Assembly (NCBI GenBank): GCA_004321885.1
Contig: SCQK01000007.1
Coordinates: 32,001-96,000 of the forward strand
Length of the DNA: 64,000 bases
DNA from: Patescibacteria group bacterium
GTDB taxonomy: Bacteria; Patescibacteriota; Patescibacteriia; Magasanikbacterales; GWA2-37-8
Direction: 5' to 3'
In this document: positions 1 to 64,000 of the stretch, one piece after another
Layout: each line of letters starts with the position of its first letter
Numbering within the stretch: position 1 is the first letter of the stretch
Notes under the pieces: model-generated
What the model was told of the DNA's origin: nothing
Databases searched by the model: none
The model's input: only the letters and a program-made list of their open reading frames with translations
Translations under genes and position numbers: made by a program

Positions 1-50
1 ATTCGCCTTGGCAATGGCGATTTTGTACTTGGCGCCGTATAGTTTTTTCC

Positions 51-632
51 TTATTTTTTTGTTTCGCATAATTTTTCTAAATATCTGGCTATCACGTCCA
101 CCTCAATATTCACCCTATCCCGGACTTTTATATTTTTCAAATTCGTTATCTCGCGCGTGTGGCTAATGAGCGCCACGCGAAACCGCTCGCCCATGTCCTC
201 GGCAATAGTCAAACTGATGCCGTTTATCGCCACCGTGCCCTTGCGCGCCAAGTAAACGCGCAATTCCGGCGGCGAACTTATCACCAACTCGGCGTACTCG
301 CCGACTGTTTTAATTTCTTCCACCGCGCCCACGCCGTCCACATGCCCCAGCACAAAATGCCCGTCCAGCCGCTCGCCGACTTTTAGCGACTTTTCCAGAT
401 TTACGTCATCTCCAACTTTCAGCGCGGAAAAATTGGTCACGCGAAAGGTCTCGGGCATGATTTCTATTTGAAAACTGTCGCCGTCTAACGCGATTACTGT
501 CGTACACACCCCGTTTACCGCGATGCTGTCGCCGATTTTTATATCCGCCAAAAAATTCTTCACGGTAATCGTAAAGATATGGTTGGAAATTTCTTTTACT
601 ACGCCGACTGTTTCAATAATGCCGGTAAACAT
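51..632 (-). CDS. ribE: Riboflavin synthase alpha subunit. The ORF extends to 677, but the canonical N-terminus MFTGIIETVG begins at 632. The upstream 15 codons (MVDGFPRLSRGNDNC) are a translated copy of a palindromic element.
   Basis: MFTGIIE..VGVVK N-terminus, with two lumazine-binding repeats visible in the translation (..GDS.AVNGVCLTV.. twice). The palindrome cccccgacttagtcggggg lies at 646-664. Confidence 0.8.
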   Translation of the reverse strand: MFTGIIETVGVVKEISNHIFTITVKNFLADIKIGDSIAVNGVCTTVIALDGDSFQIEIMPETFRVTNFSALKVGDDVNLEKSLKVGERLDGHFVLGHVDGVGAVEEIKTVGEYAELVISSPPELRVYLARKGTVAINGISLTIAEDMGERFRVALISHTREITNLKNIKVRDRVNIEVDVIARYLEKLCETKK

Positions 633-677
633 ACAATTGTCATTCCCCCGACTTAGTCGGGGGAATCCATCAACCAT

Positions 678-2264
678 TCAAAACAACGTTCGCTCGGCCC
701 GCTGTTTGCTAAGCTCGGACAAAAACCGGCCCACAAATTCCTGGGGACTGCGGCCAAGCGCCACGAAATCGTATAGCAGAAGCGCCACCACCATGGCCGC
801 GTGAAGCTCTTCCCAGCGCTGTTCTCGCGCGCGCGTCCAGGCCGGATGGCTGGTGTTGATATAGGCCGTGTCTTCAAAAATTCGGCCGAGCTGGTCTTTA
901 TCAGCGCCGGTAAACGGCTCCAGCGCCAGCTTCAGGCCGGGCTTGCTTACCCGCTTTTGCCGCTCGCCATCGGGGTCGGATTTTAGGACTGAATTTTTTT
1001 CCCGCTCGCTATTTTTTTGTGCCGCATCGCCCAAACCCAAACGCAGCGTTTCTTCTTTTCCTTTTTTTTTCGCCTTTGAAGCATCAGCCCCAGCCGCCGC
1101 TTTTACCGTTAAGCGCCTCACACCGATGACGTCTTCCAGCTCCGGAAAATCACCGGCCAGATTTCCCAAAACATCTTCAATGCGCCTGGCTAGGGGTTTC
1201 ATGTTCGCCGGCGCTTTCACCGCGGCCTCGGTCGCGCTGTCTTCACCAAACATTTTAAGGATAGGTAAAATCGCTCCCTGAATCGCTTTACGGAAGCGAT
1301 AGTATTTTTTCAAACTGGCCGCGTCGGTCAAAAAACCGTCCTTGTTGGTGGTAAGCAACGTGGACAAAGCCGGAATTTCCACCAGCCCCACCAACTGATA
1401 GGCTGACTTGGGAGATACGCCCGCCCATTCCCAGCCGGTTTTAATCACTTTGCCGTAGGTGGAAACGGCCAGACCCGAAGCCAGGGAAAGCGGCGCCGGC
1501 TTGCCGCCGGTGATTTTATCCAGCCAGCCCGCCTCGCGGTCTTTGAAGGCGATAAATCCATACCCGATTGGTCTTCTTTGTTTGGGCAGGCGCACTTCAA
1601 ACCATTTGTCATTATGGCGGCCGATGTCATCGGGCAAAACCACGCGCCGGCCGTTCACGAAAAACTCCACGCCTTTTTTGTAAACGTGCCGCAAAATTTT
1701 TTCATTCATCCCATGGTTGAGCAGGGGATAAAAATGTTTGATGATGGCGCGTTCTATGAACCCTTCGCCCAAAATCTTTTCCGTCGGCGAACGCCCGCCG
1801 GCCGGACGAGCAGGTAAAACAATGCTCACGCTGGAGCCGCGCGGGTGCGGAATAGTATCGCTGGAGGGAACAAACTTCCACGGCGCGCGAAACAGACCCG
1901 ACAGCCGCCACTCCGAGGCGCAGCGGCCGCCATGGGGACCGCGCGTTTCCGTCACCACGCTGTCGGCTAAAATCAAAGACAGTTTGGCCCCCACGCCGGC
2001 AAAGCCGATGCCTTCGCCGCGCACTTTGTCCGAAGAAGCGATGTTGTGATATTCGCGAAACTGCGGCCGGCTCATGCCGCGCCCGTTGTCCACGCAGGTA
2101 ACGCGCGCCTGCCCCAGGTCGGTAAAAAAATCCACCCGCGTGGCGCCCGAATCCAGGGCGTTGGCCACTAACTCGGTGATAATCACTTCTTCTATCGGCG
2201 AACTATAGCTGTCGCGGATGTCTTCCAAGAGGTGCTTCAAATTTATCCGTGTTTCATTGGACAT
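678..2264 (-). CDS. GHKL-superfamily ATPase (HATPase_c-like N-terminal domain; MutL/Hsp90/MORC-like) with a long C-terminal region of unknown function. The gene is GC-rich relative to its neighbours.
   Basis: Motifs ELVANALDSGATRVD (N-box), DNGRGMS (G1 box) and IGFAGVGAKLS (G2-like). A 528 aa ORF with no frame conflicts. Confidence 0.6.
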   Translation of the reverse strand: MSNETRINLKHLLEDIRDSYSSPIEEVIITELVANALDSGATRVDFFTDLGQARVTCVDNGRGMSRPQFREYHNIASSDKVRGEGIGFAGVGAKLSLILADSVVTETRGPHGGRCASEWRLSGLFRAPWKFVPSSDTIPHPRGSSVSIVLPARPAGGRSPTEKILGEGFIERAIIKHFYPLLNHGMNEKILRHVYKKGVEFFVNGRRVVLPDDIGRHNDKWFEVRLPKQRRPIGYGFIAFKDREAGWLDKITGGKPAPLSLASGLAVSTYGKVIKTGWEWAGVSPKSAYQLVGLVEIPALSTLLTTNKDGFLTDAASLKKYYRFRKAIQGAILPILKMFGEDSATEAAVKAPANMKPLARRIEDVLGNLAGDFPELEDVIGVRRLTVKAAAGADASKAKKKGKEETLRLGLGDAAQKNSEREKNSVLKSDPDGERQKRVSKPGLKLALEPFTGADKDQLGRIFEDTAYINTSHPAWTRAREQRWEELHAAMVVALLLYDFVALGRSPQEFVGRFLSELSKQRAERTLF

Positions 2265-2312
2265 ATCTCGTTTCTCTTTTTAATTACCAAAAACTGACTC
2301 ATTTCTAATATG

Positions 2313-3116
2313 TTAGAAACTCTGCGCCAATACCTTCCGTACTTCATCAACCAACTCCGAGGCGCTGTAATTAAATCCGAACTTTTTCCAGAGCGCGTCG
2401 CCGGCCGCGCCATTTGCGTAAAGCCCGGCGCCGGCGGCGAGTAGCGGCTCGTTTTTTGCCAATAGTCCCACGATGAGTCCGGAGAGCACATCGCCAGTTC
2501 CGCCTTTGGTCATTCCTTGGTTGCCGATAACATTACACCAAACCTTGCCATTTTGGCAAACATAGCTTTGCCAGCCTTTTAGTACGATGACGCCGGGATA
2601 TTTTTTGGAAATCAGCCGCGCGTTTTGGGCGGTCGCTTTTTTCTTAAACATTGCCTGAAATTCTCCGGCATGCGGGGCAAGCACGCAATTTTTGTGCAGC
2701 AATTTCAAATCCACCACGCGTAAAGCGCCGGCGTCCAGCACAATTTTCTTTTCCGGAAAAGCGCGCAAAATTCCATTGACCAATTTTTTTGTTTTCTCGT
2801 TTGGCATCAGCCCGGGCCCCAGCAGTATCGCATCACTGTTCCACACTGTCATCCCGACTGAGTCGGGATCCCTTTCTTCAACACGAATAAACTCCGCCAA
2901 CCCCTCGCGCAATTTTTTTATCAACGCAAAATTTTCTTTACTCGCATACACATACACCAAATCAACTAACTTGGCCGCCATCGTCGCGCACAAAATTAGA
3001 GAGCCGTGATATTTTTCCGAGCCGGCGGCAATCAAAACAATCCCGTTCTCGCCCTTGCGGCTCTTTCGCGGCGGCTGGTACAATTTTTTCAACCAGTTTT
3101 TATCTATCTTAATCAT
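2313..3116 (-). CDS. nnr: ADP-dependent NAD(P)H-hydrate dehydratase (YjeF C-terminal domain). An in-frame palindromic element gives the insert RDPDSVGMT.
   Basis: GENGIVLIAAGSEKYHGS, APHAGEF and GGTGDVLSG motifs. The element cccgactgagtcggg lies at 2853-2867 inside the CDS. Confidence 0.8.
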   Translation of the reverse strand: MIKIDKNWLKKLYQPPRKSRKGENGIVLIAAGSEKYHGSLILCATMAAKLVDLVYVYASKENFALIKKLREGLAEFIRVEERDPDSVGMTVWNSDAILLGPGLMPNEKTKKLVNGILRAFPEKKIVLDAGALRVVDLKLLHKNCVLAPHAGEFQAMFKKKATAQNARLISKKYPGVIVLKGWQSYVCQNGKVWCNVIGNQGMTKGGTGDVLSGLIVGLLAKNEPLLAAGAGLYANGAAGDALWKKFGFNYSASELVDEVRKVLAQSF

Positions 3117-3122
3117 AACACA

Positions 3123-3155
3123 TTGTCATTCCGGCCCAAGAGCCGGAATCCAGTC
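3123..3155. repeat. Hairpin repeat of the TGTCATTCC..GGAATCC family (intergenic).
   Basis: The sequence cattgtcattccggcccaagagccggaatcc is a perfect stem-loop. Confidence 0.7.
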
Positions 3156-4248
3156 AATTTATTTTTCTCACAACTCCCTTCTCCGCGTCCACCTCCACCA
3201 TATCGCCGTCTTTGAAAACCTGCGTGGCGATTTTGGTGCCGATGACGCAGGGAATGCCGAGTTCGCGCGACAGAACCGCCGCGTGCGACAACACGCCTCC
3301 CTCGTCCGTTACTACTGCCGCGCTGTTTTTCACTATTTCCATCAGTTGAGGATTGGTAGAGCTGGCAACCAGAATATAATTATTTATTGCGATTTTTCCG
3401 GTGTTGTTCTCCAAAAGCAGAACCTTGCCTGCGGCTTTCCCGGCGCAGGCCGGATACCCTTTAATCAACTTCGGCGCTTCTTTTATCTTAAAAAATTCAT
3501 CGTCAATTTTTTTTACCATCGCCGGATTTGAAATAATAAGTTCGCGCTCGCCCCGCTCTACAAATAAATAAAAAAATCCGTTGCGCCGTTTATTCAGCTC
3601 ATTCAGTTCGCCCGCGCTCAATCGCTCTTTATCTAAAAATTTTTTCATTTCCGCGACAGAAAGCAAAGCCAGCAAATCGCCGCTAAACTTCTTTCGCCGC
3701 CCCACATTATTCGCCGCGTCCGCCAGCATTTTTTCTATTTCAGGATAAAATTGAGCCATTTTTTCGCGGTTACGACTAATAGTTTTTATATATTTCGGCA
3801 GGGCCTTTTCGTTATTCCCGACAAAACGCCAAAAACAATTGATAATGCCGATAGCGGCCATAAAATTCGGATACTGCGCGGTCAACGCTTTAAGAAATTT
3901 TTCCGGCCGTGAAGAAATATATCGCCTGTGCTTCAAAATTTCGTTTTGGCATCTGGCAAAAATTCTTTCTGCGGGTTCAAAAGCCATTTTAGTTAATTTG
4001 TCAAAATTCTTTTGCGCAAATTTTTTGGTGCGGTTGATTACTTTCTGCTCATCATACATGGAATGCCAAAAATTCACGCGCCCCTTGCCCGCCACGGCGC
4101 CATACGATATTTTTATCTGCTTTCTTAACAGCTTCGTGTAACCAAGCCCAACGGCGCTTAATGAAAACAACGACATGCATCTTTGAGTGGCAGGCCTCAA
4201 TTTATGCTTTTGAATCAATCTTTTTAGTTGGCCAAAATCAACGGCCAT
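3154..4248 (-). CDS. PEP-utilizing enzyme mobile (swivel phosphohistidine) domain protein. It has no ATP-grasp domain. Paralog 1 of 3.
   Basis: C-terminal motif AAVVTDEGGVLSHAAVLSRELGIPCVIGTK..DGDMVEVDAEKGVV, which matches the PEP-utilizers swivel domain. Confidence 0.65.
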   Translation of the reverse strand: MAVDFGQLKRLIQKHKLRPATQRCMSLFSLSAVGLGYTKLLRKQIKISYGAVAGKGRVNFWHSMYDEQKVINRTKKFAQKNFDKLTKMAFEPAERIFARCQNEILKHRRYISSRPEKFLKALTAQYPNFMAAIGIINCFWRFVGNNEKALPKYIKTISRNREKMAQFYPEIEKMLADAANNVGRRKKFSGDLLALLSVAEMKKFLDKERLSAGELNELNKRRNGFFYLFVERGERELIISNPAMVKKIDDEFFKIKEAPKLIKGYPACAGKAAGKVLLLENNTGKIAINNYILVASSTNPQLMEIVKNSAAVVTDEGGVLSHAAVLSRELGIPCVIGTKIATQVFKDGDMVEVDAEKGVVRKIN

Positions 4249-4278
4249 ATGCCGATAATATACACCACCCTGCTAAAT

Positions 4279-4307
4279 TTGACAAAAACGCGAATTTGTG
4301 CTATAAA
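4279..4307 (+). promoter_or_regulatory. Sigma70-like promoter (TTGACA, 17 bp spacer, TATAAA, with an extended -10 TG) upstream of the high-GC phosphatase gene.
   Basis: ttgacaaaaacgcgaatttgtgctataaa. This is nearly identical in architecture to the promoters at 20513 and 57328. Confidence 0.5.
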
Positions 4308-4552
4308 AAACTGCTTGTTTTGTGTGAATGAAACACCACGGGCTTACGCCCGGGGAACTGCGTTAGAATATTAGCCAATCTTGGCTAACTTTCCCTAAAC
4401 AAGAGCACTTTGAAAAGGGAAAAGTACTCTTGAAAAGCATTTTGATTGTCATTCTTGCCCGTGAGCAGGAATCCAGTCAGGATGCTTTTCAGGAGGATAG
4501 GAACCCCGATTAGTCCGGCAAGGAGCCGGACACCACTGACAAGGAGAGAGAA

Positions 4553-5149
4553 GTGAAGACAATCATCGTTGTGAGGCATCCCGAGAAGGACGGAGACAAG
4601 ATCACGGCACTCGGTGCCATGCAGGCCTTCGCGACCGCGCTGGCGCTCGGCGCCATGTTCCCGAAGATTACCCAGATCCTGTGGTCGGGCGCGAACCGCG
4701 CCTGGCAGGCAGCGATGGTGACCTTGGCCGCGCTCGGTGGCGATGGCCGCTGGCTCAAAGAGAGCCGCGGCTTCCACTTCGAACCGACATTCACGAACGT
4801 CTACGGCAAGGACGCCCCCGCGGCGTTCAAGGCCGAGACGGCCGCCATCAAGGAGCGACTCGGCAAGTCCGCCCTCACCGTCGCCGACGCATTGGAACAC
4901 AGCGAGTACGCGCGCCAGGGCCGAGTGGTTATGACGGACACACTCTTCAAGCTCGCCAGCACGATGAAGGACGACGACGTGGTGCTGGCCGTCAGTCACT
5001 CGCCGTGGTTGGAGCTCGCCGCACTCGACCCGGCGACCATGCCCTACGGCATCGGCGAGGCCGAAGCTGTGGCCTACCACATAGAGGACAGCAAAATCCT
5101 GACCATAGAGCGGGTGTTGTCCTCGCTGGCCGGCAAGGCCAACTGCTGA
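4553..5149 (+). CDS. Histidine phosphatase superfamily protein (phosphoglycerate mutase / SixA-like). It lies in a high-GC patch at about 4380-5260 that is probably horizontally acquired.
   Basis: IIVVRHPEKDGDKITALGAMQA resembles the RHG catalytic motif region. GC content is far above the flanking sequence. The patch splits a tandem paralog family. Confidence 0.55.
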   Translation: MKTIIVVRHPEKDGDKITALGAMQAFATALALGAMFPKITQILWSGANRAWQAAMVTLAALGGDGRWLKESRGFHFEPTFTNVYGKDAPAAFKAETAAIKERLGKSALTVADALEHSEYARQGRVVMTDTLFKLASTMKDDDVVLAVSHSPWLELAALDPATMPYGIGEAEAVAYHIEDSKILTIERVLSSLAGKANC

Positions 5150-5268
5150 CAGCGGACGTCTCCCTCCCTCGCCGGCCCCGCCCGGCGGCCCATTTCCCAA
5201 AACTCAAAGTGCAACGCGCCCACGGTTTCCCGCGGGCGCTTTGTTTTTTTAAAAAATTATCTATCAAT

Positions 5269-5721
5269 TCAGCTTAATCCCAAAGCCGGCTTCATTTTGC
5301 TTACGTCCACTTCCAATTTTTCAACACGCTCTTCCAGTTTCGTGGTCGCGTGGACGGTTAAAGTAAGCTCTTGGTCTTTCTTTTCCATCAGACCAACAAT
5401 CTTATCCAGTGAATTTGATAACTTGCCAATGTCATTCTTGGTCGCCATTGTCTCTTCCATACGTTCCAACCGTTCCGTATGGTCAACAACCGTGCGCGCG
5501 ATTAAATCAAGCCGCTCCTCATGATCCGCGAGTTTTTTATCAATCTTATCAAACCTCTCATCGTGCTCTTTGAATTTGGCATCATGCTCAATGAATTTTT
5601 GGTTAATTTTTCCAAAATTTCCATCATGCTCAACGAGTTTCTGATTCACTTTTTCAAGATTGCCTCCGAGCTCGTTGAGTTTTTGCATTATAGCGTCGGT
5701 CATATGGTCGTATTGTATCAT
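5269..5721 (-). CDS. Coiled-coil repeat protein of unknown function, with internal repeats (KxxEHDxxFxKINQKFIEHD).
   Basis: A 150 aa ORF. The nucleotide-level tandem repeats of about 45 bp at 5520-5660 encode repeated heptad-rich units. Confidence 0.45.
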   Translation of the reverse strand: MIQYDHMTDAIMQKLNELGGNLEKVNQKLVEHDGNFGKINQKFIEHDAKFKEHDERFDKIDKKLADHEERLDLIARTVVDHTERLERMEETMATKNDIGKLSNSLDKIVGLMEKKDQELTLTVHATTKLEERVEKLEVDVSKMKPALGLS

Positions 5722-5782
5722 TCACCAAAAACCGTGTCAAACTTGTCATGCTGAACTTGTTTCAGCATCTCCGTTCGCGGTT

Positions 5783-7258
5783 TCATATTTTTCTCACAAT
5801 CCCCTTCTCCGCGTCCACTTCCACCATATCCCCGTCTTTGAAAATCTTTGTAGCTATTTTTGTAGCAATAACGCACGGCTTTTTCATCTCGCGAGCCACA
5901 ATGGCCGCGTGACAAATGAGACCGCCTTCGTCCGTCACAATGGCGGCCGCCCTTTTCATCGCCGGCACCATATCCGGATCAGTCATGGAACTGACCAAAA
6001 TTTCTCCTTCCAACAAATTCTGCGCTTGGTATTCCATTTTTATCACTCTCACCCTGCCTTTTACTTTTCCGCGATAAGCCACAGCTCCTTTCACTTCCTT
6101 AACTTCTTCATGTCCAAGTCCCAGAAACTTATCAACAAATTTTCTCGCCTTATCTCCGCTGCCATCAACTATTTTTCCCCTACTAAGAAGGCAATAATAA
6201 TAGCCGAACCGTTCATTGATTACTTTTTTCAACCGCGGTCTACTTTTTTCATTCATCAGATAATCTCCCATCTGACGATAATTTAACTGCCGCAAAGATA
6301 TAACATCCATTCCAACTCGGTCGGCAATCGCCTGAAACAAAGGATAGGACCAAAGAATCGCGCGGCTCATTGCCGCCTTTCTGCCGTCGTTTGATATATT
6401 GATTCCTCGTAAATATTCTAAGATATTAAGTTCGGCGCGCGAAAATTTGTATTTTTTTAACAATTTTTGTCTTGCCCGCGAAATTTCACCCGGACCATTC
6501 AAAAGATTTTTCAATTCAACGGAAAAATTATTGTCTGAAAATGTTTTTCTAACCCCGGCGATAGCCAGGTTCAAATTTAAGGGTTGAACATGGTGGCTGA
6601 CCGGAACCCAATCAAAATTTCTAACGTAATTTTCAATTTGGCAATACAAAGCGGGGTGAAAACGTCCCAACTGTTCTATAACTTCTTCGTCGGTTTTTTT
6701 GAACAAAGATTCTAATTCATGTTGACGAACTTTCTTGGCAATATTTAATAAAGCAATCCGCTCGCGATTGTATTCTCCGAGCTCGGTGGAAGAAATCAAA
6801 ATTGACATGTCATCGGCCGGTACCGCGCACTTTAGTATGGTCGGCAATAGTGCACTAATCGCGCCATCCATAATTTTCGGAAAAGGATATAGCCCGAATT
6901 TTGCCGACAATAGCGCGACAAATTTATTAAGCAACCGGCTCAAAACATTTTTGTCAGCTTGGAAGCAATCCCGGAAACGAACTGAATGACAAAACTTAAG
7001 GAGTAGGGAGTCGGCACCTTTAATTACCGCGAGAATACGTGGAATTGAAGTCTTTTTTAACAGCCGCGCAATCCAATTCTTCGCGGCCAAATCATTTTTT
7101 GGATGATAATAAATTGATGTCAACTGCTTGTCCGTAATTGACACCCATCCGTCTAACTTTAAACCAACTCTCAATCCTTGCTCGCGAAAGCCCTTAACAA
7201 AAATGCTCATGTAAAAAGGCATTCTAATTCCGGCGGACATGAATTTTTTCCACTGCAT
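5783..7258 (-). CDS. PEP-utilizing enzyme mobile domain protein, paralog 2 of 3.
   Basis: C-terminus AAIVTDEGGLICHAAIVAREMKKPCVIATKIATKIFKDGDMVEVDAEKGIV. The 3' end shares nucleotide similarity with 3180-3260. Confidence 0.65.
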   Translation of the reverse strand: MQWKKFMSAGIRMPFYMSIFVKGFREQGLRVGLKLDGWVSITDKQLTSIYYHPKNDLAAKNWIARLLKKTSIPRILAVIKGADSLLLKFCHSVRFRDCFQADKNVLSRLLNKFVALLSAKFGLYPFPKIMDGAISALLPTILKCAVPADDMSILISSTELGEYNRERIALLNIAKKVRQHELESLFKKTDEEVIEQLGRFHPALYCQIENYVRNFDWVPVSHHVQPLNLNLAIAGVRKTFSDNNFSVELKNLLNGPGEISRARQKLLKKYKFSRAELNILEYLRGINISNDGRKAAMSRAILWSYPLFQAIADRVGMDVISLRQLNYRQMGDYLMNEKSRPRLKKVINERFGYYYCLLSRGKIVDGSGDKARKFVDKFLGLGHEEVKEVKGAVAYRGKVKGRVRVIKMEYQAQNLLEGEILVSSMTDPDMVPAMKRAAAIVTDEGGLICHAAIVAREMKKPCVIATKIATKIFKDGDMVEVDAEKGIVRKI

Positions 7259-7263
7259 ATTTT

Positions 7264-7932
7264 TTAGATTATTTCCACTGGCACGGTTGCCAGATTCTGA
7301 AATTTCTCGCCTTCTTCTTTGGCACCTATTACTTTATCATTGTAAACAAAATCTCCATAATGAATTGGCATCGCCATTTTTGGATTTATCATGGCCACGG
7401 CTTCGGCCGCTTCCTCGGCCGTCATCGTAAAAACGCCCGAAATCGGCAGCATGGCCACGTCAATGTTTTTTAGATTGGCCATCTCCGGTATTTTATCAGT
7501 ATCCCCGGCCACGTAAATTCGTTTTCCATCCAATTCAACAACGTAACCGACTTTATTTTCCTGGGGCGGATGAAATGGCACACCCGGAGAGCGAAATTTA
7601 TCAATATTATACGCCGGCACAGTCTCTATTTTAATTTTACCCAAGGATAAAAAATCCCCGGGCTTGACGTATTTTATTTCTTTTACCTCGAGACCGACTA
7701 ACTTCTCTTCACATTGCGCGGAAGCGATAACAGTGGTTTCTTCGTCGCAAATCTTTTTAATTTCATCAGGACTGCAGTGATCTTGATGTTCATGGGTGAT
7801 AAAAATATAATCCGCTTTTTCTATTTCCGACTCGGGCAAATTGAACGGGTCAAAAAATATGGTCACTCCTCCCCCTTTAATTTTTACTGCCGCGTGAAAT
7901 ACTTTTTTGATTTCCAATCCTTGATAGTCCAT
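7264..7932 (-). CDS. MBL-fold metallo-hydrolase.
   Basis: HEHQDH metal-binding motif. A 222 aa ORF. Confidence 0.7.
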   Translation of the reverse strand: MDYQGLEIKKVFHAAVKIKGGGVTIFFDPFNLPESEIEKADYIFITHEHQDHCSPDEIKKICDEETTVIASAQCEEKLVGLEVKEIKYVKPGDFLSLGKIKIETVPAYNIDKFRSPGVPFHPPQENKVGYVVELDGKRIYVAGDTDKIPEMANLKNIDVAMLPISGVFTMTAEEAAEAVAMINPKMAMPIHYGDFVYNDKVIGAKEEGEKFQNLATVPVEII

Positions 7933-7966
7933 ATGGGGGATGATTAAATTAATTTAGTATTTTCCT

Positions 7967-8200
7967 CACCACTCCCTTCTCCGCATCCACCCCAGCGCCA
8001 AAACTCGCTTCGCTCATTTGGTGCGGGGCATGCTTCCACCATTACTGTTCTATTCTCTTCACTATACCCTTGTTCGCATCAACTTCAACGAGGTCCCCGT
8101 CCTTAAAAACCTGCGTGGCGATTTTGGTGCCAATGACGCAGGGCTTTTTCATTTCGCGCGCCACAATTGCGGTACGCAAATAGTATACCTTCGTAGCAGT
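7967..8200 (-). pseudogene. Truncated remnant of a third PEP-utilizing swivel-domain paralog (C-terminal fragment only).
   Basis: The minus-strand translation ends ..KKPCVIGTKIATQVFKDGDLVEVDANKGIV. The nucleotide sequence is similar to the 3' ends at 3180-3260 and 5800-5880. There is no complete upstream ORF. Confidence 0.5.
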
Positions 8201-8517
8201 GTTTTTGCAACAAAAAACCGCCTTTACAGACGGCTTTTTGTTAAAAAATCATTGACTTCACAAATGTGACTCCGCCAGAGGCGGATTGATAACTGACACA
8301 AAATTTATTTCGCTTGCGCTCTTAAATTTTGGTCGTTATCAAAAAAACGCACAATGTCTATTCCTTCATCTTTGGCGACTGTTACCGCGATGGATTCCTG
8401 CTTGCGCAGGAATGACAGCGTGGACAATTTGCCAATCGACAGAGTATCACAGTGTTTCCACTGAGTATCTCCAGAAAGGAGGTGATCCATCCACAGCTTC
8501 CGCTACGGATGCCTTGT

Positions 8518-9285
8518 TCATGTTTCTCCCTATGTCGCCATAAGGCACGGACTATATCATCACCCGTTTTGAGAGAATTTTTTGCTTAGCCGGATGCCAT
8601 GAGCCGATAACTCGGATAAAATCTTGGAGCGAATTCGCTCTCACGAATATGCGCCAATAATCCGGGTCAACTCGCTTGCTGGGATTGTGAACTTTCCCGC
8701 AAACGATGCTCATTTTTTTCAACATCTGTTTAAGCTTGCATATCTTGGCTTTATCCTTTTGCACCAATTGTATATACAGCCGCGCTGTAATGTGGTGCGG
8801 AACGCCGCCTTCGGCGTCAAAGAATCCTCGAATATACGCTTTTTGTTCTTCGCGACTTTTTAGCCGCAATGGATCAAAACGGAAATCCAGAAATGACGCT
8901 AATGTTTCAAGAACATGGACATCTCTGTCTTTTCCTTCGCGATACATCCAAGACGAATAGCCAATCTTTTTTAGAAGTCGCTTTAGCGTTTTTAGCCAAC
9001 CGGTTCCCTTTTGTGAAAAACGGAATCTGCGGTTACTGCTAAATGTGCCGTCGTGCAATGCTCCTAAAAGATATGCTTTTATTTCTCCCCTTAACGGGGT
9101 TCGGCGTGTAGTCTCTGAGGGGTCAATCCCGACTAAGTCGGGACGACTTCCCTGCTGATTGACTGCACCGAAAACTTTTTCACTCATACTGCTATAGTGT
9201 AGCACAAGTAGTTTCGGATACACAGTGTTTCCAGCAAACAGCCGAATTTGTTTTTAGCGATTACTCGCTAAGAGTCGCAATTTGT
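8518..9285 (-). mobile_element. Insertion 1 in the 16S gene (near the 3' end, between CCTTGTT and ACGACTT). It carries a LAGLIDADG homing-endonuclease ORF and is probably a self-splicing intron.
   Basis: The exon sequence is interrupted and resumes at about 9285. The ORF 8552-9223 lies inside. Confidence 0.7.
8552..9223 (-). CDS. LAGLIDADG homing endonuclease, intron-encoded.
   Basis: Motifs YLLGALHDGTF and IRGFFDAEGG. An in-frame palindrome (SRPDLVGID) lies near the N-terminus. Confidence 0.75.
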   Translation of the reverse strand: MYPKLLVLHYSSMSEKVFGAVNQQGSRPDLVGIDPSETTRRTPLRGEIKAYLLGALHDGTFSSNRRFRFSQKGTGWLKTLKRLLKKIGYSSWMYREGKDRDVHVLETLASFLDFRFDPLRLKSREEQKAYIRGFFDAEGGVPHHITARLYIQLVQKDKAKICKLKQMLKKMSIVCGKVHNPSKRVDPDYWRIFVRANSLQDFIRVIGSWHPAKQKILSKRVMI

Positions 9286-9696
9286 TTACGACTTTACCCT
9301 AGTCACTGACCCTGCCTTAATTCCCCGAAGGAAACTTTGGGCATTGCCAGCTCCCGTGGTATGACGGGCGGTGAGTACAAGACCCGAGAACGTATTCAAC
9401 GCGCCGTGGCTGATGCGCGTTTACTAGCGATTCCGACTTCATGAAGGCGAGTTGCAGCCTTCAATCTGAACTGGGGCCGGTTTTGATGGGATTGGCTCCG
9501 CCTCGCGGCTTAGCGACCCATTGTACCGGCCATTGTAGCATGTGTGTAGCCCTGGACGTAAGAGCCATGCTGATTTGACGTCGTCCACCCCTTCCTCCCG
9601 GCCCGCTGTTCGCTTGCTTTCGCAAACGCCCAAAGGGCCGGGCGGTCTCGCGTGAATATTTAACACGCGACGTGGGTTGCGCTCGTTTCCCAACTT

Positions 9697-9985
9697 AATG
9701 GTACACCTCCGGATTATTATCTTCACGCAGACTATTCCTTCACCCTTTGCCGACTAAGTCGGCATGAGGGGCTGGCGTATTAGCGGAACTATAAATTCAA
9801 TCACATCCATGAATTCCGCTCTTGGCAAAATGCCTTAGTCGTTACAGGGTCAACCCACGATTTTATTTAAAATCGGGGCGACTTCCCTCGGAGTTCCCAA
9901 ATTCATATGGTATATTTTACCATTTTTACATGAATTTGATAATGAGGTTCTCCGATATGAGCCAGATTTCTCATATCTCTTTTCA
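9697..9985 (-). mobile_element. Insertion 2 in the 16S gene, about 290 bp with no ORF, interrupting the conserved region around position 1070-1100.
   Basis: GGGTTGCGCTCGTT..CCCAACTTAA is followed by about 290 bp of non-rRNA sequence before ATGTTCACGGCACGAGCTGACG resumes. It shares a cgacttccctcgg motif with the other two insertions. Confidence 0.55.
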
Positions 9986-10118
9986 GAGATAGGCCGCGAG
10001 ATGTTCACGGCACGAGCTGACGGCAACCATGCAGCACCTATCTAGCACCCTCGAAGGCGGCGGCCGTTTCCGGCAGCTTGCAGCTAGTAGTTGAGCCCAG
10101 GTAAGGTTCCTCGTTTGT

Positions 10119-10163
<45 letters not shown>

Positions 10164-10290
10164 TATTCCTTTGAGTTTTAACCTTGCGGCCGTACTCCCC
10201 AGGCGGCGCACTTAACGCGTTAGCTTTTTTGAACGGCACTGACAGGGTCGATACTGCCAATACCTAGTGCGCATAGTTTAGGGCGTGGAC

Positions 10291-11320
10291 TACCAGGGTC
10301 ATTTCACTTTACATTTCTGTAAAGATTGGACTATATCATTTTCTGTAAGCTTTCCACTTGCTTTTCTTGAGATTGACATACTCTCGTATTTTTTCCAAAG
10401 AAAAGCCCGTGTTTTTCGCTATTTCAGAAATCCAGCGTTCTTGAAGTTGAACATCGTTATACATCAGAATCACTTTGGGCAAAACTTCTTCAACCTTCGT
10501 ATAAGGCAGAATAATGCGAAGAAGTTTTTTTAGTTCCTCGGTGGAACGCAACCAAATTCTGAAGTATTTTTCTTTTTTTCCATTAACCTTTGTAATGGAT
10601 GCCACTCTGACCTTGATTTTCCAGACTGTTTGAAGATATTTGGCTAAAACTTGCACGGCTTTTTCATCAAAGCCATCGGTGCAGATGACGCCTTTTCTAC
10701 CATTTGAAATGATAGAACCGTCGTCAAACCACCAGATTGCCAGTGATAATGGGCTCATGAAATTTAACCACTTTCTTCGTATTTCCAATCTGTTGTTTTT
10801 ACAGGTCAGATTGTGCATTTCCGTCAATGCTTCCAGGGCCTTGCTTTGATAACGAAGTTTTGCTTGTTTGCTAAACCCGTTATCTTGTTCTTGAAGCCAG
10901 ACCGACTTATCCGAGGATATCTCGGACAGCTGCCTGACCTTCCAGTCAAAGTAGGCTTTCTGAATGACGGAGTGCCTGAAAGAAAATCTGGCGTTTTTGT
11001 ATGGCCGATGGATTTTTAACGACCCGTCGCCCAACAAAGAGCCGAGGATTATTTCTTTCACGCCATTTGACAAAGGCACATTAGAATAATTATTCATAAT
11101 TTATGAATGATAATTAAATGCGCCAACTATCTTTCATCAACTTCATAGTCTCTACGGGGTCGAACCGCATTTGGCGGACGACTTCCCTCGGGATTGTCCA
11201 AACTGATGGTAGTATTTTTTTGTTTGGAGTTTCCCCGATATAGCTGAATGCTCATCTCAACATTGCTGTTGAGAGGGACACCGTTTATGCCGACTTGTTC
11301 CGCCTTAGGCGAACAAGCGA
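10291..11320 (-). mobile_element. Insertion 3 in the 16S gene (around position 790-800), with a LAGLIDADG ORF.
   Basis: The exon breaks after GGACTACCAGGGT and resumes at ATCTAATCCTGTTCGCTCCCCACGC, 11322 onward. Confidence 0.7.
10336..11097 (-). CDS. LAGLIDADG homing endonuclease, intron-encoded.
   Basis: Motifs ILGSLLGDGSL and LAIWWFDDGS. Confidence 0.75.
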   Translation of the reverse strand: MNNYSNVPLSNGVKEIILGSLLGDGSLKIHRPYKNARFSFRHSVIQKAYFDWKVRQLSEISSDKSVWLQEQDNGFSKQAKLRYQSKALEALTEMHNLTCKNNRLEIRRKWLNFMSPLSLAIWWFDDGSIISNGRKGVICTDGFDEKAVQVLAKYLQTVWKIKVRVASITKVNGKKEKYFRIWLRSTEELKKLLRIILPYTKVEEVLPKVILMYNDVQLQERWISEIAKNTGFSLEKIREYVNLKKSKWKAYRK

Positions 11321-12493
11321 CAAAGGATCTATCTAATCCTGTTCGCTCCCCACGCTTTCGTCCATGAGTGTCAGAAACGTACCAGCAAGCTGCCTTCGCC
11401 TTTGGTGTTCTTGCGGATATCAACGCTTATTACGACTACACCCGCAATTCCGCTTGCCTCTTCCGTCCTCAAGTTTGGTAGTTTCAAAGGCAATCTTAGA
11501 GTTAAGCTCTAAGTTTTGACCCCTGACCCGCCAAACCACCTGCGGACGCTTTACGCCCAATAAATCCGGATAACGCTTGAGGTCTCTGTATTACCGCTAC
11601 TGCTGGCACAGAGTTAGTAACCTCTTATTCACGAAGTACCGTCACGAATTCTTCCCTCGTAAAAGCGGTTTACGACCCGAAGGCCTTCATCCCGCACGCG
11701 GCGTCGCTCCATCAGGCTTTCGCCCATTGTGGAATATTCTCGACTGCAGCCTCCCGTAGGAGTCTGGGCAGTGTCTCAGTCCCAGTGAGGCAGGTCACGC
11801 TCTCACGCCTGCTACTGATCATCGCCTTGGTGAGCCATTACCTCACCAACTAGCTAATCAGACATAGGCCCCTCTCCAAGCAGCTTGCGCTTTTAAATGC
11901 GAATGACTTTTGTCCCCGCATTGCCATCGGGTTTTAATTCGCCTTTCGGCGAGCTATCCCCGTCTCGGAGGTAGGTTACCAATGTGTTACTCACCCGTTT
12001 GCCGCTCGTAATTCCCTTGCGGGAACACGTCGCTCGACTTGCATGCCTTAAACACGCCGCCAGCGTTCATCCTGAGCTAGGATCAAACTCTTAAAAAGAG
12101 TTGATCTCGTTCTACCCGACTTCGCCAAAGCTACATCGGGTAAGATGAACGAGTTAATATATACGGATTTATTTATTTATACTCGGTCGCCTCTTCGGCA
12201 GCCGAGTTTCGAATAGACTTTATTTTGTGGTTTTTGTCACGTTTGTGTTGTCAATGAACTTCTTACCCTGTTCGCAGAGTAAGAAAAAAGAGTAATCAAA
12301 TCTTGATTCCTCTTTTCTCTTACCAGTATCCACCGAAGGCGGACTTAGAAGACAAGCTGAATTGTCGGAGGTGCTTTTGCTGAAGGATTTATATTAAATC
12401 TTAGCTTTCGCATTTTATCATATACCAAAATTTTGTCAAGGGGGTGGGTGTGGGCAGAATGTGGATAAAAAAACAATAAAAACCTGCTCTGTA

Positions 12494-12522
12494 TTGACAT
12501 CTGCGCTATTTTGATGTATGTT
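12494..12522 (+). promoter_or_regulatory. Sigma70-like promoter (TTGACA, 17 bp spacer, TATGTT), likely for the NUDIX gene.
   Basis: ttgacatctgcgctattttgatgtatgtt. Confidence 0.4.
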
Positions 12523-12591
12523 TATCGGTCCGCTAAAGTGGCCCACGATTAGCCGCTTGAGCGGCCCAAAACACACAAACAGGAGAACTTC

Positions 12592-13291
12592 TTTGAAAAC
12601 TGCATACGGCTACCCAATCGTAACCACCCGCAACATTCACCTGATTCTCAAGAAGCTTGGCATCAAACCGTGGGAAAAAACGGCCCCGGACACGACACTG
12701 GAAGAATACGCGAAGCGCGATCTGAACGATAAGCAGAGGGCGGAACTGCGCTTCGCGCCAAAACCAGACGTGGTTCGGTTCTACAAGAACCCCGCGACCG
12801 AGGAGCCCTTCACTGGCTTCTGCAATGTGGGGGATCCGTGGCTCACGGTCTTCGCGCTGGTGCCGTGGGACCCCGAGCCGTTGGTCGTCGTCACCGTGGA
12901 GTTCAAGCACGGCTTCGGGAAGGTCGTGCTGGTACCGCCCAGCGGAAACATCTCCCAGAAGGATCGCGGTTCATGGCCTCGCGCGGCCAAACGTGAGTTT
13001 GAGGAAGAGACCGGCTTCAAGCTGGCGCGGATTATCGCCCTCGCAAGTGGTAAGGAACAGGGAGCGAGCGTCCGCCAGTACACCGCGGGAATCTACTCCT
13101 TCCTGGGAATCCTAAAAGACCCGGTGGAGCGCCGGCCATCGCGGCTGGACGACAACGAACTGCTCAAGGTCGTCCTGGTACCCTTGTCGGATTGGCTAGA
13201 TATCATCGACAGAGGGGACACCTACGACATCGCGGCCGTCGTCCCCACCCACCTCGGCGTGCGCAAGCTCCAAAAACTCCGCATGCTATAG
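12592..13291 (+). CDS. NUDIX hydrolase, high-GC and probably horizontally acquired. The ORF opens at 12518, but a TTG start at 12592 preceded by AGGAG is more likely.
   Basis: Nudix box ..REFEEETGF... GC content is much higher than the genomic background. Confidence 0.55.
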
Positions 13292-13368
13292 TAACGCCGC
13301 GCCACTCCCCATACTCCTATGTGTGCTGTCCCCCCGCCGCAAGCGATTCCTCGCCCGGCGGATTTTTT

Positions 13369-14064
13369 TTAAGAAGAATGTCTCTTTCGCCACTCGGCGA
13401 TTTTTTTATGAGCGCCGGAGAGAAGAATTTTCGGCACTTTCCAGCCGTTGAAATCTTCGGGTCTGGTGTACTGCGGGTATTCAATCACTCCTTTAACAAA
13501 AGTTTCTTCCTTGAGAGAATCTTTGTTCCCCAAAACTCCCGGCGTCAAACGCGCGGTCGCTTCCACCACTGCCAGCGCGGCCAACTCGCCGCCGGCCAAA
13601 ACATAGTCCCCCACGGAAATTTTTTCGTCCGCGAGTTTATAGACGCGTTCGTCAAATCCCTCGTAGCGCCCACAAATCAAAATCAGGCGGTCAAGTTTGG
13701 AAAATTTCTCGGCCATCCGCTGGTCAAATTTTTTTCCTGCTGGATCTAAAACGATAATCCGCGTGTCATTGCGAGGAGCGGAGCGACGCGGCAATCCCAT
13801 GGGTTTGCTTCGGCCTTTCAGGCCTCGCAATGACAATGCGCCAATCGCTTTCAGACAATCAAAAATCGGCTGAACCTGTAAAACCATTCCCGCGCCGCCG
13901 CCATAGGGAGAATCGTCCACGTGGCCGTGCTTATCCAAAGTATGGTCGCGAAAATTACGCGCCCGCACCGAAATCGCGCCCGCTTTTTGCGCCCGCCCTA
14001 AAATACTCCGCGAGCAGTAGTCGTTTATTATTTCCGGAAAAATTGTGAGCACGTCAAATTTCAT
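13369..14064 (-). CDS. trmD: tRNA (guanine37-N1)-methyltransferase.
   Basis: MKFDVLTIFPE..YGGGAGMV..LICGRYEGFDERV is the characteristic TrmD signature. It lies downstream of rpsP and the KH gene. Confidence 0.85.
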   Translation of the reverse strand: MKFDVLTIFPEIINDYCSRSILGRAQKAGAISVRARNFRDHTLDKHGHVDDSPYGGGAGMVLQVQPIFDCLKAIGALSLRGLKGRSKPMGLPRRSAPRNDTRIIVLDPAGKKFDQRMAEKFSKLDRLILICGRYEGFDERVYKLADEKISVGDYVLAGGELAALAVVEATARLTPGVLGNKDSLKEETFVKGVIEYPQYTRPEDFNGWKVPKILLSGAHKKIAEWRKRHSS

Positions 14065-14122
14065 ATCTTTCTAACAAAACCGGCCGCCTGAGGCGACCGG
14101 TCTAAATGTCTATTGCTTCAGC

Positions 14123-14437
14123 TTAGATGTTCAAGCTGTCCACAGAGCTGGTGTCCACCGTTTGAGAAACGGGGTTGCGCGACATGCGGCCGCCTTCCGG
14201 TTCGTTGATTTTCAAGTTCACGCGGGCGTTGTTCTTGGCCCCCACGATCTTGAGCAACGTGCGGATGGAACGAGCCGTCTGTCCTTGGCGTCCGATCACG
14301 TATCCCATATCGGCTTGGTTGATGTCCAGAGTTATCAGGACTCCCCGTTCGTCTATGGTTCTCGTGGTCTTGACGTCACCAGGATTGTTGACTATCGCTT
14401 TCACGATTGTCTCCACAAACTGTTGGTCGGTTTCCAT
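14123..14437 (-). CDS. KH-domain RNA-binding protein (YlqC/KhpA-like).
   Basis: VIGRQGQTARSIRTLL carries the GxxG KH motif. It occupies the conserved position between rpsP and trmD. Confidence 0.7.
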   Translation of the reverse strand: METDQQFVETIVKAIVNNPGDVKTTRTIDERGVLITLDINQADMGYVIGRQGQTARSIRTLLKIVGAKNNARVNLKINEPEGGRMSRNPVSQTVDTSSVDSLNI

Positions 14438-14553
14438 AGTGTATCGGTATATCTTTATAATTCGCAGCCTGTCGACATGTGGTCGCCTTAGGCGGCCACC
14501 AGTGCTACTGTATAAAATATTAACACAAAAATTCTTTATCAGTCAATCTTGGT

Positions 14554-14922
14554 TTAAGCGGCCGGCTCGCCCGCCGGAGCTTCAGCGGAGGCGGGAGCGG
14601 CTTTTGGTTCGTTGGCCTTTTTCTTTTCCGCCAATTTGGCCGCACGCTTCTTGGAAATATACACGGCTTTTTTCTTCGGAGCGGCTGTGATTATCCCCTT
14701 GCTCAAAAATAAATTATGCACGGTGTCCGAGGTCTGCGCGCCCTGGCCGAGCCAGTATTTTATCCTGTCGGCTTTGACGACAAAACCATCCTCTTTGTGC
14801 GGATTAAAGTCGCCCAAATTCTCCAAAATTCTGCCCTGCGTGTCGCGGGCCTTTTCGGAAATTATCAGGCGGTATGTCGCGAAGTTTTTCTTTCCCACTC
14901 GTTGTAAACGGATTGTTAACAT
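14554..14922 (-). CDS. rpsP: 30S ribosomal protein S16, with a lysine/alanine-rich C-terminal extension.
   Basis: MLTIRLQRVGKKNFATYRLII is a bS16 N-terminus. Confidence 0.85.
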   Translation of the reverse strand: MLTIRLQRVGKKNFATYRLIISEKARDTQGRILENLGDFNPHKEDGFVVKADRIKYWLGQGAQTSDTVHNLFLSKGIITAAPKKKAVYISKKRAAKLAEKKKANEPKAAPASAEAPAGEPAA

Positions 14923-14930
14923 AAATAAAG

Positions 14931-14962
14931 ATATGGATTCCGGCTCTGCGGCCGGAATGACA
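14931..14962. repeat. GGAATGACA-family hairpin (intergenic).
   Basis: ggattccggctctgcggccggaatgacag. Confidence 0.6.
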
Positions 14963-15016
14963 GACGGAATTTGAGAGCGTGACTATCTTATTACAAAGCC
15001 GCTTGTTTGTCAACTT

Positions 15017-15062
15017 ACCCCTCCCTTACCCTCCCCTTATCAAGGGGAGGGGGCGGGAGGGG
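15017..15062. repeat. GGGGAGGG-family palindromic element overlapping the 3' end of smc.
   Basis: cccctcccttaccctccccttatcaaggggagggggcgggagggg. It supplies the terminal codons ..DTPPAPSP of SMC. Confidence 0.7.
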
Positions 15063-18000
15063 TATCGTATTGCTCGGCTTCTTCCATTTTCACGCTAAGC
15101 AGTTTGGAAACGCCGTCGCTGCCCATCACCACGCCGTAAAGCGCGTCGGCCGCGTGCATGGTCACGCGGTTGTGAGTGATGATAATAAACTGCGACTGCG
15201 ACGACAGTTCAGCCATAATCTGCGCGAAACGGCGAGTGTTGGTTTCGTCCAAAGCCGCCTCCACTTCGTCCAGTACCACAAATGGCGCCGGATTGAAATT
15301 GAGCACCGCGCAAATGAGGGCGATGGAGGCCAGGGTGCGTTCGCCGCCCGACAAAGCGTTGATATTGCGGATTTTTTTACCAGGTGGATTAATCGTGATA
15401 TCTATACCAGTAAGAACTTTTTTCACGCTGGATTCCTGCTCCCTGTTCGGAGCCAGGGACAAGTTTCGCGGGAATGACAATGTTGGGTCGGACTCAACTT
15501 GCCCTACTTCAACTACGTCTGCATTATTTTCTTCCTCGCCATACACTTCTTTCATATCAGCGCTGCCTCCTCCGAACAAGAGCTTCACGTAACGCTCAAA
15601 TTCTTTTCTTATTTTCTTAAACGCGGCGGCGCGTTTCTTTTTCATGATGTCGTCCAGTTCCTCTATCATTTTTTCCAAATCTTCAATAGCCGCGCGCAAA
15701 TCAGTAATCTGGCCGTCCAAAAAGTCAAACTTTTCCTTGGTGTCGGCGTGCTCTTTCACCACTTCCTCATCTATGCCGCCTATCAAACTTAATTGGTATT
15801 TTAATTTTTGTATCTCGGCCAGCGCCTCACCCATTTTTTCCGGCTCAATCTCTGGCGGACGGCGCTCAATCAACGCCTCCACCGACGCGTTCATTTCGGC
15901 GCGCGCCTCGGCAACAATGGCATCCTGGCGCGTGTCCAGTTTGGCCTGTTCTATTTTCAAATCATTACGGGTTGTCAAAATACCGTTAAGGGTATTCTGC
16001 TTTTTTTGCATTTCTTCCTGCAAAGAAAAGACGCGTTGTTTTTTCTCTTCTTCGCTCGCGTTAAATTTAGAAATTTTTTCCGCCAATTTGTCTATCTCAT
16101 CCTGTTTGGCGCTGATTTGCTTATCCAAAGCGGATTTTTCCAGAGACAATCCGGAAACAATCTCGCCATATTCTTTCGGGTCGGCTTCTTGCAGGGCCAA
16201 TTCTTGTTCCAAGCCCGCGATTTCCGCCTCCGCGGCGTTGGTTTCCGCGGCCAAAAGAGCGGCGCGGCCGTCGGCCGCGTCTTTTTTTGTCTGCGATTTG
16301 AGCGCCTCGGCCCGTTCGCTTTCTAGCCGCGTTTCCAGCTCAACCATTTTTTCTTTGGCCATTTTTATTTCCAATTGATATTCCGCGAATCTGTCCGGCC
16401 CCATGTAAAACTTGCGCGAAAAACCCAGCCCGGCCCTTTTCTGCTGGCGCCAGCCGCCCTTCATCACGCCGCTTTTTTCCACCAAATCGCCATCCAAAGT
16501 CGCCATACGCGCCCGGCCCACGCCCACGTGGTTGGCCGTTGCCAAATCATTCACAATAATGGTCTGTCCGAAAACAAAAGAAAAAATTTCGGCGAATTTC
16601 GCTTCGTATCTCACCAATTCGCTGGCCAGTCCCAAAACGCCGGCTTCTCGCAAAATCTTATCATCCGGCGGCGCTTCCCTGCCGGATATTTTTGTCAAAG
16701 GCAAAAAAGTGGCCACGCCCAGCCGGTTGGCGCGCAAAAATTCTATGGCCTGGCGCGCGGTCTCTTCGTCTTCCACTACAATGGCCGAGAGATACGAACC
16801 CGCGGCCACCTCCAAAGCCGGACGGTATTTTTCCTCGGCGCCGCCCAATTCAGAAATTAGCCCGTACACCTTGCCGAATTTATTTTTATTTTCCAAAACC
16901 GCCTGCACAGCCAAGAGGCCGGTGAACTGCCGGTAGTGTTTTTCCGACTGGTCGTCCAGCGCTTGTTTTTCCAGCCGCGTCACTTCCATCTGGGTATCCG
17001 CGCGCTCTTGCGCCAGCGCGTCCAGTTGTTTTTGTTTTTGCAAAAGCGCCCGCAGGGCCGCGGCCGACTCGCCGCGAATGGCGGCCAAGTCCTTGGTCAA
17101 AAAATCTTTTTTCAATTTCAGTTCGGCCAGCTTGTTCCGCAACCAACCCACGTTCTGCTTGCCAGCCAGGTTGTATTGCGCCTGCATCTGGCCTTCCTTG
17201 ATGGCGCGCTGGCGCTCCAAATCATTTTTTTCTTTGAGAACCATTTCGTAGCCGGATTGCAATTCGCCAAAAACTTCCTGACGTGATTTGGTGTGCGCCA
17301 AAGACGCCAGTTCGGTTTGCGCTGTTTCCAATTCACCAAAAGCCCGGCGGTATTCGCTTTCAACCCCGACCAACGAAGCGGCCAGCCGGTCAAGTTCTTT
17401 TTTATTCGCCAGATAAGCCGAGCTGTAATACCGTTCCTGCCACTCGCGCAAAGAGCGCTCCACTTCCTGCCTCTTCTCCAGTTTCTTCACCTGTCTGGAC
17501 AAAATTTTCAAGCGCGGCTCCACCTCTTGCATCAAGCGCCCGGCCTGTTCTATGTTCTCGCGCGTGCGCGCCAATTTAAGTTCGGCCTGGTGCTGTTTGA
17601 TTTGAAATTCTTTTATGCCCGAGGCTTCGTCCAAAAAATCCTTGCGCTCGGCCGGCCCCACGGTAAGCAAGCGGTCTATCATCCCCTGGCCGATGATGCT
17701 GTAAGAATGCTGGGCGAACTGGGCTTTGGCCAAAAGCAAATGCACGTCCAGCAAGCGCGCGGGGCGGTTGTTTATCAGATACTCGCCCTCGCCCGAACGA
17801 AACATCCGGCGCGTGATGGCGATTTCCGGATACTCGGACAATACTTTGCCGTCGCTGTTATCCAAAACCATGGTAACCTCGGCCGCGGATAACTGGCCTT
17901 TGGCTTCCGAACCGCCGAAAATTATGTCTTCATTTTTTTTGCCGCGCAAATTTTTCAAACTCTGTTCGCCCATCACCCAGCGCAAGGCGTCGGAGACATT

Positions 18001-18150
18001 GGACTTGCCGGCGCCGTTGGGGCCCACGATAGCTGTAACGTTGTTTCGCGCAGGCTCCCCAAAAGTGGCGCCAGTGGGCGCCATAAATTCAAAAACAGCC
18101 TTGTCGGCGAAAGACTTAAAACCTTTAATTTCCAGACGTTTCAGATACAT
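15040..18150 (-). CDS. smc: Chromosome segregation protein SMC.
   Basis: N-terminal MYLKRLEIKGFKSF with Walker A GPNGAGKSN, long coiled coils and a hinge. C-terminal LSGGERTLASIAL..VLDEVEAALD signature and Walker B. Confidence 0.9.
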   Translation of the reverse strand: MYLKRLEIKGFKSFADKAVFEFMAPTGATFGEPARNNVTAIVGPNGAGKSNVSDALRWVMGEQSLKNLRGKKNEDIIFGGSEAKGQLSAAEVTMVLDNSDGKVLSEYPEIAITRRMFRSGEGEYLINNRPARLLDVHLLLAKAQFAQHSYSIIGQGMIDRLLTVGPAERKDFLDEASGIKEFQIKQHQAELKLARTRENIEQAGRLMQEVEPRLKILSRQVKKLEKRQEVERSLREWQERYYSSAYLANKKELDRLAASLVGVESEYRRAFGELETAQTELASLAHTKSRQEVFGELQSGYEMVLKEKNDLERQRAIKEGQMQAQYNLAGKQNVGWLRNKLAELKLKKDFLTKDLAAIRGESAAALRALLQKQKQLDALAQERADTQMEVTRLEKQALDDQSEKHYRQFTGLLAVQAVLENKNKFGKVYGLISELGGAEEKYRPALEVAAGSYLSAIVVEDEETARQAIEFLRANRLGVATFLPLTKISGREAPPDDKILREAGVLGLASELVRYEAKFAEIFSFVFGQTIIVNDLATANHVGVGRARMATLDGDLVEKSGVMKGGWRQQKRAGLGFSRKFYMGPDRFAEYQLEIKMAKEKMVELETRLESERAEALKSQTKKDAADGRAALLAAETNAAEAEIAGLEQELALQEADPKEYGEIVSGLSLEKSALDKQISAKQDEIDKLAEKISKFNASEEEKKQRVFSLQEEMQKKQNTLNGILTTRNDLKIEQAKLDTRQDAIVAEARAEMNASVEALIERRPPEIEPEKMGEALAEIQKLKYQLSLIGGIDEEVVKEHADTKEKFDFLDGQITDLRAAIEDLEKMIEELDDIMKKKRAAAFKKIRKEFERYVKLLFGGGSADMKEVYGEEENNADVVEVGQVESDPTLSFPRNLSLAPNREQESSVKKVLTGIDITINPPGKKIRNINALSGGERTLASIALICAVLNFNPAPFVVLDEVEAALDETNTRRFAQIMAELSSQSQFIIITHNRVTMHAADALYGVVMGSDGVSKLLSVKMEEAEQYDTPPAPSP

Positions 18151-18297
18151 AACGCGTTTTATTATACCATAAATGCTTGCTGATAAAAAGGTCTTGTGAT
18201 ATAATATAAACAATGTTTTGCCATACAAAACACTATATCTCTAACTTAATTTTATATGAGAGGTCGTGAATCCGACGGTTTGCCAGGAGAAGAAACA

Positions 18298-18660
18298 ATG
18301 ATAACCAAAAAAGGTGATGACAAAAAGAATCCTTGGAAAAAACCACTAATCGCGGCGGGGATAGCGGCGGCAGGAGCAGCAGGAGCAATTGGCGGAGCGG
18401 AACTACATCGACATAGAGTAGATGCTGCCCATCAGCAAGGATTTCAGGAAGGAATTAAAGCAGGAATAAAACAAGAAAGGGAAGTAGTCGAAAAATCCAA
18501 GCAAGAGGCGGATTTGAAAGCGCTGAAAGAAGCTAACGTTGAAGTACCCTCTACGCGGCCAACTCAAGAAGCCGCCCTTAAAGTTCCTAAAAAAATCAAA
18601 CCCCGCCGCGCAACACCGCGGCCTGATGATGGATACGGTCCCCGCAAGGGTGGCTTGTAA
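18298..18660 (+). CDS. Small membrane-anchored protein of unknown function. An AGGAGA RBS precedes the ATG at 18298.
   Basis: A TM segment LIAAGIAAAGAAGAIGG followed by a charged coiled region. Confidence 0.45.
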   Translation: MITKKGDDKKNPWKKPLIAAGIAAAGAAGAIGGAELHRHRVDAAHQQGFQEGIKAGIKQEREVVEKSKQEADLKALKEANVEVPSTRPTQEAALKVPKKIKPRRATPRPDDGYGPRKGGL

Positions 18661-18671
18661 ACAATCGTTCA

Positions 18672-18712
18672 AAAGACAGCCACAAGCAACTGTGGCTGTC
18701 TTTTATTAACTA
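18672..18712 (+). terminator. Rho-independent terminator.
   Basis: gacagccacaagcaactgtggctgtc stem followed by ttttatt. Confidence 0.6.
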
Positions 18713-18770
18713 AATCACCCTTGACATCCCGCGCCAAGCGTAATATAATGAAAAATTCTGATTGACTTTA

Positions 18771-18804
18771 CCCCCTCTTAATCTCCCCCTTATCAAGGGG
18801 GAGA
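18771..18804. repeat. GGGGAGGG-family palindromic element (intergenic, upstream of the DHH gene).
   Basis: ccccctcttaatctcccccttatcaagggggag. Confidence 0.6.
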
Positions 18805-18817
18805 CAAACGACAAACT

Positions 18818-19807
18818 ATGCAGGCGAAATTTCAAGAACTAAACAATCTACTCCTTAAAGCTGAAAACATAGTTATCGCCATTCACCAAAATCCGGACGG
18901 CGATGCTTTGGGTTCGGCCGCGGCCCTGGCCGAGTATCTCTCTGACAAAGGAAAAAATTTCTCCATATATTGCGCCACCGCGCACCCGGAAAATTTCAAA
19001 TTTTTATCCCACGTCAATGCCATTACCGCGGAGGCCGCGGTTTTAAGCTTGGCTAATTTAATCGTGGTAATGGACTCAGGCGATTTGCGCTACGCCGGTC
19101 TGGATTCCCGCGATGGATTCCGGCTCCTGGGCCGGAATGACAGAAAGGGAGGGGGGAATGACAATCCAAAAATCATTAACATTGACCACCACATCAGCAA
19201 CGAGCAATTCGGATTTTTGAATATCACGGACAGCCAGGCCTCGGCCACGGCGCAGATAGTTTATGATTTTTTTCGCAGTGAGCGCGTGGCGATTTCACCG
19301 GCCATGGCCACGGCGCTACTCACCGGCCTGGTTTGCGATACGGACAACTTTACCAACGGCGGCACCACGCCCGCGTCTCTGGAAGCCGCCGGCCACCTCT
19401 TGCGCTCGGGGGCCAATCTGCCGCTGGTGCACAGATGGGTGATAAAAAATTCCTCGCTCAATCTGCTCAAACTCTGGGGCATTGTGCTGGAGCGGCTGGA
19501 AAAAATTGAGGAAAAAAATCTGGCCTACACCTATATCACCAACGAAGATTACTTGCGCTATGGCATCACCGAGCTAGGGGCCGAAGGCATTGCCAATTTG
19601 CTGAACAAGCTGGGCGGGGTGCAAATCTCCCTGCTTATCCGCGAAACCATGGACGGCAAAATCAAAGGCAGTTTTAGAACCACCTCGGACAATACCGACG
19701 TTTCGGCGCTGGCCAAAAAACTGGGCGGCGGCGGGCATGCCAAGGCGGCCGGTTTTACGACTGAAGGCACCATAGAAGACGTGCTCAACAAAATTTTGAC
19801 GATGTGA
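18818..19807 (+). CDS. nrnA: DHH-family phosphoesterase (NrnA-like oligoribonuclease / pAp phosphatase). It has an in-frame hairpin-repeat insertion (..RDGFRLLGRNDRKGGGND..).
   Basis: NPDGDALGS, DHH and GGGH motifs. The repeat ggattccggctcctgggccggaatgacag at 19116-19144 lies inside the CDS. Confidence 0.75.
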   Translation: MQAKFQELNNLLLKAENIVIAIHQNPDGDALGSAAALAEYLSDKGKNFSIYCATAHPENFKFLSHVNAITAEAAVLSLANLIVVMDSGDLRYAGLDSRDGFRLLGRNDRKGGGNDNPKIINIDHHISNEQFGFLNITDSQASATAQIVYDFFRSERVAISPAMATALLTGLVCDTDNFTNGGTTPASLEAAGHLLRSGANLPLVHRWVIKNSSLNLLKLWGIVLERLEKIEEKNLAYTYITNEDYLRYGITELGAEGIANLLNKLGGVQISLLIRETMDGKIKGSFRTTSDNTDVSALAKKLGGGGHAKAAGFTTEGTIEDVLNKILTM

Positions 19808-19868
19808 TAAAAATCTGCTAAACTAAACTAACGGATTCCCCCGACTAAGTCGGGAGAATGACAATTAT

Positions 19869-20459
19869 ATGGAACCAAAATCCCAATATCTTATCCCCAC
19901 GGTCATAGAAAAAACCCACTACGGCGAGCGGGCCTACGACATCTATTCGCGGCTCTTGCAAGACCGCATTGTTTTTTTGGGCACGCCCATAGACGACGGC
20001 GTGGCCAACACGGTCATTGCCCAGCTCTTGTTTTTGGACAATCAAAGCCCGGAAAAAGACATCAAGCTCTATATCAATTCCCCGGGCGGCTCGGTGACCG
20101 CCGGCATGGCCATCTACGATACGATTCGCTATATCAAAGCCGAGGTTTCCACCATTTGCATTGGCCTGGCCGCCAGCATGGCCTCGGTGATTTTGGCCGC
20201 CGGCGACAAAGGCAAGCGCTTTGCCCTGCCCAACGCCGAAATTATGATGCACCAGGTAATGGGCGGCATGGAAGGCCAGGCCAGCGACATCAAAATCCGT
20301 TCCGAGCGCATTTTGCGCATCAAGGACCGGCTAAACCAAATTTTGGCCAGCCACACCGGCAAAACCATACAGCAAATTGAAAAAGATACGGACCGCGACT
20401 ACTTTATGACGGCCCAAGAGGCCTTAAACTACGGCTTGATTGATAAGGTGATTGAATAG
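19869..20459 (+). CDS. clpP: ATP-dependent Clp protease proteolytic subunit.
   Basis: The catalytic Ser lies in [10 protein letters not shown] and the His in MMHQ. N-terminus [17 protein letters not shown]. Confidence 0.9.
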
Positions 20460-20512
20460 AAACGAATTTTTAGCTAAAATTAGCAAAATTTAAGCATTTC
20501 TGCCCTGCCCCC

Positions 20513-20541
20513 TTGACAAAAATAGCCATTTGTGCTATACT
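20513..20541 (+). promoter_or_regulatory. Near-consensus sigma70 promoter (TTGACA, 17 bp spacer, extended -10 TG with TATACT).
   Basis: ttgacaaaaatagccatttgtgctatact. Confidence 0.6.
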
Positions 20542-20548
20542 GTTTTGT

Positions 20549-20815
20549 TACGTACAATGAAAAGGCGGGTATATGAATTGCCCCGCCAACACAGTCGGAC
20601 ACGGATTTATGCATGCTATCCAGTTGTTCCAGACCCATATAGTATGTATCAACCCGTATCCACGACAAGCATGGAGGTGTGTTAGAGGGTGGCACTGGCG
20701 CAAGCTCGTCTGCTTCTTTAACACATCTTCTTGGATGCGGTTTCTAAGGGGGGGTTTCACTCCCCCAAAAACTATTAAAACCCCGTTGCCTTAATTGGCA
20801 ACGGGGTTTGTTTTC
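20549..20815 (+). ncRNA. Predicted orphan non-coding RNA of about 265 nt, class unknown. It runs from the consensus promoter to a strong intrinsic terminator.
   Basis: There is no credible ORF (only a Cys/Trp-rich 73 aa frame). It is GC-rich and hairpin-rich. The terminator is at 20777-20815. Confidence 0.4.
20777..20815. terminator. Bidirectional rho-independent terminator. It serves the putative ncRNA on the plus strand and the VanW gene on the minus strand.
   Basis: aaaaccccgttgccttaattggcaacggggtttgtttt, with a stem flanked by A and T runs. Confidence 0.65.
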
Positions 20816-20820
20816 GCGCA

Positions 20821-20864
20821 CTATGGCTCCACAGCCCCGACTAAGTCGGGGACTATGGAGCCAG
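20821..20864. repeat. Palindromic element of about 43 bp, identical to the copy at 39904-39944.
   Basis: ctatggctccacagccccgactaagtcggggactatggagccag. Confidence 0.8.
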
Positions 20865-22773
20865 CGGCTGTCGTTCCATCAATCGTACTGGTGGCTCCGC
20901 CAGCCGGCGGATCCGGCCCCACCATGCAAATCTGGGGCAAGGGCCGGTAATAGCTGTCAAACACCCGCTCAATCTGTTCCGAAGACGAGGTGACGCGCGT
21001 GTAAGTAAAACTGGCCACTGCCCCGCGGAACGCGTTCTGGCATTTTTTCTCGCCTGGTTTCAGCTTGTCGCTCTCAACTGTTTGCGGCTCGCCGGCCGGA
21101 ATCCACTTGCTTACCTTGGGGTGGTCATACCAGCCCTTGCGCCCGTCGCTCTTGCCCCACAAAGTAAAAACCAGACGCTGTTTCACATAGTCAATTTCGG
21201 TTTGCAAAAGCAGGTAGCCACCCGTGTCGTTTAAGAACCGAAAATCAATATCCGGCTCGTAAAGCGTGGCGTCCGTGCCCGGATTGCCGTTGACCGGGTC
21301 CGCGTAATAACCCACCACCAGGGAATGGTTGCGCCTTTGCGTTATCGGCATGCCCGAGTTCATGGCCATTCTAAAAAGCGTGGTGCCTATTTGGCACATG
21401 CCGCCGCCGATTTCGTTTTTTATTTCTTTGCCTTTTATCACGGCCTCGGGCAAAAAACCGACCGCGGCCGTGAACGGCCCGGCGAATTTAATGGCGGAAA
21501 ATTCTTCGCCGGGCGCGATGATAACCCCGTTTAGCCGCCGCACTGCCAAGGCGATATTTTTTATCCGGTTGGTGTGGCTGTCGCGAAAAGTGGAGACGCC
21601 GGCGCCGAGCCTGTCGGTGATGCCCAAATTGTTGGCGTCGGAAACTTTTATATCCGGCTCCATGATACTGACCGATAATGTCAGGGTCTGGGCCCGGCCT
21701 GCCCCTTCGTAATTGCGGGCGCGGAAAATAGCGTCAAGTTCGGCGTAGGTTTTTTCCATATCCAGACTGACGCCCGACTGACTGGCCTGAAATTCTTTCA
21801 CTTTGCCGTCCTCCATCAAAAATTTTGCGTTTTTGGCGGCCACATCCACCGCGGGCTTCACAAAATTCTCCAAATAGGCAAAAACCCTTTCTTTATTCAA
21901 GGCAAACACAAACTCATTGTCAGCCGCGCGCGTTTCCAGCCAATCGGCGTAAACGTTGTTTTTTATGTTCCAATCGCGCCGCTCCTTGGTGCGCGAATCA
22001 ATATAGTTCAAATTCAAATCTCCGGCTGTCAAAACCGCCGGTAATTTTGCCAGTATGGATTCCACGTCCGCTTTATTCACCGAGGGAGAAAAACCGCTTT
22101 GTTTTATTTCAATCGGCGCCAGGGTCAGAGCGGCCATTTTTTGCTCCATTTCCGCGCGCGCTTTGGCTATTTCAAAAATGGCGCCTTTTTTGGCCGGAAC
22201 AATTTCATAGGCGAGCGGCGACAGACTCGTAACTTTCACGTTGGCGTCGCGCGGATTTTCGGCCGCCGGGGCCAAATCGCTTTTAAGCTGTTCAACTAAT
22301 TTATTATCCGTCTGAATTTGCGCCTGAATTTTTTCCTTAAAAATCAAAAAAGAAGGCGGCAATAAAAGGTCTTTCCACCACGGCCCGCCCCGCCCGGCGC
22401 CGAACGCCAAGGCGGCGGTTTCGGCGCTTTTGACGCTGGCCAGCTCCACCGAAGAATCGCCGGCCGGCACCGCGTCTATTTTTAAATCAATTTTCTCGCC
22501 GCTTTTGGGATGATAATAAAAAAAATCAATGCCGTCTTTGGCGATTTTGTCGTTGTAAATTTCCAAAAATTCTGTCGCCTTTTCCGCGCTTAGGCCGCCC
22601 AAGTGATATTGGCCGATGTAAACGCCCGGATAAACTTTATTTTTATAAATCTGCTGATAGGCAAAAGCCGAGGCAACCGCAAAGAGCGCCAAACCAACCA
22701 GCGCAATGAGTGCGAACAGCGCGCTTTTGAGCATGGAATTTTTCTTTTCTGCGGGAGGATTTTTTTCAACCAT
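20821..22773 (-). CDS. VanW-family protein with an N-terminal membrane anchor. The C-terminal tail is encoded by a palindromic element.
   Basis: VanW core GGGMCQIGTTLFRMAMNSGMPITQRRNHS. N-terminal TM ALFALIALVGLALFAV. The last 30 codons overlap the element 20821-20864. Confidence 0.7.
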   Translation of the reverse strand: MVEKNPPAEKKNSMLKSALFALIALVGLALFAVASAFAYQQIYKNKVYPGVYIGQYHLGGLSAEKATEFLEIYNDKIAKDGIDFFYYHPKSGEKIDLKIDAVPAGDSSVELASVKSAETAALAFGAGRGGPWWKDLLLPPSFLIFKEKIQAQIQTDNKLVEQLKSDLAPAAENPRDANVKVTSLSPLAYEIVPAKKGAIFEIAKARAEMEQKMAALTLAPIEIKQSGFSPSVNKADVESILAKLPAVLTAGDLNLNYIDSRTKERRDWNIKNNVYADWLETRAADNEFVFALNKERVFAYLENFVKPAVDVAAKNAKFLMEDGKVKEFQASQSGVSLDMEKTYAELDAIFRARNYEGAGRAQTLTLSVSIMEPDIKVSDANNLGITDRLGAGVSTFRDSHTNRIKNIALAVRRLNGVIIAPGEEFSAIKFAGPFTAAVGFLPEAVIKGKEIKNEIGGGMCQIGTTLFRMAMNSGMPITQRRNHSLVVGYYADPVNGNPGTDATLYEPDIDFRFLNDTGGYLLLQTEIDYVKQRLVFTLWGKSDGRKGWYDHPKVSKWIPAGEPQTVESDKLKPGEKKCQNAFRGAVASFTYTRVTSSSEQIERVFDSYYRPLPQICMVGPDPPAGGATSTIDGTTAAGSIVPDLVGAVEP

Positions 22774-22774
22774 A

Positions 22775-23206
22775 CTATTCCCCTATCACCAAAATAGGGA
22801 TTTCGCGCTTGGCGCCGGCCTTGGGCAGGCGCACTGTCAAAACGCCGTTTTTGTATTCGGCTTTGGTCAGTTCCGCCTTCACGTCCACTGGCAAAACAAT
22901 GGTGCGCGAAAATTTTCCCCAATAGCACTCGCGGCAAAAATGCTCGGAACCGGCCGGAGACGGGTCGCGCCGCCAGCCGCGTATAGTAAGCAAATCATTG
23001 TGCAAATGCAACTCTATGTCGCCCGGCTCGGTGCCGGCCATGGTCGCTATTATTACCAGCTCGTCGTCTGTTTGCGCCACGTCCAAGACCAACTGGCCCT
23101 CGCTGTCCTGCTCTTCCCAGGCGCCGCTGTCTGGCGGACGCAAAAGAGAAAGGATGGACAGGTCGTCACCCTCGGCGCTAATCGGCAATTGTTTTTTTTC
23201 AAACAT
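22775..23206 (-). CDS. Hsp20 / alpha-crystallin family small heat-shock protein.
   Basis: Alpha-crystallin domain ..DVAQTDDELVIIATMAG..GVLTVRLPK. Confidence 0.75.
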   Translation of the reverse strand: MFEKKQLPISAEGDDLSILSLLRPPDSGAWEEQDSEGQLVLDVAQTDDELVIIATMAGTEPGDIELHLHNDLLTIRGWRRDPSPAGSEHFCRECYWGKFSRTIVLPVDVKAELTKAEYKNGVLTVRLPKAGAKREIPILVIGE

Positions 23207-23207
23207 A

Positions 23208-24107
23208 TTATTTTTGGCAGTTTCCACAAAAACTCGTTCCCCGGCCCGCAATTTTCCTTTTTTGAATTATACCCTTTTTGCACCGCAGGCACTTCATGCC
23301 CTGGCGGCCGTAGACTTTAAGAAACTCGGTAAACTTGCCTTTTTGCCCGCGCGCGTTCGCGTAATTCCTGAATGTCGTGCCACCGTATTTAAGGGCCTGG
23401 CGCAAAACCGATTTTATCGCCCTAAACAGCGCGGCCTTTTCTTTTTCCGTCAAACTCGCCGCCGGCCTTCCTGGCAAAACACCGGCGCTAAAACATATCT
23501 CATCGGCGTAAATGTTTCCGATGCCGGCGATAAGCGCCTGGTCCAAAAGCGCGGCTTTGAGCAGGGATTTTTCCCGGCCGGCCAGAATCCTCTTAAATTC
23601 CGCTAAATTAAACTTTTTTGAAAACGGCTCAATTCCGTAGGCGCGCTCAACTTTATTTTTCTCGGCTTCACCCGCCAAGCGCAAATAGCCGAAACGTCTC
23701 ATGTCATTAAAATACAACTTGGAGTCGTCGGAAAACACAAACGCGGCGCGCGTGTAAGCCGTTGGCAAAGTGTCCGGATTAATTACCGGCAAATTATGCC
23801 CGCCCCCACACCAAAATTTTTGGTGTGGGGGCCCGCCGGCTACTACTTTCTTCCCTGCCGCGTAGATTAGCTGTCCAGTCATTTTCAAGTGAACCAGCAA
23901 ATATTTTTTGGCCGACAGGCTAAATACCAACAGCTTTCCCAGCCGCTCTATTCTTACAAATTTTTTCCCTTTAATTTCAGAAACAAACTTTTCCGCATTT
24001 CCTTTTACCGGACTTTTTTTTGCAATCTCAATCTGCACGATTTTCTTGTTCAAAATACTCTTTTCCAGACCCTTGCGTATTGTTTCCACTTCGGGCAGTT
24101 CGGGCAT
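23208..24107 (-). CDS. mutM: Formamidopyrimidine-DNA glycosylase. It contains an in-frame palindromic insertion (..GGPPHQKFWCGGGHN..).
   Basis: MPELPEVETIRKGL N-terminus, C-terminal zinc finger CxxC..CxxC. The element cccgcccccacaccaaaatttttggtgtgggggcccgcc at 23796-23832 lies inside the CDS. Confidence 0.8.
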   Translation of the reverse strand: MPELPEVETIRKGLEKSILNKKIVQIEIAKKSPVKGNAEKFVSEIKGKKFVRIERLGKLLVFSLSAKKYLLVHLKMTGQLIYAAGKKVVAGGPPHQKFWCGGGHNLPVINPDTLPTAYTRAAFVFSDDSKLYFNDMRRFGYLRLAGEAEKNKVERAYGIEPFSKKFNLAEFKRILAGREKSLLKAALLDQALIAGIGNIYADEICFSAGVLPGRPAASLTEKEKAALFRAIKSVLRQALKYGGTTFRNYANARGQKGKFTEFLKVYGRQGMKCLRCKKGIIQKRKIAGRGTSFCGNCQK

Positions 24108-24229
24108 ATTTTTTCTGACTATAAGTTTGGCGAGCAAACTCATGTATTCCCGATAACTATATAATATCAAATATTGTTTCTGCCGTAAAGAAAAACTGGT
24201 CGCCTGCGGCGACCAGTTTTTCTTTTAGT

Positions 24230-26917
24230 TTACCAATCTTTCACCAGATAACTCCTCCACACGCTGGACTTGGCTTTGCTCGTCGTAATCACGCTTTGAA
24301 ACAGCGCCAACTGCGACGCAGGCCGGCGGAAGAAACTGGCCACGCGATAAGCGCGCAGTACCTGCTCCTCCACGGCCGGCACGTCAAACTTTTTCAAATT
24401 CGCCTTGTTCAAACCGCTGCGGAGCTGCTTTTCCAAATCCGATGGCACGCTTATCTTGAGCGAATCTTCTATCTGCTCCTGCAGGTTCGCGGCCGCGTCC
24501 CAATTATCCATCACATCGCTCGCGTTCATTTCGTCAAGCCTCACCTTGGCCGCTTCCCTTAAATTTTCAGTCCGGTCTTTCAAATCCTCAAGCAGGGCTT
24601 TCAGCTCGCTGACGTCTTTTTTGCTCTTGGCCAGGCGGTTAATTCTCGCCTCATAGCGCTTGATGGCGGCCGCCAATTTATTCACCGAAGCCTTCAAACT
24701 GGTCATGCCGCGCAAGCCGGACATAGACGCGTCGGCCTCTTGCAGCTTGTCAATAATCTGCTCCTGCACAAAATCAAACGGCTCTTGCTCCAGATAGTCG
24801 TTGGTTTTTAATTTGTCATAGGCCGTGCGCGCCTCGGCGATTTTATCGCCGATGACTTTAAGCTGGGCCTCGGCGTCCACGTTTAATTTTTCCATCAAAA
24901 CAACCACGCGCTTGTATTCTTTCTCGCGCCGCGCGATATTTTGCGTAATCATCGGGGCCACTTTCAGCAAACGGCTAAGCTGTTCCAGCCGCACCAGCCA
25001 TTCGTTCAGGCCGTCAAAAATATCAGCCAATGCTTCGCCGGCATCGCGCGCCTCTTCAAAGGTTTTGGCTTCTTTTATCTGCTCCACCAATTTCTGGCCG
25101 CTGTCCAGCAATTCTTTCAAAGATTGCGGCAGGCTGTAGCCGCGCTTTTCCAAGAGTGTGGCGCGATTTTTAAGCGATATGAATTGCCGCGACACCTCGG
25201 CCATCTTGCGCTTCAATTGCTTCAAGGCCTTCTCCTGCATTTCTCTGTCGCGCTCGGACATGTCGGTGTCGTTGTTGGAAATCAGCTCGTTCTTCAGGTC
25301 GCGCAAAATCTGCACATCGTCGCTAATCGCTTCCAAAGTGTCAAAGGCCGTCATATCCAGGGGCGTATTCTGTATTTTTTCGCGCAAGCCCGTGATTTTA
25401 TCCATGGACGCGGAGTCGCTCAATTTTTTGAACGTGCCCCACAAGGAATCCAATGTTCTGTTTAATGATTTCTTCTTTTGCTCTATGGTTTTAATTTGAT
25501 GCTCGGTTAATAGTTCTTTTACCTCAACCACAGTCTTGCACACGCCCGAAGACGAGCAATAGCCCGTACTGCCCTCGGTTTTATCCAGACACCAGGTGCC
25601 GCCCTTGGCCGCGCAAACCGCGATGGGGTCTTCGGTTTTTACCGGGCAGGCCGTGCCTTCGGTTACCTTTGAGCCATCGGAACAAATAATATAGGTAACG
25701 GGCTTGGGACAGACAGCCGTGCTTTCCACCGAAGAACCATCCGGACAAGTCTTGTAAGTGATGACCGGAATGATTTGAAGACTCGCGGTCGGACAGGCGG
25801 ATAATTTAGTTACCGCAGTGAAGTTATCCGGACAGATCATTTGGCCCGTTGGCGCGGCTTTCATGCAAACACTGCCGGCGCTCATGCACCAGCCGCTCAT
25901 GGCCGTACTACTATAGGTACCGGTAAATTCGCACCAAGTGGCGCCCTTGGCCTTGCAGTCCGTGGAATTAGACGGCGTCATCGGGCAAGCCCCCCAGCTA
26001 TCGGCAAAGCTGTTGTCCCAGCAGGTAACTTTGCCGCTGGGCGCGGCAGGCGCGCAAGTACTACCTTTTGGATTGCAGTAGCCGCCTGAACTCATGGAAC
26101 CGGAATAATTTGATTTGCACCAAACCCCCTGAAATTTTGTACAGTCAGATTCATTGCTGGGCCAGGTCATTGTTTCGTAATTCGTGGGGCATTTGGACCA
26201 GTCTGTCACTTTGGTAACTCCATCGGAACAAGTCATGGTAGTTGCCGGGCATTTAGAGCTGTCGGTTACCTTGGTGCCGTCGGAGCAAGTATAACTGTTG
26301 TCCGGACAAGAACTGCCCGCGGTTTGACACCAGCCCCCGCCATAAGAACTTGTACACCAACTTCGGCCCTTGGCCGTGCAGGTGGCCTGGTCATAAATAG
26401 GACAGGTGGTATTGTTTGTGGCGCACCAGCCAGTGCCGCCGCTGGTGCTCGCGCACCACTCCCCGTTTTGAGCCTTGCAGGACGCTTCATCATTGGCCGG
26501 ACAATTTTCGCCGGTATTCGCGCACCAGCCCGAACCGCCGTAAGAGCTCGTGCACCATTTTCTGCTTTTAGCCACGCAGGTCGCTTCGTCGTTTATCGGG
26601 CACCCATAGCCGCCGGTGGAACACCAGCCGCCCGTGGCCCCGCCGCTGTACGTGCACCATTCGCCGCTTTGGGCCGTGCACGAAGCCGCGTCATAAGCCG
26701 GGCACGGACTGGTGGAATATGAACACCAGCCAGTAACGCCGTCGGAATTCTTGCACCATTTACCATTGCCCGTGGTACAGGTGGTTTCCGGGCTCGTGGT
26801 GGTACCGCTGTTTGTGGAGGTGTCGGTTTGGGCCAAAACTACCCCGACCAAAAAAAGCGCTGACAAAATAAAACTTAGCGATATTAAAAAAAATCGCTTC
26901 CTGATGCCATTGTGCAT
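24230..26917 (-). CDS. Large secreted protein. It has a signal peptide, about 6 tandem Cys-rich repeats (C.A.xG.WC...GG.GWC....CP..D.A.C) and a long coiled-coil C-terminal half.
   Basis: An 895 aa ORF. N-terminal hydrophobic leader. GC-rich repeat region at 25850-26800. Heptad-rich C-terminus. Confidence 0.55.
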   Translation of the reverse strand: MHNGIRKRFFLISLSFILSALFLVGVVLAQTDTSTNSGTTTSPETTCTTGNGKWCKNSDGVTGWCSYSTSPCPAYDAASCTAQSGEWCTYSGGATGGWCSTGGYGCPINDEATCVAKSRKWCTSSYGGSGWCANTGENCPANDEASCKAQNGEWCASTSGGTGWCATNNTTCPIYDQATCTAKGRSWCTSSYGGGWCQTAGSSCPDNSYTCSDGTKVTDSSKCPATTMTCSDGVTKVTDWSKCPTNYETMTWPSNESDCTKFQGVWCKSNYSGSMSSGGYCNPKGSTCAPAAPSGKVTCWDNSFADSWGACPMTPSNSTDCKAKGATWCEFTGTYSSTAMSGWCMSAGSVCMKAAPTGQMICPDNFTAVTKLSACPTASLQIIPVITYKTCPDGSSVESTAVCPKPVTYIICSDGSKVTEGTACPVKTEDPIAVCAAKGGTWCLDKTEGSTGYCSSSGVCKTVVEVKELLTEHQIKTIEQKKKSLNRTLDSLWGTFKKLSDSASMDKITGLREKIQNTPLDMTAFDTLEAISDDVQILRDLKNELISNNDTDMSERDREMQEKALKQLKRKMAEVSRQFISLKNRATLLEKRGYSLPQSLKELLDSGQKLVEQIKEAKTFEEARDAGEALADIFDGLNEWLVRLEQLSRLLKVAPMITQNIARREKEYKRVVVLMEKLNVDAEAQLKVIGDKIAEARTAYDKLKTNDYLEQEPFDFVQEQIIDKLQEADASMSGLRGMTSLKASVNKLAAAIKRYEARINRLAKSKKDVSELKALLEDLKDRTENLREAAKVRLDEMNASDVMDNWDAAANLQEQIEDSLKISVPSDLEKQLRSGLNKANLKKFDVPAVEEQVLRAYRVASFFRRPASQLALFQSVITTSKAKSSVWRSYLVKDW

Positions 26918-27027
26918 ATTTCAATAAGTTAAATAAATACGCGTTCGCGAAAAGCGAACGGATATATTATACCACACTTTCCCGCGGCCTGCATGCAGGG
27001 TCGGATGACCCTGTGGATAAGTTTTAT

Positions 27028-27062
27028 CCCTCCCCTTGATAAGGGGAGGGTTGGGGAGGGGT
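27028..27062. repeat. GGGGAGGG-family palindromic element (intergenic).
   Basis: ccctccccttgataaggggagggttggggaggggt. Confidence 0.6.
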
Positions 27063-27064
27063 AA

Positions 27065-28363
27065 TCAATACCGGTAATGGCCGGGCTTATACGGCCCGTC
27101 CAGCGGCACGCCCAGATAATCGGCCTGCTCTTTCGTCATTTTAGTGAGTTTGACACCGATTTTTTCCAAATGCAAACGCGCCACTTCCTCGTCCATTTCC
27201 TTTGGCAGCATGTGCACGCCGATTTCATATTTTTTAGTCCAGAGTTCTATTTGCGCCAAAACCTGGTTGGAAAAAGAATTGCTCATCACAAAGCTGGGAT
27301 GGCCCGTGGCGCAACCCAAATTCACCAGCCGGCCTTCGGCCAATATATATATGGAATGACCTGGCCCGCCCGCCTTTGGCGGAAAATCATACCTGTCTAC
27401 CTGGGGTTTGATGTTGATTTTTTTCGCGTCCGAAGCGTTCAGTTCCGCCATTTGTATTTCATTATCAAAATGGCCGATGTTGCACACAATGGCCTGGTCT
27501 TTCATTTTTTTAATATGCTCCAGGGTGATGACATCGCGATTGCCCGTGGCCGTAACATAAATGTCGGCGCGGCCGAGCGTGTCTTCCACGGTCGCCACTT
27601 CATAACCCTCCATGGCCGCCTGCAAAGCGCAAATTGGGTCAATCTCGGTCACAATCACTCGGCACCCCTGCCCTCGCAAGGCCTGGGCGCTGCCCTTGCC
27701 CACTTCGCCGAAACCACACACCACCGCCACTTTACCGCCGATCATCACGTCAGTGGCGCGGTTGATGCCGTCTATCAAAGAATGACGACAGCCGTAAATA
27801 TTATCAAATTTGCTTTTAGTAACAGAGTCGTTGACATTAATAGCCGGGAAAAGCAACTTGCCTTGCTCAAAGCGCTGATACAAACGGTGCACGCCCGTGG
27901 TGGTTTCTTCAGACACGCCTTTTATTTCTTTCGCGAGTTCAGGGTGTTTTTCGTGCACAAGCAATGTCACATCGCCCCCATCATCTAAAAGCAAACTCGG
28001 CCCTTTGCCGCCGGTAAATTTCAACGTCTGCTCGGTGCACCACCAATATTCATCCTCGGTTTCACCTTTCCAGGCAAATACCGGCACGCCCGCCTCGGCC
28101 ATAGCCGCGGCCGCGTGGTCTTGGGTGGAAAAAATATTACAGCTGGCCCAGCGTACCTCGGCACCCAGCGCTCGTAGGGTTTCAATCAGCACAGCGGTTT
28201 GGATGGTCATGTGCAAAGAACCGGCAATGCGCGCGTTCGCGAGCGGCTTACTCGCCGAATATTTCTCGCGAATGGCCATCAGCCCGGGCATTTCTTTTTC
28301 CGCCATTTCAATTTCCTTTCTCCCCCACTCGGCCAACGAAATATCTTTTACTTTGTAATCGGA
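27065..28363 (-). CDS. ahcY: Adenosylhomocysteinase (S-adenosyl-L-homocysteine hydrolase).
   Basis: Diagnostic AhcY sequence throughout, including the NAD-binding [13 protein letters not shown] and the C-terminal ..PYKPGHYRY. Confidence 0.9.
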
Positions 28364-28374
28364 CATACGAAATT

Positions 28375-29316
28375 TTATTCTAATTTTAACTCCTCCCCAA
28401 ACGCTTTTTTGTAACGCTCGCAAAATTCTTTTTTGGTAAAATTATGCGCCTGGGTGCCGAAGGTTTCTATGGCGTAGCTGGCGGCCACGGCCCCCATCTG
28501 ACCGCACATTTTCCAGTTGTAGCCGCGCTCAAATCCGACTAAAAATCCGGCGCGATAAGCATCGCCGGCGCCGGTCGGGTCGTCAAACGACAACGGCGGG
28601 CAAGAACCTACTTTCACCTCCTCGCCTTCGGCTGTCTTGATGATAGACCCGCGCTCGCCCAAAGTGACAATCAGCACCTTGGCGTTTTTCAAAATCTCGT
28701 TCGCGTCCCAGCCCGTGCGCTCTTCCAATAATTTTATTTCATAGTCATTGCCAATCACGAAATGCGCCTGGCTGAGCATTTTTTGCAATTCTTCGCCGGT
28801 AAAGGCCGTGATTTGCTGACCCGGGTCAAACATGGCCTTGGCGCCGAAAGTGGCGCATTCGTGCATGTGCTTTTGCATGGCTTCTTTTTGCGTGGGCGAC
28901 ACGATGGCCAGCTCAAACTTTTCTTTCACCGCTTCCAGCGAATCCACGTTGGCCAGTGGGCCGTTGTAAAAAGCAGTAATCTGGTTGTCGTCGGCGTCAG
29001 TGGTGATATAGGCCGAAGCCGTGGATTGTTTTTTATCAATTTTAATATTGGCCGCGTCAATACCGTTTTTTTTCAAATAATCCAAATAATCACTACCGTC
29101 GGCGCCGACAGCCGACACCACCAACGGTTCCGCGCCGAGCAATTTCATGGTGTAAGCAATGTTACCGGCCGTGCCTCCCCAGCTACGTTCCAACCTATCC
29201 ACCACAAAACAAACATTCAAAATATGAATGTTGTCCGGCATGATGTGGTTCTTAAAGCTGTCCGGAAAATTCATGATGTTATCGTAAACCAACGACCCGG
29301 AAACGAGTATGGGCAT
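28375..29316 (-). CDS. PfkB-family carbohydrate/nucleoside kinase. Given the adjacency to ahcY, it is possibly an adenosine kinase.
   Basis: [13 protein letters not shown] PfkB signature 2. [10 protein letters not shown]-terminal motif. Confidence 0.7.
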
Positions 29317-29325
29317 AAATAAAAG

Positions 29326-29526
29326 TTAAGCTACTTTTTCTCCACTTTGCTCCTGCATTTCTTGTTGTGCTCTCCGCAAACGCTCTTGACCTTCAACTCT
29401 CATTTGTCTATCAATCGCTGTCTCGGGCTTCTCTTCCTTATGTCCTTGTTCTTCCGGCTCATGCCAGGCAGCGTCTTTTAACCTTATCCTTCTCATACCT
29501 TCGGGTGTAAATCTTTTTCCTATCAT
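29326..29526 (-). CDS. Small charged hypothetical protein.
   Basis: A 66 aa ORF that fits the gap between genes. No recognisable domain. Confidence 0.3.
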   Translation of the reverse strand: MIGKRFTPEGMRRIRLKDAAWHEPEEQGHKEEKPETAIDRQMRVEGQERLRRAQQEMQEQSGEKVA

Positions 29527-29552
29527 AAAAATTTAAGTTAAAAAATTAATAG

Positions 29553-30926
29553 CTATGGAATCGTAATGTCGCCAGACCAAATATTGTTCGGTCCGTATTC
29601 AAAATACGGCTGTTTGTCGGTCGTCACTTCTATATCAAAATGGTAGGTCTGCCCGGAAACAAACGGGTCAATGACGCGTGGCGCGCCTGAAGAGGACCGG
29701 CCGCGATAAAAGAAAAAAGACTTGGTTGAAAGGCGGTTTATTCTGGCCGCGAAAGTGGCGTCGTAATAATAGCAATCGCCGCACCCGCCATCAATGTCTA
29801 TCACGCCCAAAAAGTCGGCCCCGCCCGCATTACGCAAAATCATTTTTACATTGCCGTATCCCCTCTGCCCGCTAAACGTGCCCGGATTATCCGGCTCCAG
29901 GCGGTCAATAATAATATCCGGCAAAAGCACGCTGACGTAAATTTGACGGGTGACGGTCTGGCCGTAAAAATTTTTGGCGAATAGGCGATAATATCCGCTG
30001 TGGCTGGGACTGACTTCTGTATTGCCTGTGCCGGAAGTCGCCGATGAAGACGAATACACCTCTCTCGCTTCGCCGGCATCCCCAAGCCGGTCTTCTTCTA
30101 CGGCTATGCTTTGCGCGTCTCTCACTTCCCAAGACAAGCGCACCGGCCCGTATTCACGCTCCAACCGCTCGGGACTGGCGGAAAAAGACGCTATGGTCGG
30201 CACCGGATAATCCGGCAAACTGTATTCCTGCGGCGCGACCGCAATCATGAAAACGGCCCCGTCTTTATCATCTTTATCATAAACCGCGGCGGCGGAGGAA
30301 AGGCGCGCGCCAAGGGCCGCGTACCACGGCGATTTCTGGCTTAAAATCTTGCCGCTGTCCGCGCTCACCGCGTATTCTGTCTTGACGCTCCAAGGAATAA
30401 AATAAAACAGCTTAAAAGGTTCTTTGAGCGCCACTTTGTAAACCGGTTTGCCGTTTTGCGCGGCCAAAGACAGGCTGGCCACCTCGGCTTTGGCTTGTCT
30501 GGCTACGGCCAAAGCCCGGGCGTAAAATTCCGGCGGCGCGAGTTTCACCGCCATTTTCTTGCCGTCTTTGGTTAAATAAAGCTTGCCTTTTTCTATGGCC
30601 GCTGTTCCGTCAATCAATACCCCCGCTTCTTTGCCGGCAACATTAAATCGCGCGCTTGTTTGCCCGTTGTTTTTTGACACTGTCATTTCGTAAAACACAT
30701 TTTTATTCTGGGAAAGCAATAACGCCGGCCTGGGGGCTTGAACCGCCGCTACCGGCGCCGCTAACTTGGCCGCGGCTTTGATTTGAGCTCGTATCGGAAC
30801 CAGCGAAGGCGCCTTGGGCGCGAGGGTAATGGCAGACGCCAGACCGGGCGCGAATGCCGCCGCGAAAAATACGGATAAAATTATGATTGTCTGCATATAT
30901 TTTGTATATATCTTATATCTTACCAT
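29553..30926 (-). CDS. Secreted hypothetical protein with a signal peptide.
   Basis: N-terminal IIILSVFFAAAFAPGLASA. A 457 aa ORF. Confidence 0.5.
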   Translation of the reverse strand: MVRYKIYTKYMQTIIILSVFFAAAFAPGLASAITLAPKAPSLVPIRAQIKAAAKLAAPVAAVQAPRPALLLSQNKNVFYEMTVSKNNGQTSARFNVAGKEAGVLIDGTAAIEKGKLYLTKDGKKMAVKLAPPEFYARALAVARQAKAEVASLSLAAQNGKPVYKVALKEPFKLFYFIPWSVKTEYAVSADSGKILSQKSPWYAALGARLSSAAAVYDKDDKDGAVFMIAVAPQEYSLPDYPVPTIASFSASPERLEREYGPVRLSWEVRDAQSIAVEEDRLGDAGEAREVYSSSSATSGTGNTEVSPSHSGYYRLFAKNFYGQTVTRQIYVSVLLPDIIIDRLEPDNPGTFSGQRGYGNVKMILRNAGGADFLGVIDIDGGCGDCYYYDATFAARINRLSTKSFFFYRGRSSSGAPRVIDPFVSGQTYHFDIEVTTDKQPYFEYGPNNIWSGDITIP

Positions 30927-31018
30927 TAAAAGAAAAAATAGGCAAAAGGCGAATTTTGTGGTATATTATAGCCGCTCATTTTAACATATTTATTTCAACA
31001 TATTAAAATATCAATACT

Positions 31019-32671
31019 ATGGGGAGGAAAAAACACGGGGCGTTTGATAATTACAAAAAAATTGTTATTTTGAGCTGTCTGGCAGTGGCTTTAATCGCGG
31101 CGGCGGCCATCGCGACCAGATTTCTGACATACGGCGCCAACGCGAAAAGCGCGGCCGAATTCAGGGCAGCGGCCAACCAATATCTGGAAAGCGGCGACAA
31201 GTCGGCCAATCCGATTAATATCAGATACGGAAAGGCCTTTTATTATTACGTGCCGATACAAGTAAACGGCAAAATTAGTTTGGAATTTCCCGGCATCATG
31301 CTGGACAATAAAGCCAACCCCGTAACCAATGAATTGATTTTAAAAGAATTGTTCAAGTACCCGGCATTGGTGATGGAATTCGCCACTACGTTCAAAAAAT
31401 TTGACGCCGCGGCCAAAAGCAAAACAACGGCGGTCAGGCAATATTGCGGCATTGTCACGCGCGAAAAAATAAAACTCGGAGAAATAGTTTATTCCGGCAA
31501 TGTCGTAGGCGTTCTTTACCAGGGAACCAAACTATCTTTTGACGCCGTTTCTTTGGTTAAAAACGTGCCGGCCGGTTTGGCGGCCTTAGTCAAGGACCTA
31601 GCCAAAAGCGAGGTGCAGGACGCGATTGTTTCGTATTTTGTTCCGGCTGATTCCCGAGCGGCGTTGGACGCGGCTCAGAAAGCGTACGACAGCGCGGAAA
31701 AAGCCGCTAAGGCGTGCGCCGGATTGACTGACGCGTGGAACGTCATGCATTCAACCAGCGGCAAAATTGAAACCTTGAAAGCGGCGCTGGCGGTCCATAA
31801 TTTATCTGCAGTATTCAGCAATGAAGCCGAGGCAATGGCCAACCTGCGCGACGCGCTGGACAAAGTCAATAATTATCCGACTTTAATCACAAAAATAAGC
31901 AAAAAGGACTATGCGGCCGGAATGGCGGCGCTGGACAAATTGATAGAAAAGCTTGAGGCCGAACGGGATTATTGGCAAGCAAGAGACGTGAGCGTCGTCA
32001 GTAACGCCGAAACGTGGAAAGACGAACAATTAAGAAGAATCGCGCCAAAACCGGTCGCGACAGAGTCGAAAGCCGACACTCCTATTTTCCAAACCCCCGC
32101 TTCTCCGCCATCGCCGGTCACTTCTATTTTGAATCTATCCGACGATTATTCAACTTATACATACAGCAAACTGGCCAATTCCTGCTCTTCCTATAAAAAC
32201 AACATCTCTTCGAGCCAAGTGAGTTTGAGATGCGGAAACTCTTCGGCTCATTGGCGCGTGCATTGGGTTAAAAAAATCAACGTGTCCGGCTTTGACAAAC
32301 TGCAAGTAAAGGCCGACCTGGTTTTGGACGACCACACTTCGTTTTTTAGCGAATGCGACGGCCACGGAGTGAAGTATGATAATTATGTTGATTTGATAAT
32401 TGTCAATTCAGACCCCAACGCGACATTGAGCGCGGAATGCAATCGCGTCGTGTCAGACGCGGATTGGCCGAAATGCGCCGTCAATTATATTCATCCAACG
32501 GCGATAACACATTGCGGCGTGCCCAAATGCGGCACGAGCAAAAGCTGCGACTTTGAGGTTGATGTTGCGGGCCGGGACGCGGTGTACCTGGTTTTCTACA
32601 CCACCGACCCCTGGCTGGCTGACATTGAAGGAACCCTCTCTAACGCGAAAATTACTTTGATGTCAAAATAA
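31019..32671 (+). CDS. Membrane-anchored hypothetical protein with a Cys-rich C-terminal region.
   Basis: N-terminal TM IVILSCLAVALIAAAAIA. A 550 aa ORF. Confidence 0.5.
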   Translation: MGRKKHGAFDNYKKIVILSCLAVALIAAAAIATRFLTYGANAKSAAEFRAAANQYLESGDKSANPINIRYGKAFYYYVPIQVNGKISLEFPGIMLDNKANPVTNELILKELFKYPALVMEFATTFKKFDAAAKSKTTAVRQYCGIVTREKIKLGEIVYSGNVVGVLYQGTKLSFDAVSLVKNVPAGLAALVKDLAKSEVQDAIVSYFVPADSRAALDAAQKAYDSAEKAAKACAGLTDAWNVMHSTSGKIETLKAALAVHNLSAVFSNEAEAMANLRDALDKVNNYPTLITKISKKDYAAGMAALDKLIEKLEAERDYWQARDVSVVSNAETWKDEQLRRIAPKPVATESKADTPIFQTPASPPSPVTSILNLSDDYSTYTYSKLANSCSSYKNNISSSQVSLRCGNSSAHWRVHWVKKINVSGFDKLQVKADLVLDDHTSFFSECDGHGVKYDNYVDLIIVNSDPNATLSAECNRVVSDADWPKCAVNYIHPTAITHCGVPKCGTSKSCDFEVDVAGRDAVYLVFYTTDPWLADIEGTLSNAKITLMSK

Positions 32672-32672
32672 T

Positions 32673-34082
32673 TTAATATTCAAACGCCCCGACGTCAAAC
32701 CCGGCGCCGGCCGGACGCGCTTTGCCGGCAAAATCAACCGGCGGCGCGTCTGCGGCCGCTCCCTTGTCTATAGCCGGCGAGCCCGCAAGCAAACGAAAAT
32801 CCGCCGCGGCCGCGTTCACAAACAGCGGGTCGCCTTCAACATAACCGGCGCCCCTCACCTCGTTGTCTTCGGTGTCGGCTTTGTACTCGTGGATTAAATT
32901 ATTTTCCACGATAGTTTTCTGCGCCGCGGCGCTCAGCACGGATATTTCAAACGACCGGTTTTGACTGCATATATTGTTTCTAATGCGCACACCATCAGCC
33001 TCGGCGTTGTCCATCGCGATGCACCCGCCCCACTCGCCGCCGTTGTTGTAAAAAGTGTTGTTCGCGACAATGATGTCTTTCATCGGGTGGGGCCCGCCCT
33101 CGTCGCCGTTGTTCGTCACGGTCAGGCCGCGGAATTTATTGCCGTAGCCGATGTTGTTGTTAAAATTTATATTTTCCAAAAGTCCGCCCATTTCCGAAGC
33201 CACTTGATAGCCGTCGCTGTTGGAAATATTATAAACGACATTGCCGTACACTTTAATATTGTAGGTATGCTTCTCCCAGGCGTCTATATATATACCCGCG
33301 GCCGGTATATTATAAATCACGTTTTTATAAATCTTGCCGTTGCGCGAACCATCCTTTACAGTGATTCCCTCTTTATCTGTCGCAGCCGGAGAATCGTGCA
33401 CCTTATTATTAAAAATCGCGAACCCATCAGCGCCGCTTAGAGAAATCGCTTCCTGCATGGGCCCGACATTTGGTCTTACCACTTCATTGCCGCTGATAGT
33501 GATGTCCTGGCTATCCCACCAAACCCCGATACCCGAGGAGCGAGTATTATAGGTATAATTTTTTTCAATGATGACATGCGCGGAACGGCTGACAAAAATA
33601 CCGTTGCTCTCGTCGTCGCCTTTGGCGTTTATTATTCGCAGGCCAGAAACTTTGATATATGACTTGTCCACAATCTCAAACAATCCGTGCTGGTCCGAGG
33701 GCAGGGTGATGGAGGCGCCGTCTATGGTAACTTTTTCTCCCGGGTACGGCTTATAAGTGATATACTTATCGGCTGTTCCGGAATTTTGCGGCAAAACCCT
33801 TTCTTTATACGTACCTTTTCTGATGAGGACAGTGTCGCCGGCTTTTAGCTTTTTCGCGGCGTACGAAATAGTTTTCCAAGGTTTGGTCTTGGTGCCTGGA
33901 TTGGAATTTTTCCCGCCGGGCGAAACATAGTACGTCTTTCCGGTGGCGGCGACGGCAACCGCGCCGTTGGCCGGTTTGGGCTGCAGCACGAAAGAAAAAT
34001 ACAAAATCCCCAAAACGCCGGCGGCTAACAACGCGACACAAAATATGATGGTCTTTTTTTGCATATGATTGTATCTTATCAC
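32673..34082 (-). CDS. Secreted right-handed parallel beta-helix repeat protein (pectate-lyase-fold / glycoside-hydrolase-like).
   Basis: N-terminal TM/signal. Repeated ..I.NN.....G..I.... beta-helix rungs (ISGNEVV, IFNNKVHD, IYKNVIYN, VYGNVVYN, NFNNNIGYGN, ANNTFYNN, IRNNICSQN). Confidence 0.6.
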   Translation of the reverse strand: MIRYNHMQKKTIIFCVALLAAGVLGILYFSFVLQPKPANGAVAVAATGKTYYVSPGGKNSNPGTKTKPWKTISYAAKKLKAGDTVLIRKGTYKERVLPQNSGTADKYITYKPYPGEKVTIDGASITLPSDQHGLFEIVDKSYIKVSGLRIINAKGDDESNGIFVSRSAHVIIEKNYTYNTRSSGIGVWWDSQDITISGNEVVRPNVGPMQEAISLSGADGFAIFNNKVHDSPAATDKEGITVKDGSRNGKIYKNVIYNIPAAGIYIDAWEKHTYNIKVYGNVVYNISNSDGYQVASEMGGLLENINFNNNIGYGNKFRGLTVTNNGDEGGPHPMKDIIVANNTFYNNGGEWGGCIAMDNAEADGVRIRNNICSQNRSFEISVLSAAAQKTIVENNLIHEYKADTEDNEVRGAGYVEGDPLFVNAAAADFRLLAGSPAIDKGAAADAPPVDFAGKARPAGAGFDVGAFEY

Positions 34083-34153
34083 AGAAGCAAAAAAGAGTAA
34101 ATGTTTCCCGCTTTCATTGACTATCGCCCAATTTTTGCTATAATATCGCCGAT

Positions 34154-34245
34154 GGAGAGGTGGCCGAGTTGGCTGAAGGCGGCAGGTTGCTAACCTGTTG
34201 TAGGGCCTTAAAATCCTACCGTGGGTTCAAATCCCACCCTCTCCG
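34154..34245 (+). tRNA. tRNA-Ser (anticodon GCT), with a long variable arm.
   Basis: Acceptor stem GGAGAGG/CCTCTCC, anticodon loop cagguTGCTAAccug and T-arm GGGTTCAAATCCC. It is 92 nt. Confidence 0.85.
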
Positions 34246-34365
34246 CTCAATGAGATGGAATTGAACGTTTGAGAACAGTGCTTGGAATGCGCGTTTATGC
34301 GCTCTTTCCTGCACTTTCAGCGTCACTGATTGAATAGAGACTGGGACTTCGAACCCACGAGGTGA

Positions 34366-34593
34366 TCAGGGCACTTCATCGAGGAATGGCACCTCTATCT
34401 GTCCACCGTCTGGGCTGATCGCGCCGACGCGCCACCCTTCACGCTTCCTTTTCAACATCCAACGATAGACCCGCACAGCGTCGTAGACGCCCTGTGTGAG
34501 CGGTTTTTCTCCGGAATGTGTGAGTTCTTCAGCCTCGTTCTGTTTGAGCCGAAGGTGAAGATCTATTGCCTTCTTGTCAGTCTTCATGGGCAA
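34366..34593 (-). CDS. Small hypothetical protein within the island.
   Basis: A 75 aa ORF in the high-GC context. Confidence 0.3.
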   Translation of the reverse strand: MPMKTDKKAIDLHLRLKQNEAEELTHSGEKPLTQGVYDAVRVYRWMLKRKREGWRVGAISPDGGQIEVPFLDEVP

Positions 34594-34784
34594 AGACTTC
34601 TCCTAGAGTTATGTAGATCTCTCGATCGTAGTTCCAAGAAGTACCGGAGTCAAGCATATTTGTCACACCGGTGCGCGATGTGCTCCCTTGTGGGGGAGGA
34701 AATGGAACGCGCATGTTCGAAAATGTTCTTGACACATCCAATGCGGTTCCGGTACGGTAATACAAACAACCAAACGGAGGAGTC

Positions 34785-35678
34785 ATGGTCGGCAAGGTCG
34801 CGATCTTCGGGGTGTTTATGGGAACGTTCGCCGCTGGTTGTGGCGAACCGCTCGGCGGGAGCGATGACCAGGACGTCGAACAGGTCGTGCTTCAATATCT
34901 CCGGGATCACGATCCGGGCATCACGCGAGGGTCGCCGGAGTACATGGTCTTCCTTAAGGACATCCTGTGGGGTTTGCACCCCGACCTCTTGAATCACAGT
35001 CGCGGGACGAAGATTGGCGAGTTCGCCGCGGCGTATATTAGCAATGCTGTAGCGCCGCTATTGGATGATGAACAAGCTCCGAGGCCGACCATCCAGTCAC
35101 AGACTTCCGCCCTCACCAGCGGCTTCAACCGCAACGCCGTGGTGAACTATGCATATGCTTGGGCGAGCAACGGCGGCAAGAAAAGAAACGGTGCTTACGT
35201 CAGTTTCGACAATGACTGCACGAATTTCGCCAGTCAGGCGATCAAGGCCGGTGGAGTCCCGGCAATTGGTAGCGGCTCGTGCGGCTATGAGGAGACGACC
35301 TGGGAGTGGTACTCCCAGTTCTCCTTGGCTTGGTGGTGTCTCAAGAAGTGGGCCGTTTCCACCACGTGGGTCAGGGTCTCTGAGTTTTACCAGTACCACG
35401 TGCAGAACAAGCGTAACGCATCGACTGGCCTCTACTACCTTGGCAACCTGAACTCCTTGCGGTCTGCAGCTCGTCCGGGCGACATCATTCAGCTGCAGTT
35501 GGCTTCCAGCGGCACCCTGTTTCACTCGATGGTCGTGACCAAGAAGGACAGCACCGGCGAGATCTATTGCACCTATCACACCGGTCCCAACGGCTACGAT
35601 GTCGTTGACAAGCCGCTGGCCTCCATCGCAGCCAACTACGGGAACACGAGCTACTATCGTCTCAACAGGTTTGACTAG
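34785..35678 (+). CDS. Putative amidase-domain lipoprotein (Amidase_6-like cell-wall hydrolase).
   Basis: Lipobox FAAGCG. NAVVNYAYAWASNG...YVSFDNDCTNFASQAIKAGG is typical of the putative amidase domain. Confidence 0.55.
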   Translation: MVGKVAIFGVFMGTFAAGCGEPLGGSDDQDVEQVVLQYLRDHDPGITRGSPEYMVFLKDILWGLHPDLLNHSRGTKIGEFAAAYISNAVAPLLDDEQAPRPTIQSQTSALTSGFNRNAVVNYAYAWASNGGKKRNGAYVSFDNDCTNFASQAIKAGGVPAIGSGSCGYEETTWEWYSQFSLAWWCLKKWAVSTTWVRVSEFYQYHVQNKRNASTGLYYLGNLNSLRSAARPGDIIQLQLASSGTLFHSMVVTKKDSTGEIYCTYHTGPNGYDVVDKPLASIAANYGNTSYYRLNRFD

Positions 35679-35754
35679 CAAAGCGGCAACAACGCCCGCC
35701 CCGAAGCCCTATTCCACCTGCCCGTCGTCATTGTTTGTAAGTCGCACATATTCT

Positions 35755-36231
35755 ATGACATTTCGTCGTCGCATCGGTATCGTCTTCGTCTGCATCCTGC
35801 TCGGGTTCGTTGTTCTGTTCGTGGCAGGACCCGGTTTCATGGTGGTCGACAACAGGGACATCCGAGCCGCCGATGATGTCTCAGCGGAGGACATGGCCGC
35901 TTGGCTGGGAGATGCTGGCTGGCAGGCGGATGCTACAAAACATTACTATCTCATCAACGTATCGGGAGTTGTGCATTCTCTCTCGCCGCGATCGCTCAAA
36001 TACCTCGAGGCGCGCATCACAAATACCAAGGCGAATCTGCGCGTGTACGCCGTCACACCGTTATTGGGTTTTGTCGTTGAACCGTTTCGACTCGGAACGG
36101 TGAGCCTCCTGTTTCTGATAGAGACACCGGAAGAGCGAGACCTAGCGGACATCATGCGGCAGTTCAGCTTCTGTGTACGTCAAAGTGATCAGAGCGGGCT
36201 ATGTATGCCCGTGTTGTCGGGGACACGTTGA
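35755..36231 (+). CDS. Membrane hypothetical protein within the island.
   Basis: N-terminal TM IGIVFVCILLGFVVLFVAG. Confidence 0.35.
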   Translation: MTFRRRIGIVFVCILLGFVVLFVAGPGFMVVDNRDIRAADDVSAEDMAAWLGDAGWQADATKHYYLINVSGVVHSLSPRSLKYLEARITNTKANLRVYAVTPLLGFVVEPFRLGTVSLLFLIETPEERDLADIMRQFSFCVRQSDQSGLCMPVLSGTR

Positions 36232-37672
36232 ACTGGCCGGCTTCGGAGCGGAGCGACTGATCATACCCCGGCGCCAACGTGATCTGCGGCGATCCGGTGC
36301 TGAGCTCCACCTTGGCGACCACCGCCTCGATCACTGAGCGCCGTGTCACCGGGTCGTCGCTGGCCAGCTTGGCGTTCATGGATTCCACCACCTCAAGCAT
36401 GGTGGCTCCTCGCTCGTCATCCAACAGGTTCTCCGGTCTGTTCACCAAGAACCACTCGGTTGCCCGGATCTGCTGGAGGACTGCGCCGCGCTCCTGATCG
36501 TACTGGCTGTCGTCGACCAGGCCCCTGGCGTACTGACGAGCCAGATCCTTCAGCTTCTCGTCGAGCTCGCGCCGTTGCTGCCTGAGCAGGCGAATCCGCT
36601 CGCCCTGCTCCTTGCTTCTGGTCCGGCGTGCCTGGCGCTCCGCCCGGCGCAGGACAGGGACCATGGTGGCAGGCAAGTCCATTGCCAGCAGGTTGGCGCA
36701 GATCTCATTGTCAAGGTCGGCCGCTCGGGTGCAGAAGCTACAACCCTGCTGGTGGCAACGGTAGTAGTCGTGGATTCTGCCAGACTTCTTGATGTGTCGC
36801 TCGCCGGTCAGCGTCGCGGCGCACCTCGGGCATCTGACCTTGCCGGCCAGGACGAAGACCAGATGCTTCCGGCCGCCTCGCACACTGCCTCCGGCTTTTT
36901 GCCGAAAGACCTCCTGGCACCGGTCGAAGAGCTCTTTGGAAACCAAAGGTGGATGACTGCCCGGGTAGCTCCTGCCCCTGCTCATCATCACGCCGATGTA
37001 GAACGGATTCTTGAGCAGCCGGCACCATTGGTTAACCGGTACTTTCTTGCCGTGGACACCCACCAGGCCGCTGCTGTAGATCGTGTCCGCCAGCTGGCTG
37101 GCTGTCAGCTTTCCCGTAGCCCACAGTTCAAACGCTTCTCTCACCCTCGTTGCCCTCGCCGGATCCAGCACCACACGATCATTTTGCATCAAATAGCCCA
37201 GACAAGGGCGGCCGAACCATTTGCCCCGAAGAAGGCGCTCTTCGAGGCCCTTGCGAACCTCGGCCGAGAGGTTCGCGCTGTAGAACTCTGCTTGTGCTGC
37301 CATAATGTTTTCCAGAAACTCACCCATAGGGGTCGCTTCAAAGGATTCCACCACCGAAAACAGCTTTACTCCATATTCCTTGAGCTGGCCCTTCAAGATG
37401 AGATGATTAAAGACGTTGCGGGACAGCCGGTCGATCTTGTGGACGACGAGGCCACTGATGGACTTGTCCCGTTTGACGTGGCCGATGGCGGCCATGAGCC
37501 CCGGACGCCCGCGCAACTGCCTGCCCGAGCTGACGTCCTGGTACCTGGCGGCCACGATCAAACCACGTTCCTCGGCGTATCGCTGCATCAGCCGAAACTG
37601 AGCCGCGATGGAAAGCTCGCGTTCCGCCTGCCGAGTGGTGGAGACGCGAGCGTACAAAATGACTGCTGACAT
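36164..37672 (-). CDS. Large serine recombinase (resolvase catalytic domain, then a recombinase domain, a zinc ribbon and a coiled coil).
   Basis: N-terminal ILYARVSTTRQ catalytic-serine motif, DRLSRN, and a Cys cluster CPRC..C..C. It is 502 aa. Confidence 0.85.
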   Translation of the reverse strand: MSAVILYARVSTTRQAERELSIAAQFRLMQRYAEERGLIVAARYQDVSSGRQLRGRPGLMAAIGHVKRDKSISGLVVHKIDRLSRNVFNHLILKGQLKEYGVKLFSVVESFEATPMGEFLENIMAAQAEFYSANLSAEVRKGLEERLLRGKWFGRPCLGYLMQNDRVVLDPARATRVREAFELWATGKLTASQLADTIYSSGLVGVHGKKVPVNQWCRLLKNPFYIGVMMSRGRSYPGSHPPLVSKELFDRCQEVFRQKAGGSVRGGRKHLVFVLAGKVRCPRCAATLTGERHIKKSGRIHDYYRCHQQGCSFCTRAADLDNEICANLLAMDLPATMVPVLRRAERQARRTRSKEQGERIRLLRQQRRELDEKLKDLARQYARGLVDDSQYDQERGAVLQQIRATEWFLVNRPENLLDDERGATMLEVVESMNAKLASDDPVTRRSVIEAVVAKVELSTGSPQITLAPGYDQSLRSEAGQFNVSPTTRAYIARSDHFDVHRS

Positions 37673-37847
37673 AGGAGAGGGGTTAAGAGTAACTCCACCT
37701 ATGGTCGCAGCGCCCGAGCTGCTTTACAACCAAAAGAGAAACCACTATAATTGAAGTGTTTTTATGTTACTACATGCGGATAACACGCTGGGAGTCGGAC
37801 AACCGGAAGGAAACAACCGGGTACGAAGGACGTCCCAGAATCCCCGC

Positions 37848-39455
37848 ATGCGCGCAGTTGCAAAAATTTTTCTTCTTCTGGCCGGCTGGCTTATCGTCGT
37901 TTCCATTGTTTCCAATTCGTTTGACAACGACCTGGGCTGGCATTTGCGCTTTGGCCAAGACGCCCTAAGCGGCGATTTTCAGTACACCGACAGTTATACC
38001 TGGGGCTTTGCCGGGCGCGAGTGGGTAAACCACGAATGGGGGGCCGATATTTTATTTTGGATTATTTACAGCCGCGTCGGCTACTTCGCCCTGGCGCTTC
38101 TCATCGGCACGGTAATCTGGGCGGCATTTGTGCTGGCGCCTCTTATTTTTGCGCGTTTCAGTTTAGGCGCTCTCGCGATTTCGCTGCTCATGGCCCTGGC
38201 CGCGGGCTTTACTTTTGTCACGCGCGTCTCCATGGCGGCGCCGCTGTTTTTTGTTTTGCTCTGGTTTTCGCTGGAAAGAAAAAAATATTTTTTCCTGTGG
38301 CCGATTTTATTCTGGGCGTGGTCTTTTCTGCATGGTAGTTGGATACTGGGATTTATTTTAATAAACATTTATTTGGTTGGAGAAATAATTCCCTCCACTA
38401 TTAGAGCCTGCCCTGAACTTGTTTCAGGGGGAGGGACAAAAGGTGGAGTTGGCAAGAAGCTCTGCTGGCAAATCATTTCCGCGGCCGCGATTCTTCTCAA
38501 TCCGTACGGCATAAAACTCTGGCGCGAGGTGCTCTCCTATTTTATATACAGCGACTACAAGCGGCTGATTATTGAATGGCTGCCAAGCTACAGTTACCCC
38601 ATTCGCTGGTGGCCCATAATTATCGCGGGAGCGGCCGGCGTTTTGCTTTACCTGGGGTGGAAAAACAAAAAAGCGTCTTTGACCCACGTATTGTTATTTT
38701 TGGCCATATTTTTAGCCGCCATGCAATACAAGCGCAACAATATTTTGCTGACGCTCGTTTGCGCGCCGATTTTCGCAATAGCTTTGGAAGAAACAAAGAA
38801 GAAACTACTCTCAATTGCCATTCCGAACCCGAAGGGTGAGGAATCCCTTCGCCTTACGAGTAAGTTTAAGGGATTCCTCGCTCCGCTCGGAATGACAACG
38901 GCGATTGTCCTCTTCGCCGTCTCAGCCGTTTATTACCTTCCCCGCCTGCGGGCGCAAAATGACGTCTGGCAGGACAAAAATTTTTTGACCCGGCACGGCT
39001 TTCCGGTCAAAGCCGTTGATTTTGTAAAAAAACTACCGGCCGGAGCGAAAATTTTCAACGAATTCGGCTGGGGCGGTTTTTTTATCTGGCAAACGCCGCA
39101 AGTAAAAATGTATTTTGACGGACGGGGCGCGGCCACCTGGCGCGACGCCAATGGCGAATTCATGCTTAAAAAATATCTGCGCTACCTTGGCGAAAAAAAA
39201 CAGTTGCCCGAATTAAGCAAAACTCCGGCTGAATATATTTTGCTGGAAAAAAACAGGCTGGCCCTGCCGCCGCCCGGCTGGAGCGACAAACTGTTTTTCA
39301 AAAAAGAAAACTTGGCAAAAATAATGGAGCGCAAGCCGCCGTTGCTTGAAACCGACCTGACGAAAAGCAGTGATTGGAAACTGATTTACAGCGACGAGAT
39401 GACGAACATTTGGAAAAGAACCGCGGACATGAATTCCGGCTCAAGCCCGGAATGA
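37848..39455 (+). CDS. Polytopic membrane protein, possibly a GT-C-fold glycosyltransferase. It contains two in-frame palindromic insertions.
   Basis: More than 10 predicted TM segments. The elements at 38395-38445 (..RACPELVSGGGTKGGVG..) and 38866-38905 (..PKGEESLRLTSKFKGF..) are translated in frame. Confidence 0.5.
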   Translation: MRAVAKIFLLLAGWLIVVSIVSNSFDNDLGWHLRFGQDALSGDFQYTDSYTWGFAGREWVNHEWGADILFWIIYSRVGYFALALLIGTVIWAAFVLAPLIFARFSLGALAISLLMALAAGFTFVTRVSMAAPLFFVLLWFSLERKKYFFLWPILFWAWSFLHGSWILGFILINIYLVGEIIPSTIRACPELVSGGGTKGGVGKKLCWQIISAAAILLNPYGIKLWREVLSYFIYSDYKRLIIEWLPSYSYPIRWWPIIIAGAAGVLLYLGWKNKKASLTHVLLFLAIFLAAMQYKRNNILLTLVCAPIFAIALEETKKKLLSIAIPNPKGEESLRLTSKFKGFLAPLGMTTAIVLFAVSAVYYLPRLRAQNDVWQDKNFLTRHGFPVKAVDFVKKLPAGAKIFNEFGWGGFFIWQTPQVKMYFDGRGAATWRDANGEFMLKKYLRYLGEKKQLPELSKTPAEYILLEKNRLALPPPGWSDKLFFKKENLAKIMERKPPLLETDLTKSSDWKLIYSDEMTNIWKRTADMNSGSSPE

Positions 39456-39464
39456 CAATCGCGG

Positions 39465-40262
39465 CTAACCCCTGGCCAAAGTGAGCCAGTAAATTTTTTG
39501 CGCGCCGGCCGCTTTCAGCACGCGCGCGCATTCCTGCATGGTGGCGCCGGTGGTGTAGACATCATCAACCAGCAGAACGTATGCGGGCGCCGGAGCCGGT
39601 CCCTTCCACGCGAACGCGCCGGCCACGTTTTGCGTCCTTTCCTCTTTGCTTAACCTGGCTTGATGAGGAGTGTAGCGGGTGCGAACTAATACCCCCTCCT
39701 CTATCCTCCCCCTAATAGGGGGAGGGTTCTGTGTGAGTCCCTCCCCTTTTAGAGCCTGCCCTGAACTTGTTTCAGGGGGAGGGATACAGGGAGGGGTATT
39801 CAAAGAGTCCAAAAAAATTTTTGCCAACACTTTCGCCTGGTTAAAGCCGCGCTCGCGTTCGCGGCGCGGGTGCAGGGGAACTGGAAGAACTGACCAGCAT
39901 ATTGGCTCCACAGCCCCGACTAAGTCGGGGACTATGGAGCCAGCCACGCTAATTATCGTTCCGACCGAGCAGAGCGAACGGAGGAACCCCTTTTTCTCAC
40001 TTATTATTTTTTCAAAAACATTTTTAATGTCTTTGGCAAAGCCGTATTTGAATTGTTTTATCAGCCTGCCCACGGGCCCGTTTTCTTCATAAACAAAAAA
40101 AGACGCACCTCGGTCCAGGTGCGCGTCCGCGGGCCAAAGCGCGCACTCATTTTGGTGTTTGGCCCGGCAAAGCTTGCACCACCACTCCCCTTCCACGCCG
40201 CAATCCACGCACGAGACCGGGAAAAGAATATCTTTGAACCAGCGCGCGGAGGCGGCCAGCAT
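39465..40262 (-). CDS. comF: ComF-family protein (double zinc ribbon plus phosphoribosyltransferase domain), with two in-frame palindromic-element insertions.
   Basis: N-terminal CVDCG..C..C and C-terminal PRTase motif VLLVDDVYTTGATM. The elements at 39700-39805 and 39904-39944 are translated. Confidence 0.75.
   Translation of the reverse strand: MLAASARWFKDILFPVSCVDCGVEGEWWCKLCRAKHQNECALWPADAHLDRGASFFVYEENGPVGRLIKQFKYGFAKDIKNVFEKIISEKKGFLRSLCSVGTIISVAGSIVPDLVGAVEPICWSVLPVPLHPRRERERGFNQAKVLAKIFLDSLNTPPCIPPPETSSGQALKGEGLTQNPPPIRGRIEEGVLVRTRYTPHQARLSKEERTQNVAGAFAWKGPAPAPAYVLLVDDVYTTGATMQECARVLKAAGAQKIYWLTLARG
39904..39944. repeat. Copy of the 43 bp CCCCGACTAAGTCGGGG element inside comF.
   Basis: Identical to 20823-20864. 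Confidence 0.8.
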
Positions 40263-40263
40263 A

Positions 40264-40866
40264 CTATTGCCAGCTCACGGCGCCGACCAGCCACTCATTG
40301 CCGATTTTAAGCAAATTTACTTTATAGGAAACCTGTTTGGAAGACGTGGCGCCCGCTTTTTCCTCTACGCGCGTGGCCTGCAAAGCCACCCCGGCGCTGG
40401 CGCCGTCCCAGTCGCTAAGCGACGAAGCGATGACCTTGGTTGTAACGCCCAAAAATTCCACGGCCGGTTTTGTATTTTTAAGAGGCGCGCTGATTTTTTG
40501 CCACAAAACATCAGTTACCAAATTTTCCAGCTCGCGAATATTGTCATAATTATTGTCGGTGGAATATGTGCCATAGCGCTCCACGAAAATTTTGGCTATC
40601 TGCCTCACCCCGTTTTTTTGCGCTTCCAGCGACGTCGGTTTTTTCACCACCAGCGGCGTGGTGGTGGCCAAGGGATTTTGCACTCCCGCCGGCGTGCCGT
40701 CCGTGTAAGCCGCGGGTAAAACATTTTCAGTTTTGTTTTCTTCGGCCGGCGGCGCTGTCTCCGATTTTTTCTTTCCGGCATACGTTAAAAAAACGCTGAC
40801 ACCGATAATTATGATAACTATCGCTCCGACGAAAATGAAAATTCTGGCGCGTAGAGGCATATACAA
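40264..40866 (-). CDS. Membrane-anchored hypothetical protein.
   Basis: N-terminal TM IFIFVGAIVIIIIGVSVFL. Confidence 0.45.
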   Translation of the reverse strand: MYMPLRARIFIFVGAIVIIIIGVSVFLTYAGKKKSETAPPAEENKTENVLPAAYTDGTPAGVQNPLATTTPLVVKKPTSLEAQKNGVRQIAKIFVERYGTYSTDNNYDNIRELENLVTDVLWQKISAPLKNTKPAVEFLGVTTKVIASSLSDWDGASAGVALQATRVEEKAGATSSKQVSYKVNLLKIGNEWLVGAVSWQ

Positions 40867-40875
40867 AATTTATTA

Positions 40876-42747
40876 TCACTGATTTTCTTTTTCAAATTCT
40901 TTTTTGGCCGCTTCAATGTCCAGCAACTGCTGGGGATTGGTGGTCACAATCTGGTCTTCGGTGTAGGAGGCCACCACTTTAATGGCCGCGTGCTTGTTGC
41001 CGGCGAAAAAAATCCCCTCACCCACAGCGCTTTCCAAAAGCAGATATTTTTCGCCCTCGGTTAAAATAAACACTTTTTGCACCAAATCAATGGCCGCCGG
41101 CGACTGACGCAACAAAAGTTGCAGGGCCGAGTTCGTCACAATCGCCTGACCGTATTGCGAGCGCAAAAAATCATTCACATCCTGCGTGATGGTGGTAACG
41201 CCCAAAAAATATTTGCGGCAGCGCTTGACCAGGGCGAAAATAAAGCGAGCGCTGTCCTCGTGCTGCATCAGCCACCAGGCCTCGTCTATGGCCAGAATCC
41301 TTTTCTTGCGCTCCGAACGCACAACGTTCCAAATATAGTTGACGATGGCGTAAATGGCCAGGGGGCGCAACTCGTCTTCCAAATCGCGCACCGAAAAAAC
41401 CACCAGCTGATTTTTCACGTCCACGTTGGTGGGCGAATTAAACAGACCGCTAAACGTGCCCTCGGTAAATTTTTTCAATTTCAAGACCAGCTCGTTTGAC
41501 CCTTCCATGCCCTCCAAAATTTCCTCCAAATCCTGCATAATGGGCGGCGTCACCTTGGTCAAATCCGCGTCCGGCGTGATATCTTTTTTGGCGTAAGTTT
41601 CTATGAGCGCGCGGTCAATGATGGAATCCTGCTCGGTGGTAAGCCCGCCCAGCATGATGCGCAACAGCCCCTTCACGGTAATGACCGCCCCGCGGATAAT
41701 ATCATCCACGGAAATTTCCTGACCCACGGGCCGCGGCAAATCAAAGGGGTTCACCTTGCTTTCCGAAGATAAAGAAATATTTATATAGGTGCCGCCCACG
41801 GCATCGCACAAATGCTTGTATTCCATTTCCGGGTCAATCACGATAATGTCCGTGCCCATCATCATGGTGCGCAAAATTTCCAGCTTGATGGCATAACTCT
41901 TGCCGGCGCCGGAAGTGGCGAACACCACCATATTGGCGTTTTGCAAAGAAAAGCGGTCAAACAAAATCAGGCTATTGTTGTGTCGGTTGATGCCGTACAA
42001 GATACCGTCATCCGAGGTGAGCTCGGCGGAAATAAACGGAAAACTGGCCGCGATGGGGCTGGAGTTCATGTTGAAAGCGACCGCGATTTCATCGTTGCAT
42101 AAGGGCAGGGTGGAATTAAAACCCTGCTCGGACTGATAAAAAACCTTGCGCGAATAAATGAGCTTGCCGCCAAAAACATTTTCAATGTCTTCGCAGGTCT
42201 GGTCCAGCTCTTCTTTGGTTTTGGCGTAAACCGTAACATAAAACGCAAACTGAAAAAAATGCTCGGTGCCCTGGGTGAGATTGTCGCGCAGTTCTTCTAT
42301 GTCGCGCAGGGCGGTTTCGCGAATCGGGTCGCGCGGCGCGCCTTTTTCCGCGTCGGCGTTTATCTGCGCTTCCAGGGCGCCGACTTTATTGCGCAACTGC
42401 TTCAAAATTATAGCTGACTTGACCGGATAAAAAAACATGCCGATGTCCATGGTCACGGACATATTAAGAATGGGCGAACTCCAGCCCACCGAAATATAGC
42501 GCGGATAGGTGATGACAAAAATGGTGCGGCAAAAAATATCGCCCAGCTTCACGAAGCCGGTCTCCACGTTGAAAGCCGAGGGCGCGATGATGTCCTTAAT
42601 GGAAACCGTGCCCTCGCGATAAGCCCGCTCTTCGGCCAAAATCATGGTCTCGGCCGCGGCTTTCTTTTTTACCGCCTCTTCTTCTTTGCGCAGGCGGCTC
42701 TCGTCGGGCTGGCCGGTTGGTTTTACGATTTTTGGTGCAAAAGCCAT
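40876..42747 (-). CDS. virB4: VirB4/TrbE-family type IV secretion ATPase.
   Basis: Walker A VVFATSGAGKSY, with DUF87-like architecture. Confidence 0.75.
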   Translation of the reverse strand: MAFAPKIVKPTGQPDESRLRKEEEAVKKKAAAETMILAEERAYREGTVSIKDIIAPSAFNVETGFVKLGDIFCRTIFVITYPRYISVGWSSPILNMSVTMDIGMFFYPVKSAIILKQLRNKVGALEAQINADAEKGAPRDPIRETALRDIEELRDNLTQGTEHFFQFAFYVTVYAKTKEELDQTCEDIENVFGGKLIYSRKVFYQSEQGFNSTLPLCNDEIAVAFNMNSSPIAASFPFISAELTSDDGILYGINRHNNSLILFDRFSLQNANMVVFATSGAGKSYAIKLEILRTMMMGTDIIVIDPEMEYKHLCDAVGGTYINISLSSESKVNPFDLPRPVGQEISVDDIIRGAVITVKGLLRIMLGGLTTEQDSIIDRALIETYAKKDITPDADLTKVTPPIMQDLEEILEGMEGSNELVLKLKKFTEGTFSGLFNSPTNVDVKNQLVVFSVRDLEDELRPLAIYAIVNYIWNVVRSERKKRILAIDEAWWLMQHEDSARFIFALVKRCRKYFLGVTTITQDVNDFLRSQYGQAIVTNSALQLLLRQSPAAIDLVQKVFILTEGEKYLLLESAVGEGIFFAGNKHAAIKVVASYTEDQIVTTNPQQLLDIEAAKKEFEKENQ

Positions 42748-42752
42748 AGGTA

Positions 42753-43433
42753 TTATTCTACCTGCATCTGATTCGCCGGCGCCAGGTATTGGCTAAACGC
42801 CACGTCCGGATTATACGTTGAATAAAATAATTCTATCAGGGATTGCGTGTCCAGGCGCGCCACTTCCAGGTTCATTGAAGCCAAACCCCCTTCCACCTGG
42901 CGCACGCGCGCGTCTAAATCTTTTTTTCTCTGCAAAAACCGGTCTTCTTTGAGAGTGATGATAGTAGCCGGATTAATCGTCTCCATCGCGCGCGGCCAAA
43001 AGCCGCGTTTTTTGTTAGAAAGCGGGTCGTAGGGCACAATCACGAAAAACTGTTTGCTCATGATTTTGCCGAGCGACACCAGCTCGGTGATAAACGAGCG
43101 GTAATCGGCCGTCTGCGCGCGTAAAAGCTCGTTGCTTTGCTCGCGCTCTTTGGTTAGTAATTTTTCCAGATAGGGCTTGATATATAACTGACGCGATTGC
43201 ACCACCACCTGCAGGGGAAAATCCAGGGAGTTCAAAAAAGAAACATACGACGACACCAGCGCGTTTTGCTCTTCCTCGCTTTTGAGCGCGAAATTAACGC
43301 TGGAAACCATCAGCAGGGCGCGCAGGGTGCCGTCTTTCATGACAACAGTGTCTGATTTGATTTCAGAAAAAGGCAGATGATTCTGCGCGGACGGAATAGC
43401 TCTTTTTTTGGCCAGCGTTTTTTTATTTTGCAT
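42753..43433 (-). CDS. Hypothetical protein immediately upstream of VirB4 (possibly a split VirB4 N-terminal domain or a T4SS accessory protein).
   Basis: A 226 aa ORF tightly coupled to virB4. Confidence 0.4.
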   Translation of the reverse strand: MQNKKTLAKKRAIPSAQNHLPFSEIKSDTVVMKDGTLRALLMVSSVNFALKSEEEQNALVSSYVSFLNSLDFPLQVVVQSRQLYIKPYLEKLLTKEREQSNELLRAQTADYRSFITELVSLGKIMSKQFFVIVPYDPLSNKKRGFWPRAMETINPATIITLKEDRFLQRKKDLDARVRQVEGGLASMNLEVARLDTQSLIELFYSTYNPDVAFSQYLAPANQMQVE

Positions 43434-43441
43434 ATGTTTTT

Positions 43442-43476
43442 CCCTCCCCTTGCGAAGGGGAGGGTTAGGGAGGGGT
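43442..43476. repeat. GGGGAGGG-family palindromic element (intergenic).
   Basis: ccctccccttgcgaaggggagggttagggagggg. Confidence 0.6.
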
Positions 43477-43477
43477 C

Positions 43478-43906
43478 TTACTCGGGTTTGTAATATCCCC
43501 CGGTATTCACAATCAAAGACAAATCCCTGATTCTGTTATACGACAATCGCGGCATGGCCTTGGCCGCTTCTTCTATTTTTTTCTCCGCGTTCGCTTCGCG
43601 CAATTTTTTCAAATCGGCGTTGGAATATTTTTTCTGCCAGATGCGCAGGCTGGGCCGGCGCGCGGTGCCGGCGATATTTAGGATAAAATAATGAAACGGC
43701 TGGCCGTTGATTTTGACAAAAGCGAAGGTCAGCGACAAGCCGCCGAAAAGCGCGGTGAGGAAAATAAACAAAGCCATGTCGGCCAATTTGAAAGACAAAA
43801 ATATCAACAGACTGCCTGCGAGCAAAATGATAAACTGCCTGGTGGTGATGGGCCCAAAAATTTTGTCTTCCACGTCTATGAATTGCGGCACCGTGAATTG
43901 ATCCAT
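43478..43906 (-). CDS. PrgI/VirB3-like small membrane protein of conjugative type IV secretion systems.
   Basis: MDQFTVPQFIDVEDKIFGPITTRQFIILLAG followed by two TM helices resembles PrgI-family proteins. Confidence 0.55.
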   Translation of the reverse strand: MDQFTVPQFIDVEDKIFGPITTRQFIILLAGSLLIFLSFKLADMALFIFLTALFGGLSLTFAFVKINGQPFHYFILNIAGTARRPSLRIWQKKYSNADLKKLREANAEKKIEEAAKAMPRLSYNRIRDLSLIVNTGGYYKPE

Positions 43907-43907
43907 A

Positions 43908-45038
43908 CTATAATTCTTTCTCCATCGCCACTATCGCTTTTATTTCTTCTATCTTTATCCCGCCTTTTTCCGTCGCTGTCTGCGCCAGGGTTTTTCTGTC
44001 GGCCAACGCGCCGCACACCGCGTCCATGTATTCCAAATAAAGAGGGCTCTGTTTCCAGGCGGCCTGCGCGTCCATATATAATAGGTAGGATTCGTCGCGC
44101 AGGTTGATGAATTTTTGTTTCAGGCGCTGGCCCGCCTCGGCGCAGTTTTGCGCCAAACGGCGAAAATCCGTCAGACTAATATATTTTACCTCATCTATGG
44201 GTCCCATTTCAACAGGCGGAGCGGAAATATCCCGCATGCTCTGTTTTACCGGCGCGCTTCCTAACTTGAACGACGAGGATTGTGTAGCCCCCTCCCCTCT
44301 TAGGGAAACCGTCATCTTCCCCTCCCCTTGATAAGGGGAGGGCTCGCCACCACACCAAAATTTTTGGTGTGGTGGCGAGGGAGGGGCAGTCGCAACCGGC
44401 TTCTCTTCAGGCGCCAAAAGCGCGTGCAAAAGCTCGTTGGCTTTTTTCTTGCTCTCGGGCACAGTTGGTCCCCCCCCTCCTTTAGAAGGAGGGGGCAAGG
44501 GGGTGGTCTTGACCTTTTCTGAATGTTCAAACGGGTTAAACGGAGTTGCTGTCGCCGGCAACAATACCTCTTCGCACGCTCCCGCCGCTTTCTCGGCCTG
44601 ATTGGCCGTAAAACCCATGCCACCGTCTTTTATGGAACGCAATAAAATATTTTTCGTTTCTTCGGGCGAGCGCACGTCTTTGAGGCGCAACTGAATAATA
44701 CTGCGCAAGCGATTGATAAAGTTGGGCGGCACTGGAAAATTTATTTTTTTGAGCGCCTGGTCCACCTGGCTTAGGCGCGGCTCGCTCAATTTCGGCGCGT
44801 CGCCCTTGGCCGGCGCCGGCTCTTCCAAAGGCGACCGAAAATCATTATTCGCTTTCTTCGTTCCCATCATCGGCGCCGTGGGATACGGCGGTCGTTTTGG
44901 CGCTACTTTCACTCCCTCCCCTTTTAGGGGAGGGGCAGGGAGTGGGGTATTGTGCGCCGCTTGTCTTACCTGCGACAAAGGCATGCGCACAAAACTGCCG
45001 TCGGCCTTTTTTACCAAAATTGTTGGTTCGTTTGGCAT
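43908..45038 (-). CDS. Proline-rich hypothetical protein carrying at least four in-frame palindromic-element insertions.
   Basis: Translated elements: PLPAPPLKGEGVKV, PLPPPSKGGGGPT and SPPHQKFWCGGEPSPYQGEG. The ORF extends to 45101 through a further element. Confidence 0.45.
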   Translation of the reverse strand: MPNEPTILVKKADGSFVRMPLSQVRQAAHNTPLPAPPLKGEGVKVAPKRPPYPTAPMMGTKKANNDFRSPLEEPAPAKGDAPKLSEPRLSQVDQALKKINFPVPPNFINRLRSIIQLRLKDVRSPEETKNILLRSIKDGGMGFTANQAEKAAGACEEVLLPATATPFNPFEHSEKVKTTPLPPPSKGGGGPTVPESKKKANELLHALLAPEEKPVATAPPSPPHQKFWCGGEPSPYQGEGKMTVSLRGEGATQSSSFKLGSAPVKQSMRDISAPPVEMGPIDEVKYISLTDFRRLAQNCAEAGQRLKQKFINLRDESYLLYMDAQAAWKQSPLYLEYMDAVCGALADRKTLAQTATEKGGIKIEEIKAIVAMEKEL

Positions 45039-45093
45039 ATTATTTACCCCTGCCTCCCTCCCCCTTAAATAAAGGGGGGGACAGGAGGGGGTA

Positions 45094-46425
45094 TTATTCA
45101 CTAACTAATTTTAAGTCTTTCGCCACCTGCGCGGCCAAGGATTCCACGCTGTCAAATTTTTTGGGCAGGCGCAAATAACGTTCGGTGCGCGCTTCTATTT
45201 TTTTTCCATACAAATCGCCCGCAAAATTCAAAACATGAACTTCCAGGCAGTCTTTTTTTGTTAAAGAATTATATCCATAATATAGCAAGCCGGAATACCC
45301 CTTCCCCTGCCCCTCCCCTAAAAGGGGAGGGTGGCTATCGGTGGTTCCTCCCCTTTTTAGGGGGAGGACAAAGGAGGGGGTATTCGCAATGAAAGCGACG
45401 GAGCACGTATACAATCCCCTGGGCAAATTTTTGGCCAGCGCCACGTCCAAGTTGGCCGTGTGAATCCCTACTTTATCCCCTTGTCCATAGCCGGGCAAAA
45501 CCGCGCCGGCCACCACGCGCGAACGGTGTAAAAACACAATTCTGGTTACGGCCGCCGCCAGCGCCGCCGCTCCCAAAATTTGCGTGGCCGATAACGCGTT
45601 GCCATTTAAATAATAATCCAAAATAATGGCGGACACGGGCCAGGACAGCTCGCACAAAGTCGCCACCGAAGCGGTGATTTTTTTCAGGCCGAAATAGTAC
45701 AAAAACATGGCCGCGGCTCCGGATGTAAAAACTATAATGATTAAAGTCGTCCACTGGGCCGCGCCCACCGACGGCAGAGAGGAAAAATAGCGCGCCGCCG
45801 GAATCGCCATAATCAAAACCGTGAGCCCAAAGCGCAAAGCCGCCAGCAGGCCATAGCTGATATTTTTTAGGGAATATTTTCCAAAGGTGGTGGCCGAACC
45901 CCAGGCAAACGCGGCCAGCATGGAAAAACCGGCGGCAATGGGAACAGCCGACATCGCGCTAGAAACCGCGAACGGATTTTTGAAAGTAACAAAATATCCC
46001 GCGACCAGCGCGAGCGGGGCGTAAAAATAAAACGAGCGCGGAAATCGCTCGCGTAAAAATATGGCGGCCAAGATAATCGCGAAAATCGGCTGAAATTTTT
46101 GCAAAAGAATCACTACGGAAATATCTTTGAAGCCCGTGGCAAACAAGGCCTTGGTGATAAAAATCGTGCCCAAAGCCCCGCCAAACAAGGCCACCCAAAA
46201 AATTGCGACCCACTCTTTGCGTTTTATCAGTTTTAACTGGGCGCGGTAAACAACCAAAAACGGCAACAAGGCGACAAAACCGAGCAGGTGCTCCAAAAAC
46301 ACCAGCAAGGCCGGTTGCAAGGAATACAAACGGGGTCGCAAAAAAGTGCCGTCCAAACTCCACAGCAGAGCGGCCAGCGCCACGGCCATTGCCCCGATAA
46401 TCACGCTATTTTTTTTCATAATCAT
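45094..46425 (-). CDS. Putative fusion of an EamA/DMT-family 10-TM transporter with a C-terminal riboflavin kinase domain. The kinase domain carries an in-frame palindromic insertion.
   Basis: About 300 aa of paired EamA-like TM repeats, then GQGDKVGIHTANL...GLYTCSV..EVHVLNFAGDLYGKKIEARTERYLR (RFK motifs). The element at 45298-45385 encodes ..TTDSHPPLLGEGQGKGYSGL... Confidence 0.55.
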   Translation of the reverse strand: MIMKKNSVIIGAMAVALAALLWSLDGTFLRPRLYSLQPALLVFLEHLLGFVALLPFLVVYRAQLKLIKRKEWVAIFWVALFGGALGTIFITKALFATGFKDISVVILLQKFQPIFAIILAAIFLRERFPRSFYFYAPLALVAGYFVTFKNPFAVSSAMSAVPIAAGFSMLAAFAWGSATTFGKYSLKNISYGLLAALRFGLTVLIMAIPAARYFSSLPSVGAAQWTTLIIIVFTSGAAAMFLYYFGLKKITASVATLCELSWPVSAIILDYYLNGNALSATQILGAAALAAAVTRIVFLHRSRVVAGAVLPGYGQGDKVGIHTANLDVALAKNLPRGLYTCSVAFIANTPSFVLPLKRGGTTDSHPPLLGEGQGKGYSGLLYYGYNSLTKKDCLEVHVLNFAGDLYGKKIEARTERYLRLPKKFDSVESLAAQVAKDLKLVSE

Positions 46426-46481
46426 TTGTCATGCTGAACCACCAGCTGGCGGTTGTTTCAGCATCTTCGCTTTCTTCGTCA

Positions 46482-46593
46482 CCCCACTGTCATTCCGAGC
46501 GGAGCGAGGAATCCCTTATACTACGTTAACAGTTTCTATATCCCCCTTCTTCAAATGCAACACAATCGCCAGCGCCTCGCACAGCCACGAGGC
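46482..46593. repeat. 112 bp direct repeat (copy 1). It includes a MITE-like hairpin and a duplicated 3' gene tail.
   Basis: About 90 percent identical to 47237-47348. On the minus strand it encodes ..EALAIVLHLKKGDIETVNVV with a stop, as a remnant. Confidence 0.75.
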
Positions 46594-46723
46594 GCGTTGT
46601 CTCACACATTAATAATGATTGTGAATAAAAACTGTGGACAAAACGCCTTGACAAAAAACTCTTTTCTTGATATATTAGATTCGGATAGTAACGATGAAAA
46701 GACCCTCGTAAGAAGATACGTGC

Positions 46724-47218
46724 TTACGGGGTGCTTTTTTTATACTCAACTTTATTCCTCAAATCACTAACAAAACTAATTTTGCCGCCGGCCACTTTCC
46801 GCAATAAGTACGAGCAACTGGACGGCGCGGGCGCGATCAAGTGGCAAAACTTATTTTGTTTTCGCAAATAGTCAACTAAACAATGAAAATCACCATCGCC
46901 GCTGACAATTACGGCCTGATCATAATTCTGATATTCTATCATCGTGTGTAAAACCAATTCGGCGTCACAATTCCCTTTTACTTCACCGTCTTTCAATATT
47001 AGAGTTGGTTTAAATATCAAAATGTAACCAACCTCCTGAAGAAATTTATACAACTCCTCATTGCCAAATAAAAAACCAATGAACATAAACGCCTTCGCGA
47101 CGCTATATTTGTCTTTCAAATACCTGCGAAAACGAAAATAATCCAGCTTCCAACCAATGCGCTGCATACTGAAATATAGATTCTGACTGTCTATAAACGC
47201 GAAATTGTTTTCTTTCAT
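46724..47218 (-). CDS. NYN-domain (PIN-like, LabA-type) protein.
   Basis: AFIDSQNLY, DAELVLHTM and VIVSGDGDFHCLV motifs. Confidence 0.65.
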   Translation of the reverse strand: MKENNFAFIDSQNLYFSMQRIGWKLDYFRFRRYLKDKYSVAKAFMFIGFLFGNEELYKFLQEVGYILIFKPTLILKDGEVKGNCDAELVLHTMIEYQNYDQAVIVSGDGDFHCLVDYLRKQNKFCHLIAPAPSSCSYLLRKVAGGKISFVSDLRNKVEYKKSTP

Positions 47219-47236
47219 ACTTCGTTTCCCTCCCCG

Positions 47237-47348
47237 CCCCACTGTCATTCTGAGCGGAGCGAGGAATCCCTTACACTACGTTAACAGTTTCTATATCCCC
47301 TTTTTTCAAATGCAACACTATCGCCAGCGCCTCGCGCAGCCAAGAGGC
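47237..47348. repeat. 112 bp direct repeat (copy 2), overlapping the authentic 3' end of the gene 47271-48254.
   Basis: See copy 1. Confidence 0.75.
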
Positions 47349-48254
47349 ATAAGCCTCGCGCTCCTCTTGTCCGCGATAAATATTCTGCAAGAATTTTTCC
47401 GCCTCCAAAATTGCCGTGTCCTGATTGTAGCCACGGCCGGAAAAATCTTTGAGCAAAACCGATAATTTTCTGCTTTCATCTCCGGCATCGCTCGTCGGCA
47501 CGCTCTCGTTGCTTTGCTCCAACGATTGTATGATGTTCCGGCTCATGGCGTCAAAATCCGCGTCGCTCTTGCCGCCCAAAAATTCCCCCAGATAAAATCG
47601 CGCCGGCACGCCGGTCACGATGGCGCTATAAAAATAATTCTGCAATAAAAATTGTCTTTCATTCGCGCCAAACTGGCCAAACATCTTCCACACCGCCTGC
47701 AAGAGCATGGAAAAAATAAAAGCGTCATCCCAAAAATATTGTTTTTTAATATCTTCTGATTTCGAAACAGCGGGTAGTGTGCGCACAAACATTTCGCCGA
47801 TTTCTTTATCCGCGCCATTTCGCAAAAAATCCCCGAGCGTCGCCACAAAAACCAAATCATTATAAAATCCGCCTTCGCCTTTCAAAATAATTTTCAATTC
47901 TTCTTTTTCGTATGGCTTGACGCCAGCGCCCAAACCCAGAGCCGCTGAAATAAACGATAGCTGTAGCGCCAATGCGCCGGCGATTTCGCTATCGTCTGGC
48001 TTATCCATAAATTCGGCGACCAATTCGGAATCCAAAAACAAAATTATTTCTTTTTCAATCACGTCCATTGCTCCGGATAACTCTTCCTTAGTCGCTCGCG
48101 CGCCAATTTGCGAAGCGTAATCAAACATTTTCTCGTTTGCGCCCTTGGCAATCAAATCCGCTTTGGCTTTTTCCAATTCCAAAAACGCCTCGCGAACATC
48201 CTGCCACGAACACCTTCTAAACTCGCATACTTTGCGCCTGCCGAGGGTGAACAT
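47271..48254 (-). CDS. Hypothetical protein.
   Basis: A 327 aa ORF with no recognisable domain. Confidence 0.45.
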   Translation of the reverse strand: MFTLGRRKVCEFRRCSWQDVREAFLELEKAKADLIAKGANEKMFDYASQIGARATKEELSGAMDVIEKEIILFLDSELVAEFMDKPDDSEIAGALALQLSFISAALGLGAGVKPYEKEELKIILKGEGGFYNDLVFVATLGDFLRNGADKEIGEMFVRTLPAVSKSEDIKKQYFWDDAFIFSMLLQAVWKMFGQFGANERQFLLQNYFYSAIVTGVPARFYLGEFLGGKSDADFDAMSRNIIQSLEQSNESVPTSDAGDESRKLSVLLKDFSGRGYNQDTAILEAEKFLQNIYRGQEEREAYASWLREALAIVLHLKKGDIETVNVV

Positions 48255-48263
48255 AAAGCAATT

Positions 48264-48578
48264 TTATTCCTCTCCTTCGTCAGATTTATCAAAAAAATTT
48301 TCAACCAACTCTGACAAATCAAGACGCCTTCTTTCTTCTGCACTCTTTTTATTAAATTCTAAAACAGAATGCAAATCTTGTTGTTGCCTTGATGTCAAAT
48401 TTCGACTCTCCAGTTCTTTAACGACCAGTTCCGTCGGCGCCTTCAAATTATCATATATGTATCTTTCATTACTATTCGGGGCTACACGCGCGCATAACAT
48501 TCTAAAAACATCCTTAGTTGTATTTTTTTTGAGCTCTGATTTAAAATACCCTTCATTTTCTTTTGTATCGATAGTCAT
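48264..48578 (-). CDS. Small acidic hypothetical protein.
   Basis: A 104 aa ORF. Confidence 0.35.
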   Translation of the reverse strand: MTIDTKENEGYFKSELKKNTTKDVFRMLCARVAPNSNERYIYDNLKAPTELVVKELESRNLTSRQQQDLHSVLEFNKKSAEERRRLDLSELVENFFDKSDEGEE

Positions 48579-48600
48579 AATTATTTTTCATCTATAACTT

Positions 48601-49794
48601 TCAAGCAAGTGGTTGCGCGAAATTACTAAAAATAAAATCTTTCTTCTTTTCGTCAAAATATAATAATGGCTCTCCGGATTTATAATAATCCATATAAATA
48701 TCATTCACTTGCAGCAAATTTGAAAATAAAGGTTCGCTGTGGTAATCCGTTCCGTCCAATTTAATAACGGATTTAATGTAGGCCGCCGCCTGTTCGGCTG
48801 ACACCTTCGCGAACCATTTCTTTAAATTCCGCGTGTCTTCATCCGTAAGGGGAACATGCAAAATGGCATACGTTATGTCCGCAGTCAGATTTGATTTTGT
48901 TATATCAATGTTATTTATGTCAATCCCAATAATGCTTCCGTTCATTATATGCAAATATAACTTCAAGATAATTCCGATTATCAGGCCGTCCGCTTCGCTG
49001 GTCAAATTAAAATATTTATCATTACTCAAAAAATCTAAAAGTTGCATTTCGTTCAAATCCGACTGTGCAAAATTAACAAAGATGGTAATCCAAAAATGAA
49101 TCGTATATAAATCCATTTCATTCTGCGGACCGATTATTGTCTGATTGTCCAACAGAAAACCAGCTAATTCCAAACTGCGTTTGGTTCGAACATCAAACAA
49201 ACTGGAGTCGCTCTTAAGCATGTCCGCCAAAATCGCTTCAATATCAAACCCGATTTCAATCGCCAAGACGATCAAACTGCTATGTAAAAAATAATCTTGT
49301 TCCGTAGAATTAAGCCGGCCAAAAAAATAACAGCATAAAACGACATAAATCCGCCGCAAGAACGCGGCCAGTTCCGCATCTATTCCTTCAAAAAATAACC
49401 CGGCTGCGGAATTTTTTGCCAGCTGGCGTAATAAAATCAAAACCTCATTCTGCTTGCCGAAATTTATCGCTACATAAACCGTGCGAATTAATTTATCGCG
49501 CTGAAGCGAATCCTTCGTGTCGGTCGGTTTGAATTTTTTTATTTCTTCCAATGTCAATTCACCGACCGCGGGATTTCGGCCGCGCATTGTTTTTACCAGA
49601 TTTTCACAATCGCCAAAATTTTCCTTTTTCGTCGTGGAGGTCAGCGGATAAAACTGATACGCCAAAGCTTCTTCCCAGGGAAGTAAATCAAAACCTTTGA
49701 TTAGTTGCTCAAATTCGCTCTTGTCTTTCGCTGAAATATTAAGCAAACTAACAAAGGAAGACAGCGTAAAATTTTCTCTGACAATTTTAGCCAT
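48601..49794 (-). CDS. Hypothetical protein.
   Basis: A 397 aa ORF. Confidence 0.45.
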   Translation of the reverse strand: MAKIVRENFTLSSFVSLLNISAKDKSEFEQLIKGFDLLPWEEALAYQFYPLTSTTKKENFGDCENLVKTMRGRNPAVGELTLEEIKKFKPTDTKDSLQRDKLIRTVYVAINFGKQNEVLILLRQLAKNSAAGLFFEGIDAELAAFLRRIYVVLCCYFFGRLNSTEQDYFLHSSLIVLAIEIGFDIEAILADMLKSDSSLFDVRTKRSLELAGFLLDNQTIIGPQNEMDLYTIHFWITIFVNFAQSDLNEMQLLDFLSNDKYFNLTSEADGLIIGIILKLYLHIMNGSIIGIDINNIDITKSNLTADITYAILHVPLTDEDTRNLKKWFAKVSAEQAAAYIKSVIKLDGTDYHSEPLFSNLLQVNDIYMDYYKSGEPLLYFDEKKKDFIFSNFAQPLA

Positions 49795-49801
49795 AAATTA
49801 A

Positions 49802-51649
49802 TTATTTTCTCTTTCGCGATTTCGGCTTTTTAGGAGGCGTTTGAACTTTAATATTATCTAACAATTGCCTCTTGGCTTCCGCGGAAAATAATTTTAACAT
49901 CTTAATAATTGCACCAATGCCCTCCGGCGGGCTCAATTGCGATACGCGCAGTATTAAACTGTCGTCGGCCTTGCCCAATAATTTTTCCAGGTATTCTTCC
50001 AAAACATAACGCTGGTTGTCTATGGTAATTTCCCCGGCCACTCCTTTTTCAAAATAAATCTCGGCCGCTTGCGCCGCATCATCGCCGAATAGCTTATTGA
50101 ATAGCCCGGTAAAATTTGTTAGCAGCTCATGGGATAAACTTTTAATTTCTTCTTCGCCTGCCTGTTCCTCGCCTTCTTCTCCCTCCTCCAACGCCTCTCT
50201 GGCCTGCTCCTCATCAGTGGCGCCCTTATGTTCCACCATGGCCGCCGCGTCCTTAATATCTCCCATTTTTACCCTCGCGTTTAAATAGGCGACGAGCTCT
50301 TTAATGTTATAAAAATATTGTTCTTCCACCGGAAAGCCTTCTCTTTCTTTTTTCAAATTCCTGCATCTTATCTTTAAGCATATTTTTTTATTCCCCCAGT
50401 CAAATCTCTCGTTGATCGCTTCGCCAGCAGTGAAAAAATCAGTGCCAGCGGCCTTGGCCAAGCACATCAGCCAATCGCGCGGATTATTGTATAAAAAAGG
50501 CGCGATAATATCCGTAAATATTTTATCATCGGCTTCATCCTGCTCAAGACCATAGCCCCTTATATCTCTTAAGGCTTCGTCATACGTGCTGTGCAGGCCT
50601 TGATAAATCTGACCGCGACGATTATTTCCAATGTCAATGATACGATAATCTTCTTTCGGGCCGTTTGTCCCGTCTTCCTTCGGCCTTTCCAATTTTTGCG
50701 TATAAACGACAAAATTTTCCTTTGGCCCCAGGGCCACGGCCGCGTTCTGAGTGCGGGCGAGGGTTCTCTCATGCTGTCTTTCGTTGGAAATATTTTTCCT
50801 GTGCATTTGCAATAATGGCAATTCAAATTCCACCGTGGTGCCGGTATATTCGTTAAATTTCCCTATCTCGTGCACGTGGCCTTCGGCCAAAAATGGAATG
50901 CCTTTTTTTCTAAGATCGGTCCGAGCATCATTTTTGGACATGGTCTCGCAAACCGGCAGCCATAAAAATTCAGCCGCTCCGTTCACCTTGGTTTCTCCGC
51001 TGGCAAGAAATAACGTATGCGAAGCATTTTCAATGTGGTGCTTATCCAAAGCGCTATCGCGCAAGCCGCCAATGTACTGAAAGCCAATCTGATTTGCCCT
51101 GATTTTATCCAGATACCCCTGTGTATCAAAATCAACCAAAGTGTCAAGCGGACATTTTTCGCGCAGGTCAATCGGCCCTTTTTTTGATTGCACGACGAGC
51201 TCTTCACCGTTAAAATATTTTTCTATTAGCGTCTGGTCGTTAATCTTGTTCAGTCCAAGCATTCTATTCATTTCTCTTATGCACGCAAGCTGGGCCAATT
51301 GGCGCAGGTCTGCTTTTAGCTTTTTGCCCGCGACCTCAATCTTTACCGTCATTTCAGCTTTGTCGGCAATGCCTTGATATATATCCGCGGGGTTGTAGCC
51401 GCCGCGCCAGATTTCGTTCGCTTCTAAAAAGTCGCGCATGCGATGGTGCTCCACCAAAAAATCCGAATCATAGCCGGTCATTGATAATAATTCAACATCA
51501 GCCACTTTCGCCGTATCCGAGGTGGCGTTTTTCCAGCCTATTTTTTCGCCCAACTTATGATAAATATGGTCCATGATGGAACCGGTTTTCCCTTCCGATG
51601 CCGGGCGCTGTTTTTTTTCAACTTCTGGGTTATGTATTTCGCTAGCCAT
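49802..51649 (-). CDS. Hypothetical protein with an acidic Glu-rich C-terminal segment. A possible metallophosphoesterase-like GHVHE motif is low confidence.
   Basis: A 615 aa ORF, translationally coupled to the VirB6-like gene. Confidence 0.45.
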   Translation of the reverse strand: MASEIHNPEVEKKQRPASEGKTGSIMDHIYHKLGEKIGWKNATSDTAKVADVELLSMTGYDSDFLVEHHRMRDFLEANEIWRGGYNPADIYQGIADKAEMTVKIEVAGKKLKADLRQLAQLACIREMNRMLGLNKINDQTLIEKYFNGEELVVQSKKGPIDLREKCPLDTLVDFDTQGYLDKIRANQIGFQYIGGLRDSALDKHHIENASHTLFLASGETKVNGAAEFLWLPVCETMSKNDARTDLRKKGIPFLAEGHVHEIGKFNEYTGTTVEFELPLLQMHRKNISNERQHERTLARTQNAAVALGPKENFVVYTQKLERPKEDGTNGPKEDYRIIDIGNNRRGQIYQGLHSTYDEALRDIRGYGLEQDEADDKIFTDIIAPFLYNNPRDWLMCLAKAAGTDFFTAGEAINERFDWGNKKICLKIRCRNLKKEREGFPVEEQYFYNIKELVAYLNARVKMGDIKDAAAMVEHKGATDEEQAREALEEGEEGEEQAGEEEIKSLSHELLTNFTGLFNKLFGDDAAQAAEIYFEKGVAGEITIDNQRYVLEEYLEKLLGKADDSLILRVSQLSPPEGIGAIIKMLKLFSAEAKRQLLDNIKVQTPPKKPKSRKRK

Positions 51650-51650
51650 A

Positions 51651-54600
51651 TTATGTTAATTTTTTCAATTGTTCGCTGTCCAATCCTCTAATTAGCTTGA
51701 ATAGCTCCTGAATGTTCTTGATTCCCTGATCCCTTAGCCCCTGATCGTTTTGGGCGTTATTACGGTGCTGAAGTTCAATTTTACTGGACTCCGTCACATT
51801 AAATTCTTTAATATGCCTGACCGCCTCGGCCCCAAGATTATATTTTTGCAAGAAACCTTTAATGGCGGCGGCTTGTTCGTTATTAAGCAACGTAGCGCTG
51901 GCCCGCATTGTTTTGCGCACGCTTTCAATTACTTGTTGCGCTTCTCCACCAAAAGTAGTAGCGACTTCCTGCGCCAGCATATTCATTGTGGCGTCATCAA
52001 TCCAACTTTGTTCAAATAAGCCTTTCAAAATTGTCTGGGCCACCATTTTATCTTCCCAGGTCTGCTTGCCTTTCCCTTTAAGTGTAACATGGTTCATATG
52101 CCCGCGATGCGCCTGGAGCAACTGGTCGTAATTCATGTCCTTGAAATTCTTGAAAAATCCTTCCACCACGGCTTCTTCGGCGGCGGTGTTTGGCACATCA
52201 ATGCCCATATTGCCCCAAATATTCGCTTGCCCGGCCTTAGAAATCATGTCCTGGCGCGTGCCGCGATACAAAGTGTATTGATGATCGCGCAAGGCCAGCT
52301 GATGAGCCGCGTAAAGAGCGGGGTTGGCCGCGCCAGCTTTTCCCCAAACCGCGCTTAATTGTCCGCGCGACTGGGTGAGCGATCCCGACAAAGACTTGCC
52401 GATTTCTTCGACATTAGCCGCCGATCCGGCTTGCCGGAGCTGGCCCAATATTTGCTGTAATACATTGATTTCGGTTTTGGCTAAAAAATTTTCATCCATT
52501 TGCTGTTTGCCAAAAAGGACCTTAAAATTATTTTCAAGAGCGGTACCTTTCGTTGAACTAAGAAATGCTTGCGCGGCTGTTGCGTCAATTTTGCCGCCGA
52601 CTTTAATTTTTTCCATTGCCTTTGTCAGAGTTTCCAAACTCGCGGCCAATTCCTGTATTTTTTGTTGATTGGCGCCGCCGCTAAAAATACCGGCCGCGCT
52701 TTCCATCCCCTTCAATTTATTTTCATCAGCTTCTATTTCAGATTCTAAATTTCCAATCTCGTCAGCCAGCCTAACCCCTCTTTCAGTTTCATCGTCCGTC
52801 GGATTCGCTTTATTATTCAATACACCATACTCTCTTTTCATTTCTTCTAATGCACTCTTTTTAGAATCCAGACCAGTTCTCATTCCTTCAGCTTTTTCCC
52901 CGGCCGCCAACGCGGAAGCCACGCCCTGCAAAGATTGAATTCGCGTTTCGATGGGAGCCGATTCCGCTTCCAGCTTTCCCTTCCCTTTTTCATTTAACGC
53001 GCTTTGCGCGGCCAAAAGATTCTTCTCCTCTTCCGAACTTAATCCTTCTTGTTCAGACTTACTGCGCGCCAAGGCGCTAACATATTGTTCGCCCTGACTG
53101 GTATTTATCAGCCCGCCCCTAACGCTCGCTTCAATAAATTTAATCAGCTCCTCGGCAATTTGCCCGCCCAGTTCGCCCATTTTTTTAGCTTCCACTGTGT
53201 GCCGAAATCTTTGGAAAAACGCCGCCCTATTTCTCTTCGCTCCCATTTCTTCCAACCCGATTTCCGCCTCGGCCCGCGCTTTATGCGCCTGAATTTGTTC
53301 GCTGACTGTTCCCAAACCATATTTGTCTTTTTCACCAATTTGGAATTCGCCGTTCTTAAATCGCGCATTGCCTTTCACCGCGCGGCGGCCGTATGCCTTG
53401 TATTCGGTGGTTTTTTCTTCCGAACGCGCTTGTTCTGCCTCAAGCATGCCCTTTTCTATGCGATCCAACGCGTTAATGGACGGCCCTTCAAAGGCCTGAA
53501 ATAAATATTTTGGATCGGCGCTGATTCTTTTGTCCATCAATTCTTCGCGCACCTTGGCGAACTCCTGCACTCTCTTCAATTGTTTCCGGCTGCGCAAAAG
53601 CTTTTCGTGCCTCCCATGGAAGAAACGCTGAAACGGACCGCGACCCTCGTCAACGACCTGCTCTGTGTACCATTCATCCCCCTCTCGCACAAGCTTCGCG
53701 CCTTTTTTAATATCGGCCGCGGCCGCTTTTTTCGCCTCCTCTTCTGTCGCCACGGCTACTCCGCTTTTGTCGGTAATAAGATTTTTTTTCTTCTTAAAAT
53801 CATACTTCATCTGCGTTATCGCCTTACCATTCTCATCATATAATTTTCCGCTCTCATCGGCTGTTACACGAGCATTTTGTTCATCTTCGGTCAAAGCGTC
53901 TTTAGAATCTACTATTTTATTATTCTCGTCACGCTTAACTTTATGCCATGCTTTGCTTTTTTCGTCATATTCCATCTTATAACCCATCAATTCTTCATTT
54001 CTGGACAACCTGGATTTAATGTTCAATTCTTCCTCCTTCGTTTCCAACCGCGGCCCGCCGGCACGCCAGGCTCGCCAGCCCTCCACAATTGACCTTTGCA
54101 AATCGCCTTTGATTCTTTCAACTCTATTAGCCAATAAACCCTGATACAATCCTTTTCCTGTTAATTTTGCCAAACCAATCCCCGCTTTCTTAGCCCCCTC
54201 AACCCCCTTTTTCGCCGCCCAGCGCGCCGCGGTGTACCCGCTCGCCACCGCCGCCACCTTCTTGCCGAAGTCCGTCACTTTGCCCATCATGGCCCCGCCG
54301 GTTACGCCCAGCGCCTGGGTCACTTTCGCCCCAATCAAAAGCATGCCAATGGCAATGGCGAAGTTGGCCATGGCCGGCCATGTCATTGCCGCCGTAATTC
54401 CGGCGCTCTGGCCGCCAACTTTAATGTTTGACGCGCCCGCTGATTCAATGCCCTCATCGGTAATTTGAACCGGAACCGAATTATTGCTGGGGTCAGCTAT
54501 CTCTTTGCTTACTGTCCCGGACCCCACCACGGCAAAAGACAACCAAAGAAAAAACGCCAAAATCGGCCCGACAATCACGTGATTGCCAAACTCGGTCCAC

Positions 54601-55415
54601 CACTGGCTGGCGTATTTTTGCGTTTGCGGTATGACATTCAAAACAAAAGCCAAAGGGGATAAAATGATAAGCACCCAAAGCACAATCATACGCGCCAAAA
54701 GAATCACCAGATAAACACCCATGGTCACCATAGCCATCCCCGCAAAAGCGACTGCGGCAACCGAAGCCATAAATATGCCGGACATCTTGTAATTCTCCGG
54801 TTGCGTGCCGCCGGCAAATCTTTGTATATCATTAAAATTGAAGGCGTTTATAAGATTGCCGCCGGCCGTGGCCGCCACGCCATTGATAAAAGTTATCATC
54901 ACCACCTGGGCCAGGTCTATAATCAACCCGGCAATGGTGCGGCTGAAATTTACAAGTATCGCGGCAAACAATAATTTCACCAGTAATTTTTTGTATTCAT
55001 ATTGCTCTATGCCCAAAATTGTGCCAAAGGCGATAACGAGCAGGATAATTACAAAAAACATGTTGGTAACATCGCGCACCAACACCCACCCAGTAGTTAC
55101 CGCCGTTGAATCTATAAATCCATTGTATCCCCCAATTTGAATGGTAAAACGCAGAATGAAAATTGTAATCTTCATGAACAACGCCGCCATCCACATGGTA
55201 AAAGTAGTGCCGGCGCTCATTATGGCATCAAAAAATCCATCAGCCTGCGCCACTTCGGCGCCCATCACCCACATCAACAAAACAGTCGTGGCCACCATCA
55301 CAAACGAAACCATGCCCAACTTCCTGCTGGGTTTCAAAAATCGCAAAACAGCGCTCGCGGCCGCGCGCGCTTTTACGCAAACTTTACTCGCCTTTTTCCA
55401 AAGGGAGACAAGCAT
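51651..55415 (-). CDS. Giant VirB6/TrbL-like polytopic membrane protein with a long C-terminal coiled-coil domain (1254 aa).
   Basis: The N-terminal region of about 450 aa has more than 8 TM helices, followed by about 800 aa that are heptad-rich. Confidence 0.55.
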   Translation of the reverse strand: MLVSLWKKASKVCVKARAAASAVLRFLKPSRKLGMVSFVMVATTVLLMWVMGAEVAQADGFFDAIMSAGTTFTMWMAALFMKITIFILRFTIQIGGYNGFIDSTAVTTGWVLVRDVTNMFFVIILLVIAFGTILGIEQYEYKKLLVKLLFAAILVNFSRTIAGLIIDLAQVVMITFINGVAATAGGNLINAFNFNDIQRFAGGTQPENYKMSGIFMASVAAVAFAGMAMVTMGVYLVILLARMIVLWVLIILSPLAFVLNVIPQTQKYASQWWTEFGNHVIVGPILAFFLWLSFAVVGSGTVSKEIADPSNNSVPVQITDEGIESAGASNIKVGGQSAGITAAMTWPAMANFAIAIGMLLIGAKVTQALGVTGGAMMGKVTDFGKKVAAVASGYTAARWAAKKGVEGAKKAGIGLAKLTGKGLYQGLLANRVERIKGDLQRSIVEGWRAWRAGGPRLETKEEELNIKSRLSRNEELMGYKMEYDEKSKAWHKVKRDENNKIVDSKDALTEDEQNARVTADESGKLYDENGKAITQMKYDFKKKKNLITDKSGVAVATEEEAKKAAAADIKKGAKLVREGDEWYTEQVVDEGRGPFQRFFHGRHEKLLRSRKQLKRVQEFAKVREELMDKRISADPKYLFQAFEGPSINALDRIEKGMLEAEQARSEEKTTEYKAYGRRAVKGNARFKNGEFQIGEKDKYGLGTVSEQIQAHKARAEAEIGLEEMGAKRNRAAFFQRFRHTVEAKKMGELGGQIAEELIKFIEASVRGGLINTSQGEQYVSALARSKSEQEGLSSEEEKNLLAAQSALNEKGKGKLEAESAPIETRIQSLQGVASALAAGEKAEGMRTGLDSKKSALEEMKREYGVLNNKANPTDDETERGVRLADEIGNLESEIEADENKLKGMESAAGIFSGGANQQKIQELAASLETLTKAMEKIKVGGKIDATAAQAFLSSTKGTALENNFKVLFGKQQMDENFLAKTEINVLQQILGQLRQAGSAANVEEIGKSLSGSLTQSRGQLSAVWGKAGAANPALYAAHQLALRDHQYTLYRGTRQDMISKAGQANIWGNMGIDVPNTAAEEAVVEGFFKNFKDMNYDQLLQAHRGHMNHVTLKGKGKQTWEDKMVAQTILKGLFEQSWIDDATMNMLAQEVATTFGGEAQQVIESVRKTMRASATLLNNEQAAAIKGFLQKYNLGAEAVRHIKEFNVTESSKIELQHRNNAQNDQGLRDQGIKNIQELFKLIRGLDSEQLKKLT

Positions 55416-55428
55416 TCCAGTGTGATTA

Positions 55429-55791
55429 TTATGCGACTATATTATACCACAAAAAAAGCTCCGTAACAACGAAGCTGGGGATAAAAATACACGGGAAGCA
55501 GCCCGAGAGCTGAATGGGAGACGAGCCGTCGTTCCAGTCAATCTTTACATCTCGTATGGGCATCTGGTTCATGTCGGCATAAGCGTAAAATTTGAGGGTA
55601 ACGCGGGAGGGAGAGACGGGTATTGTTACGTCAGCGCTGGTTTTGTCGTTGATGGTGAGGCCTTCGGCGCCCTCAAAACAGATGCCGTTCCGGCAATTTA
55701 CCGCATCCAAGCTGTATACATTGTTTAATTTGGCAAACAAATAATTCAAATCGTTAAACAACCCTTTTTCCACCTGGCACTGGCTTTGCAC
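55429..55791 (-). pseudogene. Internally deleted fragment of the Cys-rich secreted paralog family.
   Basis: ..EKGLFNDLNYLFAKLNNVYSLD[deletion]AVNCRNGICFEGAEGLTINDKTSADV.IPVSPSRVTLKFYAYADMNQMPIRDVKIDWNDGSSPIQLSG is nearly identical to a segment of 58457-59842 but lacks both ends. Confidence 0.6.
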
Positions 55792-55885
55792 GCAGAGGTT
55801 GTTTCTACAAATACCGGTGATGATGTCACGATCGGATTTGCTTTTTTGAAAAAATAATGTATAGTATAATTACTGTTAAAATTTT

Positions 55886-56284
55886 ATGACTGATTTAGCC
55901 AGGCAACTGGAATTTTGGCTTTCGTCGGCCTCAAAAAATTGGCAGACCGCACTTTCTCTGTATAAATTAGGCCATTATGACATGTGCTTATTTTGCTGTC
56001 ATTTGACTTTAGAGAAAAAACTTAAAGCTATTATTGTCTACCTATTGAAAAAAGTACCACCGCCGATTCACGATTTAAATCGTTTAGCGCAAATCGCGGG
56101 GTTAAATGTTTCTCTCACACAACAAGAACAGCTTAATGAAATAACGAAATTTAATATCCAAGCCCGTTACGATGATATAAAATTGGCTTTTTACAAAAAA
56201 GCTACCAAATTATTCGCAAAAAAATATTTGGAAATAACACAAGAATTAATTTTATGGCTGGAAAAAAAATCGGGCGAGAAGTAA
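55886..56284 (+). CDS. HEPN-domain protein, the toxin-like partner of a HEPN/MNT pair.
   Basis: A 132 aa ORF. It overlaps the downstream nucleotidyltransferase gene. HEPN-like helical content with ..ARYDD.. near the C-terminus. Confidence 0.55.
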   Translation: MTDLARQLEFWLSSASKNWQTALSLYKLGHYDMCLFCCHLTLEKKLKAIIVYLLKKVPPPIHDLNRLAQIAGLNVSLTQQEQLNEITKFNIQARYDDIKLAFYKKATKLFAKKYLEITQELILWLEKKSGEK

Positions 56285-56592
56285 TGGAAAAAGTCGGTAA
56301 ATTAAAAAAATCTATTGAAGCGGACGGCATAAAAGTGCACAGTATATTTGTGTATGGCTCGTATGCGAAAGGGAATGCGCACAAATGGAGCGACATAGAT
56401 GTTTGTGTCGTTTCAAAAAATTTTGGGACAAAAATTAAAGAGCCGCAGAATTATTTATGGTCTAAGCGCGTAGTTTTACACGATTATTCTTTAGAACCGA
56501 TTGGATTTAGCTATAAAGATTTTAGATTTAGTAATTCACCTTTAATTAGCGAGGTACGTCGTACTGGCGTAAATATCGGCGATAAGGTATGA
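56254..56592 (+). CDS. Minimal nucleotidyltransferase (MNT) domain protein. The start may be at 56284.
   Basis: VYGSYAKG..SDIDV NTase motif. Confidence 0.6.
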   Translation: MAGKKIGREVMEKVGKLKKSIEADGIKVHSIFVYGSYAKGNAHKWSDIDVCVVSKNFGTKIKEPQNYLWSKRVVLHDYSLEPIGFSYKDFRFSNSPLISEVRRTGVNIGDKV

Positions 56593-56752
56593 ATCAACAA
56601 TTCTTGCGCCAGGTAATGATTGGCAGGGGCGACGGCTCGACACCGGTTCAACTTGACGGCTGCTTCCTCAATCATCTGTGGAAATTTATCCACCGAAATT
56701 ATGTATAGGCTAAGATACTCCCAAAATTCACAACCTCGTCAGACTTTTATTT

Positions 56753-56950
56753 TTGACGGAACTCCACATACCGCAGTATATCAAGTGTCAAATTGAGGAT
56801 TTAAATCCGCATTATCTTATACCTCGTTATCCTGATTTGGAATTCAAACCAAAATTTAGTTTTACCCACAACGAAAAGAACGCGAAAAAAATAATTAATT
56901 CCGCCGAAAAAATTGTAGTATGTCTAAAAAGCAAGTTAGAAAGATACTAA
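56753..56950 (+). pseudogene. C-terminal fragment of a second HEPN gene (N-terminus missing).
   Basis: Only 65 aa, with ..YLIPRYPD.. HEPN-like C-terminal motif, immediately upstream of a second MNT gene. Confidence 0.4.
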
Positions 56951-57249
56951 CAAAATTTGAAAATGAATTATCCAAAAAAATCAAAGTGGATAATATTTTT
57001 ATTTTTGGCAGCGCTGCCAGAGGCGAAATGACCAGAGACAGTGACTTGGATTTAATTGTCATTTCCAACAATTTCGACAAAATGGACTTCATGAAACGGT
57101 TGCAATTATTGTCGCGGGCCAGCGCGTGCTGCGCCGACAAGATTGCGATGGACGTGGTTGGATACACAATCAAAGAATTTAGGGACATGGACAAAGTTGA
57201 ATCGTTATCCTTAAAGAGAATCATGCGCGAAGGATATTTTGTGCGATGA
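56920..57249 (+). CDS. Minimal nucleotidyltransferase (MNT) domain protein, second copy.
   Basis: IFGSAARGEMTRDSDLDLIV. Confidence 0.6.
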   Translation: MSKKQVRKILTKFENELSKKIKVDNIFIFGSAARGEMTRDSDLDLIVISNNFDKMDFMKRLQLLSRASACCADKIAMDVVGYTIKEFRDMDKVESLSLKRIMREGYFVR

Positions 57250-57327
57250 GATAAGTTGTGAAACTCATTAAAAAACTTATCCACTCTTTTTTCTTGACAC
57301 CGCTTGGCTAAAAATGCGACAATACCC

Positions 57328-57356
57328 TTGACAAAAGGGTGTTTTTGTGTTATGTT
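57328..57356 (+). promoter_or_regulatory. Sigma70-like promoter (TTGACA, 17 bp spacer, TATGTT) within the left inverted-repeat arm.
   Basis: ttgacaaaagggtgtttttgtgttatgtt. A mirrored copy lies on the minus strand near 60560-60595. Confidence 0.45.
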
Positions 57357-57432
57357 GTATGGTTCTTTCACAAAGTGCTAAGTAGGCCAGTATATGGCCT
57401 GGTTAGCCACAAAAGAAGGTTTGGGTAAAGAG

Positions 57433-57572
57433 TGTCATTGCGAGAAGGGAGCGTAAGCGACCGACGCCTGTCCGCCTCTGGCGGAAAGCAATCCCAGTCA
57501 ATTACGAAAGGCCTGCCTGTCGGCAGGCAGGGATTGCCGCGTCGCTCACTGCGTTCGCTCCTCGCAATGACA
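57433..57572. repeat. MITE-like element of about 140 bp with imperfect terminal inverted repeats of about 30 bp (TGTCATTGCGAG...CTCGCAATGACA), in the 5' leader of a lipoprotein gene.
   Basis: tgtcattgcgagaagggagcgtaagcgac ... gtcgctcactgcgttcgctcctcgcaatgaca. A second copy lies at 60357-60496. Confidence 0.7.
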
Positions 57573-57613
57573 AACAACGTTTTTCCCCGCTTCGGCGGGG
57601 AAGGAGAAAGTCC

Positions 57614-58009
57614 ATGCTGAAGAAATTGATCGCCACCCTCCTCTGCGTCGCGTTCGCGATGCTCGCCGCGTCCTGCGGCGATGATGGCAAGACCCCGCCC
57701 CCGTCCGACGCGCGGGTCTCGCCCGAACTCCGCGCGGACGGTTGTCCGCCCGGACGAAAAAGGGACAACGTGTCCGGCGAGTGCGTGCTCGCCGACGGGC
57801 TTGTGCCAGACACGAAGAAACCCACGCCGGATACGGGTGTGTGCCCCACACTGCCGAAGGAGGAGGTTGCGTGCAAATTGGGCAAAACCACTGTCGTCAG
57901 TTGCACACTGACAAAGTGGAAACCTGGTGGCTGTGTCGACGTGTGGTGCGCGTGCAACACCGACCCTGGTTGTAACGGGTGGTGGCGCCGCGCTGACTGC
58001 GGCCTCTAA
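57614..58009 (+). CDS. Small Cys-rich lipoprotein (variant A), high-GC.
   Basis: MLKKLIATLLCVAFAMLAASCGDD with a lipobox. 13 Cys in the mature part. Confidence 0.6.
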   Translation: MLKKLIATLLCVAFAMLAASCGDDGKTPPPSDARVSPELRADGCPPGRKRDNVSGECVLADGLVPDTKKPTPDTGVCPTLPKEEVACKLGKTTVVSCTLTKWKPGGCVDVWCACNTDPGCNGWWRRADCGL

Positions 58010-58089
58010 CCTTCAAAAACTGCACTGAGCAAGACGTTCGGTGCAGTAAAAATTGTATTCTTTAAAAGAAGAACCTAAAAAGAAGAAAC

Positions 58090-58455
58090 TTACAAGACGA
58101 ACTTTAAAAGATTTTTTAATTCTTTTTCCTCTTCTATAAACTTTTTTTTCATCCTGCGAGCGGCGGCATAGCTGATTTGAAAGTCATTTTTTAATTGACG
58201 GGCGGTGTAATTTGAATCGCTTAAATAATTTTCAAACGCGGATAACCATTTTACCAAAGGTATTCTTGTCTTGTGGAATACTACCTCGGAGATGTCGGAA
58301 AATCTCCTTAAACAATTTTGACAAGTGTATTTTTTTATTTTCCTTTTATCTCTAATGGTGTAAACTCTCTTTGAGAAACAATCAGGACAAACCAGACCGC
58401 GAGGCCAATTCATTCTGCGCAGTGCCTGAAGGATTTGCGTTTCAGAATATATCAT
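58090..58455 (-). pseudogene. N-terminal fragment of an IS1595-family transposase (zinc-ribbon plus HTH only; DDE domain absent).
   Basis: CPDCFSKRVY....YTCQNCLRRFS zinc ribbon followed by PLVKWLSAFENYLSDSNYTARQLKNDFQISYAAARRM, typical of the IS1595 N-terminal region. It is only 121 aa. Confidence 0.5.
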
Positions 58456-58456
58456 A

Positions 58457-59842
58457 TCATTTCGGAGCTACAATGATGGATTTGGGAGAGGAGCCGCCGA
58501 AGGGGGTCCAGGCACCACTATCTAAAGGAAAACATTCATCATCGTAAGTATTCCCGGTGATTTGTCTTCTATCATAACACCCCGTCTTCCCCGGGCTATT
58601 CGCGTCACCGCACACCCCATTACACCACCCCCAATTATCCTTGACCTGTACCTTGGGGGTGTATTTGCAACAGCCTTCTTTGAAAGCGAGGTCGGACGGG
58701 CATTGAGAAGCCGGAACAAAGTTGGCGCTGTCTTTGACGCACTGATAGGAATAGTCGGCGCGGAAGTACGCGTTGTCGCAGGTTTTGTCCACAATCTGGC
58801 CGAAGTTGGGGGCGATGTTTTCCGGCAGGCATTGGTCTATGTTTTTGCAGTCATTCACTGACTGGCACTCTTTGTTTGTTGGTTTCTCAGTACCATACAC
58901 TTCTTTGTGCGTCACGGTATTATAAGAAGCTGTTTTTATATAGCAATATTTCTTGGCGTTAAATTCCCCGCCAACGGATTGGAAATCGCATTTCGTGCCT
59001 GTGGTTTTGCCTCGGTGATTGCGGAAGTAGCCCGAGAGCTGAATGGGAGACGAACCATCGCCCCAGTCAATTTTTACATCTCGTATGGGCATCTGGTTCA
59101 TGTCGGCATAAGCGTAAAATTTGAGGGTAACGCGGGAGGGAGAGACCGGTATTTTCACGTCATCACTGGTTTTGTCGTTGATGGTGAGGCCTTCGGTGCC
59201 CTCAAAACAAATGCCATTCCGGCAATTTACCGCTAAAATTTTCGGAGCCAAAGCCGCAGAAGATTGCTCGGTCGCATTGAAAAGATTATTTTGCGAAGAA
59301 ACGCGCGCCTGATAAACTCCAGCCTCATCCAAGCTGTATACATTGTTTAATTTGGCAAACAAATAATTCAAATCGTTAAACATCCCTTTTTCTATCTGGC
59401 TGTCCGAAAGCTGGCTTAGCAGCGGAGGCGCCGGCCTGGAAAAATCAAGCGTGCCGTCCACGGCGCCGCTCGCGGTCTTGTTCGTCTGCCCGCCTGGATT
59501 GATATTTTTGGAACTGTAAGGCGCGCCGGTCACAGTTTGGCTGGTGTTTTGCTGGCGAGGGCCGTACAGTAATTTAATATCTTCCTTATCCGTTAAAGGA
59601 GGATTAGTGATATTTAGACTGCCAAACGGAGACATCAGGGTTTTGAAAATATAGTCGGCCAATTTATCCACACCTGTCGGCGAGGTATGCAAATTAACAG
59701 TAAAATTTCCGCCTTCCCAAATTCTGTTTGTTTTGGCCGTATTGGCCCTGTAAGCCGCGTCCGCGATTTGCATAAATTTTCTTAAAGTAGTATTGCGTAT
59801 TCTCTTGAAAAGAGAAGGGATTCTCTGCTCAAGGGAACGCAC
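58457..59842 (-). CDS. Cys-rich secreted protein, a member of a paralogous family that also includes 60699-64000 and the fragment 55429-55791.
   Basis: It shares a C-terminal stretch of about 60 identical residues (NIAPNFGQIVDKTCDNAYFRADYSYQCVKDSANFVPASQCPSDLAFKEGCCKYTPKVQVKDNWGWCNG) with the large paralog. Confidence 0.6.
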   Translation of the reverse strand: MRSLEQRIPSLFKRIRNTTLRKFMQIADAAYRANTAKTNRIWEGGNFTVNLHTSPTGVDKLADYIFKTLMSPFGSLNITNPPLTDKEDIKLLYGPRQQNTSQTVTGAPYSSKNINPGGQTNKTASGAVDGTLDFSRPAPPLLSQLSDSQIEKGMFNDLNYLFAKLNNVYSLDEAGVYQARVSSQNNLFNATEQSSAALAPKILAVNCRNGICFEGTEGLTINDKTSDDVKIPVSPSRVTLKFYAYADMNQMPIRDVKIDWGDGSSPIQLSGYFRNHRGKTTGTKCDFQSVGGEFNAKKYCYIKTASYNTVTHKEVYGTEKPTNKECQSVNDCKNIDQCLPENIAPNFGQIVDKTCDNAYFRADYSYQCVKDSANFVPASQCPSDLAFKEGCCKYTPKVQVKDNWGWCNGVCGDANSPGKTGCYDRRQITGNTYDDECFPLDSGAWTPFGGSSPKSIIVAPK

Positions 59843-59893
59843 CGCGAGGCGATGCGTGAGAAGGTTAGGATGGGTGGGCGAGGTGGGGCGACG

Positions 59894-60316
59894 TCACTGC
59901 TTGGTGCAGGTGACATACTTGTCAGCTGTTTGACAAGATGTCGACTGTGCCGAAGCACAGGGAGCAACCGCCCCCCCCCCGTTCGTACAAGGGAAACGAC
60001 AGCCAGAGCCGTCTTTGTTCTCTGTCCCATCTGGAGAACATTGACGGATTTCTGATCCGGTGCACACCCACGTACCACCTTTCGGGCACTTCCCAGACGT
60101 GGTGTCCGGCGTGGGCGTTCCCTTGTCGCACTTCCCCTGCGCCGAGACGACGCAGGTAGGAAACGAGTCGCCGACGAGCCCGTCGGCGCGGAGAGTGTCC
60201 GCAATGCGCGCGTCGGACGGGGGGGCGGAGCCGGTGTCATCGCCGCAGGACGCGGCGAGCGTCGCGAACGCGACGAGCGTCGCGCAAAGGAGGATAGCGT
60301 TCAATTTCTTCAGCAT
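59894..60316 (-). CDS. Small Cys-rich lipoprotein (variant B), high-GC.
   Basis: MLKKLNAILLCATLVAFATLAASCGDD. The leader and 5' UTR mirror variant A, while the mature region is divergent. Confidence 0.6.
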   Translation of the reverse strand: MLKKLNAILLCATLVAFATLAASCGDDTGSAPPSDARIADTLRADGLVGDSFPTCVVSAQGKCDKGTPTPDTTSGKCPKGGTWVCTGSEIRQCSPDGTENKDGSGCRFPCTNGGGAVAPCASAQSTSCQTADKYVTCTKQ

Positions 60317-60356
60317 GTTCCTTCTCCTTCCCCACCGAAGCGGGGGTTTCGTTGTT

Positions 60357-60496
60357 TGTCATTGCGAGGAGCGAACGTAGTGAGCGACGCGGCAATCCCT
60401 GCCTGTCGACAGGCAGGCTTTTCGTAATTGACTTGGATTGCTTTCCGCCAGAGGCGGACAGGCGTCGGTCGCTTACGCTCCCTTCTCGCAATGACA
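60357..60496. repeat. Second copy of the MITE-like element of about 140 bp, in inverted orientation.
   Basis: tgtcattgcgaggagcgaacgtagtgagcgac ... ctcccttctcgcaatgaca. Confidence 0.7.
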
Positions 60497-60698
60497 CCCA
60501 TTACCCAAACCTTCTTTTTGTGGCTAACCAGGCCATATACTGGCCTACTTAGCACTTTGTGAAAGAACCACACCTTATACCACAAAACTGGGGTTTTGTC
60601 AACCTCGCCAAGAGGCCCCGCCTCCGGCAGGGTCAAGGGTATTGTCGCATGGCGGAGTGAACTCGTCAAGAAAAGATGTGATAAGTGACGATGTTTTT

Positions 60699-63600
60699 TT
60701 ATTTGGGAGCCACGATGATGGATTTGGAGAAAGAAGTAAATGCACCAGTATCATCTGTACACTCATCTTTTCCTCCATTCCAAAAACCCTGATAACACCC
60801 CCCGTCCTTCCCACCCGGACAACTCCCGTTACACCACCCCCAGTTATCCTTGACCTGCACCTTGGGGGTGTATTTGCAACAACCTTCTTTGAAAGCGAGG
60901 TCGGACGGGCATTGAGAAGCCGGGACAAAGTTAGCACTGTCTTTGACGCACTGGTAGGAATAATCAGCTCGGAAGTAGGCGTTGTCGCAGGTTTTGTCCA
61001 CAATCTGGCCAAAGTTGGGGGCGATGTTTTCCGGCAGGCATTGGTCGATGTTTTTGCAGTCGGTATCAGAACCGACTGTCTGGCAGGTTTTCGTCATGGG
61101 CCTCCTTATCTCGTGTTTATCTTCCGGCTGCACATAGGCGTCGGTTACAATGGTGCAGCGATTTTCTTTCACATCCTGATTAAGCGGATTGGGTACACTC
61201 TCACATTTGCCATCCACCTTCCCTCGGTGATTGCGGAAGTATCCATCAAGGACAACCGGCGCCGAGCCATCGTTCCAGTCTATCTTTACATTCCTGATGG
61301 GCATTTGGTTCATATCGGCATAGCCGTAAAATTTGAGGGTAACGCGGGAGGGAGAGACCGGTATTTTTACGTCAGCGCTGGTTTTGTCGTTGAGGGTGAT
61401 GCCGGCTGGCCCTTCGGTGCAAATGCCGCCCTGACAGTTGACAGACAGGACTTTGGGGGCTTTGAGAAAATTACTTAATGTCTCGGTGCGGTTAATTCCT
61501 TTGACTTCGTATGCATCTGAATTATATCGCTTATATATACCGAGATTATCTAGAGCAAATAAATTGTTGACTTTGGCGAATAGACTGTCAAGACGCGACA
61601 CGGAATTTATGCCTGCCGGCAAACCCGCGGGGGCTGGTTTGGTGAAATCAAGAGTGCCGTCCGGATTGCCACTAATTGTTCTGTTGACATAGCCGCCCGC
61701 ACCTGTGCTGCTTTTCGCGCCATACGGAGCGCCCACAATGCTCTGGATGGCATTCTGCTGGCGCGGGCCATAAAGTAACCGCAGGTCTTCTTTTTCCAAA
61801 GAAGGAGGATTGTTGATGTTGAGAGAGCCAAATGGTTCGGTGAGAGTTTTGAAGATGTAATCCGAGCCAGAGCCGGAAAAAGAGACGGAATATTTGCTTC
61901 CCTCCCAAATCCGGTTGGTCCAGGCCGTGCTCTGCCTGTCGGCAACATCGGCGATTTGGTCGCAGTATTCTCTTAATCGCGCCGTCACTTTTATATTTAT
62001 TGGAAAATAAGATTGGCCCGACTGCTCCTCATTTGGCCACCAGCCAGGACCGCCGCCGGCCAAACATTTTGCCACACCGACTTTAATCAGCTTTTTGTCT
62101 TTGTCAAACACCAAAACCACTTCCAAAGATTGCTGTCTGTCTTCTTTGCCGTTATCGCACAAATCGCCGGCGTCTTTGGCGGTCACCTGCATAACACTGT
62201 CTTTCAAACTATCTCCGTATTCGGGAAAAAATCCGGACTGGTCTTTAATGTAGTCGCGTTGCAGAACCCCGGCTCCCGCGTCCCGGTTATCGGAGAAAAA
62301 TCTCATTATGGTGTAATCGTTAAATTGTTTGATGCGCGTTTCCGCCAGCGGCGGCCGCGTGTTGATGGGTTTCTCAAATATTAAAGAATGTTCTTTTTCC
62401 GTATCACACAGTTCGGTTGAGTTGTAAGCGTCTCCTTTCAGCGAACCATCCGCGTTTTCTTCCGCCACCACGCATCCTGATTTGCCCGCCTGGTCAATGT
62501 AATTTTTTCCGTACAATGTTCTGACCCGTTTCGTAATATCGCTCTTGGCGCCATTACGGATAATATATGTGCCGCGCACCACATTATTGTCACCGCCGAT
62601 ATTTATGAACATGTCGGCCTCAATTTCCACCTGGTCTATATCATACAAATGAATGTCGTAATCAGCCACTTGTGAAAAAGTAACTCTGTTAAATAGACTG
62701 CCATATTTCCAAGACGCGGGATTGGGGTCTTTATGGCCGGGAAAATTAAACTCCTGCGGGTCATCTGCTTTGGCGAACGGCGTATAACCGACCATTTTTG
62801 ATGAAACAGAACCTGGTTTGATTATCGTCTCTGCCTTCAATGAATAAACAATGCCCTGGGGCACGAGTGTTCTGCTAAACGGAGACGGCATCAATGGCAA
62901 AAGAGACACGCCATAGCATTCTGACGGGTCGCAAAAATAATGTGCGTCATCGCTATTTGTAAAATATTGACGCGGCTGTTGGTCGCTGCCGGGGACTTGA
63001 TTATAGAGCGACTCTCCGATTTTTGGATTCACAGTGCTATTGATTGTAAGGTCGTTGGAATAAAAGGCGACTATTTGGCCTACTACACTTTTATAAATAG
63101 TGGCGCATCTTTGAATCTTTTCCTTGCTACAAAACCTTCCAAAAAAAGTCGGATAAGCGCTGTAATCGCCCCTATTCCCCGCTTCTCTGGCGCAATAATA
63201 CCGTCCATAGGCCGCGGGCTTGTAGCCGGCTTCGTCAAACTGGTTGTCCACGTCCAATGCCCCATTCAAGGTCTGCACCGGCAGCCAGGACAGGCACTGA
63301 AAGTTGGTCTGCTCGGAATTTATCGGGCGAGACATATCTTTTTCCAGACAAAAACCACGCCAGCCGATGAAGCGGTTTTCTTTTTTCTTGATTTCGCAAG
63401 TGCCGGATGTCTGGCCCGCGCAATCATCGTCAGTCGCGCAGGGCTTGGTGTCATAAGAGCCGCCCAGACAATAGCCCTGGGGCACGGCATTACCTTTGTT
63501 CGGATTGGTGTAGCCCCAGTATTTTACAGTGCTGTCTCCGTAATTTACCTTCGTGTAATCGCATTCGCAGGCAGAAGCGGTTTTGGTGTCCGTGGTTTCA

Positions 63601-64000
63601 ATAGCGCCGCTCTCATTGCACTTGTTGGCATTGACAAAGGCCTGGGATTTTACCAGATTGGCGGTGTTGGGATAGGGCGATTCTTTTTCCGGATAGGCGC
63701 GGCAGGTGTGGTTGGGCGCCTGGTCCATGATATTGCTGTCCGGGCCAGACGGGCTTTGCATACAGAGGTTGTTTTTGCAAATGCCGGCGCTGTTTTTGCC
63801 GCAGGGTTTGTTGTTGGCGCCCTGGGCGCAATTATAATCATTTGGCTTGGCCGGGTCTTTGCAGTTTAGCCCGCCGCAAGGAATCATTTTCACCAAACGC
63901 CAGTCCGGATTTTTGCTGTCGCCTAAATTGCGCTGGTCCAATTCTTCGGGCGGATACAAGCCCAGCAAACTAAAACCAGAATAGTCCAGTCCCTTCCACG
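60699..64000 (-). CDS. Large Cys-rich secreted protein of the same paralog family. The N-terminus lies beyond the window edge, so the CDS is partial.
   Basis: More than 1089 aa with no upstream stop before position 64000. The C-terminal domain is near-identical to 58457-59842. Confidence 0.6.
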   Translation of the reverse strand, partial: WKGLDYSGFSLLGLYPPEELDQRNLGDSKNPDWRLVKMIPCGGLNCKDPAKPNDYNCAQGANNKPCGKNSAGICKNNLCMQSPSGPDSNIMDQAPNHTCRAYPEKESPYPNTANLVKSQAFVNANKCNESGAIETTDTKTASACECDYTKVNYGDSTVKYWGYTNPNKGNAVPQGYCLGGSYDTKPCATDDDCAGQTSGTCEIKKKENRFIGWRGFCLEKDMSRPINSEQTNFQCLSWLPVQTLNGALDVDNQFDEAGYKPAAYGRYYCAREAGNRGDYSAYPTFFGRFCSKEKIQRCATIYKSVVGQIVAFYSNDLTINSTVNPKIGESLYNQVPGSDQQPRQYFTNSDDAHYFCDPSECYGVSLLPLMPSPFSRTLVPQGIVYSLKAETIIKPGSVSSKMVGYTPFAKADDPQEFNFPGHKDPNPASWKYGSLFNRVTFSQVADYDIHLYDIDQVEIEADMFINIGGDNNVVRGTYIIRNGAKSDITKRVRTLYGKNYIDQAGKSGCVVAEENADGSLKGDAYNSTELCDTEKEHSLIFEKPINTRPPLAETRIKQFNDYTIMRFFSDNRDAGAGVLQRDYIKDQSGFFPEYGDSLKDSVMQVTAKDAGDLCDNGKEDRQQSLEVVLVFDKDKKLIKVGVAKCLAGGGPGWWPNEEQSGQSYFPINIKVTARLREYCDQIADVADRQSTAWTNRIWEGSKYSVSFSGSGSDYIFKTLTEPFGSLNINNPPSLEKEDLRLLYGPRQQNAIQSIVGAPYGAKSSTGAGGYVNRTISGNPDGTLDFTKPAPAGLPAGINSVSRLDSLFAKVNNLFALDNLGIYKRYNSDAYEVKGINRTETLSNFLKAPKVLSVNCQGGICTEGPAGITLNDKTSADVKIPVSPSRVTLKFYGYADMNQMPIRNVKIDWNDGSAPVVLDGYFRNHRGKVDGKCESVPNPLNQDVKENRCTIVTDAYVQPEDKHEIRRPMTKTCQTVGSDTDCKNIDQCLPENIAPNFGQIVDKTCDNAYFRADYSYQCVKDSANFVPASQCPSDLAFKEGCCKYTPKVQVKDNWGWCNGSCPGGKDGGCYQGFWNGGKDECTDDTGAFTSFSKSIIVAPK

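Follow-up and report, generated by a model that had tools for sequence, protein, structure and literature searches.

An intergenic unit between clpP and a convergent gene encoding a VanW-domain protein (positions 20513-20815 of the window, i.e., the whole 64,000-nt stretch of DNA analyzed here) is very probably the gene of a conserved, structured noncoding RNA (ncRNA) belonging to a new family. The window is derived from a Candidatus Magasanikbacteria-type genome of the Patescibacteria. Of 22 related species genomes, 17 carry a homolog of the unit, as do at least 120 metagenome contigs, with one copy per locus, and the family spans Candidatus Magasanikbacteria and at least one other lineage of the Patescibacteria. 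The best overall explanation, to which we give slightly better than even chances, is a stand-alone ncRNA of a new family that would act in trans, be recognized through its loop, and switch between folds. The first-pass annotation of this DNA had called the unit a candidate ncRNA of unknown class, which was correct and can, with the covarying base pairs reported below, be upgraded to a conserved structured ncRNA family.

Promoter, terminator, and predicted fold

The features of the unit are collected in Table 1. In the promoter, the TG lies at 20533-34 and TATACT at 20536-41, with a spacer of 17 nt to TTGACA, giving a score of 11/12 hexamer matches plus the extended -10 TG. This promoter had been described as near-consensus, which stands, and as the best in the window, which does not, given that a scan of the window found a 12/12 promoter at 18721 and four others that tie with that of the unit (11/12 plus TG). 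Among the four tied promoters are those of the 16S rRNA gene (at 12439 on the minus strand) and of tRNA-Ser (at 34117 on the plus strand), and the promoter of the unit therefore belongs to the stable-RNA promoter class in this genome. Placed from the position of the -10 element, the predicted transcript starts at approximately 20548-20550, and its predicted end falls within the U-run behind the terminator.

The terminator has a 13-bp stem at 20778-20809, made up of 10 bp (CCCCGUUGCC/GGCAACGGGG) and three A-U pairs, with a loop of 6 nt, an A-run before the stem, and UUUGUUUU after it, reaching 20815. The terminator scan reports the minus strand, and the plus strand is equally canonical on direct reading, in agreement with the earlier view of a canonical bidirectional terminator ending the unit. 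The stop codon of the VanW-domain gene is at 20821-20823.

On the plus strand, positions 20548-20815 have a minimum free energy (MFE) of -111.3 kcal/mol, compared with -74.0 ± 4.7 kcal/mol for dinucleotide shuffles (z = -8.0; 0/200 shuffles equally stable); the reverse strand reached a z of only -4.5. Contrary to the first description, the unit was not GC-rich (47.8% versus 49.4% for the window). Both the 5' and 3' ends of the window-form RNA are unpaired in the MFE fold. Outside the core described below, the parts of the RNA differ among lineages: close relatives carry another hairpin at the spot of the 5' hairpin, followed by a common AACAC; the stem of the hairpin at 20605-20653 is kept across clades while its length and sequence vary; and at the position of 20748-20766 most long-form homologs have a hairpin of different sequence.

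Table 1. Features of the ncRNA unit, with positions in the window
Feature	Position	Strand	Basis or remark
-35 hexamer TTGACA	20513-20518	+	Direct reading and promoter scan
Extended -10 TGcTATACT	20533-20541	+	Direct reading and promoter scan
Predicted primary transcript, ~267 nt	20548-20815	+	-10 position, terminator U-run, fold z = -8.0
5' hairpin GGCGGG/CCCGCC	20564-20587	+	MFE fold; belongs to the lineage-variable 5' domain
Anti-closing element GGACACGG	20597-20604	+	Able to pair with CCGUAUCC (20655-20662), displacing the 3' strand
Variable hairpin inside the alternative helix	20605-20653	+	MFE fold and clade comparison
Closing helix, 5' strand CCGUAUCCA	20654-20662	+	Pairs with 20732-20740
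Asymmetric internal loop CGACAAGCAU	20663-20672	+	Near-invariant; only one nucleotide, U at 20731, lies opposite
Upper helix of the core hairpin	20673-20730	+	Invariant base, covarying variable middle, conserved apex
Closing helix, 3' strand UGGAUGCGG	20732-20740	+	Covariation alignments
Small G/C hairpin GGGGGGGU-UUC-ACUCCCCC	20748-20766	+	Between core and terminator; MFE fold
Bidirectional intrinsic terminator	20778-20815	both	Common to the unit and the convergent VanW-domain gene

A conserved core hairpin with covarying pairs

The conserved core is a hairpin at window positions 20652-20743, with a length of 91-95 nt across the family. Comparative alignment, which had been proposed at the outset as a check, revealed abundant covarying base pairs. 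Double changes occurred at 14 of 29 pairs in the 18 sequences found by nhmmer, and alignment A2, with 100 distinct sequences, contained double compensatory changes at 20 of 29. In A2, 97.0% of the cells at paired positions were paired, versus 86.7% after shuffling and 42 to 50% when the partner was slid by one to three columns, and the observed pairing and covariation values were attained by 0/500 shuffles. The closing helix was paired in 99.6% of its A2 cells and had double changes at 5 of 9 pairs; in L028 its strand was entirely swapped, to GGACAGAC/GUCUGUCC. The upper hairpin resolved in A2 into two helices, one with double changes at 11 of 15 pairs and an apical one with 4 of 5.

Set within these covarying helices are elements of fixed sequence and spacing, namely the CGACAAGCAU loop, the GGRG/CUUC pairs at the base of the upper helix (invariant G-C, G.U, R-U, and G-C), and the apical GGC/GCU stem. 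The apical loop itself varies (UUCG, UACG, UCCG, or GCAA; 4-7 nt); in the window, the conserved GGC-tetraloop-GCU lies at 20697-20706 and the loop is GCAA. Two G.U pairs are nearly or fully invariant, G23.U98 being G.U in all 100 A2 sequences and G55.U71 in 97 of them, and the RNA strand is therefore fixed as the plus strand. Most metagenome members were retrieved with a pattern that fixes ACAAGCATGG, CTTCTTG, and RRTRCRG on the 3' strand, so that the invariance of these bases in the metagenome set is partly by construction. Unbiased support comes from the 18 sequences found by nhmmer and from L028 and L031, which were found by the covariance model; in these 18 pattern-free genomes and two loci the loop was likewise invariant or nearly so. 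Searches for a pseudoknot or tertiary partner of the loop in the 5' or 3' parts of the RNA stayed at chance level (9% and 3% of sequences at p ≤ 0.05).

Coding potential

The 73-aa open reading frame (ORF) had been taken for the only one in the unit, which is contradicted by a 51-aa ORF on the plus strand and ORFs of 70 and 71 aa on the minus strand, none of them conserved. The accompanying judgment that the 73-aa ORF is not protein-like was upheld, with no Pfam match and no occurrence in the protein collection. The first-pass annotation had allowed for a small protein gene should this ORF be conserved in a protein-like manner. Instead, core ORFs were absent or in differing frames in the first 18 homologs, the hairpin length of 91-95 nt shifts the frame, and 49 of 100 homologs had an in-frame stop inside the hairpin in the frame used by the window. 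Column entropy was alike at the three codon positions (0.77, 0.71, and 0.74), i.e., there was neither codon periodicity nor excess variation at third positions, and with its frame not conserved a 73-aa protein gene was rejected.

Distribution and gene neighborhood

In related genomes, nhmmer recovered the region downstream of clpP. The covariance model (R1) scored 59-105 bits at 20 genome loci and at 100/100 metagenome loci tested, with one match per locus, and just 17-34 bits on the reverse strand. The homologous units range from ~190 to 490 nt, with a 5' domain of varying length. Upstream of the core, at a distance of 80-378 nt, ~120 of the 138 homologous loci had an exact TTGACA or TTGACT with TAnnnT at a spacing of 16-18 nt, and the great majority of homologs with a detected promoter also had the extended -10 TG. 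In most homologs a hairpin and U-run followed within ~55-90 nt after the core. Approximately a quarter of the family are short forms (e.g., L098, L085, L028, and L109) of ~130-145 nt, in which the whole RNA is a rod ending in a U-tract.

The RNA occurs in either orientation relative to its neighbors (43 cases of ClpP+/VanW-, 10 of VanW+/ClpP-, and 14 of other+/ClpP-). That both orientations are seen between clpP and the VanW-domain gene supports an independent gene; in some loci the unit was also found away from clpP. An exact look-up of the ClpP protein returned one 1.4-kb contig only, which ends inside the RNA. A phage or mobile origin was rejected, with 0 matches of the core pattern in IMG/VR viral contigs and an RNA that is single-copy and syntenic.

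An alternative 5' helix and two predicted folds

In the window, GGACACGG is complementary to CCGUAUCC at 7 of 8 positions and is paired with it in the MFE fold. Of 114 family members, 84 had an equivalent anti-closing element (at least 7 of 8 complementary), which as a rule lay 30-50 nt upstream and covaried at position 2 (C:G 39 versus U:A 26) and position 7 (C:G 65 versus U:A 3), as counted on extracted 8-mers (in the MAFFT alignment A3 the 5' element is one column off in many rows). The alternative helix was found by a complementarity search, and the percentage of paired positions is therefore not its support; support comes from its fixed position, from two covarying positions, and from the way it continues into the adjacent stem. 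Individually, only 31% of the sequences beat shuffled controls at p ≤ 0.05.

Nearest-neighbor energies predict the alternative helix as the ground state in most long forms, favored by a median of 4.6 kcal/mol (interquartile range, 2.0-7.2), and in these forms the terminator is not involved. Because the covarying 5' element can take the 5' strand of the closing helix, either a closed or an open fold would be possible, and the model predicts two alternative RNA folds for most long forms. In the closed rod the invariant stretch would be an internal loop, and in the open fold it would be a single-stranded linker joining two hairpins. Because the short forms lack the anti-closing element, the core must be able to function without the switch.

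Comparison with known RNA families

Across the window, Rfam 15 (4,227 families, gathering thresholds) returned only the small subunit rRNA, a group I intron, and tRNA-Ser. A search of 20400-20900 in E-value mode gave sub-threshold terminator and hairpin noise, the best being ncr1175 with 33 bits against a threshold of 60 bits, and in 29 related loci (18 + 11) no match fell on the homologous RNA. The Rfam check foreseen by the first-pass annotation thus returned no significant known family at the unit, and its failure to find landmarks of tmRNA, RNase P, SRP, or 6S RNA by eye was paralleled by the absence of model matches for all four. The sole ARAGORN prediction in the window was tRNA-Ser, and 10 homologous loci yielded no tmRNA. 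The literature that we searched on ncRNAs of the candidate phyla radiation (CPR)/Patescibacteria contained no description of this RNA.

Several more limited resemblances were considered and rejected. A motif CCGUAU...UACGGUU is shared with domain 5 of group II introns, but the AGC triad is missing and a 75-nt insert replaces the short upper helix. The rrn boxA-like CUUCUUUAACA is confined to the window's own clade, the CIRCE half-sites GCACTC/GAGTGC occur in one clade only and at the wrong spacing, and GGA sites for CsrA are not conserved across clades. A match to the 3' strand of 16S helix 34 (12/13 bases with a 4-nt gap) was taken as chance. In L133, a "tmRNA" fragment proved to be the T-arm of a tRNA gene that is interrupted by a group I intron, located after the terminator of the RNA.

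The raiA motif RNA, OLE, ROOL, and GOLLD are similar in kind, having been detected only via conservation and covariation, being lineage restricted, and having their own promoter and terminator without an obvious regulated gene. The family described here differs from them in its CPR/Patescibacteria host, in its unrelated sequence and structure, with no match to their Rfam models, and in its simpler architecture of one conserved hairpin plus variable hairpins.

Proposed function and alternative explanations

The RNA most likely acts in trans and would be recognized via its invariant loop. Together with the fixed neighboring pairs, the loop would form a specific recognition site, and from the pattern of conservation a protein appears the most likely partner, in preference to an RNA or a small ligand. 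The protein-bound RNA would serve as a ribonucleoprotein scaffold or as a sequestering RNA, and the 5' element may gate access to the loop by switching between the closed and open folds. We hold this more specific reading, a protein-recognized and switchable module, tentatively and at somewhat less than even chances.

The most probable alternative, which we nonetheless regard as unlikely, is a base-pairing sRNA whose seed, ACGACAAGCAU, would pair with AUGCUUGUCGU in a conserved target. In keeping with an sRNA, the unit is noncoding, is built of modular hairpins, and is equipped with a promoter and an intrinsic terminator of its own; the open fold, predicted to be the more stable one for most long forms, exposes the stretch as a linker flanked by hairpins, in the way that sRNAs classically present a seed. 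Further, the stretch has no intramolecular partner, and its complement includes an AUG, as expected at a start-codon site. A target, however, did not emerge from the sequences searched. Besides the RNA's own antisense, ~1.07 Mb of flanking sequence held one match, in L139 with one mismatch, and nothing recurrent, and matches in the 64-kb window were at chance level. Complementarity to the window's 16S rRNA was no better than that of shuffled loops (171/200 do as well), nor did the start regions of clpP, VanW, hsp20, and DHH genes (48-60 loci each) exceed shuffles. In the short forms the stretch can be an internal loop only. A seed would also leave unexplained the fixed pairs beside the loop, the invariant G.U, the conserved apex, and the fixed hairpin length. 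We favor a recognition module over a base-pairing seed because of these fixed helix nucleotides, the invariant G.U pairs, and the length of 91-95 nt.

A ligand-sensing, riboswitch-like RNA, with the loop and its flanking pairs as the aptamer and the competing 5' helix as the switch, is improbable. Its output would be in trans or, in the short forms, termination, with the base of the rod plus the U-tract acting as the terminator. A near-invariant loop within covarying helices is aptamer-like, three covarying strands give two mutually exclusive helices, the rod ends in a U-tract in L098, L085, L028, and L109, and L181 and L109 have a small same-strand gene shortly downstream, although only in L181 is there no intervening U-tract. 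Mutually exclusive helices are known from riboswitch expression platforms and from the riboswitch-controlled sRNAs EutX/Rli55 and SreA/SreB. These systems resemble this RNA in having three covarying strands, one of them with two partners, and an aptamer-like core in a stand-alone transcript; they differ in that the alternative helix here does not compete with a terminator, which it leaves untouched in the long forms, and in that a quarter of the members here lack the competing strand. A cis-acting riboswitch or leader was rejected, since the commonest arrangements have their own strong terminator followed by a convergent gene, and the rare co-directional genes downstream have nothing in common (DUF378-like membrane proteins, a Clp-ATPase-like gene, and small hypotheticals). 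Moreover, orientation and neighbors are not kept as they would be for a cis-regulator.

Lower still in probability is a very divergent universal housekeeping RNA that the models missed, e.g., 6S or SRP (4.5S) RNA. Consistent with this are the promoter, of the window's rRNA/tRNA class, the single-copy gene that is widespread in the lineage, the short forms, which resemble 4.5S and 6S RNA in being one rod whose ends are paired, and the lack of any 6S, SRP, RNase P, or tmRNA match in the window and ~190 kb from related loci, an amount far too small to show absence. Against it, no model of these four RNAs matched the 501-nt region at E ≤ 10 or the 18 loci at E ≤ 5.

Like 6S RNA (SsrS; RF00013 and relatives), the unit is stand-alone, strongly promoted, single-copy, and of a size of ~150-300 nt, and its short members are rods with paired ends and an interruption part-way up. 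6S RNA also undergoes a functionally important helix rearrangement. There was, however, no Rfam 6S match, the ends of the window form are unpaired, and the conserved interruption is one-sided (10 nt on the 5' side versus 1 nt on the 3' side), unlike the two-sided bubble with which 6S RNA mimics an open promoter. SRP RNA (4.5S; RF00169 and RF01854) is likewise a hairpin with an asymmetric loop of a long 5' side facing a single 3' base, conservation around the apical tetraloop, conserved sites held at a constant distance from one another, and genes of housekeeping type. In contrast, the RNA described here has no SRP model match at E ≤ 10 and no symmetric loop, the helix 8 GNAR-tetraloop/AGCA motif is missing (GNAR absent from alignments A1 and A2), its loop of 10 nt is unrelated in sequence, and its apical loop is variable. 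For tmRNA, which combines a tRNA-like domain with a tag frame, ARAGORN found no tRNA-like domain. For RNase P RNA, there was no type A or B model match, CR-I GGAAAGUCC and CR-V ACAGAAnnCGGCUUA, the two strands of its P4 helix, are absent from the sequence, and the short family members, at ~130-145 nt, are too small.

Finally, that there is no independent RNA, merely a clpP/VanW 3' untranslated region plus terminator or a gene for the 73-aa protein, is refuted as far as sequence analysis reaches and retains hardly any probability: the unit does lie directly downstream of clpP and share its terminator with the convergent gene, and the ORF opens at an ATG with AGGCGG 4 nt upstream, but the near-consensus promoter persists in ~120/138 loci despite its distance of 80-378 nt from the core, the unit is found in either direction with respect to clpP as well as at places removed from clpP, and the ORF has no conservation, periodicity, or Pfam or collection match, with stops in 49/100 homologs.

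A bolder extension, somewhat unlikely in our estimation, is that the RNA serves, as RNA subunit or as regulator, in a ribonucleoprotein or sensing system specific to the CPR and without a counterpart among the described bacterial RNAs. Such a system would employ a lineage-wide, two-state RNA at housekeeping level, whose near-invariant loop would be read by a partner new to RNA biology. In view of the fixed place of the gene among clpP, hsp20, and Clp-ATPase genes, this partner might be tied to proteostasis or stress.

Significance

Much of bacterial diversity lies within the CPR/Patescibacteria, which have genomes of ~1 Mb with little room for dispensable genes, and cannot be grown alone. Almost no lineage-specific ncRNAs have been described for them in the literature searched. 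The RNA reported here is probably important to these cells, because it has a promoter of the rRNA/tRNA class, a near-invariant loop, and more than 100 covarying relatives. This analysis yields a covariance model that is ready for use, a core delimited to 92 nt, and a two-state architecture that can be tested. Should its partner be a new one, the RNA would represent a new functional class; should the RNA instead turn out to be an analog of 6S or SRP RNA in cryptic form, the annotation of the whole lineage would be corrected.

Gene layout and transcription signals

The predicted RNA gene (window 20513-20815, plus strand) occupies the gap separating clpP from a convergent VanW gene; a DHH/DHHA1 phosphoesterase gene precedes clpP, and past the VanW gene lies one for Hsp20. 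Re-reading confirmed its promoter where the first-pass annotation had placed it. A whole-window scan did not uphold its rank as the single best promoter of the window, because the one at 18721 scores 12/12. This perfect sigma70 promoter (18721-18749, plus strand; TTGACA, 17 nt, TATAAT) is ~70 nt ahead of the DHH/DHHA1 gene, the first of the DHH-clpP cluster. The RNA promoter (11/12 plus extended -10 TG) shares its class with four other promoters in the scan, including those of the 16S rRNA gene (12439, minus strand) and tRNA-Ser (34117, plus strand), and is thus of the stable-RNA type of this genome. The bidirectional terminator proposed earlier stood: the stem is flanked by an A-run and UUUGUUUU, so it works both ways and also serves the convergent gene. 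The description of the unit as GC-rich did not hold (47.8% GC versus 49.4% in the window). The 268 nt of 20548-20815 had a folding energy of -111.3 kcal/mol versus -74.0 ± 4.7 for dinucleotide shuffles (z = -8.0; opposite strand, z = -4.5).

Features of the RNA gene and its flanks in the window
Feature	Position	Strand	Details
clpP	19869-20459	+	Pfam CLP_protease, E = 7e-86
Promoter	TTGACA 20513-18; TG 20533-34; TATACT 20536-41	+	17-nt spacer
5' anti-closing element	20597-604	+	GGACACGG
Closing helix	20654-62 with 20732-40	+	9 bp
Asymmetric internal loop	20663-72	+	CGACAAGCAU, opposite single U 20731
Upper helix, base			G-C, G.U, R-U, G-C above the loop; G.U in 100/100 sequences
Upper helix, middle			Variable, strongly covarying
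Apical stem			GGC / GCU, conserved, contains G.U (97/100)
Apical loop			4-7 nt, variable; GCAA in window, usually UUCG, UACG or UCCG
Small G/C hairpin 3' of core	20748-66	+	Such a hairpin is added in longer members
Terminator	20778-20809	both	13-bp stem, 6-nt loop; A-run before, UUUGUUUU after
VanW gene (650 aa)	20821-22773	-	VanW + PG_binding_4; convergent with RNA

Homologs and distribution

In a search of 185,579 species genomes, the nearest ClpP sequences came from Candidatus Magasanikbacteria MAGs (74-82% identity). Several TPA MAGs (loci L002, L003, L006, L007, L009, L013, L014, L016-L018, L021, and L023) are titled 'uncultured Gammaproteobacteria bacterium'; given their clearly Magasanikbacteria-like ClpP and flanking genes, this looks like mislabelling. 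Using the intergenic region, nhmmer recovered the element directly downstream of clpP in 15 relatives' genomes and elsewhere in 2 more. R1, a covariance model built on the core hairpin, added loci L031 (70 bits) and L028, the latter from a 38%-GC 'Patescibacteria group' MAG (ClpP identity 71%), in which the RNA again lies just 3' of clpP, with a wholly swapped closing helix (GGACAGAC/GUCUGUCC). R1 found no further match in the remaining ClpP loci of other phyla. L031 also has a weak second R1 match (4645-4726, minus strand, 20 bits) adjoining its main copy (4769-4862), which may be a degenerate tandem copy.

An exact-pattern scan, fixing ACAAGCATGG as well as CTTCTTG and RRTRCRG of the 3' strand, recovered the core in at least 120 JGI and ENA metagenome contigs and in none of the IMG/VR viral contigs. 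All 100 metagenome loci examined with R1 matched at 64-102 bits, one match per locus, and overall there were at least 116 distinct core sequences.

A covarying hairpin that does not encode protein

RNAalifold of 18 sequences gave a single hairpin of 29 pairs, with double compensatory changes in 14. Among 100 distinct sequences aligned to R1, standard pairs made up 97.0% of cells, versus 86.7% in column shuffles and 42-50% with the partner slid 1-3 columns; both sides had changed in 20 of the 29 pairs (309 cells), and none of 500 shuffles matched any of five measures. The comparative alignment proposed at first pass thus yielded covarying base pairs. Because the G.U pairs are invariant and R1 scores 60-105 bits on one strand versus 17-34 bits on its reverse, the plus strand is the functional one. 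Since the metagenome pattern preset the bases concerned, unbiased evidence for loop invariance comes from the 18 sequences recovered through nhmmer, together with L028 and L031 from R1. The stretch at 20662-20674 (ACGACAA-GCAUGG) resembles the helix 34 3' strand of the window's 16S rRNA, GACGUCAAAUCAGCAUGG, at 12/13 bases with a 4-nt gap, a likeness we treat as chance.

The unit encodes RNA rather than protein. Its 73-amino-acid ORF, already suspected of not being protein-like, is not conserved: across the core of the first 18 homologs, ORFs are in differing frames, truncated, or missing. In the window's frame, a stop falls within the hairpin, whose length ranges from 91 to 95 nt, in 49 of 100 homologs. 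Column entropy is even across codon positions (0.77, 0.71, and 0.74), and the product had no Pfam match and was absent from a 15-billion-protein collection.

An autonomous gene with long and short forms

clpP was at most two genes away from the RNA in 102 of 138 loci, and so was a VanW-domain gene, also in 102 of 138; the wider conserved order is DHH, clpP, RNA, VanW, and hsp20. Within the convergent gap, orientations were ClpP+/VanW- (43), VanW+/ClpP- (10), and other+/ClpP- (14). The rare co-directional downstream genes are mutually unrelated; in L008 and L088 the RNA precedes a Clp-ATPase-like gene. Of the 138 loci, ~120 had an exact TTGACA/T, 16-18 nt, TAnnnT promoter, which in nearly all cases included the extended -10 TG, and most loci had a hairpin and U-run 55-90 nt past the core. 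The RNA changes orientation yet keeps its promoter, so it is an autonomous gene and neither a 3' UTR nor a leader. The fixed clpP, hsp20, and Clp-ATPase neighborhood hints, as synteny rather than functional evidence, at a role in proteostasis or stress.

Among homologous loci, the distance from the upstream promoter to the loop ranges from 80 to 378 nt, so the 5' domain is highly variable in length and sequence. The shortest members (L098, L085, L109, and L028) are single rods of ~130-145 nt whose basal stem leads straight into a U-tract and doubles as terminator; longer members, including that of the window, have extra 5' hairpins and a separate terminator. About 170 nt upstream of the core, L010 (identical in L093) carries a partial duplicate of the core start, CUCUGUAUCCACGAC, which forms its own hairpin with 3' strand GGAUUUAGAGA, suggesting that duplication of the core hairpin may have given rise to the 5' domain of long forms.

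A competing 5' helix

Of 114 distinct full-length members, 84 have an upstream 8-mer, usually 30-50 nt before the core, that is complementary to the closing helix's 5' strand at 7-8 of 8 positions. The 8-mer covaries with this strand at position 2 (C:G 39, U:A 26) and position 7 (C:G 65, U:A 3), as does the closing helix's own 3' strand. The alternative helix usually runs on into the enclosed variable hairpin; its center is weak, position 4 being mismatched in 22 of 71 sequences. With each helix enforced in turn, 84% of 68 long forms were predicted to favor the 'open' fold (5' element paired) over the 'closed rod', with a median difference of 4.6 kcal/mol (2.6 kcal/mol in the window), and the unconstrained minimum free energy structure of the window RNA was the open fold. 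The closed rod presents the invariant stretch as an internal loop; the open fold makes it a single-stranded linker joining two hairpins and leaves the 3' strand GGAUGCGG unpaired. Since the 5' element is missing from short forms, the core function must reside in the closed rod, to which the proposed switch is an addition.

Other RNA features

A second orphan mini transcription unit (46648-46745, plus strand), which may be another small RNA, has the promoter cTTGACA, 17 nt, TGaTATATT (11/12 plus TG), followed by ~55-60 nt closing in the hairpin ACCCUCGUAAG...CUUACGGGGUGC and U7. Two minus-strand genes flank its start, and at its 3' end it overlaps with the end of gene 46724-47248. In the region 8528-12098 (minus strand), the 16S rRNA gene spans 2861 nt for a 1533-position model and so contains sizeable insertions; the call of a group I intron at 8528-9297 (69 bits) overlaps the 16S match at its 3' end. 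Both are typical of CPR rRNA genes. Among contigs bearing homologs, L121 also encodes a DUF3800-II RNA (2188-2254, plus strand; RF02961, 56.8 bits). Just downstream of the homolog in L133, a tRNA-Asn-like gene (590-975, anticodon-loop CUGUUAA) with its own promoter is split by a group I intron (618-924, 110 bits) and was missed by ARAGORN; its T-arm gave a spurious 'tmRNA' fragment match.

Identity and possible function

The RNA had no match in Rfam 15, the database check suggested at first pass, and tmRNA, RNase P RNA, SRP RNA, and 6S RNA each fail on defining features of sequence or structure. With the covariation, this shows the earlier 'candidate ncRNA of unknown class' to be a conserved, autonomous, structured ncRNA gene, and it is outside every described family. 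Full-text literature on CPR/Patescibacteria yielded no description of such an RNA.

The RNA would most likely work in trans. Base identity is fixed within the helices either side of the loop, the apex is conserved, the G.U pairs are invariant, and the spacing between the two conserved sites is kept within 4 nt. Such conservation is typical of sites read by a protein, less likely by a small ligand, and not of a plain antisense seed. Because it exceeds what a seed needs, we tentatively favor, from sequence comparison, a protein-recognized module that would act as an RNP scaffold or sequestering RNA and that the 5' anti-closing element would gate in long forms. A base-pairing sRNA, next in rank, is less likely: besides this excess conservation, the invariant loop had no conserved partner inside the RNA, in 16S rRNA (nor significant complementarity there), at the start regions of neighboring genes, across 1.07 Mb of flanking DNA, or in the window. 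A ligand sensor is improbable, and a cryptic 6S/SRP-type RNA, failing on defining features and unmatched in Rfam 15, very improbable.

The general kind, a stand-alone structured small RNA of bacteria, is already known; the core motif, the host group, and the proposed three-strand switch are new. That it represents a functionally new RNA class is possible but doubtful. With its function put forward as a proposal, the RNA constitutes a solid new family from a region of the bacterial tree that is poorly understood, and its predictions are directly testable.

Follow-up and report, generated by a model that had tools for sequence, protein, structure and literature searches.

The window, by which we mean the whole 64-kb stretch of DNA analysed here, contains a single tRNA gene according to ARAGORN, tRNA-Ser(gct). 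The region 3' of this gene encodes a small basic protein (ORF75), a lipoprotein with an Amidase_6 domain, a membrane-anchored protein (ORF158) and a large serine recombinase (LSR), the positions of which are given in Table 1 together with the proposed ends of the island. From 34247 to 37708 the GC content is 0.576, making this the GC-richest ~3.5 kb of the window; non-overlapping control segments of the same size elsewhere (n = 1,072) have a mean of 0.488, a standard deviation of 0.031 and a maximum of 0.5315. The GC3 values of the LSR (0.76) and the amidase (0.75) are also higher than those of neighbouring genes (0.50-0.66), and by both tests the composition of the island differs from that of the host. 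The GC anomaly and the tRNA-adjacent recombinase island noted in the initial annotation are thus confirmed as observations. The GC content is indeed elevated 3' of the tRNA, but the jump described there is not immediate: GC climbs from ~0.52 after the tRNA to 0.63 within the LSR gene.

Table 1. Features of the tRNA-Ser(GCT) island and its proposed ends (positions are those of the window)
Feature	Position	Strand	Basis or remark
Promoter-like TTGACT-16-TATAAT	34117-34144		At tRNA-Ser(GCT); motif match
tRNA-Ser(GCT)	34154-34246	+	ARAGORN; Rfam RF00005, 59.3 bits; proposed integration target, mature sequence preserved
Proposed attL	34225-34266	+	T-loop hexamer GTTCAA (34225-30), N12, CC, N16, inverted TTGAAC (34261-66)
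GCGC-loop-GCGC hairpin with T-run	34289-34310	+	Terminator-like; conserved module at the tRNA-proximal element end
ORF75, small basic protein	34366-34593	-	Gene call on Logan contig L001
Amidase_6 (NlpC/P60-like, YjcM-like) lipoprotein, cargo gene 1	34785-35678	+	PF12671, 1.2e-26
ORF158, membrane-anchored Ig-like beta-sandwich protein, cargo gene 2	35755-36231	+	Amidase partner
LSR, 502 aa, intact	36164-37672	-	Convergent with the tRNA; Pfam, PHROG, conserved residues
Imperfect inverted repeat, TTAAC-N3-TTAAC-like	37673-37704	-	Directly upstream of the LSR ATG
Promoter-like TTTACA-17-TATAAT	37723-37751	+	Inside the element, faces the neighbouring membrane-protein gene; 11/12 matches
Candidate attR	37821-37847	+	Hexamer GTACGA (37821-26), N17, CCGC (37844-47); host gene ATG at 37848
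Predicted attB junction (empty site)			GGGTTCAAATCCCACCCTCTCCGCATGCGCGCAGTTGCAAAAATTTTTC
Predicted attP junction			CCGGGTACGAAGGACGTCCCAGAATCCCCGCTCAATGAGATGGAATTGAACGTTTGAG

Recombinase and cargo genes

The LSR matches the Pfam family Resolvase (PF00239, 1.6e-30) over residues 4-152 and, after this catalytic domain, the family Recombinase (PF07508, 1.4e-10) over residues 173-258. The zinc-ribbon family Zn_ribbon_recom (PF13408) scores 22.6 bits, under its cut-off of 25.3. Across 28 homologues C281, C284 and C306 are invariant and C311 nearly so, and residues 212-401 align to the C-terminal domain of the A118 integrase (E = 5e-4). D81, R82 and R85 are likewise invariant in the 28 homologues; S11 is nearly invariant, and the motif YARVSTTRQ is conserved, in agreement with the catalytic serine that had been proposed within ARVSTTRQ. 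The protein also matches PHROG_95 'integrase' at 3.7e-79. It is only 22-34% identical to any phage protein or protein of solved structure, and a search of IMG/VR with the LSR returned only relatives of at most 35% identity. The IS607-type order is absent, the catalytic domain being N-terminal in this 502-aa protein. The inverted repeat directly upstream of the gene is likely a regulatory site; a similar TTAAC-N3-TTAAC-like motif occurs at the same place in the family loci L007, L099 and L098. An RNA hairpin at the 5' end of the LSR gene (37673-37704) was considered as well and is not significant (z = -0.74).

The Amidase_6-like domain suspected in the first cargo gene is recovered by PF12671 with 94.3 bits against a cut-off of 23.2. 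The N-terminus of the protein, MVGKVAIFGVFMGTFAAGC, matches the lipobox pattern by inspection, in line with its description as a lipoprotein. Residues D144-C145-T146-N147-F148, H247, H265 and D272 are invariant. From the domain and the conserved Cys/His pair, we predict that the protein is an Amidase_6 / NlpC-P60-like cell-wall hydrolase. The best Foldseek match is B. subtilis YjcM (7e-6), obtained with a low-confidence model (pLDDT 59.7). A role as a lysin, raised in the initial annotation, is not supported, the element having no phage lysis genes. The same annotation listed small membrane proteins in the plural as cargo; ORF158 is clearly membrane-anchored, and no other cargo protein fits this description. 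The amidase and its membrane partner form a conserved gene pair that is found outside the LSR context too. ORF75 has no match in Pfam, PHROG or PADLOC and no homologue in other family elements, and PHROG likewise returned nothing for ORF158. A role of ORF75 as a regulator or a directionality factor is possible, if unsupported; no directionality factor was identified, and no small ORF is common across the family elements.

Junctions with the tRNA gene and the right flank

The insertion at the 3' end of tRNA-Ser keeps the tRNA intact, and the integrase gene lies at one end of the element. In the proposed attL, the CC at 34243-44 corresponds to tRNA positions 71-72, and the crossover would lie somewhere in CCGC at 34243-34246. 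The pattern GTTCRA-N30-YYGAAC occurs once in the 64-kb window, twice in 1.46 Mb of unrelated loci and at none of the 12 other tRNAs of the fetched loci. When the window is aligned with L004, L005 and L007, this junction and the GCGC hairpin fall in the same register. The hairpin of the window also aligns in register with hairpins that lie 3' of the LSR genes in L004, L005, L007 and L099. The attL was earlier read as a 14/14 mirror; this was replaced by a 12/16 arrangement around tRNA positions 71-72 once the attP-like sites had been considered together with the attP of L020, which is symmetric.

The far end of the element was sought with a model-based scan whose boundary rules were derived from relatives. 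The candidate attR is its only match within 8 kb past the LSR start, and we estimate the chance of such a match in the 175 nt gap at ~0.006. The CCGC at 37844-47 is identical to tRNA positions 71-74, and the hexamer of the candidate carries one mismatch. The same scan recovers the known end of L004 and predicts an end of L005 that contig breaks confirm. We therefore prefer a right end near 37845, as judged from the site pattern, over the ~37740 given in the initial annotation, and an element size of ~3.6 kb over its ~3.4 kb; this right boundary is inferred, not proven. An earlier attR candidate, GTTAAG-N19-GC at 37682-37708, was rejected: it has two mismatches, is at chance level (3.35 expected per 260 nt) and overlaps the conserved 5'UTR motif of the LSR. 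Local alignment at the far end of the element gave no tRNA remnant better than shuffles, and no flanking direct repeats of the island were found above chance. A search for the inverted partner of the proximal arm was insensitive and missed even the known L004 site.

Inside this boundary, a promoter-like site faces outward, and a similar outward-facing promoter-like site is present in the LSR-only element of L004. A break of Logan contig L001 inside the tRNA was also considered as a sign of excision and discarded. The tRNA-side end of the contig is 1 nt off the position expected from the predicted attB, there is no break at attR, and the tRNA 30-mer is common to other community members, which explains a break at this place. 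For the window itself, the annotation as a small island with these likely ends is well supported.

Family relatives and a proposed mechanism

Relatives of the LSR with 40-56% identity lie on Patescibacteria-type contigs and adjoin tRNA 3' ends. In five of the eight family loci the tRNA 3' end is downstream of the LSR and convergent with it; the distance is 46-105 nt for L004, L005 and L007 and larger for L099 (1.0 kb) and the window (1.9 kb). The usual layout places the LSR against the tRNA with cargo upstream of the LSR; the window and L099 instead carry it between the tRNA and the stop codon of the LSR. Cargoes in the family include SIR2-HerA, DUF4297-HerA and PDC-M36A, with the amidase pair in the window. 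The LSRs do not cluster by tRNA target, all pairs being 40-55% identical. One family member sits at a non-tRNA, att-like site, and related elements form tandem arrays in L002 and L097.

Close family members are mobile. The P0002 LSR is the only gene of a 1,775 bp segment that recurs in two genomic contexts with 99.7% identity, and the homology of this segment stops inside the 3' end of a tRNA-Arg. A separate LSR lineage in IMG/VR has the same break point, inside a tRNA-Ala. At L005 the far end was predicted by the boundary model, and the predicted empty site, in which L005 position 6187 is joined to 9546, consists of the tRNA-Arg followed directly by a terminator with a 20 bp stem. An independent Logan contig runs exactly from one to the other of the two 30-mer branch nodes that k=31 predicts at this element; bounding of the element by assembly-graph breaks is expected if the empty site coexists in the sample. 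The window copy, with its intact LSR, may itself still be mobile.

The spacing of the recognition hexamer is regular in the family. The attL spacer is 30 nt in the window, L004, L005 and L007, and attP-like sites with a 35 nt spacer are found in L002 and L097. The distance from the hexamer to the crossover is N12 on the side of the tRNA; it grows by 5 nt in the distal arm of the element (N17) and by 4 nt in the tRNA-proximal arm (N16). The N12 and N17 spacings match the published shift of the zinc-ribbon motif between attP and attB, which is 5 bp and was described for A118; there too, the motif of the attB half-site is 5 bp nearer the centre than that of the distal attP arm.

These observations are best read as a small LSR-driven integrative element, rather than a degraded prophage. 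We assign a probability of about 0.8 to the reading that the region ~34245-37845 is an element of ~3.6 kb at the extreme 3' end of tRNA-Ser(GCT). The core of the initial annotation, a foreign element integrated at tRNA-Ser, mobilised by the LSR and carrying an amidase lipoprotein, holds in this form.

We propose that the LSR would bind an attB in which the tRNA itself serves as the left half-site; the T-loop hexamer GTTCRA would be 12 nt away from the crossover, which would fall near tRNA positions 71-74. The attP would be formed by the two element ends, with the same hexamer inverted and 16-17 nt from the crossover. Strand exchange would leave the mature tRNA unaltered, and the element would land between the tRNA and the next gene, where the outward promoter would probably keep the displaced downstream gene expressed. 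The LSR of this tiny-element family appears to recognise the conserved tRNA T-loop. A wider proposal, which we hold tentatively and at slightly less than even odds, is that a Patescibacterial LSR clade adopted the universally conserved T-loop GTTCRA as its zinc-ribbon attB motif, with the T-stem and acceptor stem setting the target. Autonomous cassettes, down to 1.75 kb in size, would then home harmlessly to the ends of various tRNA genes, could stack there and could move cargo of one or two genes, maybe with an outward promoter to rescue the gene displaced downstream.

Alternative origins and comparison with known elements

A remnant of a temperate phage, with the LSR as its integrase, the amidase as a surviving lysin and the remainder deleted, would account for the PHROG integrase family being the best profile of the LSR, for its distant homologues being phage integrases and for a weak PHROG 'peptidase' match of the amidase (4e-7). 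In addition, Zot-like and Rep-like genes are found in L009 on another LSR element, located at the same tRNA. However, apart from these integrase and peptidase matches, PHROG gave only DNA-invertase hits for the LSR; structural, packaging, replication, holin and other lysis genes are absent from the element, and IMG/VR holds no LSR relative above 35% identity. The amidase, a lipoprotein, has a conserved membrane partner, and the pair also exists outside the LSR context. Close family members are complete at 1.75-3.4 kb without phage genes and have the LSR as their sole gene in common, which fits the 'minimal integrative element' of the initial annotation; its other suggestion, a degraded prophage, we consider very unlikely. 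An ancestral or domesticated locus, inherited vertically and with the recombinase working for the host, for example in inversion or regulated rearrangement, appears more improbable still. The presence of the same region in relatives, with the same GC content and synteny, would have pointed to such a locus. Instead, in L008 and L009 tRNA-Ser(gct) lies directly beside the orthologous membrane gene without the four island genes, and the right flank of L009 is syntenic (ComF-like, VirB4-like). With flanking-gene protein identities of 42-43% to the window, these are distant relatives and not a true empty site; genome and metagenome scans and a protein search, aimed at an empty site in a close relative, yielded no match above 45% identity. 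In both loci, the strand of the tRNA with respect to the membrane gene is the reverse of that in the window, so that the tRNA and island could be seen as a unit inverted relative to L008 and L009. This inversion, the lack of an empty-allele sign in the source sample and the imperfect attR would suit an ancestral locus, but the composition is strongly unlike that of the host, the family is demonstrably mobile and the LSR has a full integrase-type C-terminal region.

It is also conceivable, if unlikely, that the 3.6 kb do not move as one unit. An LSR-only cassette and the amidase module would then have been acquired in independent events, either through tandem accretion or through cargo that inserted between the LSR and the att arm belonging to it. 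The tandem arrays of the family, the existence of amidase homologues without an LSR and a lone GTTCAA 82 nt past the LSR stop, at the place of the att arm in minimal elements, are in keeping with such a composite origin. Yet this GTTCAA has no partner, and the stretch from the amidase module to the LSR contains no second att-like site. The unusual GC3 is common to the LSR and the amidase, the proximal arm and hairpin beside the tRNA fit the LSR-family module, and L099 shows the same layout with cargo in between. A single integrative element of ~3.6 kb is preferred.

Serine integrases are the main tools for large-DNA insertion. Protein genes and intergenic sites are considered to be their natural targets, and tRNA genes the territory of tyrosine integrases. 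The tRNA T-loop is a type of target rarely credited to LSRs. The window LSR shares with the phage-type LSRs (A118/LI, TP901-1, phiC31, Bxb1) the order of resolvase catalytic domain and recombinase domain, followed by a putative zinc ribbon, and the same catalytic Ser, Arg and Asp residues, and its proposed att sites are likewise short, with inverted half-sites and an overlap of a few nt. In contrast to those systems, which use a protein-coding gene or an intergenic site, the target here is the 3' end of a tRNA, and the elements are 1.75-3.6 kb, without phage genes or an evident directionality factor.

In the TIGER survey (Mageeney et al. 2020, PMC7192596), S-Int islands were found at t(m)RNA genes in only 14 of 297 cases, and the use of a tRNA gene by an S-Int was called previously unreported and in need of proof. 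The present elements are likewise S-Int integrative elements mapped to tRNA genes, but they extend over a whole Patescibacterial clade with a defined site architecture. Like the tRNA islands of tyrosine integrases (P4-like, Islander type), they enter at the 3' end of the tRNA gene and leave the tRNA intact, with a terminal integrase, variable cargo that includes defence genes, and tandem arrays. The recombinase family is unrelated, however, and the 3' segment of the tRNA is not repeated as a long direct repeat, the overlap being ~4-7 nt.

The SCC elements of staphylococci are Ccr LSR cassettes of 20-60 kb at the 3' end of a protein gene, rlmH, with tandem stacking and variable cargo. The homing of an LSR cassette to the 3' end of one conserved gene is a shared feature. 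A clade whose sites follow a readable grammar, made up of the T-loop hexamer, fixed spacings and an attB/attP shift of 5 bp, would offer a directly testable case. If the proposal is true, it would provide very compact integrases aimed at highly conserved targets and a route for the exchange of defence and cell-surface genes among the tiny genomes of Patescibacteria. Compactness, with a serine recombinase as the only essential gene, is also known from TnpX/TndX (of the LSR type) and IS607 (of the small type). The domain order of IS607 is reversed, which is not so in the window LSR, and the target choice of TnpX/TndX is loose, whereas a strict tRNA-end architecture is seen here.

Recombinase and cargo of the island at tRNA-Ser(GCT)

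The window derives from a metagenome-assembled genome of the Patescibacteria (CPR), and tRNA-Ser(gct), with an Rfam score of 59.3 bits, is the sole tRNA that ARAGORN finds in its 64 kb. The initial annotation described an insertion at this tRNA carrying a large serine recombinase (LSR) with a catalytic serine. It was right about the locus, and its reading as a minimal integrative element is supported. The gene encodes a full-length LSR that matches the Resolvase (1.6e-30) and Recombinase (1.4e-10) profiles and the PHROG_95 'integrase' family (3.7e-79), with Zn_ribbon_recom scoring slightly below its curated cut-off. Conservation across 28 homologues extends to the catalytic S11, D81/R82/R85 and the four zinc-ribbon cysteines, similarity to the TP901-1 and A118 integrases is distant, and the database record reads 'recombinase family protein [Patescibacteria group bacterium]'. 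We class the enzyme with the LSRs and the element as an integrative island.

The 3.5 kb lying 3' of the tRNA form the GC peak of the window, at 0.576, compared with a mean of 0.488 (sd 0.031, maximum 0.5315) for 1,072 windows of the same size elsewhere. The elevation noted earlier is therefore real, but its reported abruptness is not, since GC climbs gradually and without a step. GC3 reaches 0.76 in the recombinase and 0.75 in the amidase gene, versus 0.50–0.66 in thirteen other window genes.

The proposed amidase lipoprotein is borne out by an Amidase_6 match (1.2e-26) and a lipobox-type N-terminus. Its DCTNF motif and His residues are invariant, as is typical for NlpC/P60-like cysteine amidases, and its close homologues number only four. 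The AF2 model is weak (pLDDT 59.7); its best match is B. subtilis YjcM, from a model of the YjcM-YjcN complex, with amidase and CHAP domains and Tse1 as faint further matches. ORF158, the small gene next to it, has six distant homologues. At one locus (L101), such a homologue lies directly downstream of an Amidase_6 homologue 43% identical to ours, so the pairing of the two genes is conserved. The model of ORF158 (pLDDT 80.7) combines a transmembrane helix with an Ig-like beta sandwich, with generic fold matches only. The amidase could plausibly be a surface peptidoglycan hydrolase and its membrane partner a regulator or immunity protein. No relatives or domains were detectable for ORF75.

Features of the window island and of loci carrying related LSRs
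Locus	Feature	Position	Remark
Window	tRNA-Ser(gct)	34154-34246 (+)	1.9 kb beyond LSR stop
Window	attL (proposed)	34225-34266	crossover within CCGC 34243-34246
Window	ORF75	34366-34593 (-)	
Window	Amidase_6 gene	34785-35678	
Window	ORF158	35755-36231 (+)	
Window	LSR gene	36164-37672 (-)	502 aa
Window	TTAAC inverted repeat	37673-37704	
Window	Promoter-like site, outward	37723-37751	11/12 positions
Window	attR (candidate)	GTACGA 37821-37826, N17, CCGC 37844-37847	single match in 8 kb scan
L004	tRNA-Arg		105 nt beyond LSR stop
L005	tRNA-Arg		82 nt beyond LSR stop
L007	tRNA-Ala		46 nt beyond LSR stop
L099	tRNA-Ala		1.0 kb beyond LSR stop
L005	Cargo PDC-M36A, candidate defence gene	6340-7842	PADLOC
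L097	Cargo SIR2-HerA	2856-5821	PADLOC
L098	Cargo DUF4297-HerA	1895-4874	PADLOC
L099	Cargo, small ORFs without assigned function		
L002	Tandem array of LSR elements	7760-13124	
L097	Tandem array of LSR elements	85-2652	

The LSR family and its site at tRNA ends

About 45 LSR homologues (40–58% identity) were found, mainly on Patescibacteria-type contigs. Five of the eight family contexts fetched have a convergent tRNA gene on the downstream side of the LSR (Table). One relative, P0002, occurs in two different neighborhoods that have 1,775 bp in common at 99.7% identity, with the LSR as the only gene; the family therefore includes autonomous LSR-only elements. At L004, this homology ends within the final bases of tRNA-Arg. 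No small ORF common to the family elements was found. PADLOC assigns anti-phage defense cargo to three of the loci. In the window and at L007, L099 and L098, a conserved TTAAC-N3-TTAAC(C) motif lies in an imperfect inverted repeat 10–20 nt before the LSR ATG. Its role could be that of an operator or a translation signal; the RNA-hairpin test of the window repeat was not significant.

Read in the tRNA sense, the window junction consists of the T-loop GTTCAA, 30 nt, and TTGAAC. The same layout recurs with TCGAAC at L004, TTGAAC at L005 and CCGAAC at L007. About 20 nt beyond the junction, a GCGC-loop-GCGC hairpin with a T-run stands in register in the window, L004, L005, L007 and L099. Across the 64 kb of the window, GTTCRA-N30-YYGAAC is found a single time, and 1.46 Mb of LSR loci unrelated to these contain it two times. 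Among the 16 testable tRNAs of all fetched sequences, it is present at only four, those of the window, L004, L005 and L007. Full attP-like sites, GTTCRA-N35-TCGAAC, lie ~90 nt past the LSR stop at L002 and L097, where one element adjoins the end of another in a tandem array. In these arrays, the incoming element ends against a copy of the next element's far arm, which leaves attP-like junctions within the chromosome. Such an arrangement implies that elements insert at the distal junction of one already resident, which is not a canonical serine-integrase reaction.

When filled junctions are compared with alternative ones (L004 versus L002, and L021 versus L020, an IMG/VR pair representing a separate LSR lineage), the crossover falls in a 4–7 nt overlap at the extreme end of the tRNA. 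Counted from a center at tRNA positions 71–72, the hexamer lies 12 nt from the crossover on the tRNA side (attB half-site), 16 nt in the element arm beside the tRNA and 17 nt in the far element arm. The zinc-ribbon motif of A118 integrase is modeled at positions 16–24 in attP and 11–19 in attB half-sites, a displacement of 5 bp (Rutherford et al. 2013, PMC3783163), and the spacings in our family agree with this shift. We infer that the hexamer is the zinc-ribbon motif. L020 and L021 are 99.8% identical up to 6–7 nt inside the tRNA-Ala 3' end, and L020 has a 48 bp site whose inverted 15 nt arms are near-perfect (GTTCGGATTTGGATG...CATTCAAATCCGAAC). The two resemble attP and attL of a further LSR lineage that targets tRNAs.

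Proposed element ends and the history of the locus

Far ends were sought by scanning 8 kb past each LSR start for a combination of the hexamer (one mismatch tolerated), N17 and the tetranucleotide of tRNA positions 71–74. The scan recovers the already known end of L004 and gives a single match at L005, 1.8 kb upstream. There, the predicted empty site has tRNA-Arg followed directly by an intrinsic terminator with a 20 bp stem, a natural arrangement. An independent Logan contig, L006, corresponds to L005 6158–9569, and its ends are exactly the two 30-mers common to the filled and empty configurations in a k=31 graph. The L005 outcome offers good evidence both for polymorphism of this 3.35 kb element in its sample and for the model's ability to find element ends.

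In the window, the candidate attR lies 148 nt from the LSR start, within the 175 nt gap before the neighboring gene, where we estimate the probability of a chance match at ~0.006. This assignment is the weakest step, and we give it slightly better than even odds. The true start of the neighboring gene is most likely ATG 37848, because the NCBI model has 535 aa and the N-terminal 'MR' is conserved in L009; the predicted empty site therefore fuses the tRNA end directly to this ATG. The reconstructed empty site of L004 is equally tight, with the host ATG 9 nt beyond the tRNA end. In both the window and L004, the LSR upstream region contains a promoter-like site directed outward, toward the displaced gene (10/12 positions in L004), and these sites could rescue that gene's expression. 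The reconstructed window attP has the 35 nt spacer of the family, and by inspection its proximal arm agrees with L097 at 10/16 positions. From attL and the candidate attR, the element would therefore span ~3.6 kb, from ~34245 to 37845.

An ancestral locus, with the region present in all relatives, was the alternative raised at the outset. It is disfavored by L008 and L009, which lack the four island genes and in which tRNA-Ser(gct) lies directly beside the membrane-protein gene; these relatives are distant (42% and 43% identity, respectively), and L009 is syntenic further right. No closer relative of this protein was found in the searched collections. The tRNA and the membrane gene share a strand in the window versus opposite strands in L008 and L009; the tRNA, or the tRNA with the island, has been inverted in one lineage. 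Insertion at the window locus remains our reading. Logan contig L001, which comes from what is probably the source sample, matches window 34218–38430 without differences and shows no sign of an empty allele; the window copy may be fixed or immobile.

L009 1–7912 encodes a different LSR (31% identity, 547 aa), whose ORF runs 37 nt into the same tRNA-Ser(gct) 3' end. A Zot-like P-loop ATPase and a Rep-like protein are encoded next to it, and the stretch is locally GC-rich (0.44–0.49 versus 0.32). The locus resembles a second LSR element, unrelated to the first, on the same tRNA end, and LSR elements thus land at this end recurrently. In the region preceding the orthologous membrane gene of L008 (1–360), the contig end truncates a tRNA-Ser(gct), after which come a small GIY-YIG-like ORF and then a second, partial copy of the tRNA 5' half with an inserted hairpin. 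The arrangement may be a homing endonuclease footprint.

Related systems and other features of the window

The window family differs from known LSR elements in its target, the 3' end of a tRNA gene. The TIGER survey places 14 of 297 serine-integrase islands in tRNA genes, describes such a target as previously unreported for serine integrases and asks for experimental proof (Mageeney et al. 2020, PMC7192596). tRNA goes unmentioned in the main text of a large LSR discovery study, and our literature search found no paper on tRNA-targeting serine integrases in Patescibacteria. The nearest functional analogues are tyrosine-integrase tRNA islands and SCC/Ccr cassettes at rlmH. Considered on its own, the small genomic island in the window is ordinary; it gains moderate interest, and can be tested directly, as an example of tRNA-targeting serine integrases. 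Added here are the family-level site grammar, mobility evidence in relatives and a proposed right boundary.

Several families of REP-like short palindromic repeats occur at 38390–38449, 38863–38897, 39738–39797 and 39903–39944, with others at 15015, 18768, 20824, 27028 and 43428–45331. Some lie in frame inside ORFs and add peptides of the ...PELVSGGG... type to the membrane protein and the ComF-like protein. The island contains none, and contig L001 ends at one. Between 55494 and 61445, direct and inverted repeats of 170–240 nt (93–96% identity) lie among ORFs of 150–460 aa and adjoin very large ORFs of 1,089 and 1,254 aa; these may be paralogous cassettes or a shufflon-like region. The gene block after the membrane gene (window 39465–45101) is conserved at L009 9498–17469. 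It contains a ComF-like gene, a VirB4/TraC-like ATPase of 623 aa and several small membrane proteins, and is probably a patescibacterial type IV secretion or competence-related cluster.

Follow-up and report, generated by a model that had tools for sequence, protein, structure and literature searches.

Results

Organization of the locus

The window, by which we mean the whole 64-kb stretch of DNA that was analysed, carries on its minus strand a single compact block of 13 genes (39465-55415). Intergenic gaps from 55415 to 40264 do not exceed 22 nt, with two exceptions (44 nt between prgI and trsD, 298 nt between the NYN and EamA genes). The features are as follows.

55441-55469, minus strand: candidate sigma-70-like promoter, TTGTTA-17-TATAAT with TG (consensus scan alone)
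54036-55415, minus strand: N-terminal polytopic VirB6-like domain, about residues 1-460 of 1254 aa
51651-54035, minus strand: extended VirB6-like protein, hydrophilic tail at the C-terminus (about 800 aa)
49802-51649, minus strand: 615-aa soluble protein (alignment to VirB6-like homologues)
48601-49794, minus strand: 397-aa member of the c0 family, first-position paralogue (clustering)
48264-48578, minus strand: 104-aa orphan ORF, a putative gene between the two c0 paralogues (GC 34.6%)
47271-48254, minus strand: 327-aa member of the c0 family, second-position paralogue (cluster 0)
47220-47348, no strand: direct repeat copy 2, spanning the 3′ terminus of the 327-aa gene, a palindrome and the start of the NYN gene
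46724-47248, minus strand: NYN-domain gene (Pfam NYN, E 3.3e-14)
46465-46593, no strand: direct repeat copy 1, repeating the final 25 codons of the 327-aa gene, with palindrome
45094-46425, minus strand: EamA transporter-riboflavin kinase fusion, EamA-RibK (Pfam EamA 1.1e-27, Flavokinase 2.1e-19)
43908-45101, minus strand: conserved soluble Pro-rich protein, 397 aa as an ORF (synteny)
43478-43906, minus strand: PrgI/VirB3-like two-helix membrane protein (Pfam PF12666)
42753-43433, minus strand: TrsD-like protein, a separately encoded N-terminal part of VirB4 (NCBIfam TrsD 1.2e-7)
40876-42747, minus strand: VirB4 ATPase, 623 aa, C-terminal two thirds with Walker A and B (NCBIfam conju_CD1110)
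40264-40866, minus strand: predicted VirB8-like bitopic membrane protein with N-terminal TM helix, linker and NTF2-like domain (AF2 and Foldseek)
39465-40262, minus strand: ComF-family protein, last gene of the block (TIGR00201, Pribosyltran domain)

The sequence-only reading had described a co-oriented minus-strand block between 40264 and 55415. All the features it listed are present in the sequence and the extent is real, but the end was misplaced, since comF continues the block after a gap of 1 nt. The promoter candidate, directly upstream of the VirB6-like gene, is a possible start of the operon.

The same gene order is found in about 80 related genomes, mostly Magasanikbacteria (class ABY1), and a synteny comparison shows it conserved over 82 loci of different species; by sequence, the arrangement appears to be the one typical of that group. 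Synteny counts below refer to these 82 loci, and counts by gene cluster between the VirB6-like gene and the gene preceding prgI refer to 57 loci. Across 80 related genomes VirB4 is 71-83% identical, which argues for vertical inheritance and strong constraint. Flanking chromosomal genes (comF and those for a 563-aa membrane protein, HSP20, VanW and ClpP) are syntenic in relatives, indicating that the block is not a recent mobile insertion.

Membrane core and ComF

The VirB4-like ATPase named in the earlier reading is confirmed: its translation contains Walker A (GAGKSY) and Walker B (ILAIDEAW) motifs, and it scores 362 bits against NCBIfam conju_CD1110 (cutoff 325; model positions 178-730 of 752) and matches PDB 4ag5 at E 2.7e-50. 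A match to CedB (E 2.9e-14) is far under the cutoff and generic. The adjoining TrsD-like gene, present in 82 of 82 loci, aligns with two VirB4 models, CD1110 (positions 2-95) and Mbov_0397 (positions 91-233); VirB4 is thus split in two, into a TrsD-like N-terminal fragment and the 623-aa CD1110-family ATPase. The PrgI-like protein also proved to be what it had been taken for, with two hydrophobic helices and a PF12666 score of 32.6 bits (cutoff 27), and it recurs in 78 of the 82 loci.

The product of 40264-40866, overlooked in the earlier reading, is VirB8-like as judged from its AF2 model (pLDDT 82; 76-98 over 10-residue blocks of the domain, mostly above 90). The top Foldseek matches are TcpC (3ub1, 4o3v), a Rickettsia VirB8-like protein, PrgL (7aed), CagV (6iqt), DotI and VirB8 (2cc3), and homologues give weak Pfam matches to VirB8, TcpC and SnoaL. 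The gene is found in 68 of 82 loci. ComF has a Pribosyltran domain, a match to TIGR00201 comF that lies below the cutoff (E 1.2e-21) and, in this genome, specific in-frame insertions. Its gene is syntenic in 69 of 82 loci and in about half of them overlaps the VirB8-like gene or lies no more than 6 nt from it, often with overlapping stop and start codons.

The VirB6-like protein and its tail

The 1254-aa protein (51651-55415) has about 7-8 hydrophobic helices in residues 33-361, followed by the hydrophilic tail. It matches no PDB sequence model and nothing in Pfam or NCBIfam at threshold, and hhalign gives a probability of just 7% against the 779-aa membrane protein of a Pontibacillus megaplasmid. 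These results would suit an unrelated polytopic neighbour of VirB3, VirB4 and VirB8 whose helical-bundle fold matches are non-specific, a reading that we nevertheless consider quite unlikely. The structure model is moderately confident (pLDDT 60.8) and TM-scores to TrwI are low (0.25-0.43), but the top five Foldseek matches are all TrwI, the best being R388 TrwI/VirB6, and TrwI and DotA, two independent T4SS channel proteins, fall within the top three of 48,164 chains. In two samples of homologues no Pfam family except TrbL turned up repeatedly; NCBI names one homologue, P0078, a T4SS protein, and its precomputed annotation includes PF04610; and in 58 of 82 loci the gene keeps its synteny with virB3, virB4 and virB8. 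We regard the protein as a probable extended VirB6-like protein, an assignment at the level of fold and not of family because the protein in the window reaches no Pfam or NCBIfam threshold.

E, K, A and Q are abundant in the tail, whereas Pro is scarce (0.9%), and no Pfam domain occurs in it among 41 family members. While the sequence-only reading was right about the N-terminal helices, its coiled coil of about 800 aa was overstated: in a crude heptad test only residues ~881-947 and 1158-1186 score above the 99th percentile of shuffled sequences. Residues 589-717 and 750-1253 form conserved, non-repetitive segments.

Soluble proteins and inserted genes

Residues ~30-430 of the 615-aa protein align with the C-terminal end of at least 12 of 120 VirB6-like homologues, including that of locus L001, and the protein is a separate gene in five related loci. 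It has no Pfam or NCBIfam match over threshold (rinA is sub-threshold, E 0.037), and neither a signal peptide nor a TM segment was found in it. From these alignments it appears to be a split-off module of the extended VirB6 tail, its domain being fused to the tail in other species.

The two c0 proteins are paralogues within a conserved, fast-evolving family. The 397-aa member, which has no Pfam or PDB sequence match, clusters with ORFs between the VirB6-like and pre-prgI genes in 40 of 57 loci; the 327-aa member has a 333-aa counterpart in the corresponding position of both L001 and L002 (30-31% identity; E 7e-47 and 1e-44). There are 0-2 copies per locus, barely alignable (mean column identity 15%), with a GC content about 4 points under that of virB4 in 41 of 47 loci. 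The 104-aa ORF between them has no homologue in the 82 related loci.

In 77 of 82 loci the Pro-rich gene immediately precedes prgI, and its product belongs to a T4SS-associated family. Conserved parts are the N-terminus, a middle RLKD...GGLG motif and the C-terminal 110 aa, and none of 70 members has a Pfam or PDB match. Because homologues begin there, the gene likely starts at 45038, giving 376 aa, and the 200-aa VirB8-like gene at 40860.

Two genes noted earlier as unrelated to the locus are indeed foreign to it. EamA-RibK has no counterpart in the approximately 80 related loci except one unrelated EamA match at 25%; the fusion architecture is common to about 15-20 representative clusters elsewhere (409-455 aa). 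NYN is missing from 81 of 82 related loci, the exception being L045, which has an NYN fragment at the same intergenic position. It is flanked by 129-nt direct repeats that are 90% identical, and copy 1 reads in the same frame as ASWLCEALAIVLHLKKGDIETVNVV*. Both insertions are peculiar to this genome; they came later, at an intergenic site that tolerates them, and neither gene belongs to the machine.

Discussion

The earlier assignment of the locus to a type IV secretion system (T4SS) holds. VirB4 and PrgI/VirB3 exceed their NCBIfam and Pfam cutoffs, a TrsD-like fragment and a VirB8-like fold accompany them, and TrbL occurs among the VirB6-like homologues, so that the evidence goes well past a generic ATPase. 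The conserved membrane-complex parts encoded here are an extended VirB6-like protein, PrgI/VirB3, VirB4 split into TrsD and ATPase, and a VirB8-like protein; beside these four core parts the operon encodes three lineage-specific soluble families, with ComF at its end. The genes previously passed over as hypothetical are not a random collection. The VirB8-like and ComF genes and the VirB4 split had gone unrecognized.

That T4SSs are reported in CPR bacteria was also correct (PMC12102498, PMC12857230), and this locus is a good example of such a described system, not a new one, into which two unrelated genes have been inserted. Quinonero-Coronel et al. 2025 (PMC12102498) describe patescibacterial T4SSs with TrsD, PrgI and VirB6 near virB4 and without a relaxase; in ABY1 they are linked to comF, and VirB8 homologues hardly occur outside that class. 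Like the ABY1 systems, ours is chromosomal and lacks a relaxase nearby; its VirB4 is akin to those of the MPF-FATA class, the TrsD-like protein has a gene of its own, and PrgI/VirB3, homologues of VirB6 and VirB8, and comF are all present in the locus. It differs in the EamA-RibK and NYN insertions and, whereas many patescibacterial systems have pilin genes near virB4, no VirB2-like pilin was found in this window. The available portion of the PMC12102498 text makes no mention of a large VirB6 tail, a split-off 615-aa module, or the c0 and Pro-rich families.

In all probability the locus is a vertically inherited chromosomal T4SS operon of patescibacterial type, derived from monoderm conjugation machinery. 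It shares a VirB3-VirB4-VirB6-VirB8 inner-membrane core, without outer-membrane parts, with the monoderm MPF-FATA/MPF-FA systems (pCF10 Prg, pIP501 Tra, pGO1 Trs, C. difficile CTn2, pCW3 Tcp); the TrsD-type VirB4 split is that of the pGO1 subclass, and TcpC (pCW3) and PrgL (pCF10) are nearest in fold to the VirB8-like domain. Unlike these systems, the block has no relaxase, VirD4, VirB1-type hydrolase or adhesin, its VirB4 is at most 35% identical to theirs, and no plasmid homologue of the VirB6-like N-domain is detectable by tblastn. The closest non-CPR relative is the Pontibacillus megaplasmid, whose order (779-aa membrane protein, PrgI-like, TrsD-like, VirB4, then peptidoglycan hydrolase) is shared here as far as VirB4; its VirB4 is 35% identical, and the gene before VirB4 is 29% identical to our TrsD-like protein.

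A rival view sees the block as the transfer part of an integrated conjugative element, or as what is left of one in decay; it would either export DNA or have lost its function. The CD1110 family of VirB4, like its nearest relatives outside the CPR, consists of conjugation ATPases from Firmicutes and Actinobacteria; no more than 6 kb away are genes for a large serine recombinase (36164-37672) and a tRNA-Ser (34154-34246); and the locus has taken up EamA-RibK, NYN and palindromic repeats. We give this view next to no credence: the core ORFs are all intact, the constraint on VirB4 and the syntenic flanks speak against it, and L001 and L002, the flanks of which were the two inspected, lack the recombinase segment. 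Moreover, in the scanned operon and the larger flanking ORFs of the window there was no Pfam match for a relaxase, VirD4 or VirB1, and a crude TM screen of its small ORFs gave no pilin candidate; VirD4, relaxase, pilins or ComEC could be encoded elsewhere in the genome, beyond the 64 kb.

By analogy with solved T4SS structures, VirB3 and TrsD would hold VirB4, as a hexamer, against the inner side of the membrane, the central channel would be built of VirB6-like subunits, and the VirB8-like NTF2 domains would form a collar outside the membrane. We suspect that the VirB6 tail is cytoplasmic, because the segment past the last hydrophobic helix is K/R-rich and because the 615-aa protein, whose domain can be fused to the tail end, bears no export or membrane segment. 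In the cytoplasm, the tail may join the 615-aa, c0 and Pro-rich proteins in a docking platform that replaces the missing coupling protein.

As to what such a machine moves, and in which direction, our preferred guess, a possibility rather than a firm expectation, is that nucleic acid enters by contact-dependent import and is passed on to ComF. The link to nucleic acids is drawn from the tight coupling of comF and from recG and radA, which occur up to 10 kb downstream in 8 and 5 of 53 loci, each a minority, and the adjacency of comF could be inherited synteny without a functional link. Helicobacter ComB and archaeal Ced set a precedent for import by VirB4-family machines and likewise have no relaxase or coupling protein but a link to competence proteins; ComB, however, operates across an outer membrane and supplies ComEC, Ced relies on CedA/CedA1/CedA2, and no such parts were seen here. 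The main alternative, somewhat unlikely in our estimation, is that effector proteins are injected or released into the host bacterium that carries the patescibacterium, the c0 proteins or a neighbouring giant secreted protein being substrates or adhesins and ComF a mere syntenic neighbour. The variable copy number, divergence and low GC of c0 form a pattern typical of host-interaction genes, and of the 40 loci with a visible upstream flank, 18 have, immediately before the VirB6-like gene, a gene for a Cys-rich protein with a shared C-terminal domain (2630 aa with a signal peptide in L001 and L002). Protein-exporting T4SSs without a coupling protein exist, for example Ptl and Brucella VirB (PMC12857230), and effector delivery has been speculated upon for Saccharibacteria (PMC11665869). 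Against export, no toxin, enzyme or immunity domain was found in the c0, 615-aa or Pro-rich proteins, no secretion signal is known for such systems, and the close coupling to comF would stay unexplained. The T4SS is essential for epibiotic growth of Southlakia epibionticum (Wang et al. 2023 as cited in PMC12857230; PMC11665869). In the only patescibacterium tested genetically comEC is dispensable and the T4SS essential (PMC12857230), so the essential role there is not classical transformation.

The extended VirB6 proteins of other systems (Rickettsiales paralogues; MPF-FA, 700-900 aa) similarly have at least five hydrophobic helices and then a large hydrophilic C-proximal region (PMC12857230). 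The present family differs in its length (about 880 to 2100 aa), in its association with a VirB4 of the MPF-FATA type, a class whose VirB6 is usually about 300 aa, and in that part of the tail can be a separate gene.

Core Components of the T4SS Block

The minus-strand open reading frames (ORFs) of the block lie head to tail from 55415 down to 39465, with intergenic gaps of no more than 22 nt except for prgI-trsD (44 nt) and NYN-EamA (298 nt); this close spacing is consistent with co-transcription. [quoted passage not shown]

Genes of the block discussed here
40264-40866, minus: VirB8-like protein, 200 aa, one N-terminal transmembrane (TM) helix (AF2 model and fold matches)
40876-42747, minus: VirB4 ATPase, 623 aa (NF045971, Pfam, and PDB matches)
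42753-43433, minus: TrsD-like protein, 226 aa, directly upstream of virB4 (NCBIfam TrsD, 1.2e-7)
43478-43906, minus: PrgI/VirB3 homologue (Pfam PF12666)
43908-45101, minus: Pro-rich protein
45094-46425, minus: EamA and riboflavin kinase fusion, EamA-RibK (Pfam)
46724-47248, minus: NYN gene (Pfam)
47271-48254 and 48601-49794, minus: proteins of 327 and 397 aa
49802-51649, minus: 615-aa protein
51651-55415, minus: 1254-aa VirB6-like protein

We compared the block, by tblastn and clustering, with two contigs carrying close homologues and 80 species-representative loci found via VirB4. The VirB4 ATPase, in whose translation the Walker A motif GAGKSY can be seen, is confirmed by its match to NCBIfam NF045971 (CD1110; 362 bits against a cutoff of 325), with further matches to Pfam P-loop_TraG (3.4e-28) and PDB 4ag5 (E 2.7e-50); on these matches it appears to be of the monoderm (CD1110/MPF-FATA-like) type. 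The 623-aa protein spans positions 178-730 of the CD1110 model. Its TrsD-like neighbor, whose TrsD match falls under the family cutoff of 200 bits, aligns with the N-terminal part of two VirB4 models, covering the first 95 positions of CD1110, and the gene adjoins virB4 in 82 of 82 loci. As judged from these alignments, VirB4 is split into a TrsD-like gene and a 623-aa ATPase, and the TrsD and VirB4 arrangement is the commonest T4SS feature of Patescibacteria (PMC12102498). The PrgI/VirB3-like protein is likewise confirmed (32.6 bits against 27). Family searches placed VirB3 and VirB4 above cutoff and gave no match for the window's VirB6-like protein, nor one to VirD4 among the ORFs scanned.

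Among homologues of the 200-aa protein we found scattered weak matches to NTF2-type families, including VirB8 and TcpC. An AF2 model built with 62 homologues has a pLDDT of 82, with 10-residue blocks of the folded domain at 76-98, mostly above 90, and its best PDB fold matches are TcpC of pCW3, a Rickettsia VirB8-like protein, PrgL of pCF10, CagV, DotI, and Agrobacterium VirB8. Where the VirB8 profile gave weak matches in homologues, then, the fold matches of the window protein itself support a VirB8-like assignment, and the model points to a bitopic NTF2 protein of this kind. Among Patescibacteria, VirB8 homologues are almost restricted to class ABY1 (PMC12102498). With this protein identified, the locus has equivalents of VirB3, VirB4, VirB6, and VirB8, the core of monoderm T4SSs.

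The Extended VirB6-Like Protein

The N-terminal multi-TM region proposed for the 1254-aa protein is present: eight hydrophobic segments all lie within residues 33-361, and a hydrophilic tail occupies residues 461-1254. Neither the protein nor its family profile matched Pfam, NCBIfam, or PDB sequences, and its N-terminal domain had no tblastn match in 72,556 plasmids. The family is patescibacterial, with more than 590 members detected, 880-2100 aa in length; the first ~460 residues are 50-60% identical and the remainder is variable. TrbL (PF04610) appears in the precomputed annotation of one member and was the sole recurrent family, with weak matches in six of 57 homologues scanned singly (3 of 16, then 3 of 41); for the window protein, VirB6 homology is not detectable by sequence profile (TrbL, VirB6). 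A predicted polytopic helical channel subunit is nonetheless encoded near virB4, and we accept the protein as VirB6-like at the level of fold rather than as a member of a Pfam family.

The tail has a high content of E, K, A, and Q and little Pro. Because just two short stretches of it exceed shuffled sequences in a crude heptad test, the "800 aa of coiled coil" attributed to it earlier is unsupported. We found no Pfam domains in the tails of 41 VirB6-like proteins. The extended-VirB6 subfamily is defined by at least five hydrophobic helices and a large hydrophilic central or C-proximal domain; the 1254-aa protein has both, and its architecture fits that known category. The 615-aa protein is a separate gene in five related loci, and in at least 12 VirB6-like proteins elsewhere its central domain makes up the C-terminal end, a pattern of fusion and fission that ties it to the VirB6 tail. 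A cytoplasmic tail is probable, since the 615-aa protein has neither a signal peptide nor a TM segment.

Conservation of the Block

Homologues of the genes studied are nearly all from Patescibacteria, mainly Magasanikbacteria, and recur in the order VirB6-like, one or two members of the fast-evolving soluble family c0, Pro-rich, PrgI, TrsD, VirB4, VirB8-like, and ComF. TrsD is present in all 82 loci, PrgI in 78, the Pro-rich protein in 77, ComF in 69, and the VirB8-like protein in 68; the figure for the VirB6-like protein, 58 of 82, is limited by flank length, and c0 is found in 40 of 57 informative loci. The window's "hypotheticals" of 397 and 327 aa are two c0 paralogues; for the 104-aa ORF that separates them, the related loci gave no homologue. 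The c0 family is poorly conserved, with GC about 4 points under that of virB4 in 41 of 47 loci. Searched member by member against Pfam and as profiles against the PDB, neither c0 (47 members) nor the Pro-rich family (70 members) gave a recurrent match. The block is surrounded by genes of ordinary chromosomal kinds (SMC, ClpP, Fpg, AdoHcy hydrolase, TrmD, and riboflavin synthase). One protein of the window has an identical counterpart in the NCBI entry EPN28_01825, assigned to a "Patescibacteria group bacterium".

The comF gene directly follows the VirB8-like gene in the window and in 69 of the 82 loci. ABY1 loci commonly include comF, recG, and radA (PMC12102498); recG lies within 10 kb downstream in eight of 53 related loci and radA in five, and both are absent among the window ORFs scanned. 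The same study places the patescibacterial VirB4 clade beside the monoderm MPF-FATA class and reports TrsD, VirB3 (PrgI profile), and VirB6 encoded near virB4, with relaxases absent (PMC12102498). The window system is exactly the one described there and does not represent a new type.

Among plasmid-borne VirB4 proteins, the nearest belong to Firmicutes and Actinobacteria and are at most 35% identical. The closest in PLSDB (35%) is carried by NZ_CP062975.1 (351801-361354), a non-mobilizable, 898-kb megaplasmid of Pontibacillus sp. ALD_SL1, where the order large membrane protein, PrgI-like, TrsD-like, VirB4 is shared with the window. The Pontibacillus locus encodes a 779-aa membrane protein and a split VirB4, then a 1050-aa peptidoglycan endopeptidase; it also has an Mbov_0395-type pilin-like gene and adjoins flagellar genes. 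An hhalign comparison of the 779-aa and 1254-aa proteins aligned a 34-column motif alone, at 7% probability.

Upstream of the VirB6-like gene, 18 of 40 relatives carry a gene for a giant Cys-rich protein, which in two related loci (L001 and L002) is a secreted protein of 2630 aa with a signal peptide. A possible role for it is that of a T4SS-linked adhesin. The corresponding region of the window contains the following.

Features upstream of the VirB6-like gene
60699 to beyond 64000: giant-protein gene, running past the window end
58457-59842 and 55429-55791: two additional, incomplete copies of the C-terminal domain of the giant protein (DNA direct repeats, 78-94% identical)
57328-57741 and 60180-60602: ~400-nt inverted repeats, four adjoining arm pairs, 79-96% complementary
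58090-58455: IS1595-type zinc-ribbon ORF
55886-56592, plus: HEPN and nucleotidyltransferase pair

Possible Functions of the System

By analogy with solved T4SSs, a VirB4 hexamer would be tethered by VirB3 and TrsD, with a VirB6 channel at the center and a VirB8 collar outside the membrane. We infer in addition a cytoplasmic platform, which would be made up of the 800-2000-aa extended-VirB6 tail, the detachable 615-aa module, the c0 paralogues, and the Pro-rich protein. The comparison itself establishes the parts list and the order, conservation, and tight spacing of the genes.

Import of nucleic acid coupled to ComF is the reading we tentatively prefer, at a strength short of probable. The likeness to DNA-uptake T4SSs of the ComB or Ced type is circumstantial, by way of ComF, and the CedB and CedD matches of the window VirB4 are far under cutoff. 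We speculate, with considerable doubt, that in ABY1/Magasanikbacteria the platform replaced VirD4 and became coupled to ComF, perhaps translationally, so that the machine would run in reverse and pull host-cell nucleic acid into a bacterium unable to make nucleotides. Export of effectors seems somewhat unlikely. Two reports (PMC12857230, PMC11665869) describe the T4SS of Southlakia epibionticum as essential for epibiotic growth and comEC as dispensable. The patescibacterial T4SS is the first shown to be essential to its carrier, and these reports treat its substrate as unknown and its role as completely unknown. The epibiotic-growth requirement is known solely from Southlakia epibionticum.

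Conjugative export is highly improbable: a test for a conjugative T4SS or integrative and conjugative element (ICE) found neither a relaxase nor a coupling protein (VirD4 or TcpA) in the window, and relaxase, VirD4, and VirB1 had no match among the operon ORFs and most ORFs of at least 150 aa in the 64 kb. A crude hydrophobicity screen of small intergenic ORFs across the 64 kb gave no candidate VirB2-like pilin, PrgI being the sole such ORF with two TM segments; pilin genes near virB4 are frequent in Patescibacteria and not universal (PMC12102498). Decay is likewise highly improbable. The block is chromosomal and syntenic across the 82 loci.

A recombinase and a tRNA gene near the block, which may together mark a small integrated element, suggested an ICE.

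Features of the segment 34154-37672
From 34154: tRNA-Ser(GCU), then small ORFs
34785-35678: Amidase_6
36164-37672: large serine recombinase (best NCBIfam matches XisF and Ccr)

We reject the ICE because comF and a gene for a 563-aa membrane protein, which lie in between, are syntenic chromosomal neighbors in relatives, and because L001 and L002, the two loci with inspected flanks, lack the recombinase segment. Two candidate substitutes for VirB1 were also set aside: Amidase_6 lies outside the operon and is absent from the L001 and L002 flanks, and VanW, which 14 of 53 related loci carry downstream, lies outside it as well.

The additions made here are descriptive: a VirB8-like model, a detachable tail module, three conserved families, and an insertion hot spot. 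Comparison with about 80 relatives gives a clean parts list of the ABY1 version, with four recognizable core parts, a confidently modeled VirB8-like protein, an extended VirB6 with a separable tail domain, and three conserved families of no known fold or function; these families and the ComF coupling provide concrete handles on what is moved and in which direction.

Embedded Genes, Palindromic Repeats, and Other Features

The two genes described earlier as unrelated and embedded in the block are absent from all or nearly all of the related loci. None of the 82 has a counterpart of EamA-RibK; elsewhere, the fusion architecture occurs in ~15-20 representative clusters (409-455 aa, matching in two stretches), and it is plausibly an uptake-and-trapping module for riboflavin. 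The window also has a riboflavin synthase gene at 51-677. NYN is bracketed, as had been noted, by repeats, here a 129-nt direct repeat (90% identical) whose downstream copy retains the final 25 codons and the stop of the 327-aa gene. The sole counterpart of NYN among the 82 loci is a fragment in one of them (L045), at the equivalent intergenic position, where it and a 412-aa AAA ATPase occupy 5314-7169; therefore the c0/Pro-rich intergenic site tolerates insertions. The same locus has a 118-aa ORF (8383-8739) between the Pro-rich gene and prgI, and insertions seem to have occurred repeatedly at certain sites of the T4SS operon.

The window contains short GC-rich palindromic repeats of several families, many of them inside ORFs that stay open.

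Palindromic repeats in the window
Type A: 15024, 18768, 27023, 39699, 43437, 44315, 44468, 44907, 45044, 45294, 45341
42-nt identical palindromes: 20824, 39903
Palindrome pair: 23798, 44342
60-nt palindrome pair: 38390, 39738
TGTCATTCC...GGAATGACA type: 38863, 46488, 47243

Type A is counted 9 times in the 64-kb window against 14 times in 1.3 Mb of related loci. ComF residues ~101-125 and ~156-192, missing from 66 homologues, coincide exactly with three palindromic repeats; others lie within the Pro-rich gene, the 563-aa gene, and the flavokinase domain of EamA-RibK, where one encodes an extra insertion of ~23 aa. The elements resemble the in-frame palindromic elements of Rickettsia, and searching the literature for such elements within genes of CPR bacteria gave no relevant report.

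Elsewhere in the window, the 16S rRNA gene (8528-12098 region) spans 2861 nt against a 1533-nt model, indicating ~1.3 kb of insertions, and contains a 253-aa ORF (10336-11097). Adjacent to the gene, positions 8528-9297 match a group I intron and hold a 223-aa ORF. Direct repeats at 3160-3332, 5786-5958, and 8051-8166 are 73-78% identical. The first two lie at the 3′ ends of PEP-utilising mobile domain genes (3154-4248 and 5783-7258), with the third copy near 8051, and all three are probably paralogous gene ends.
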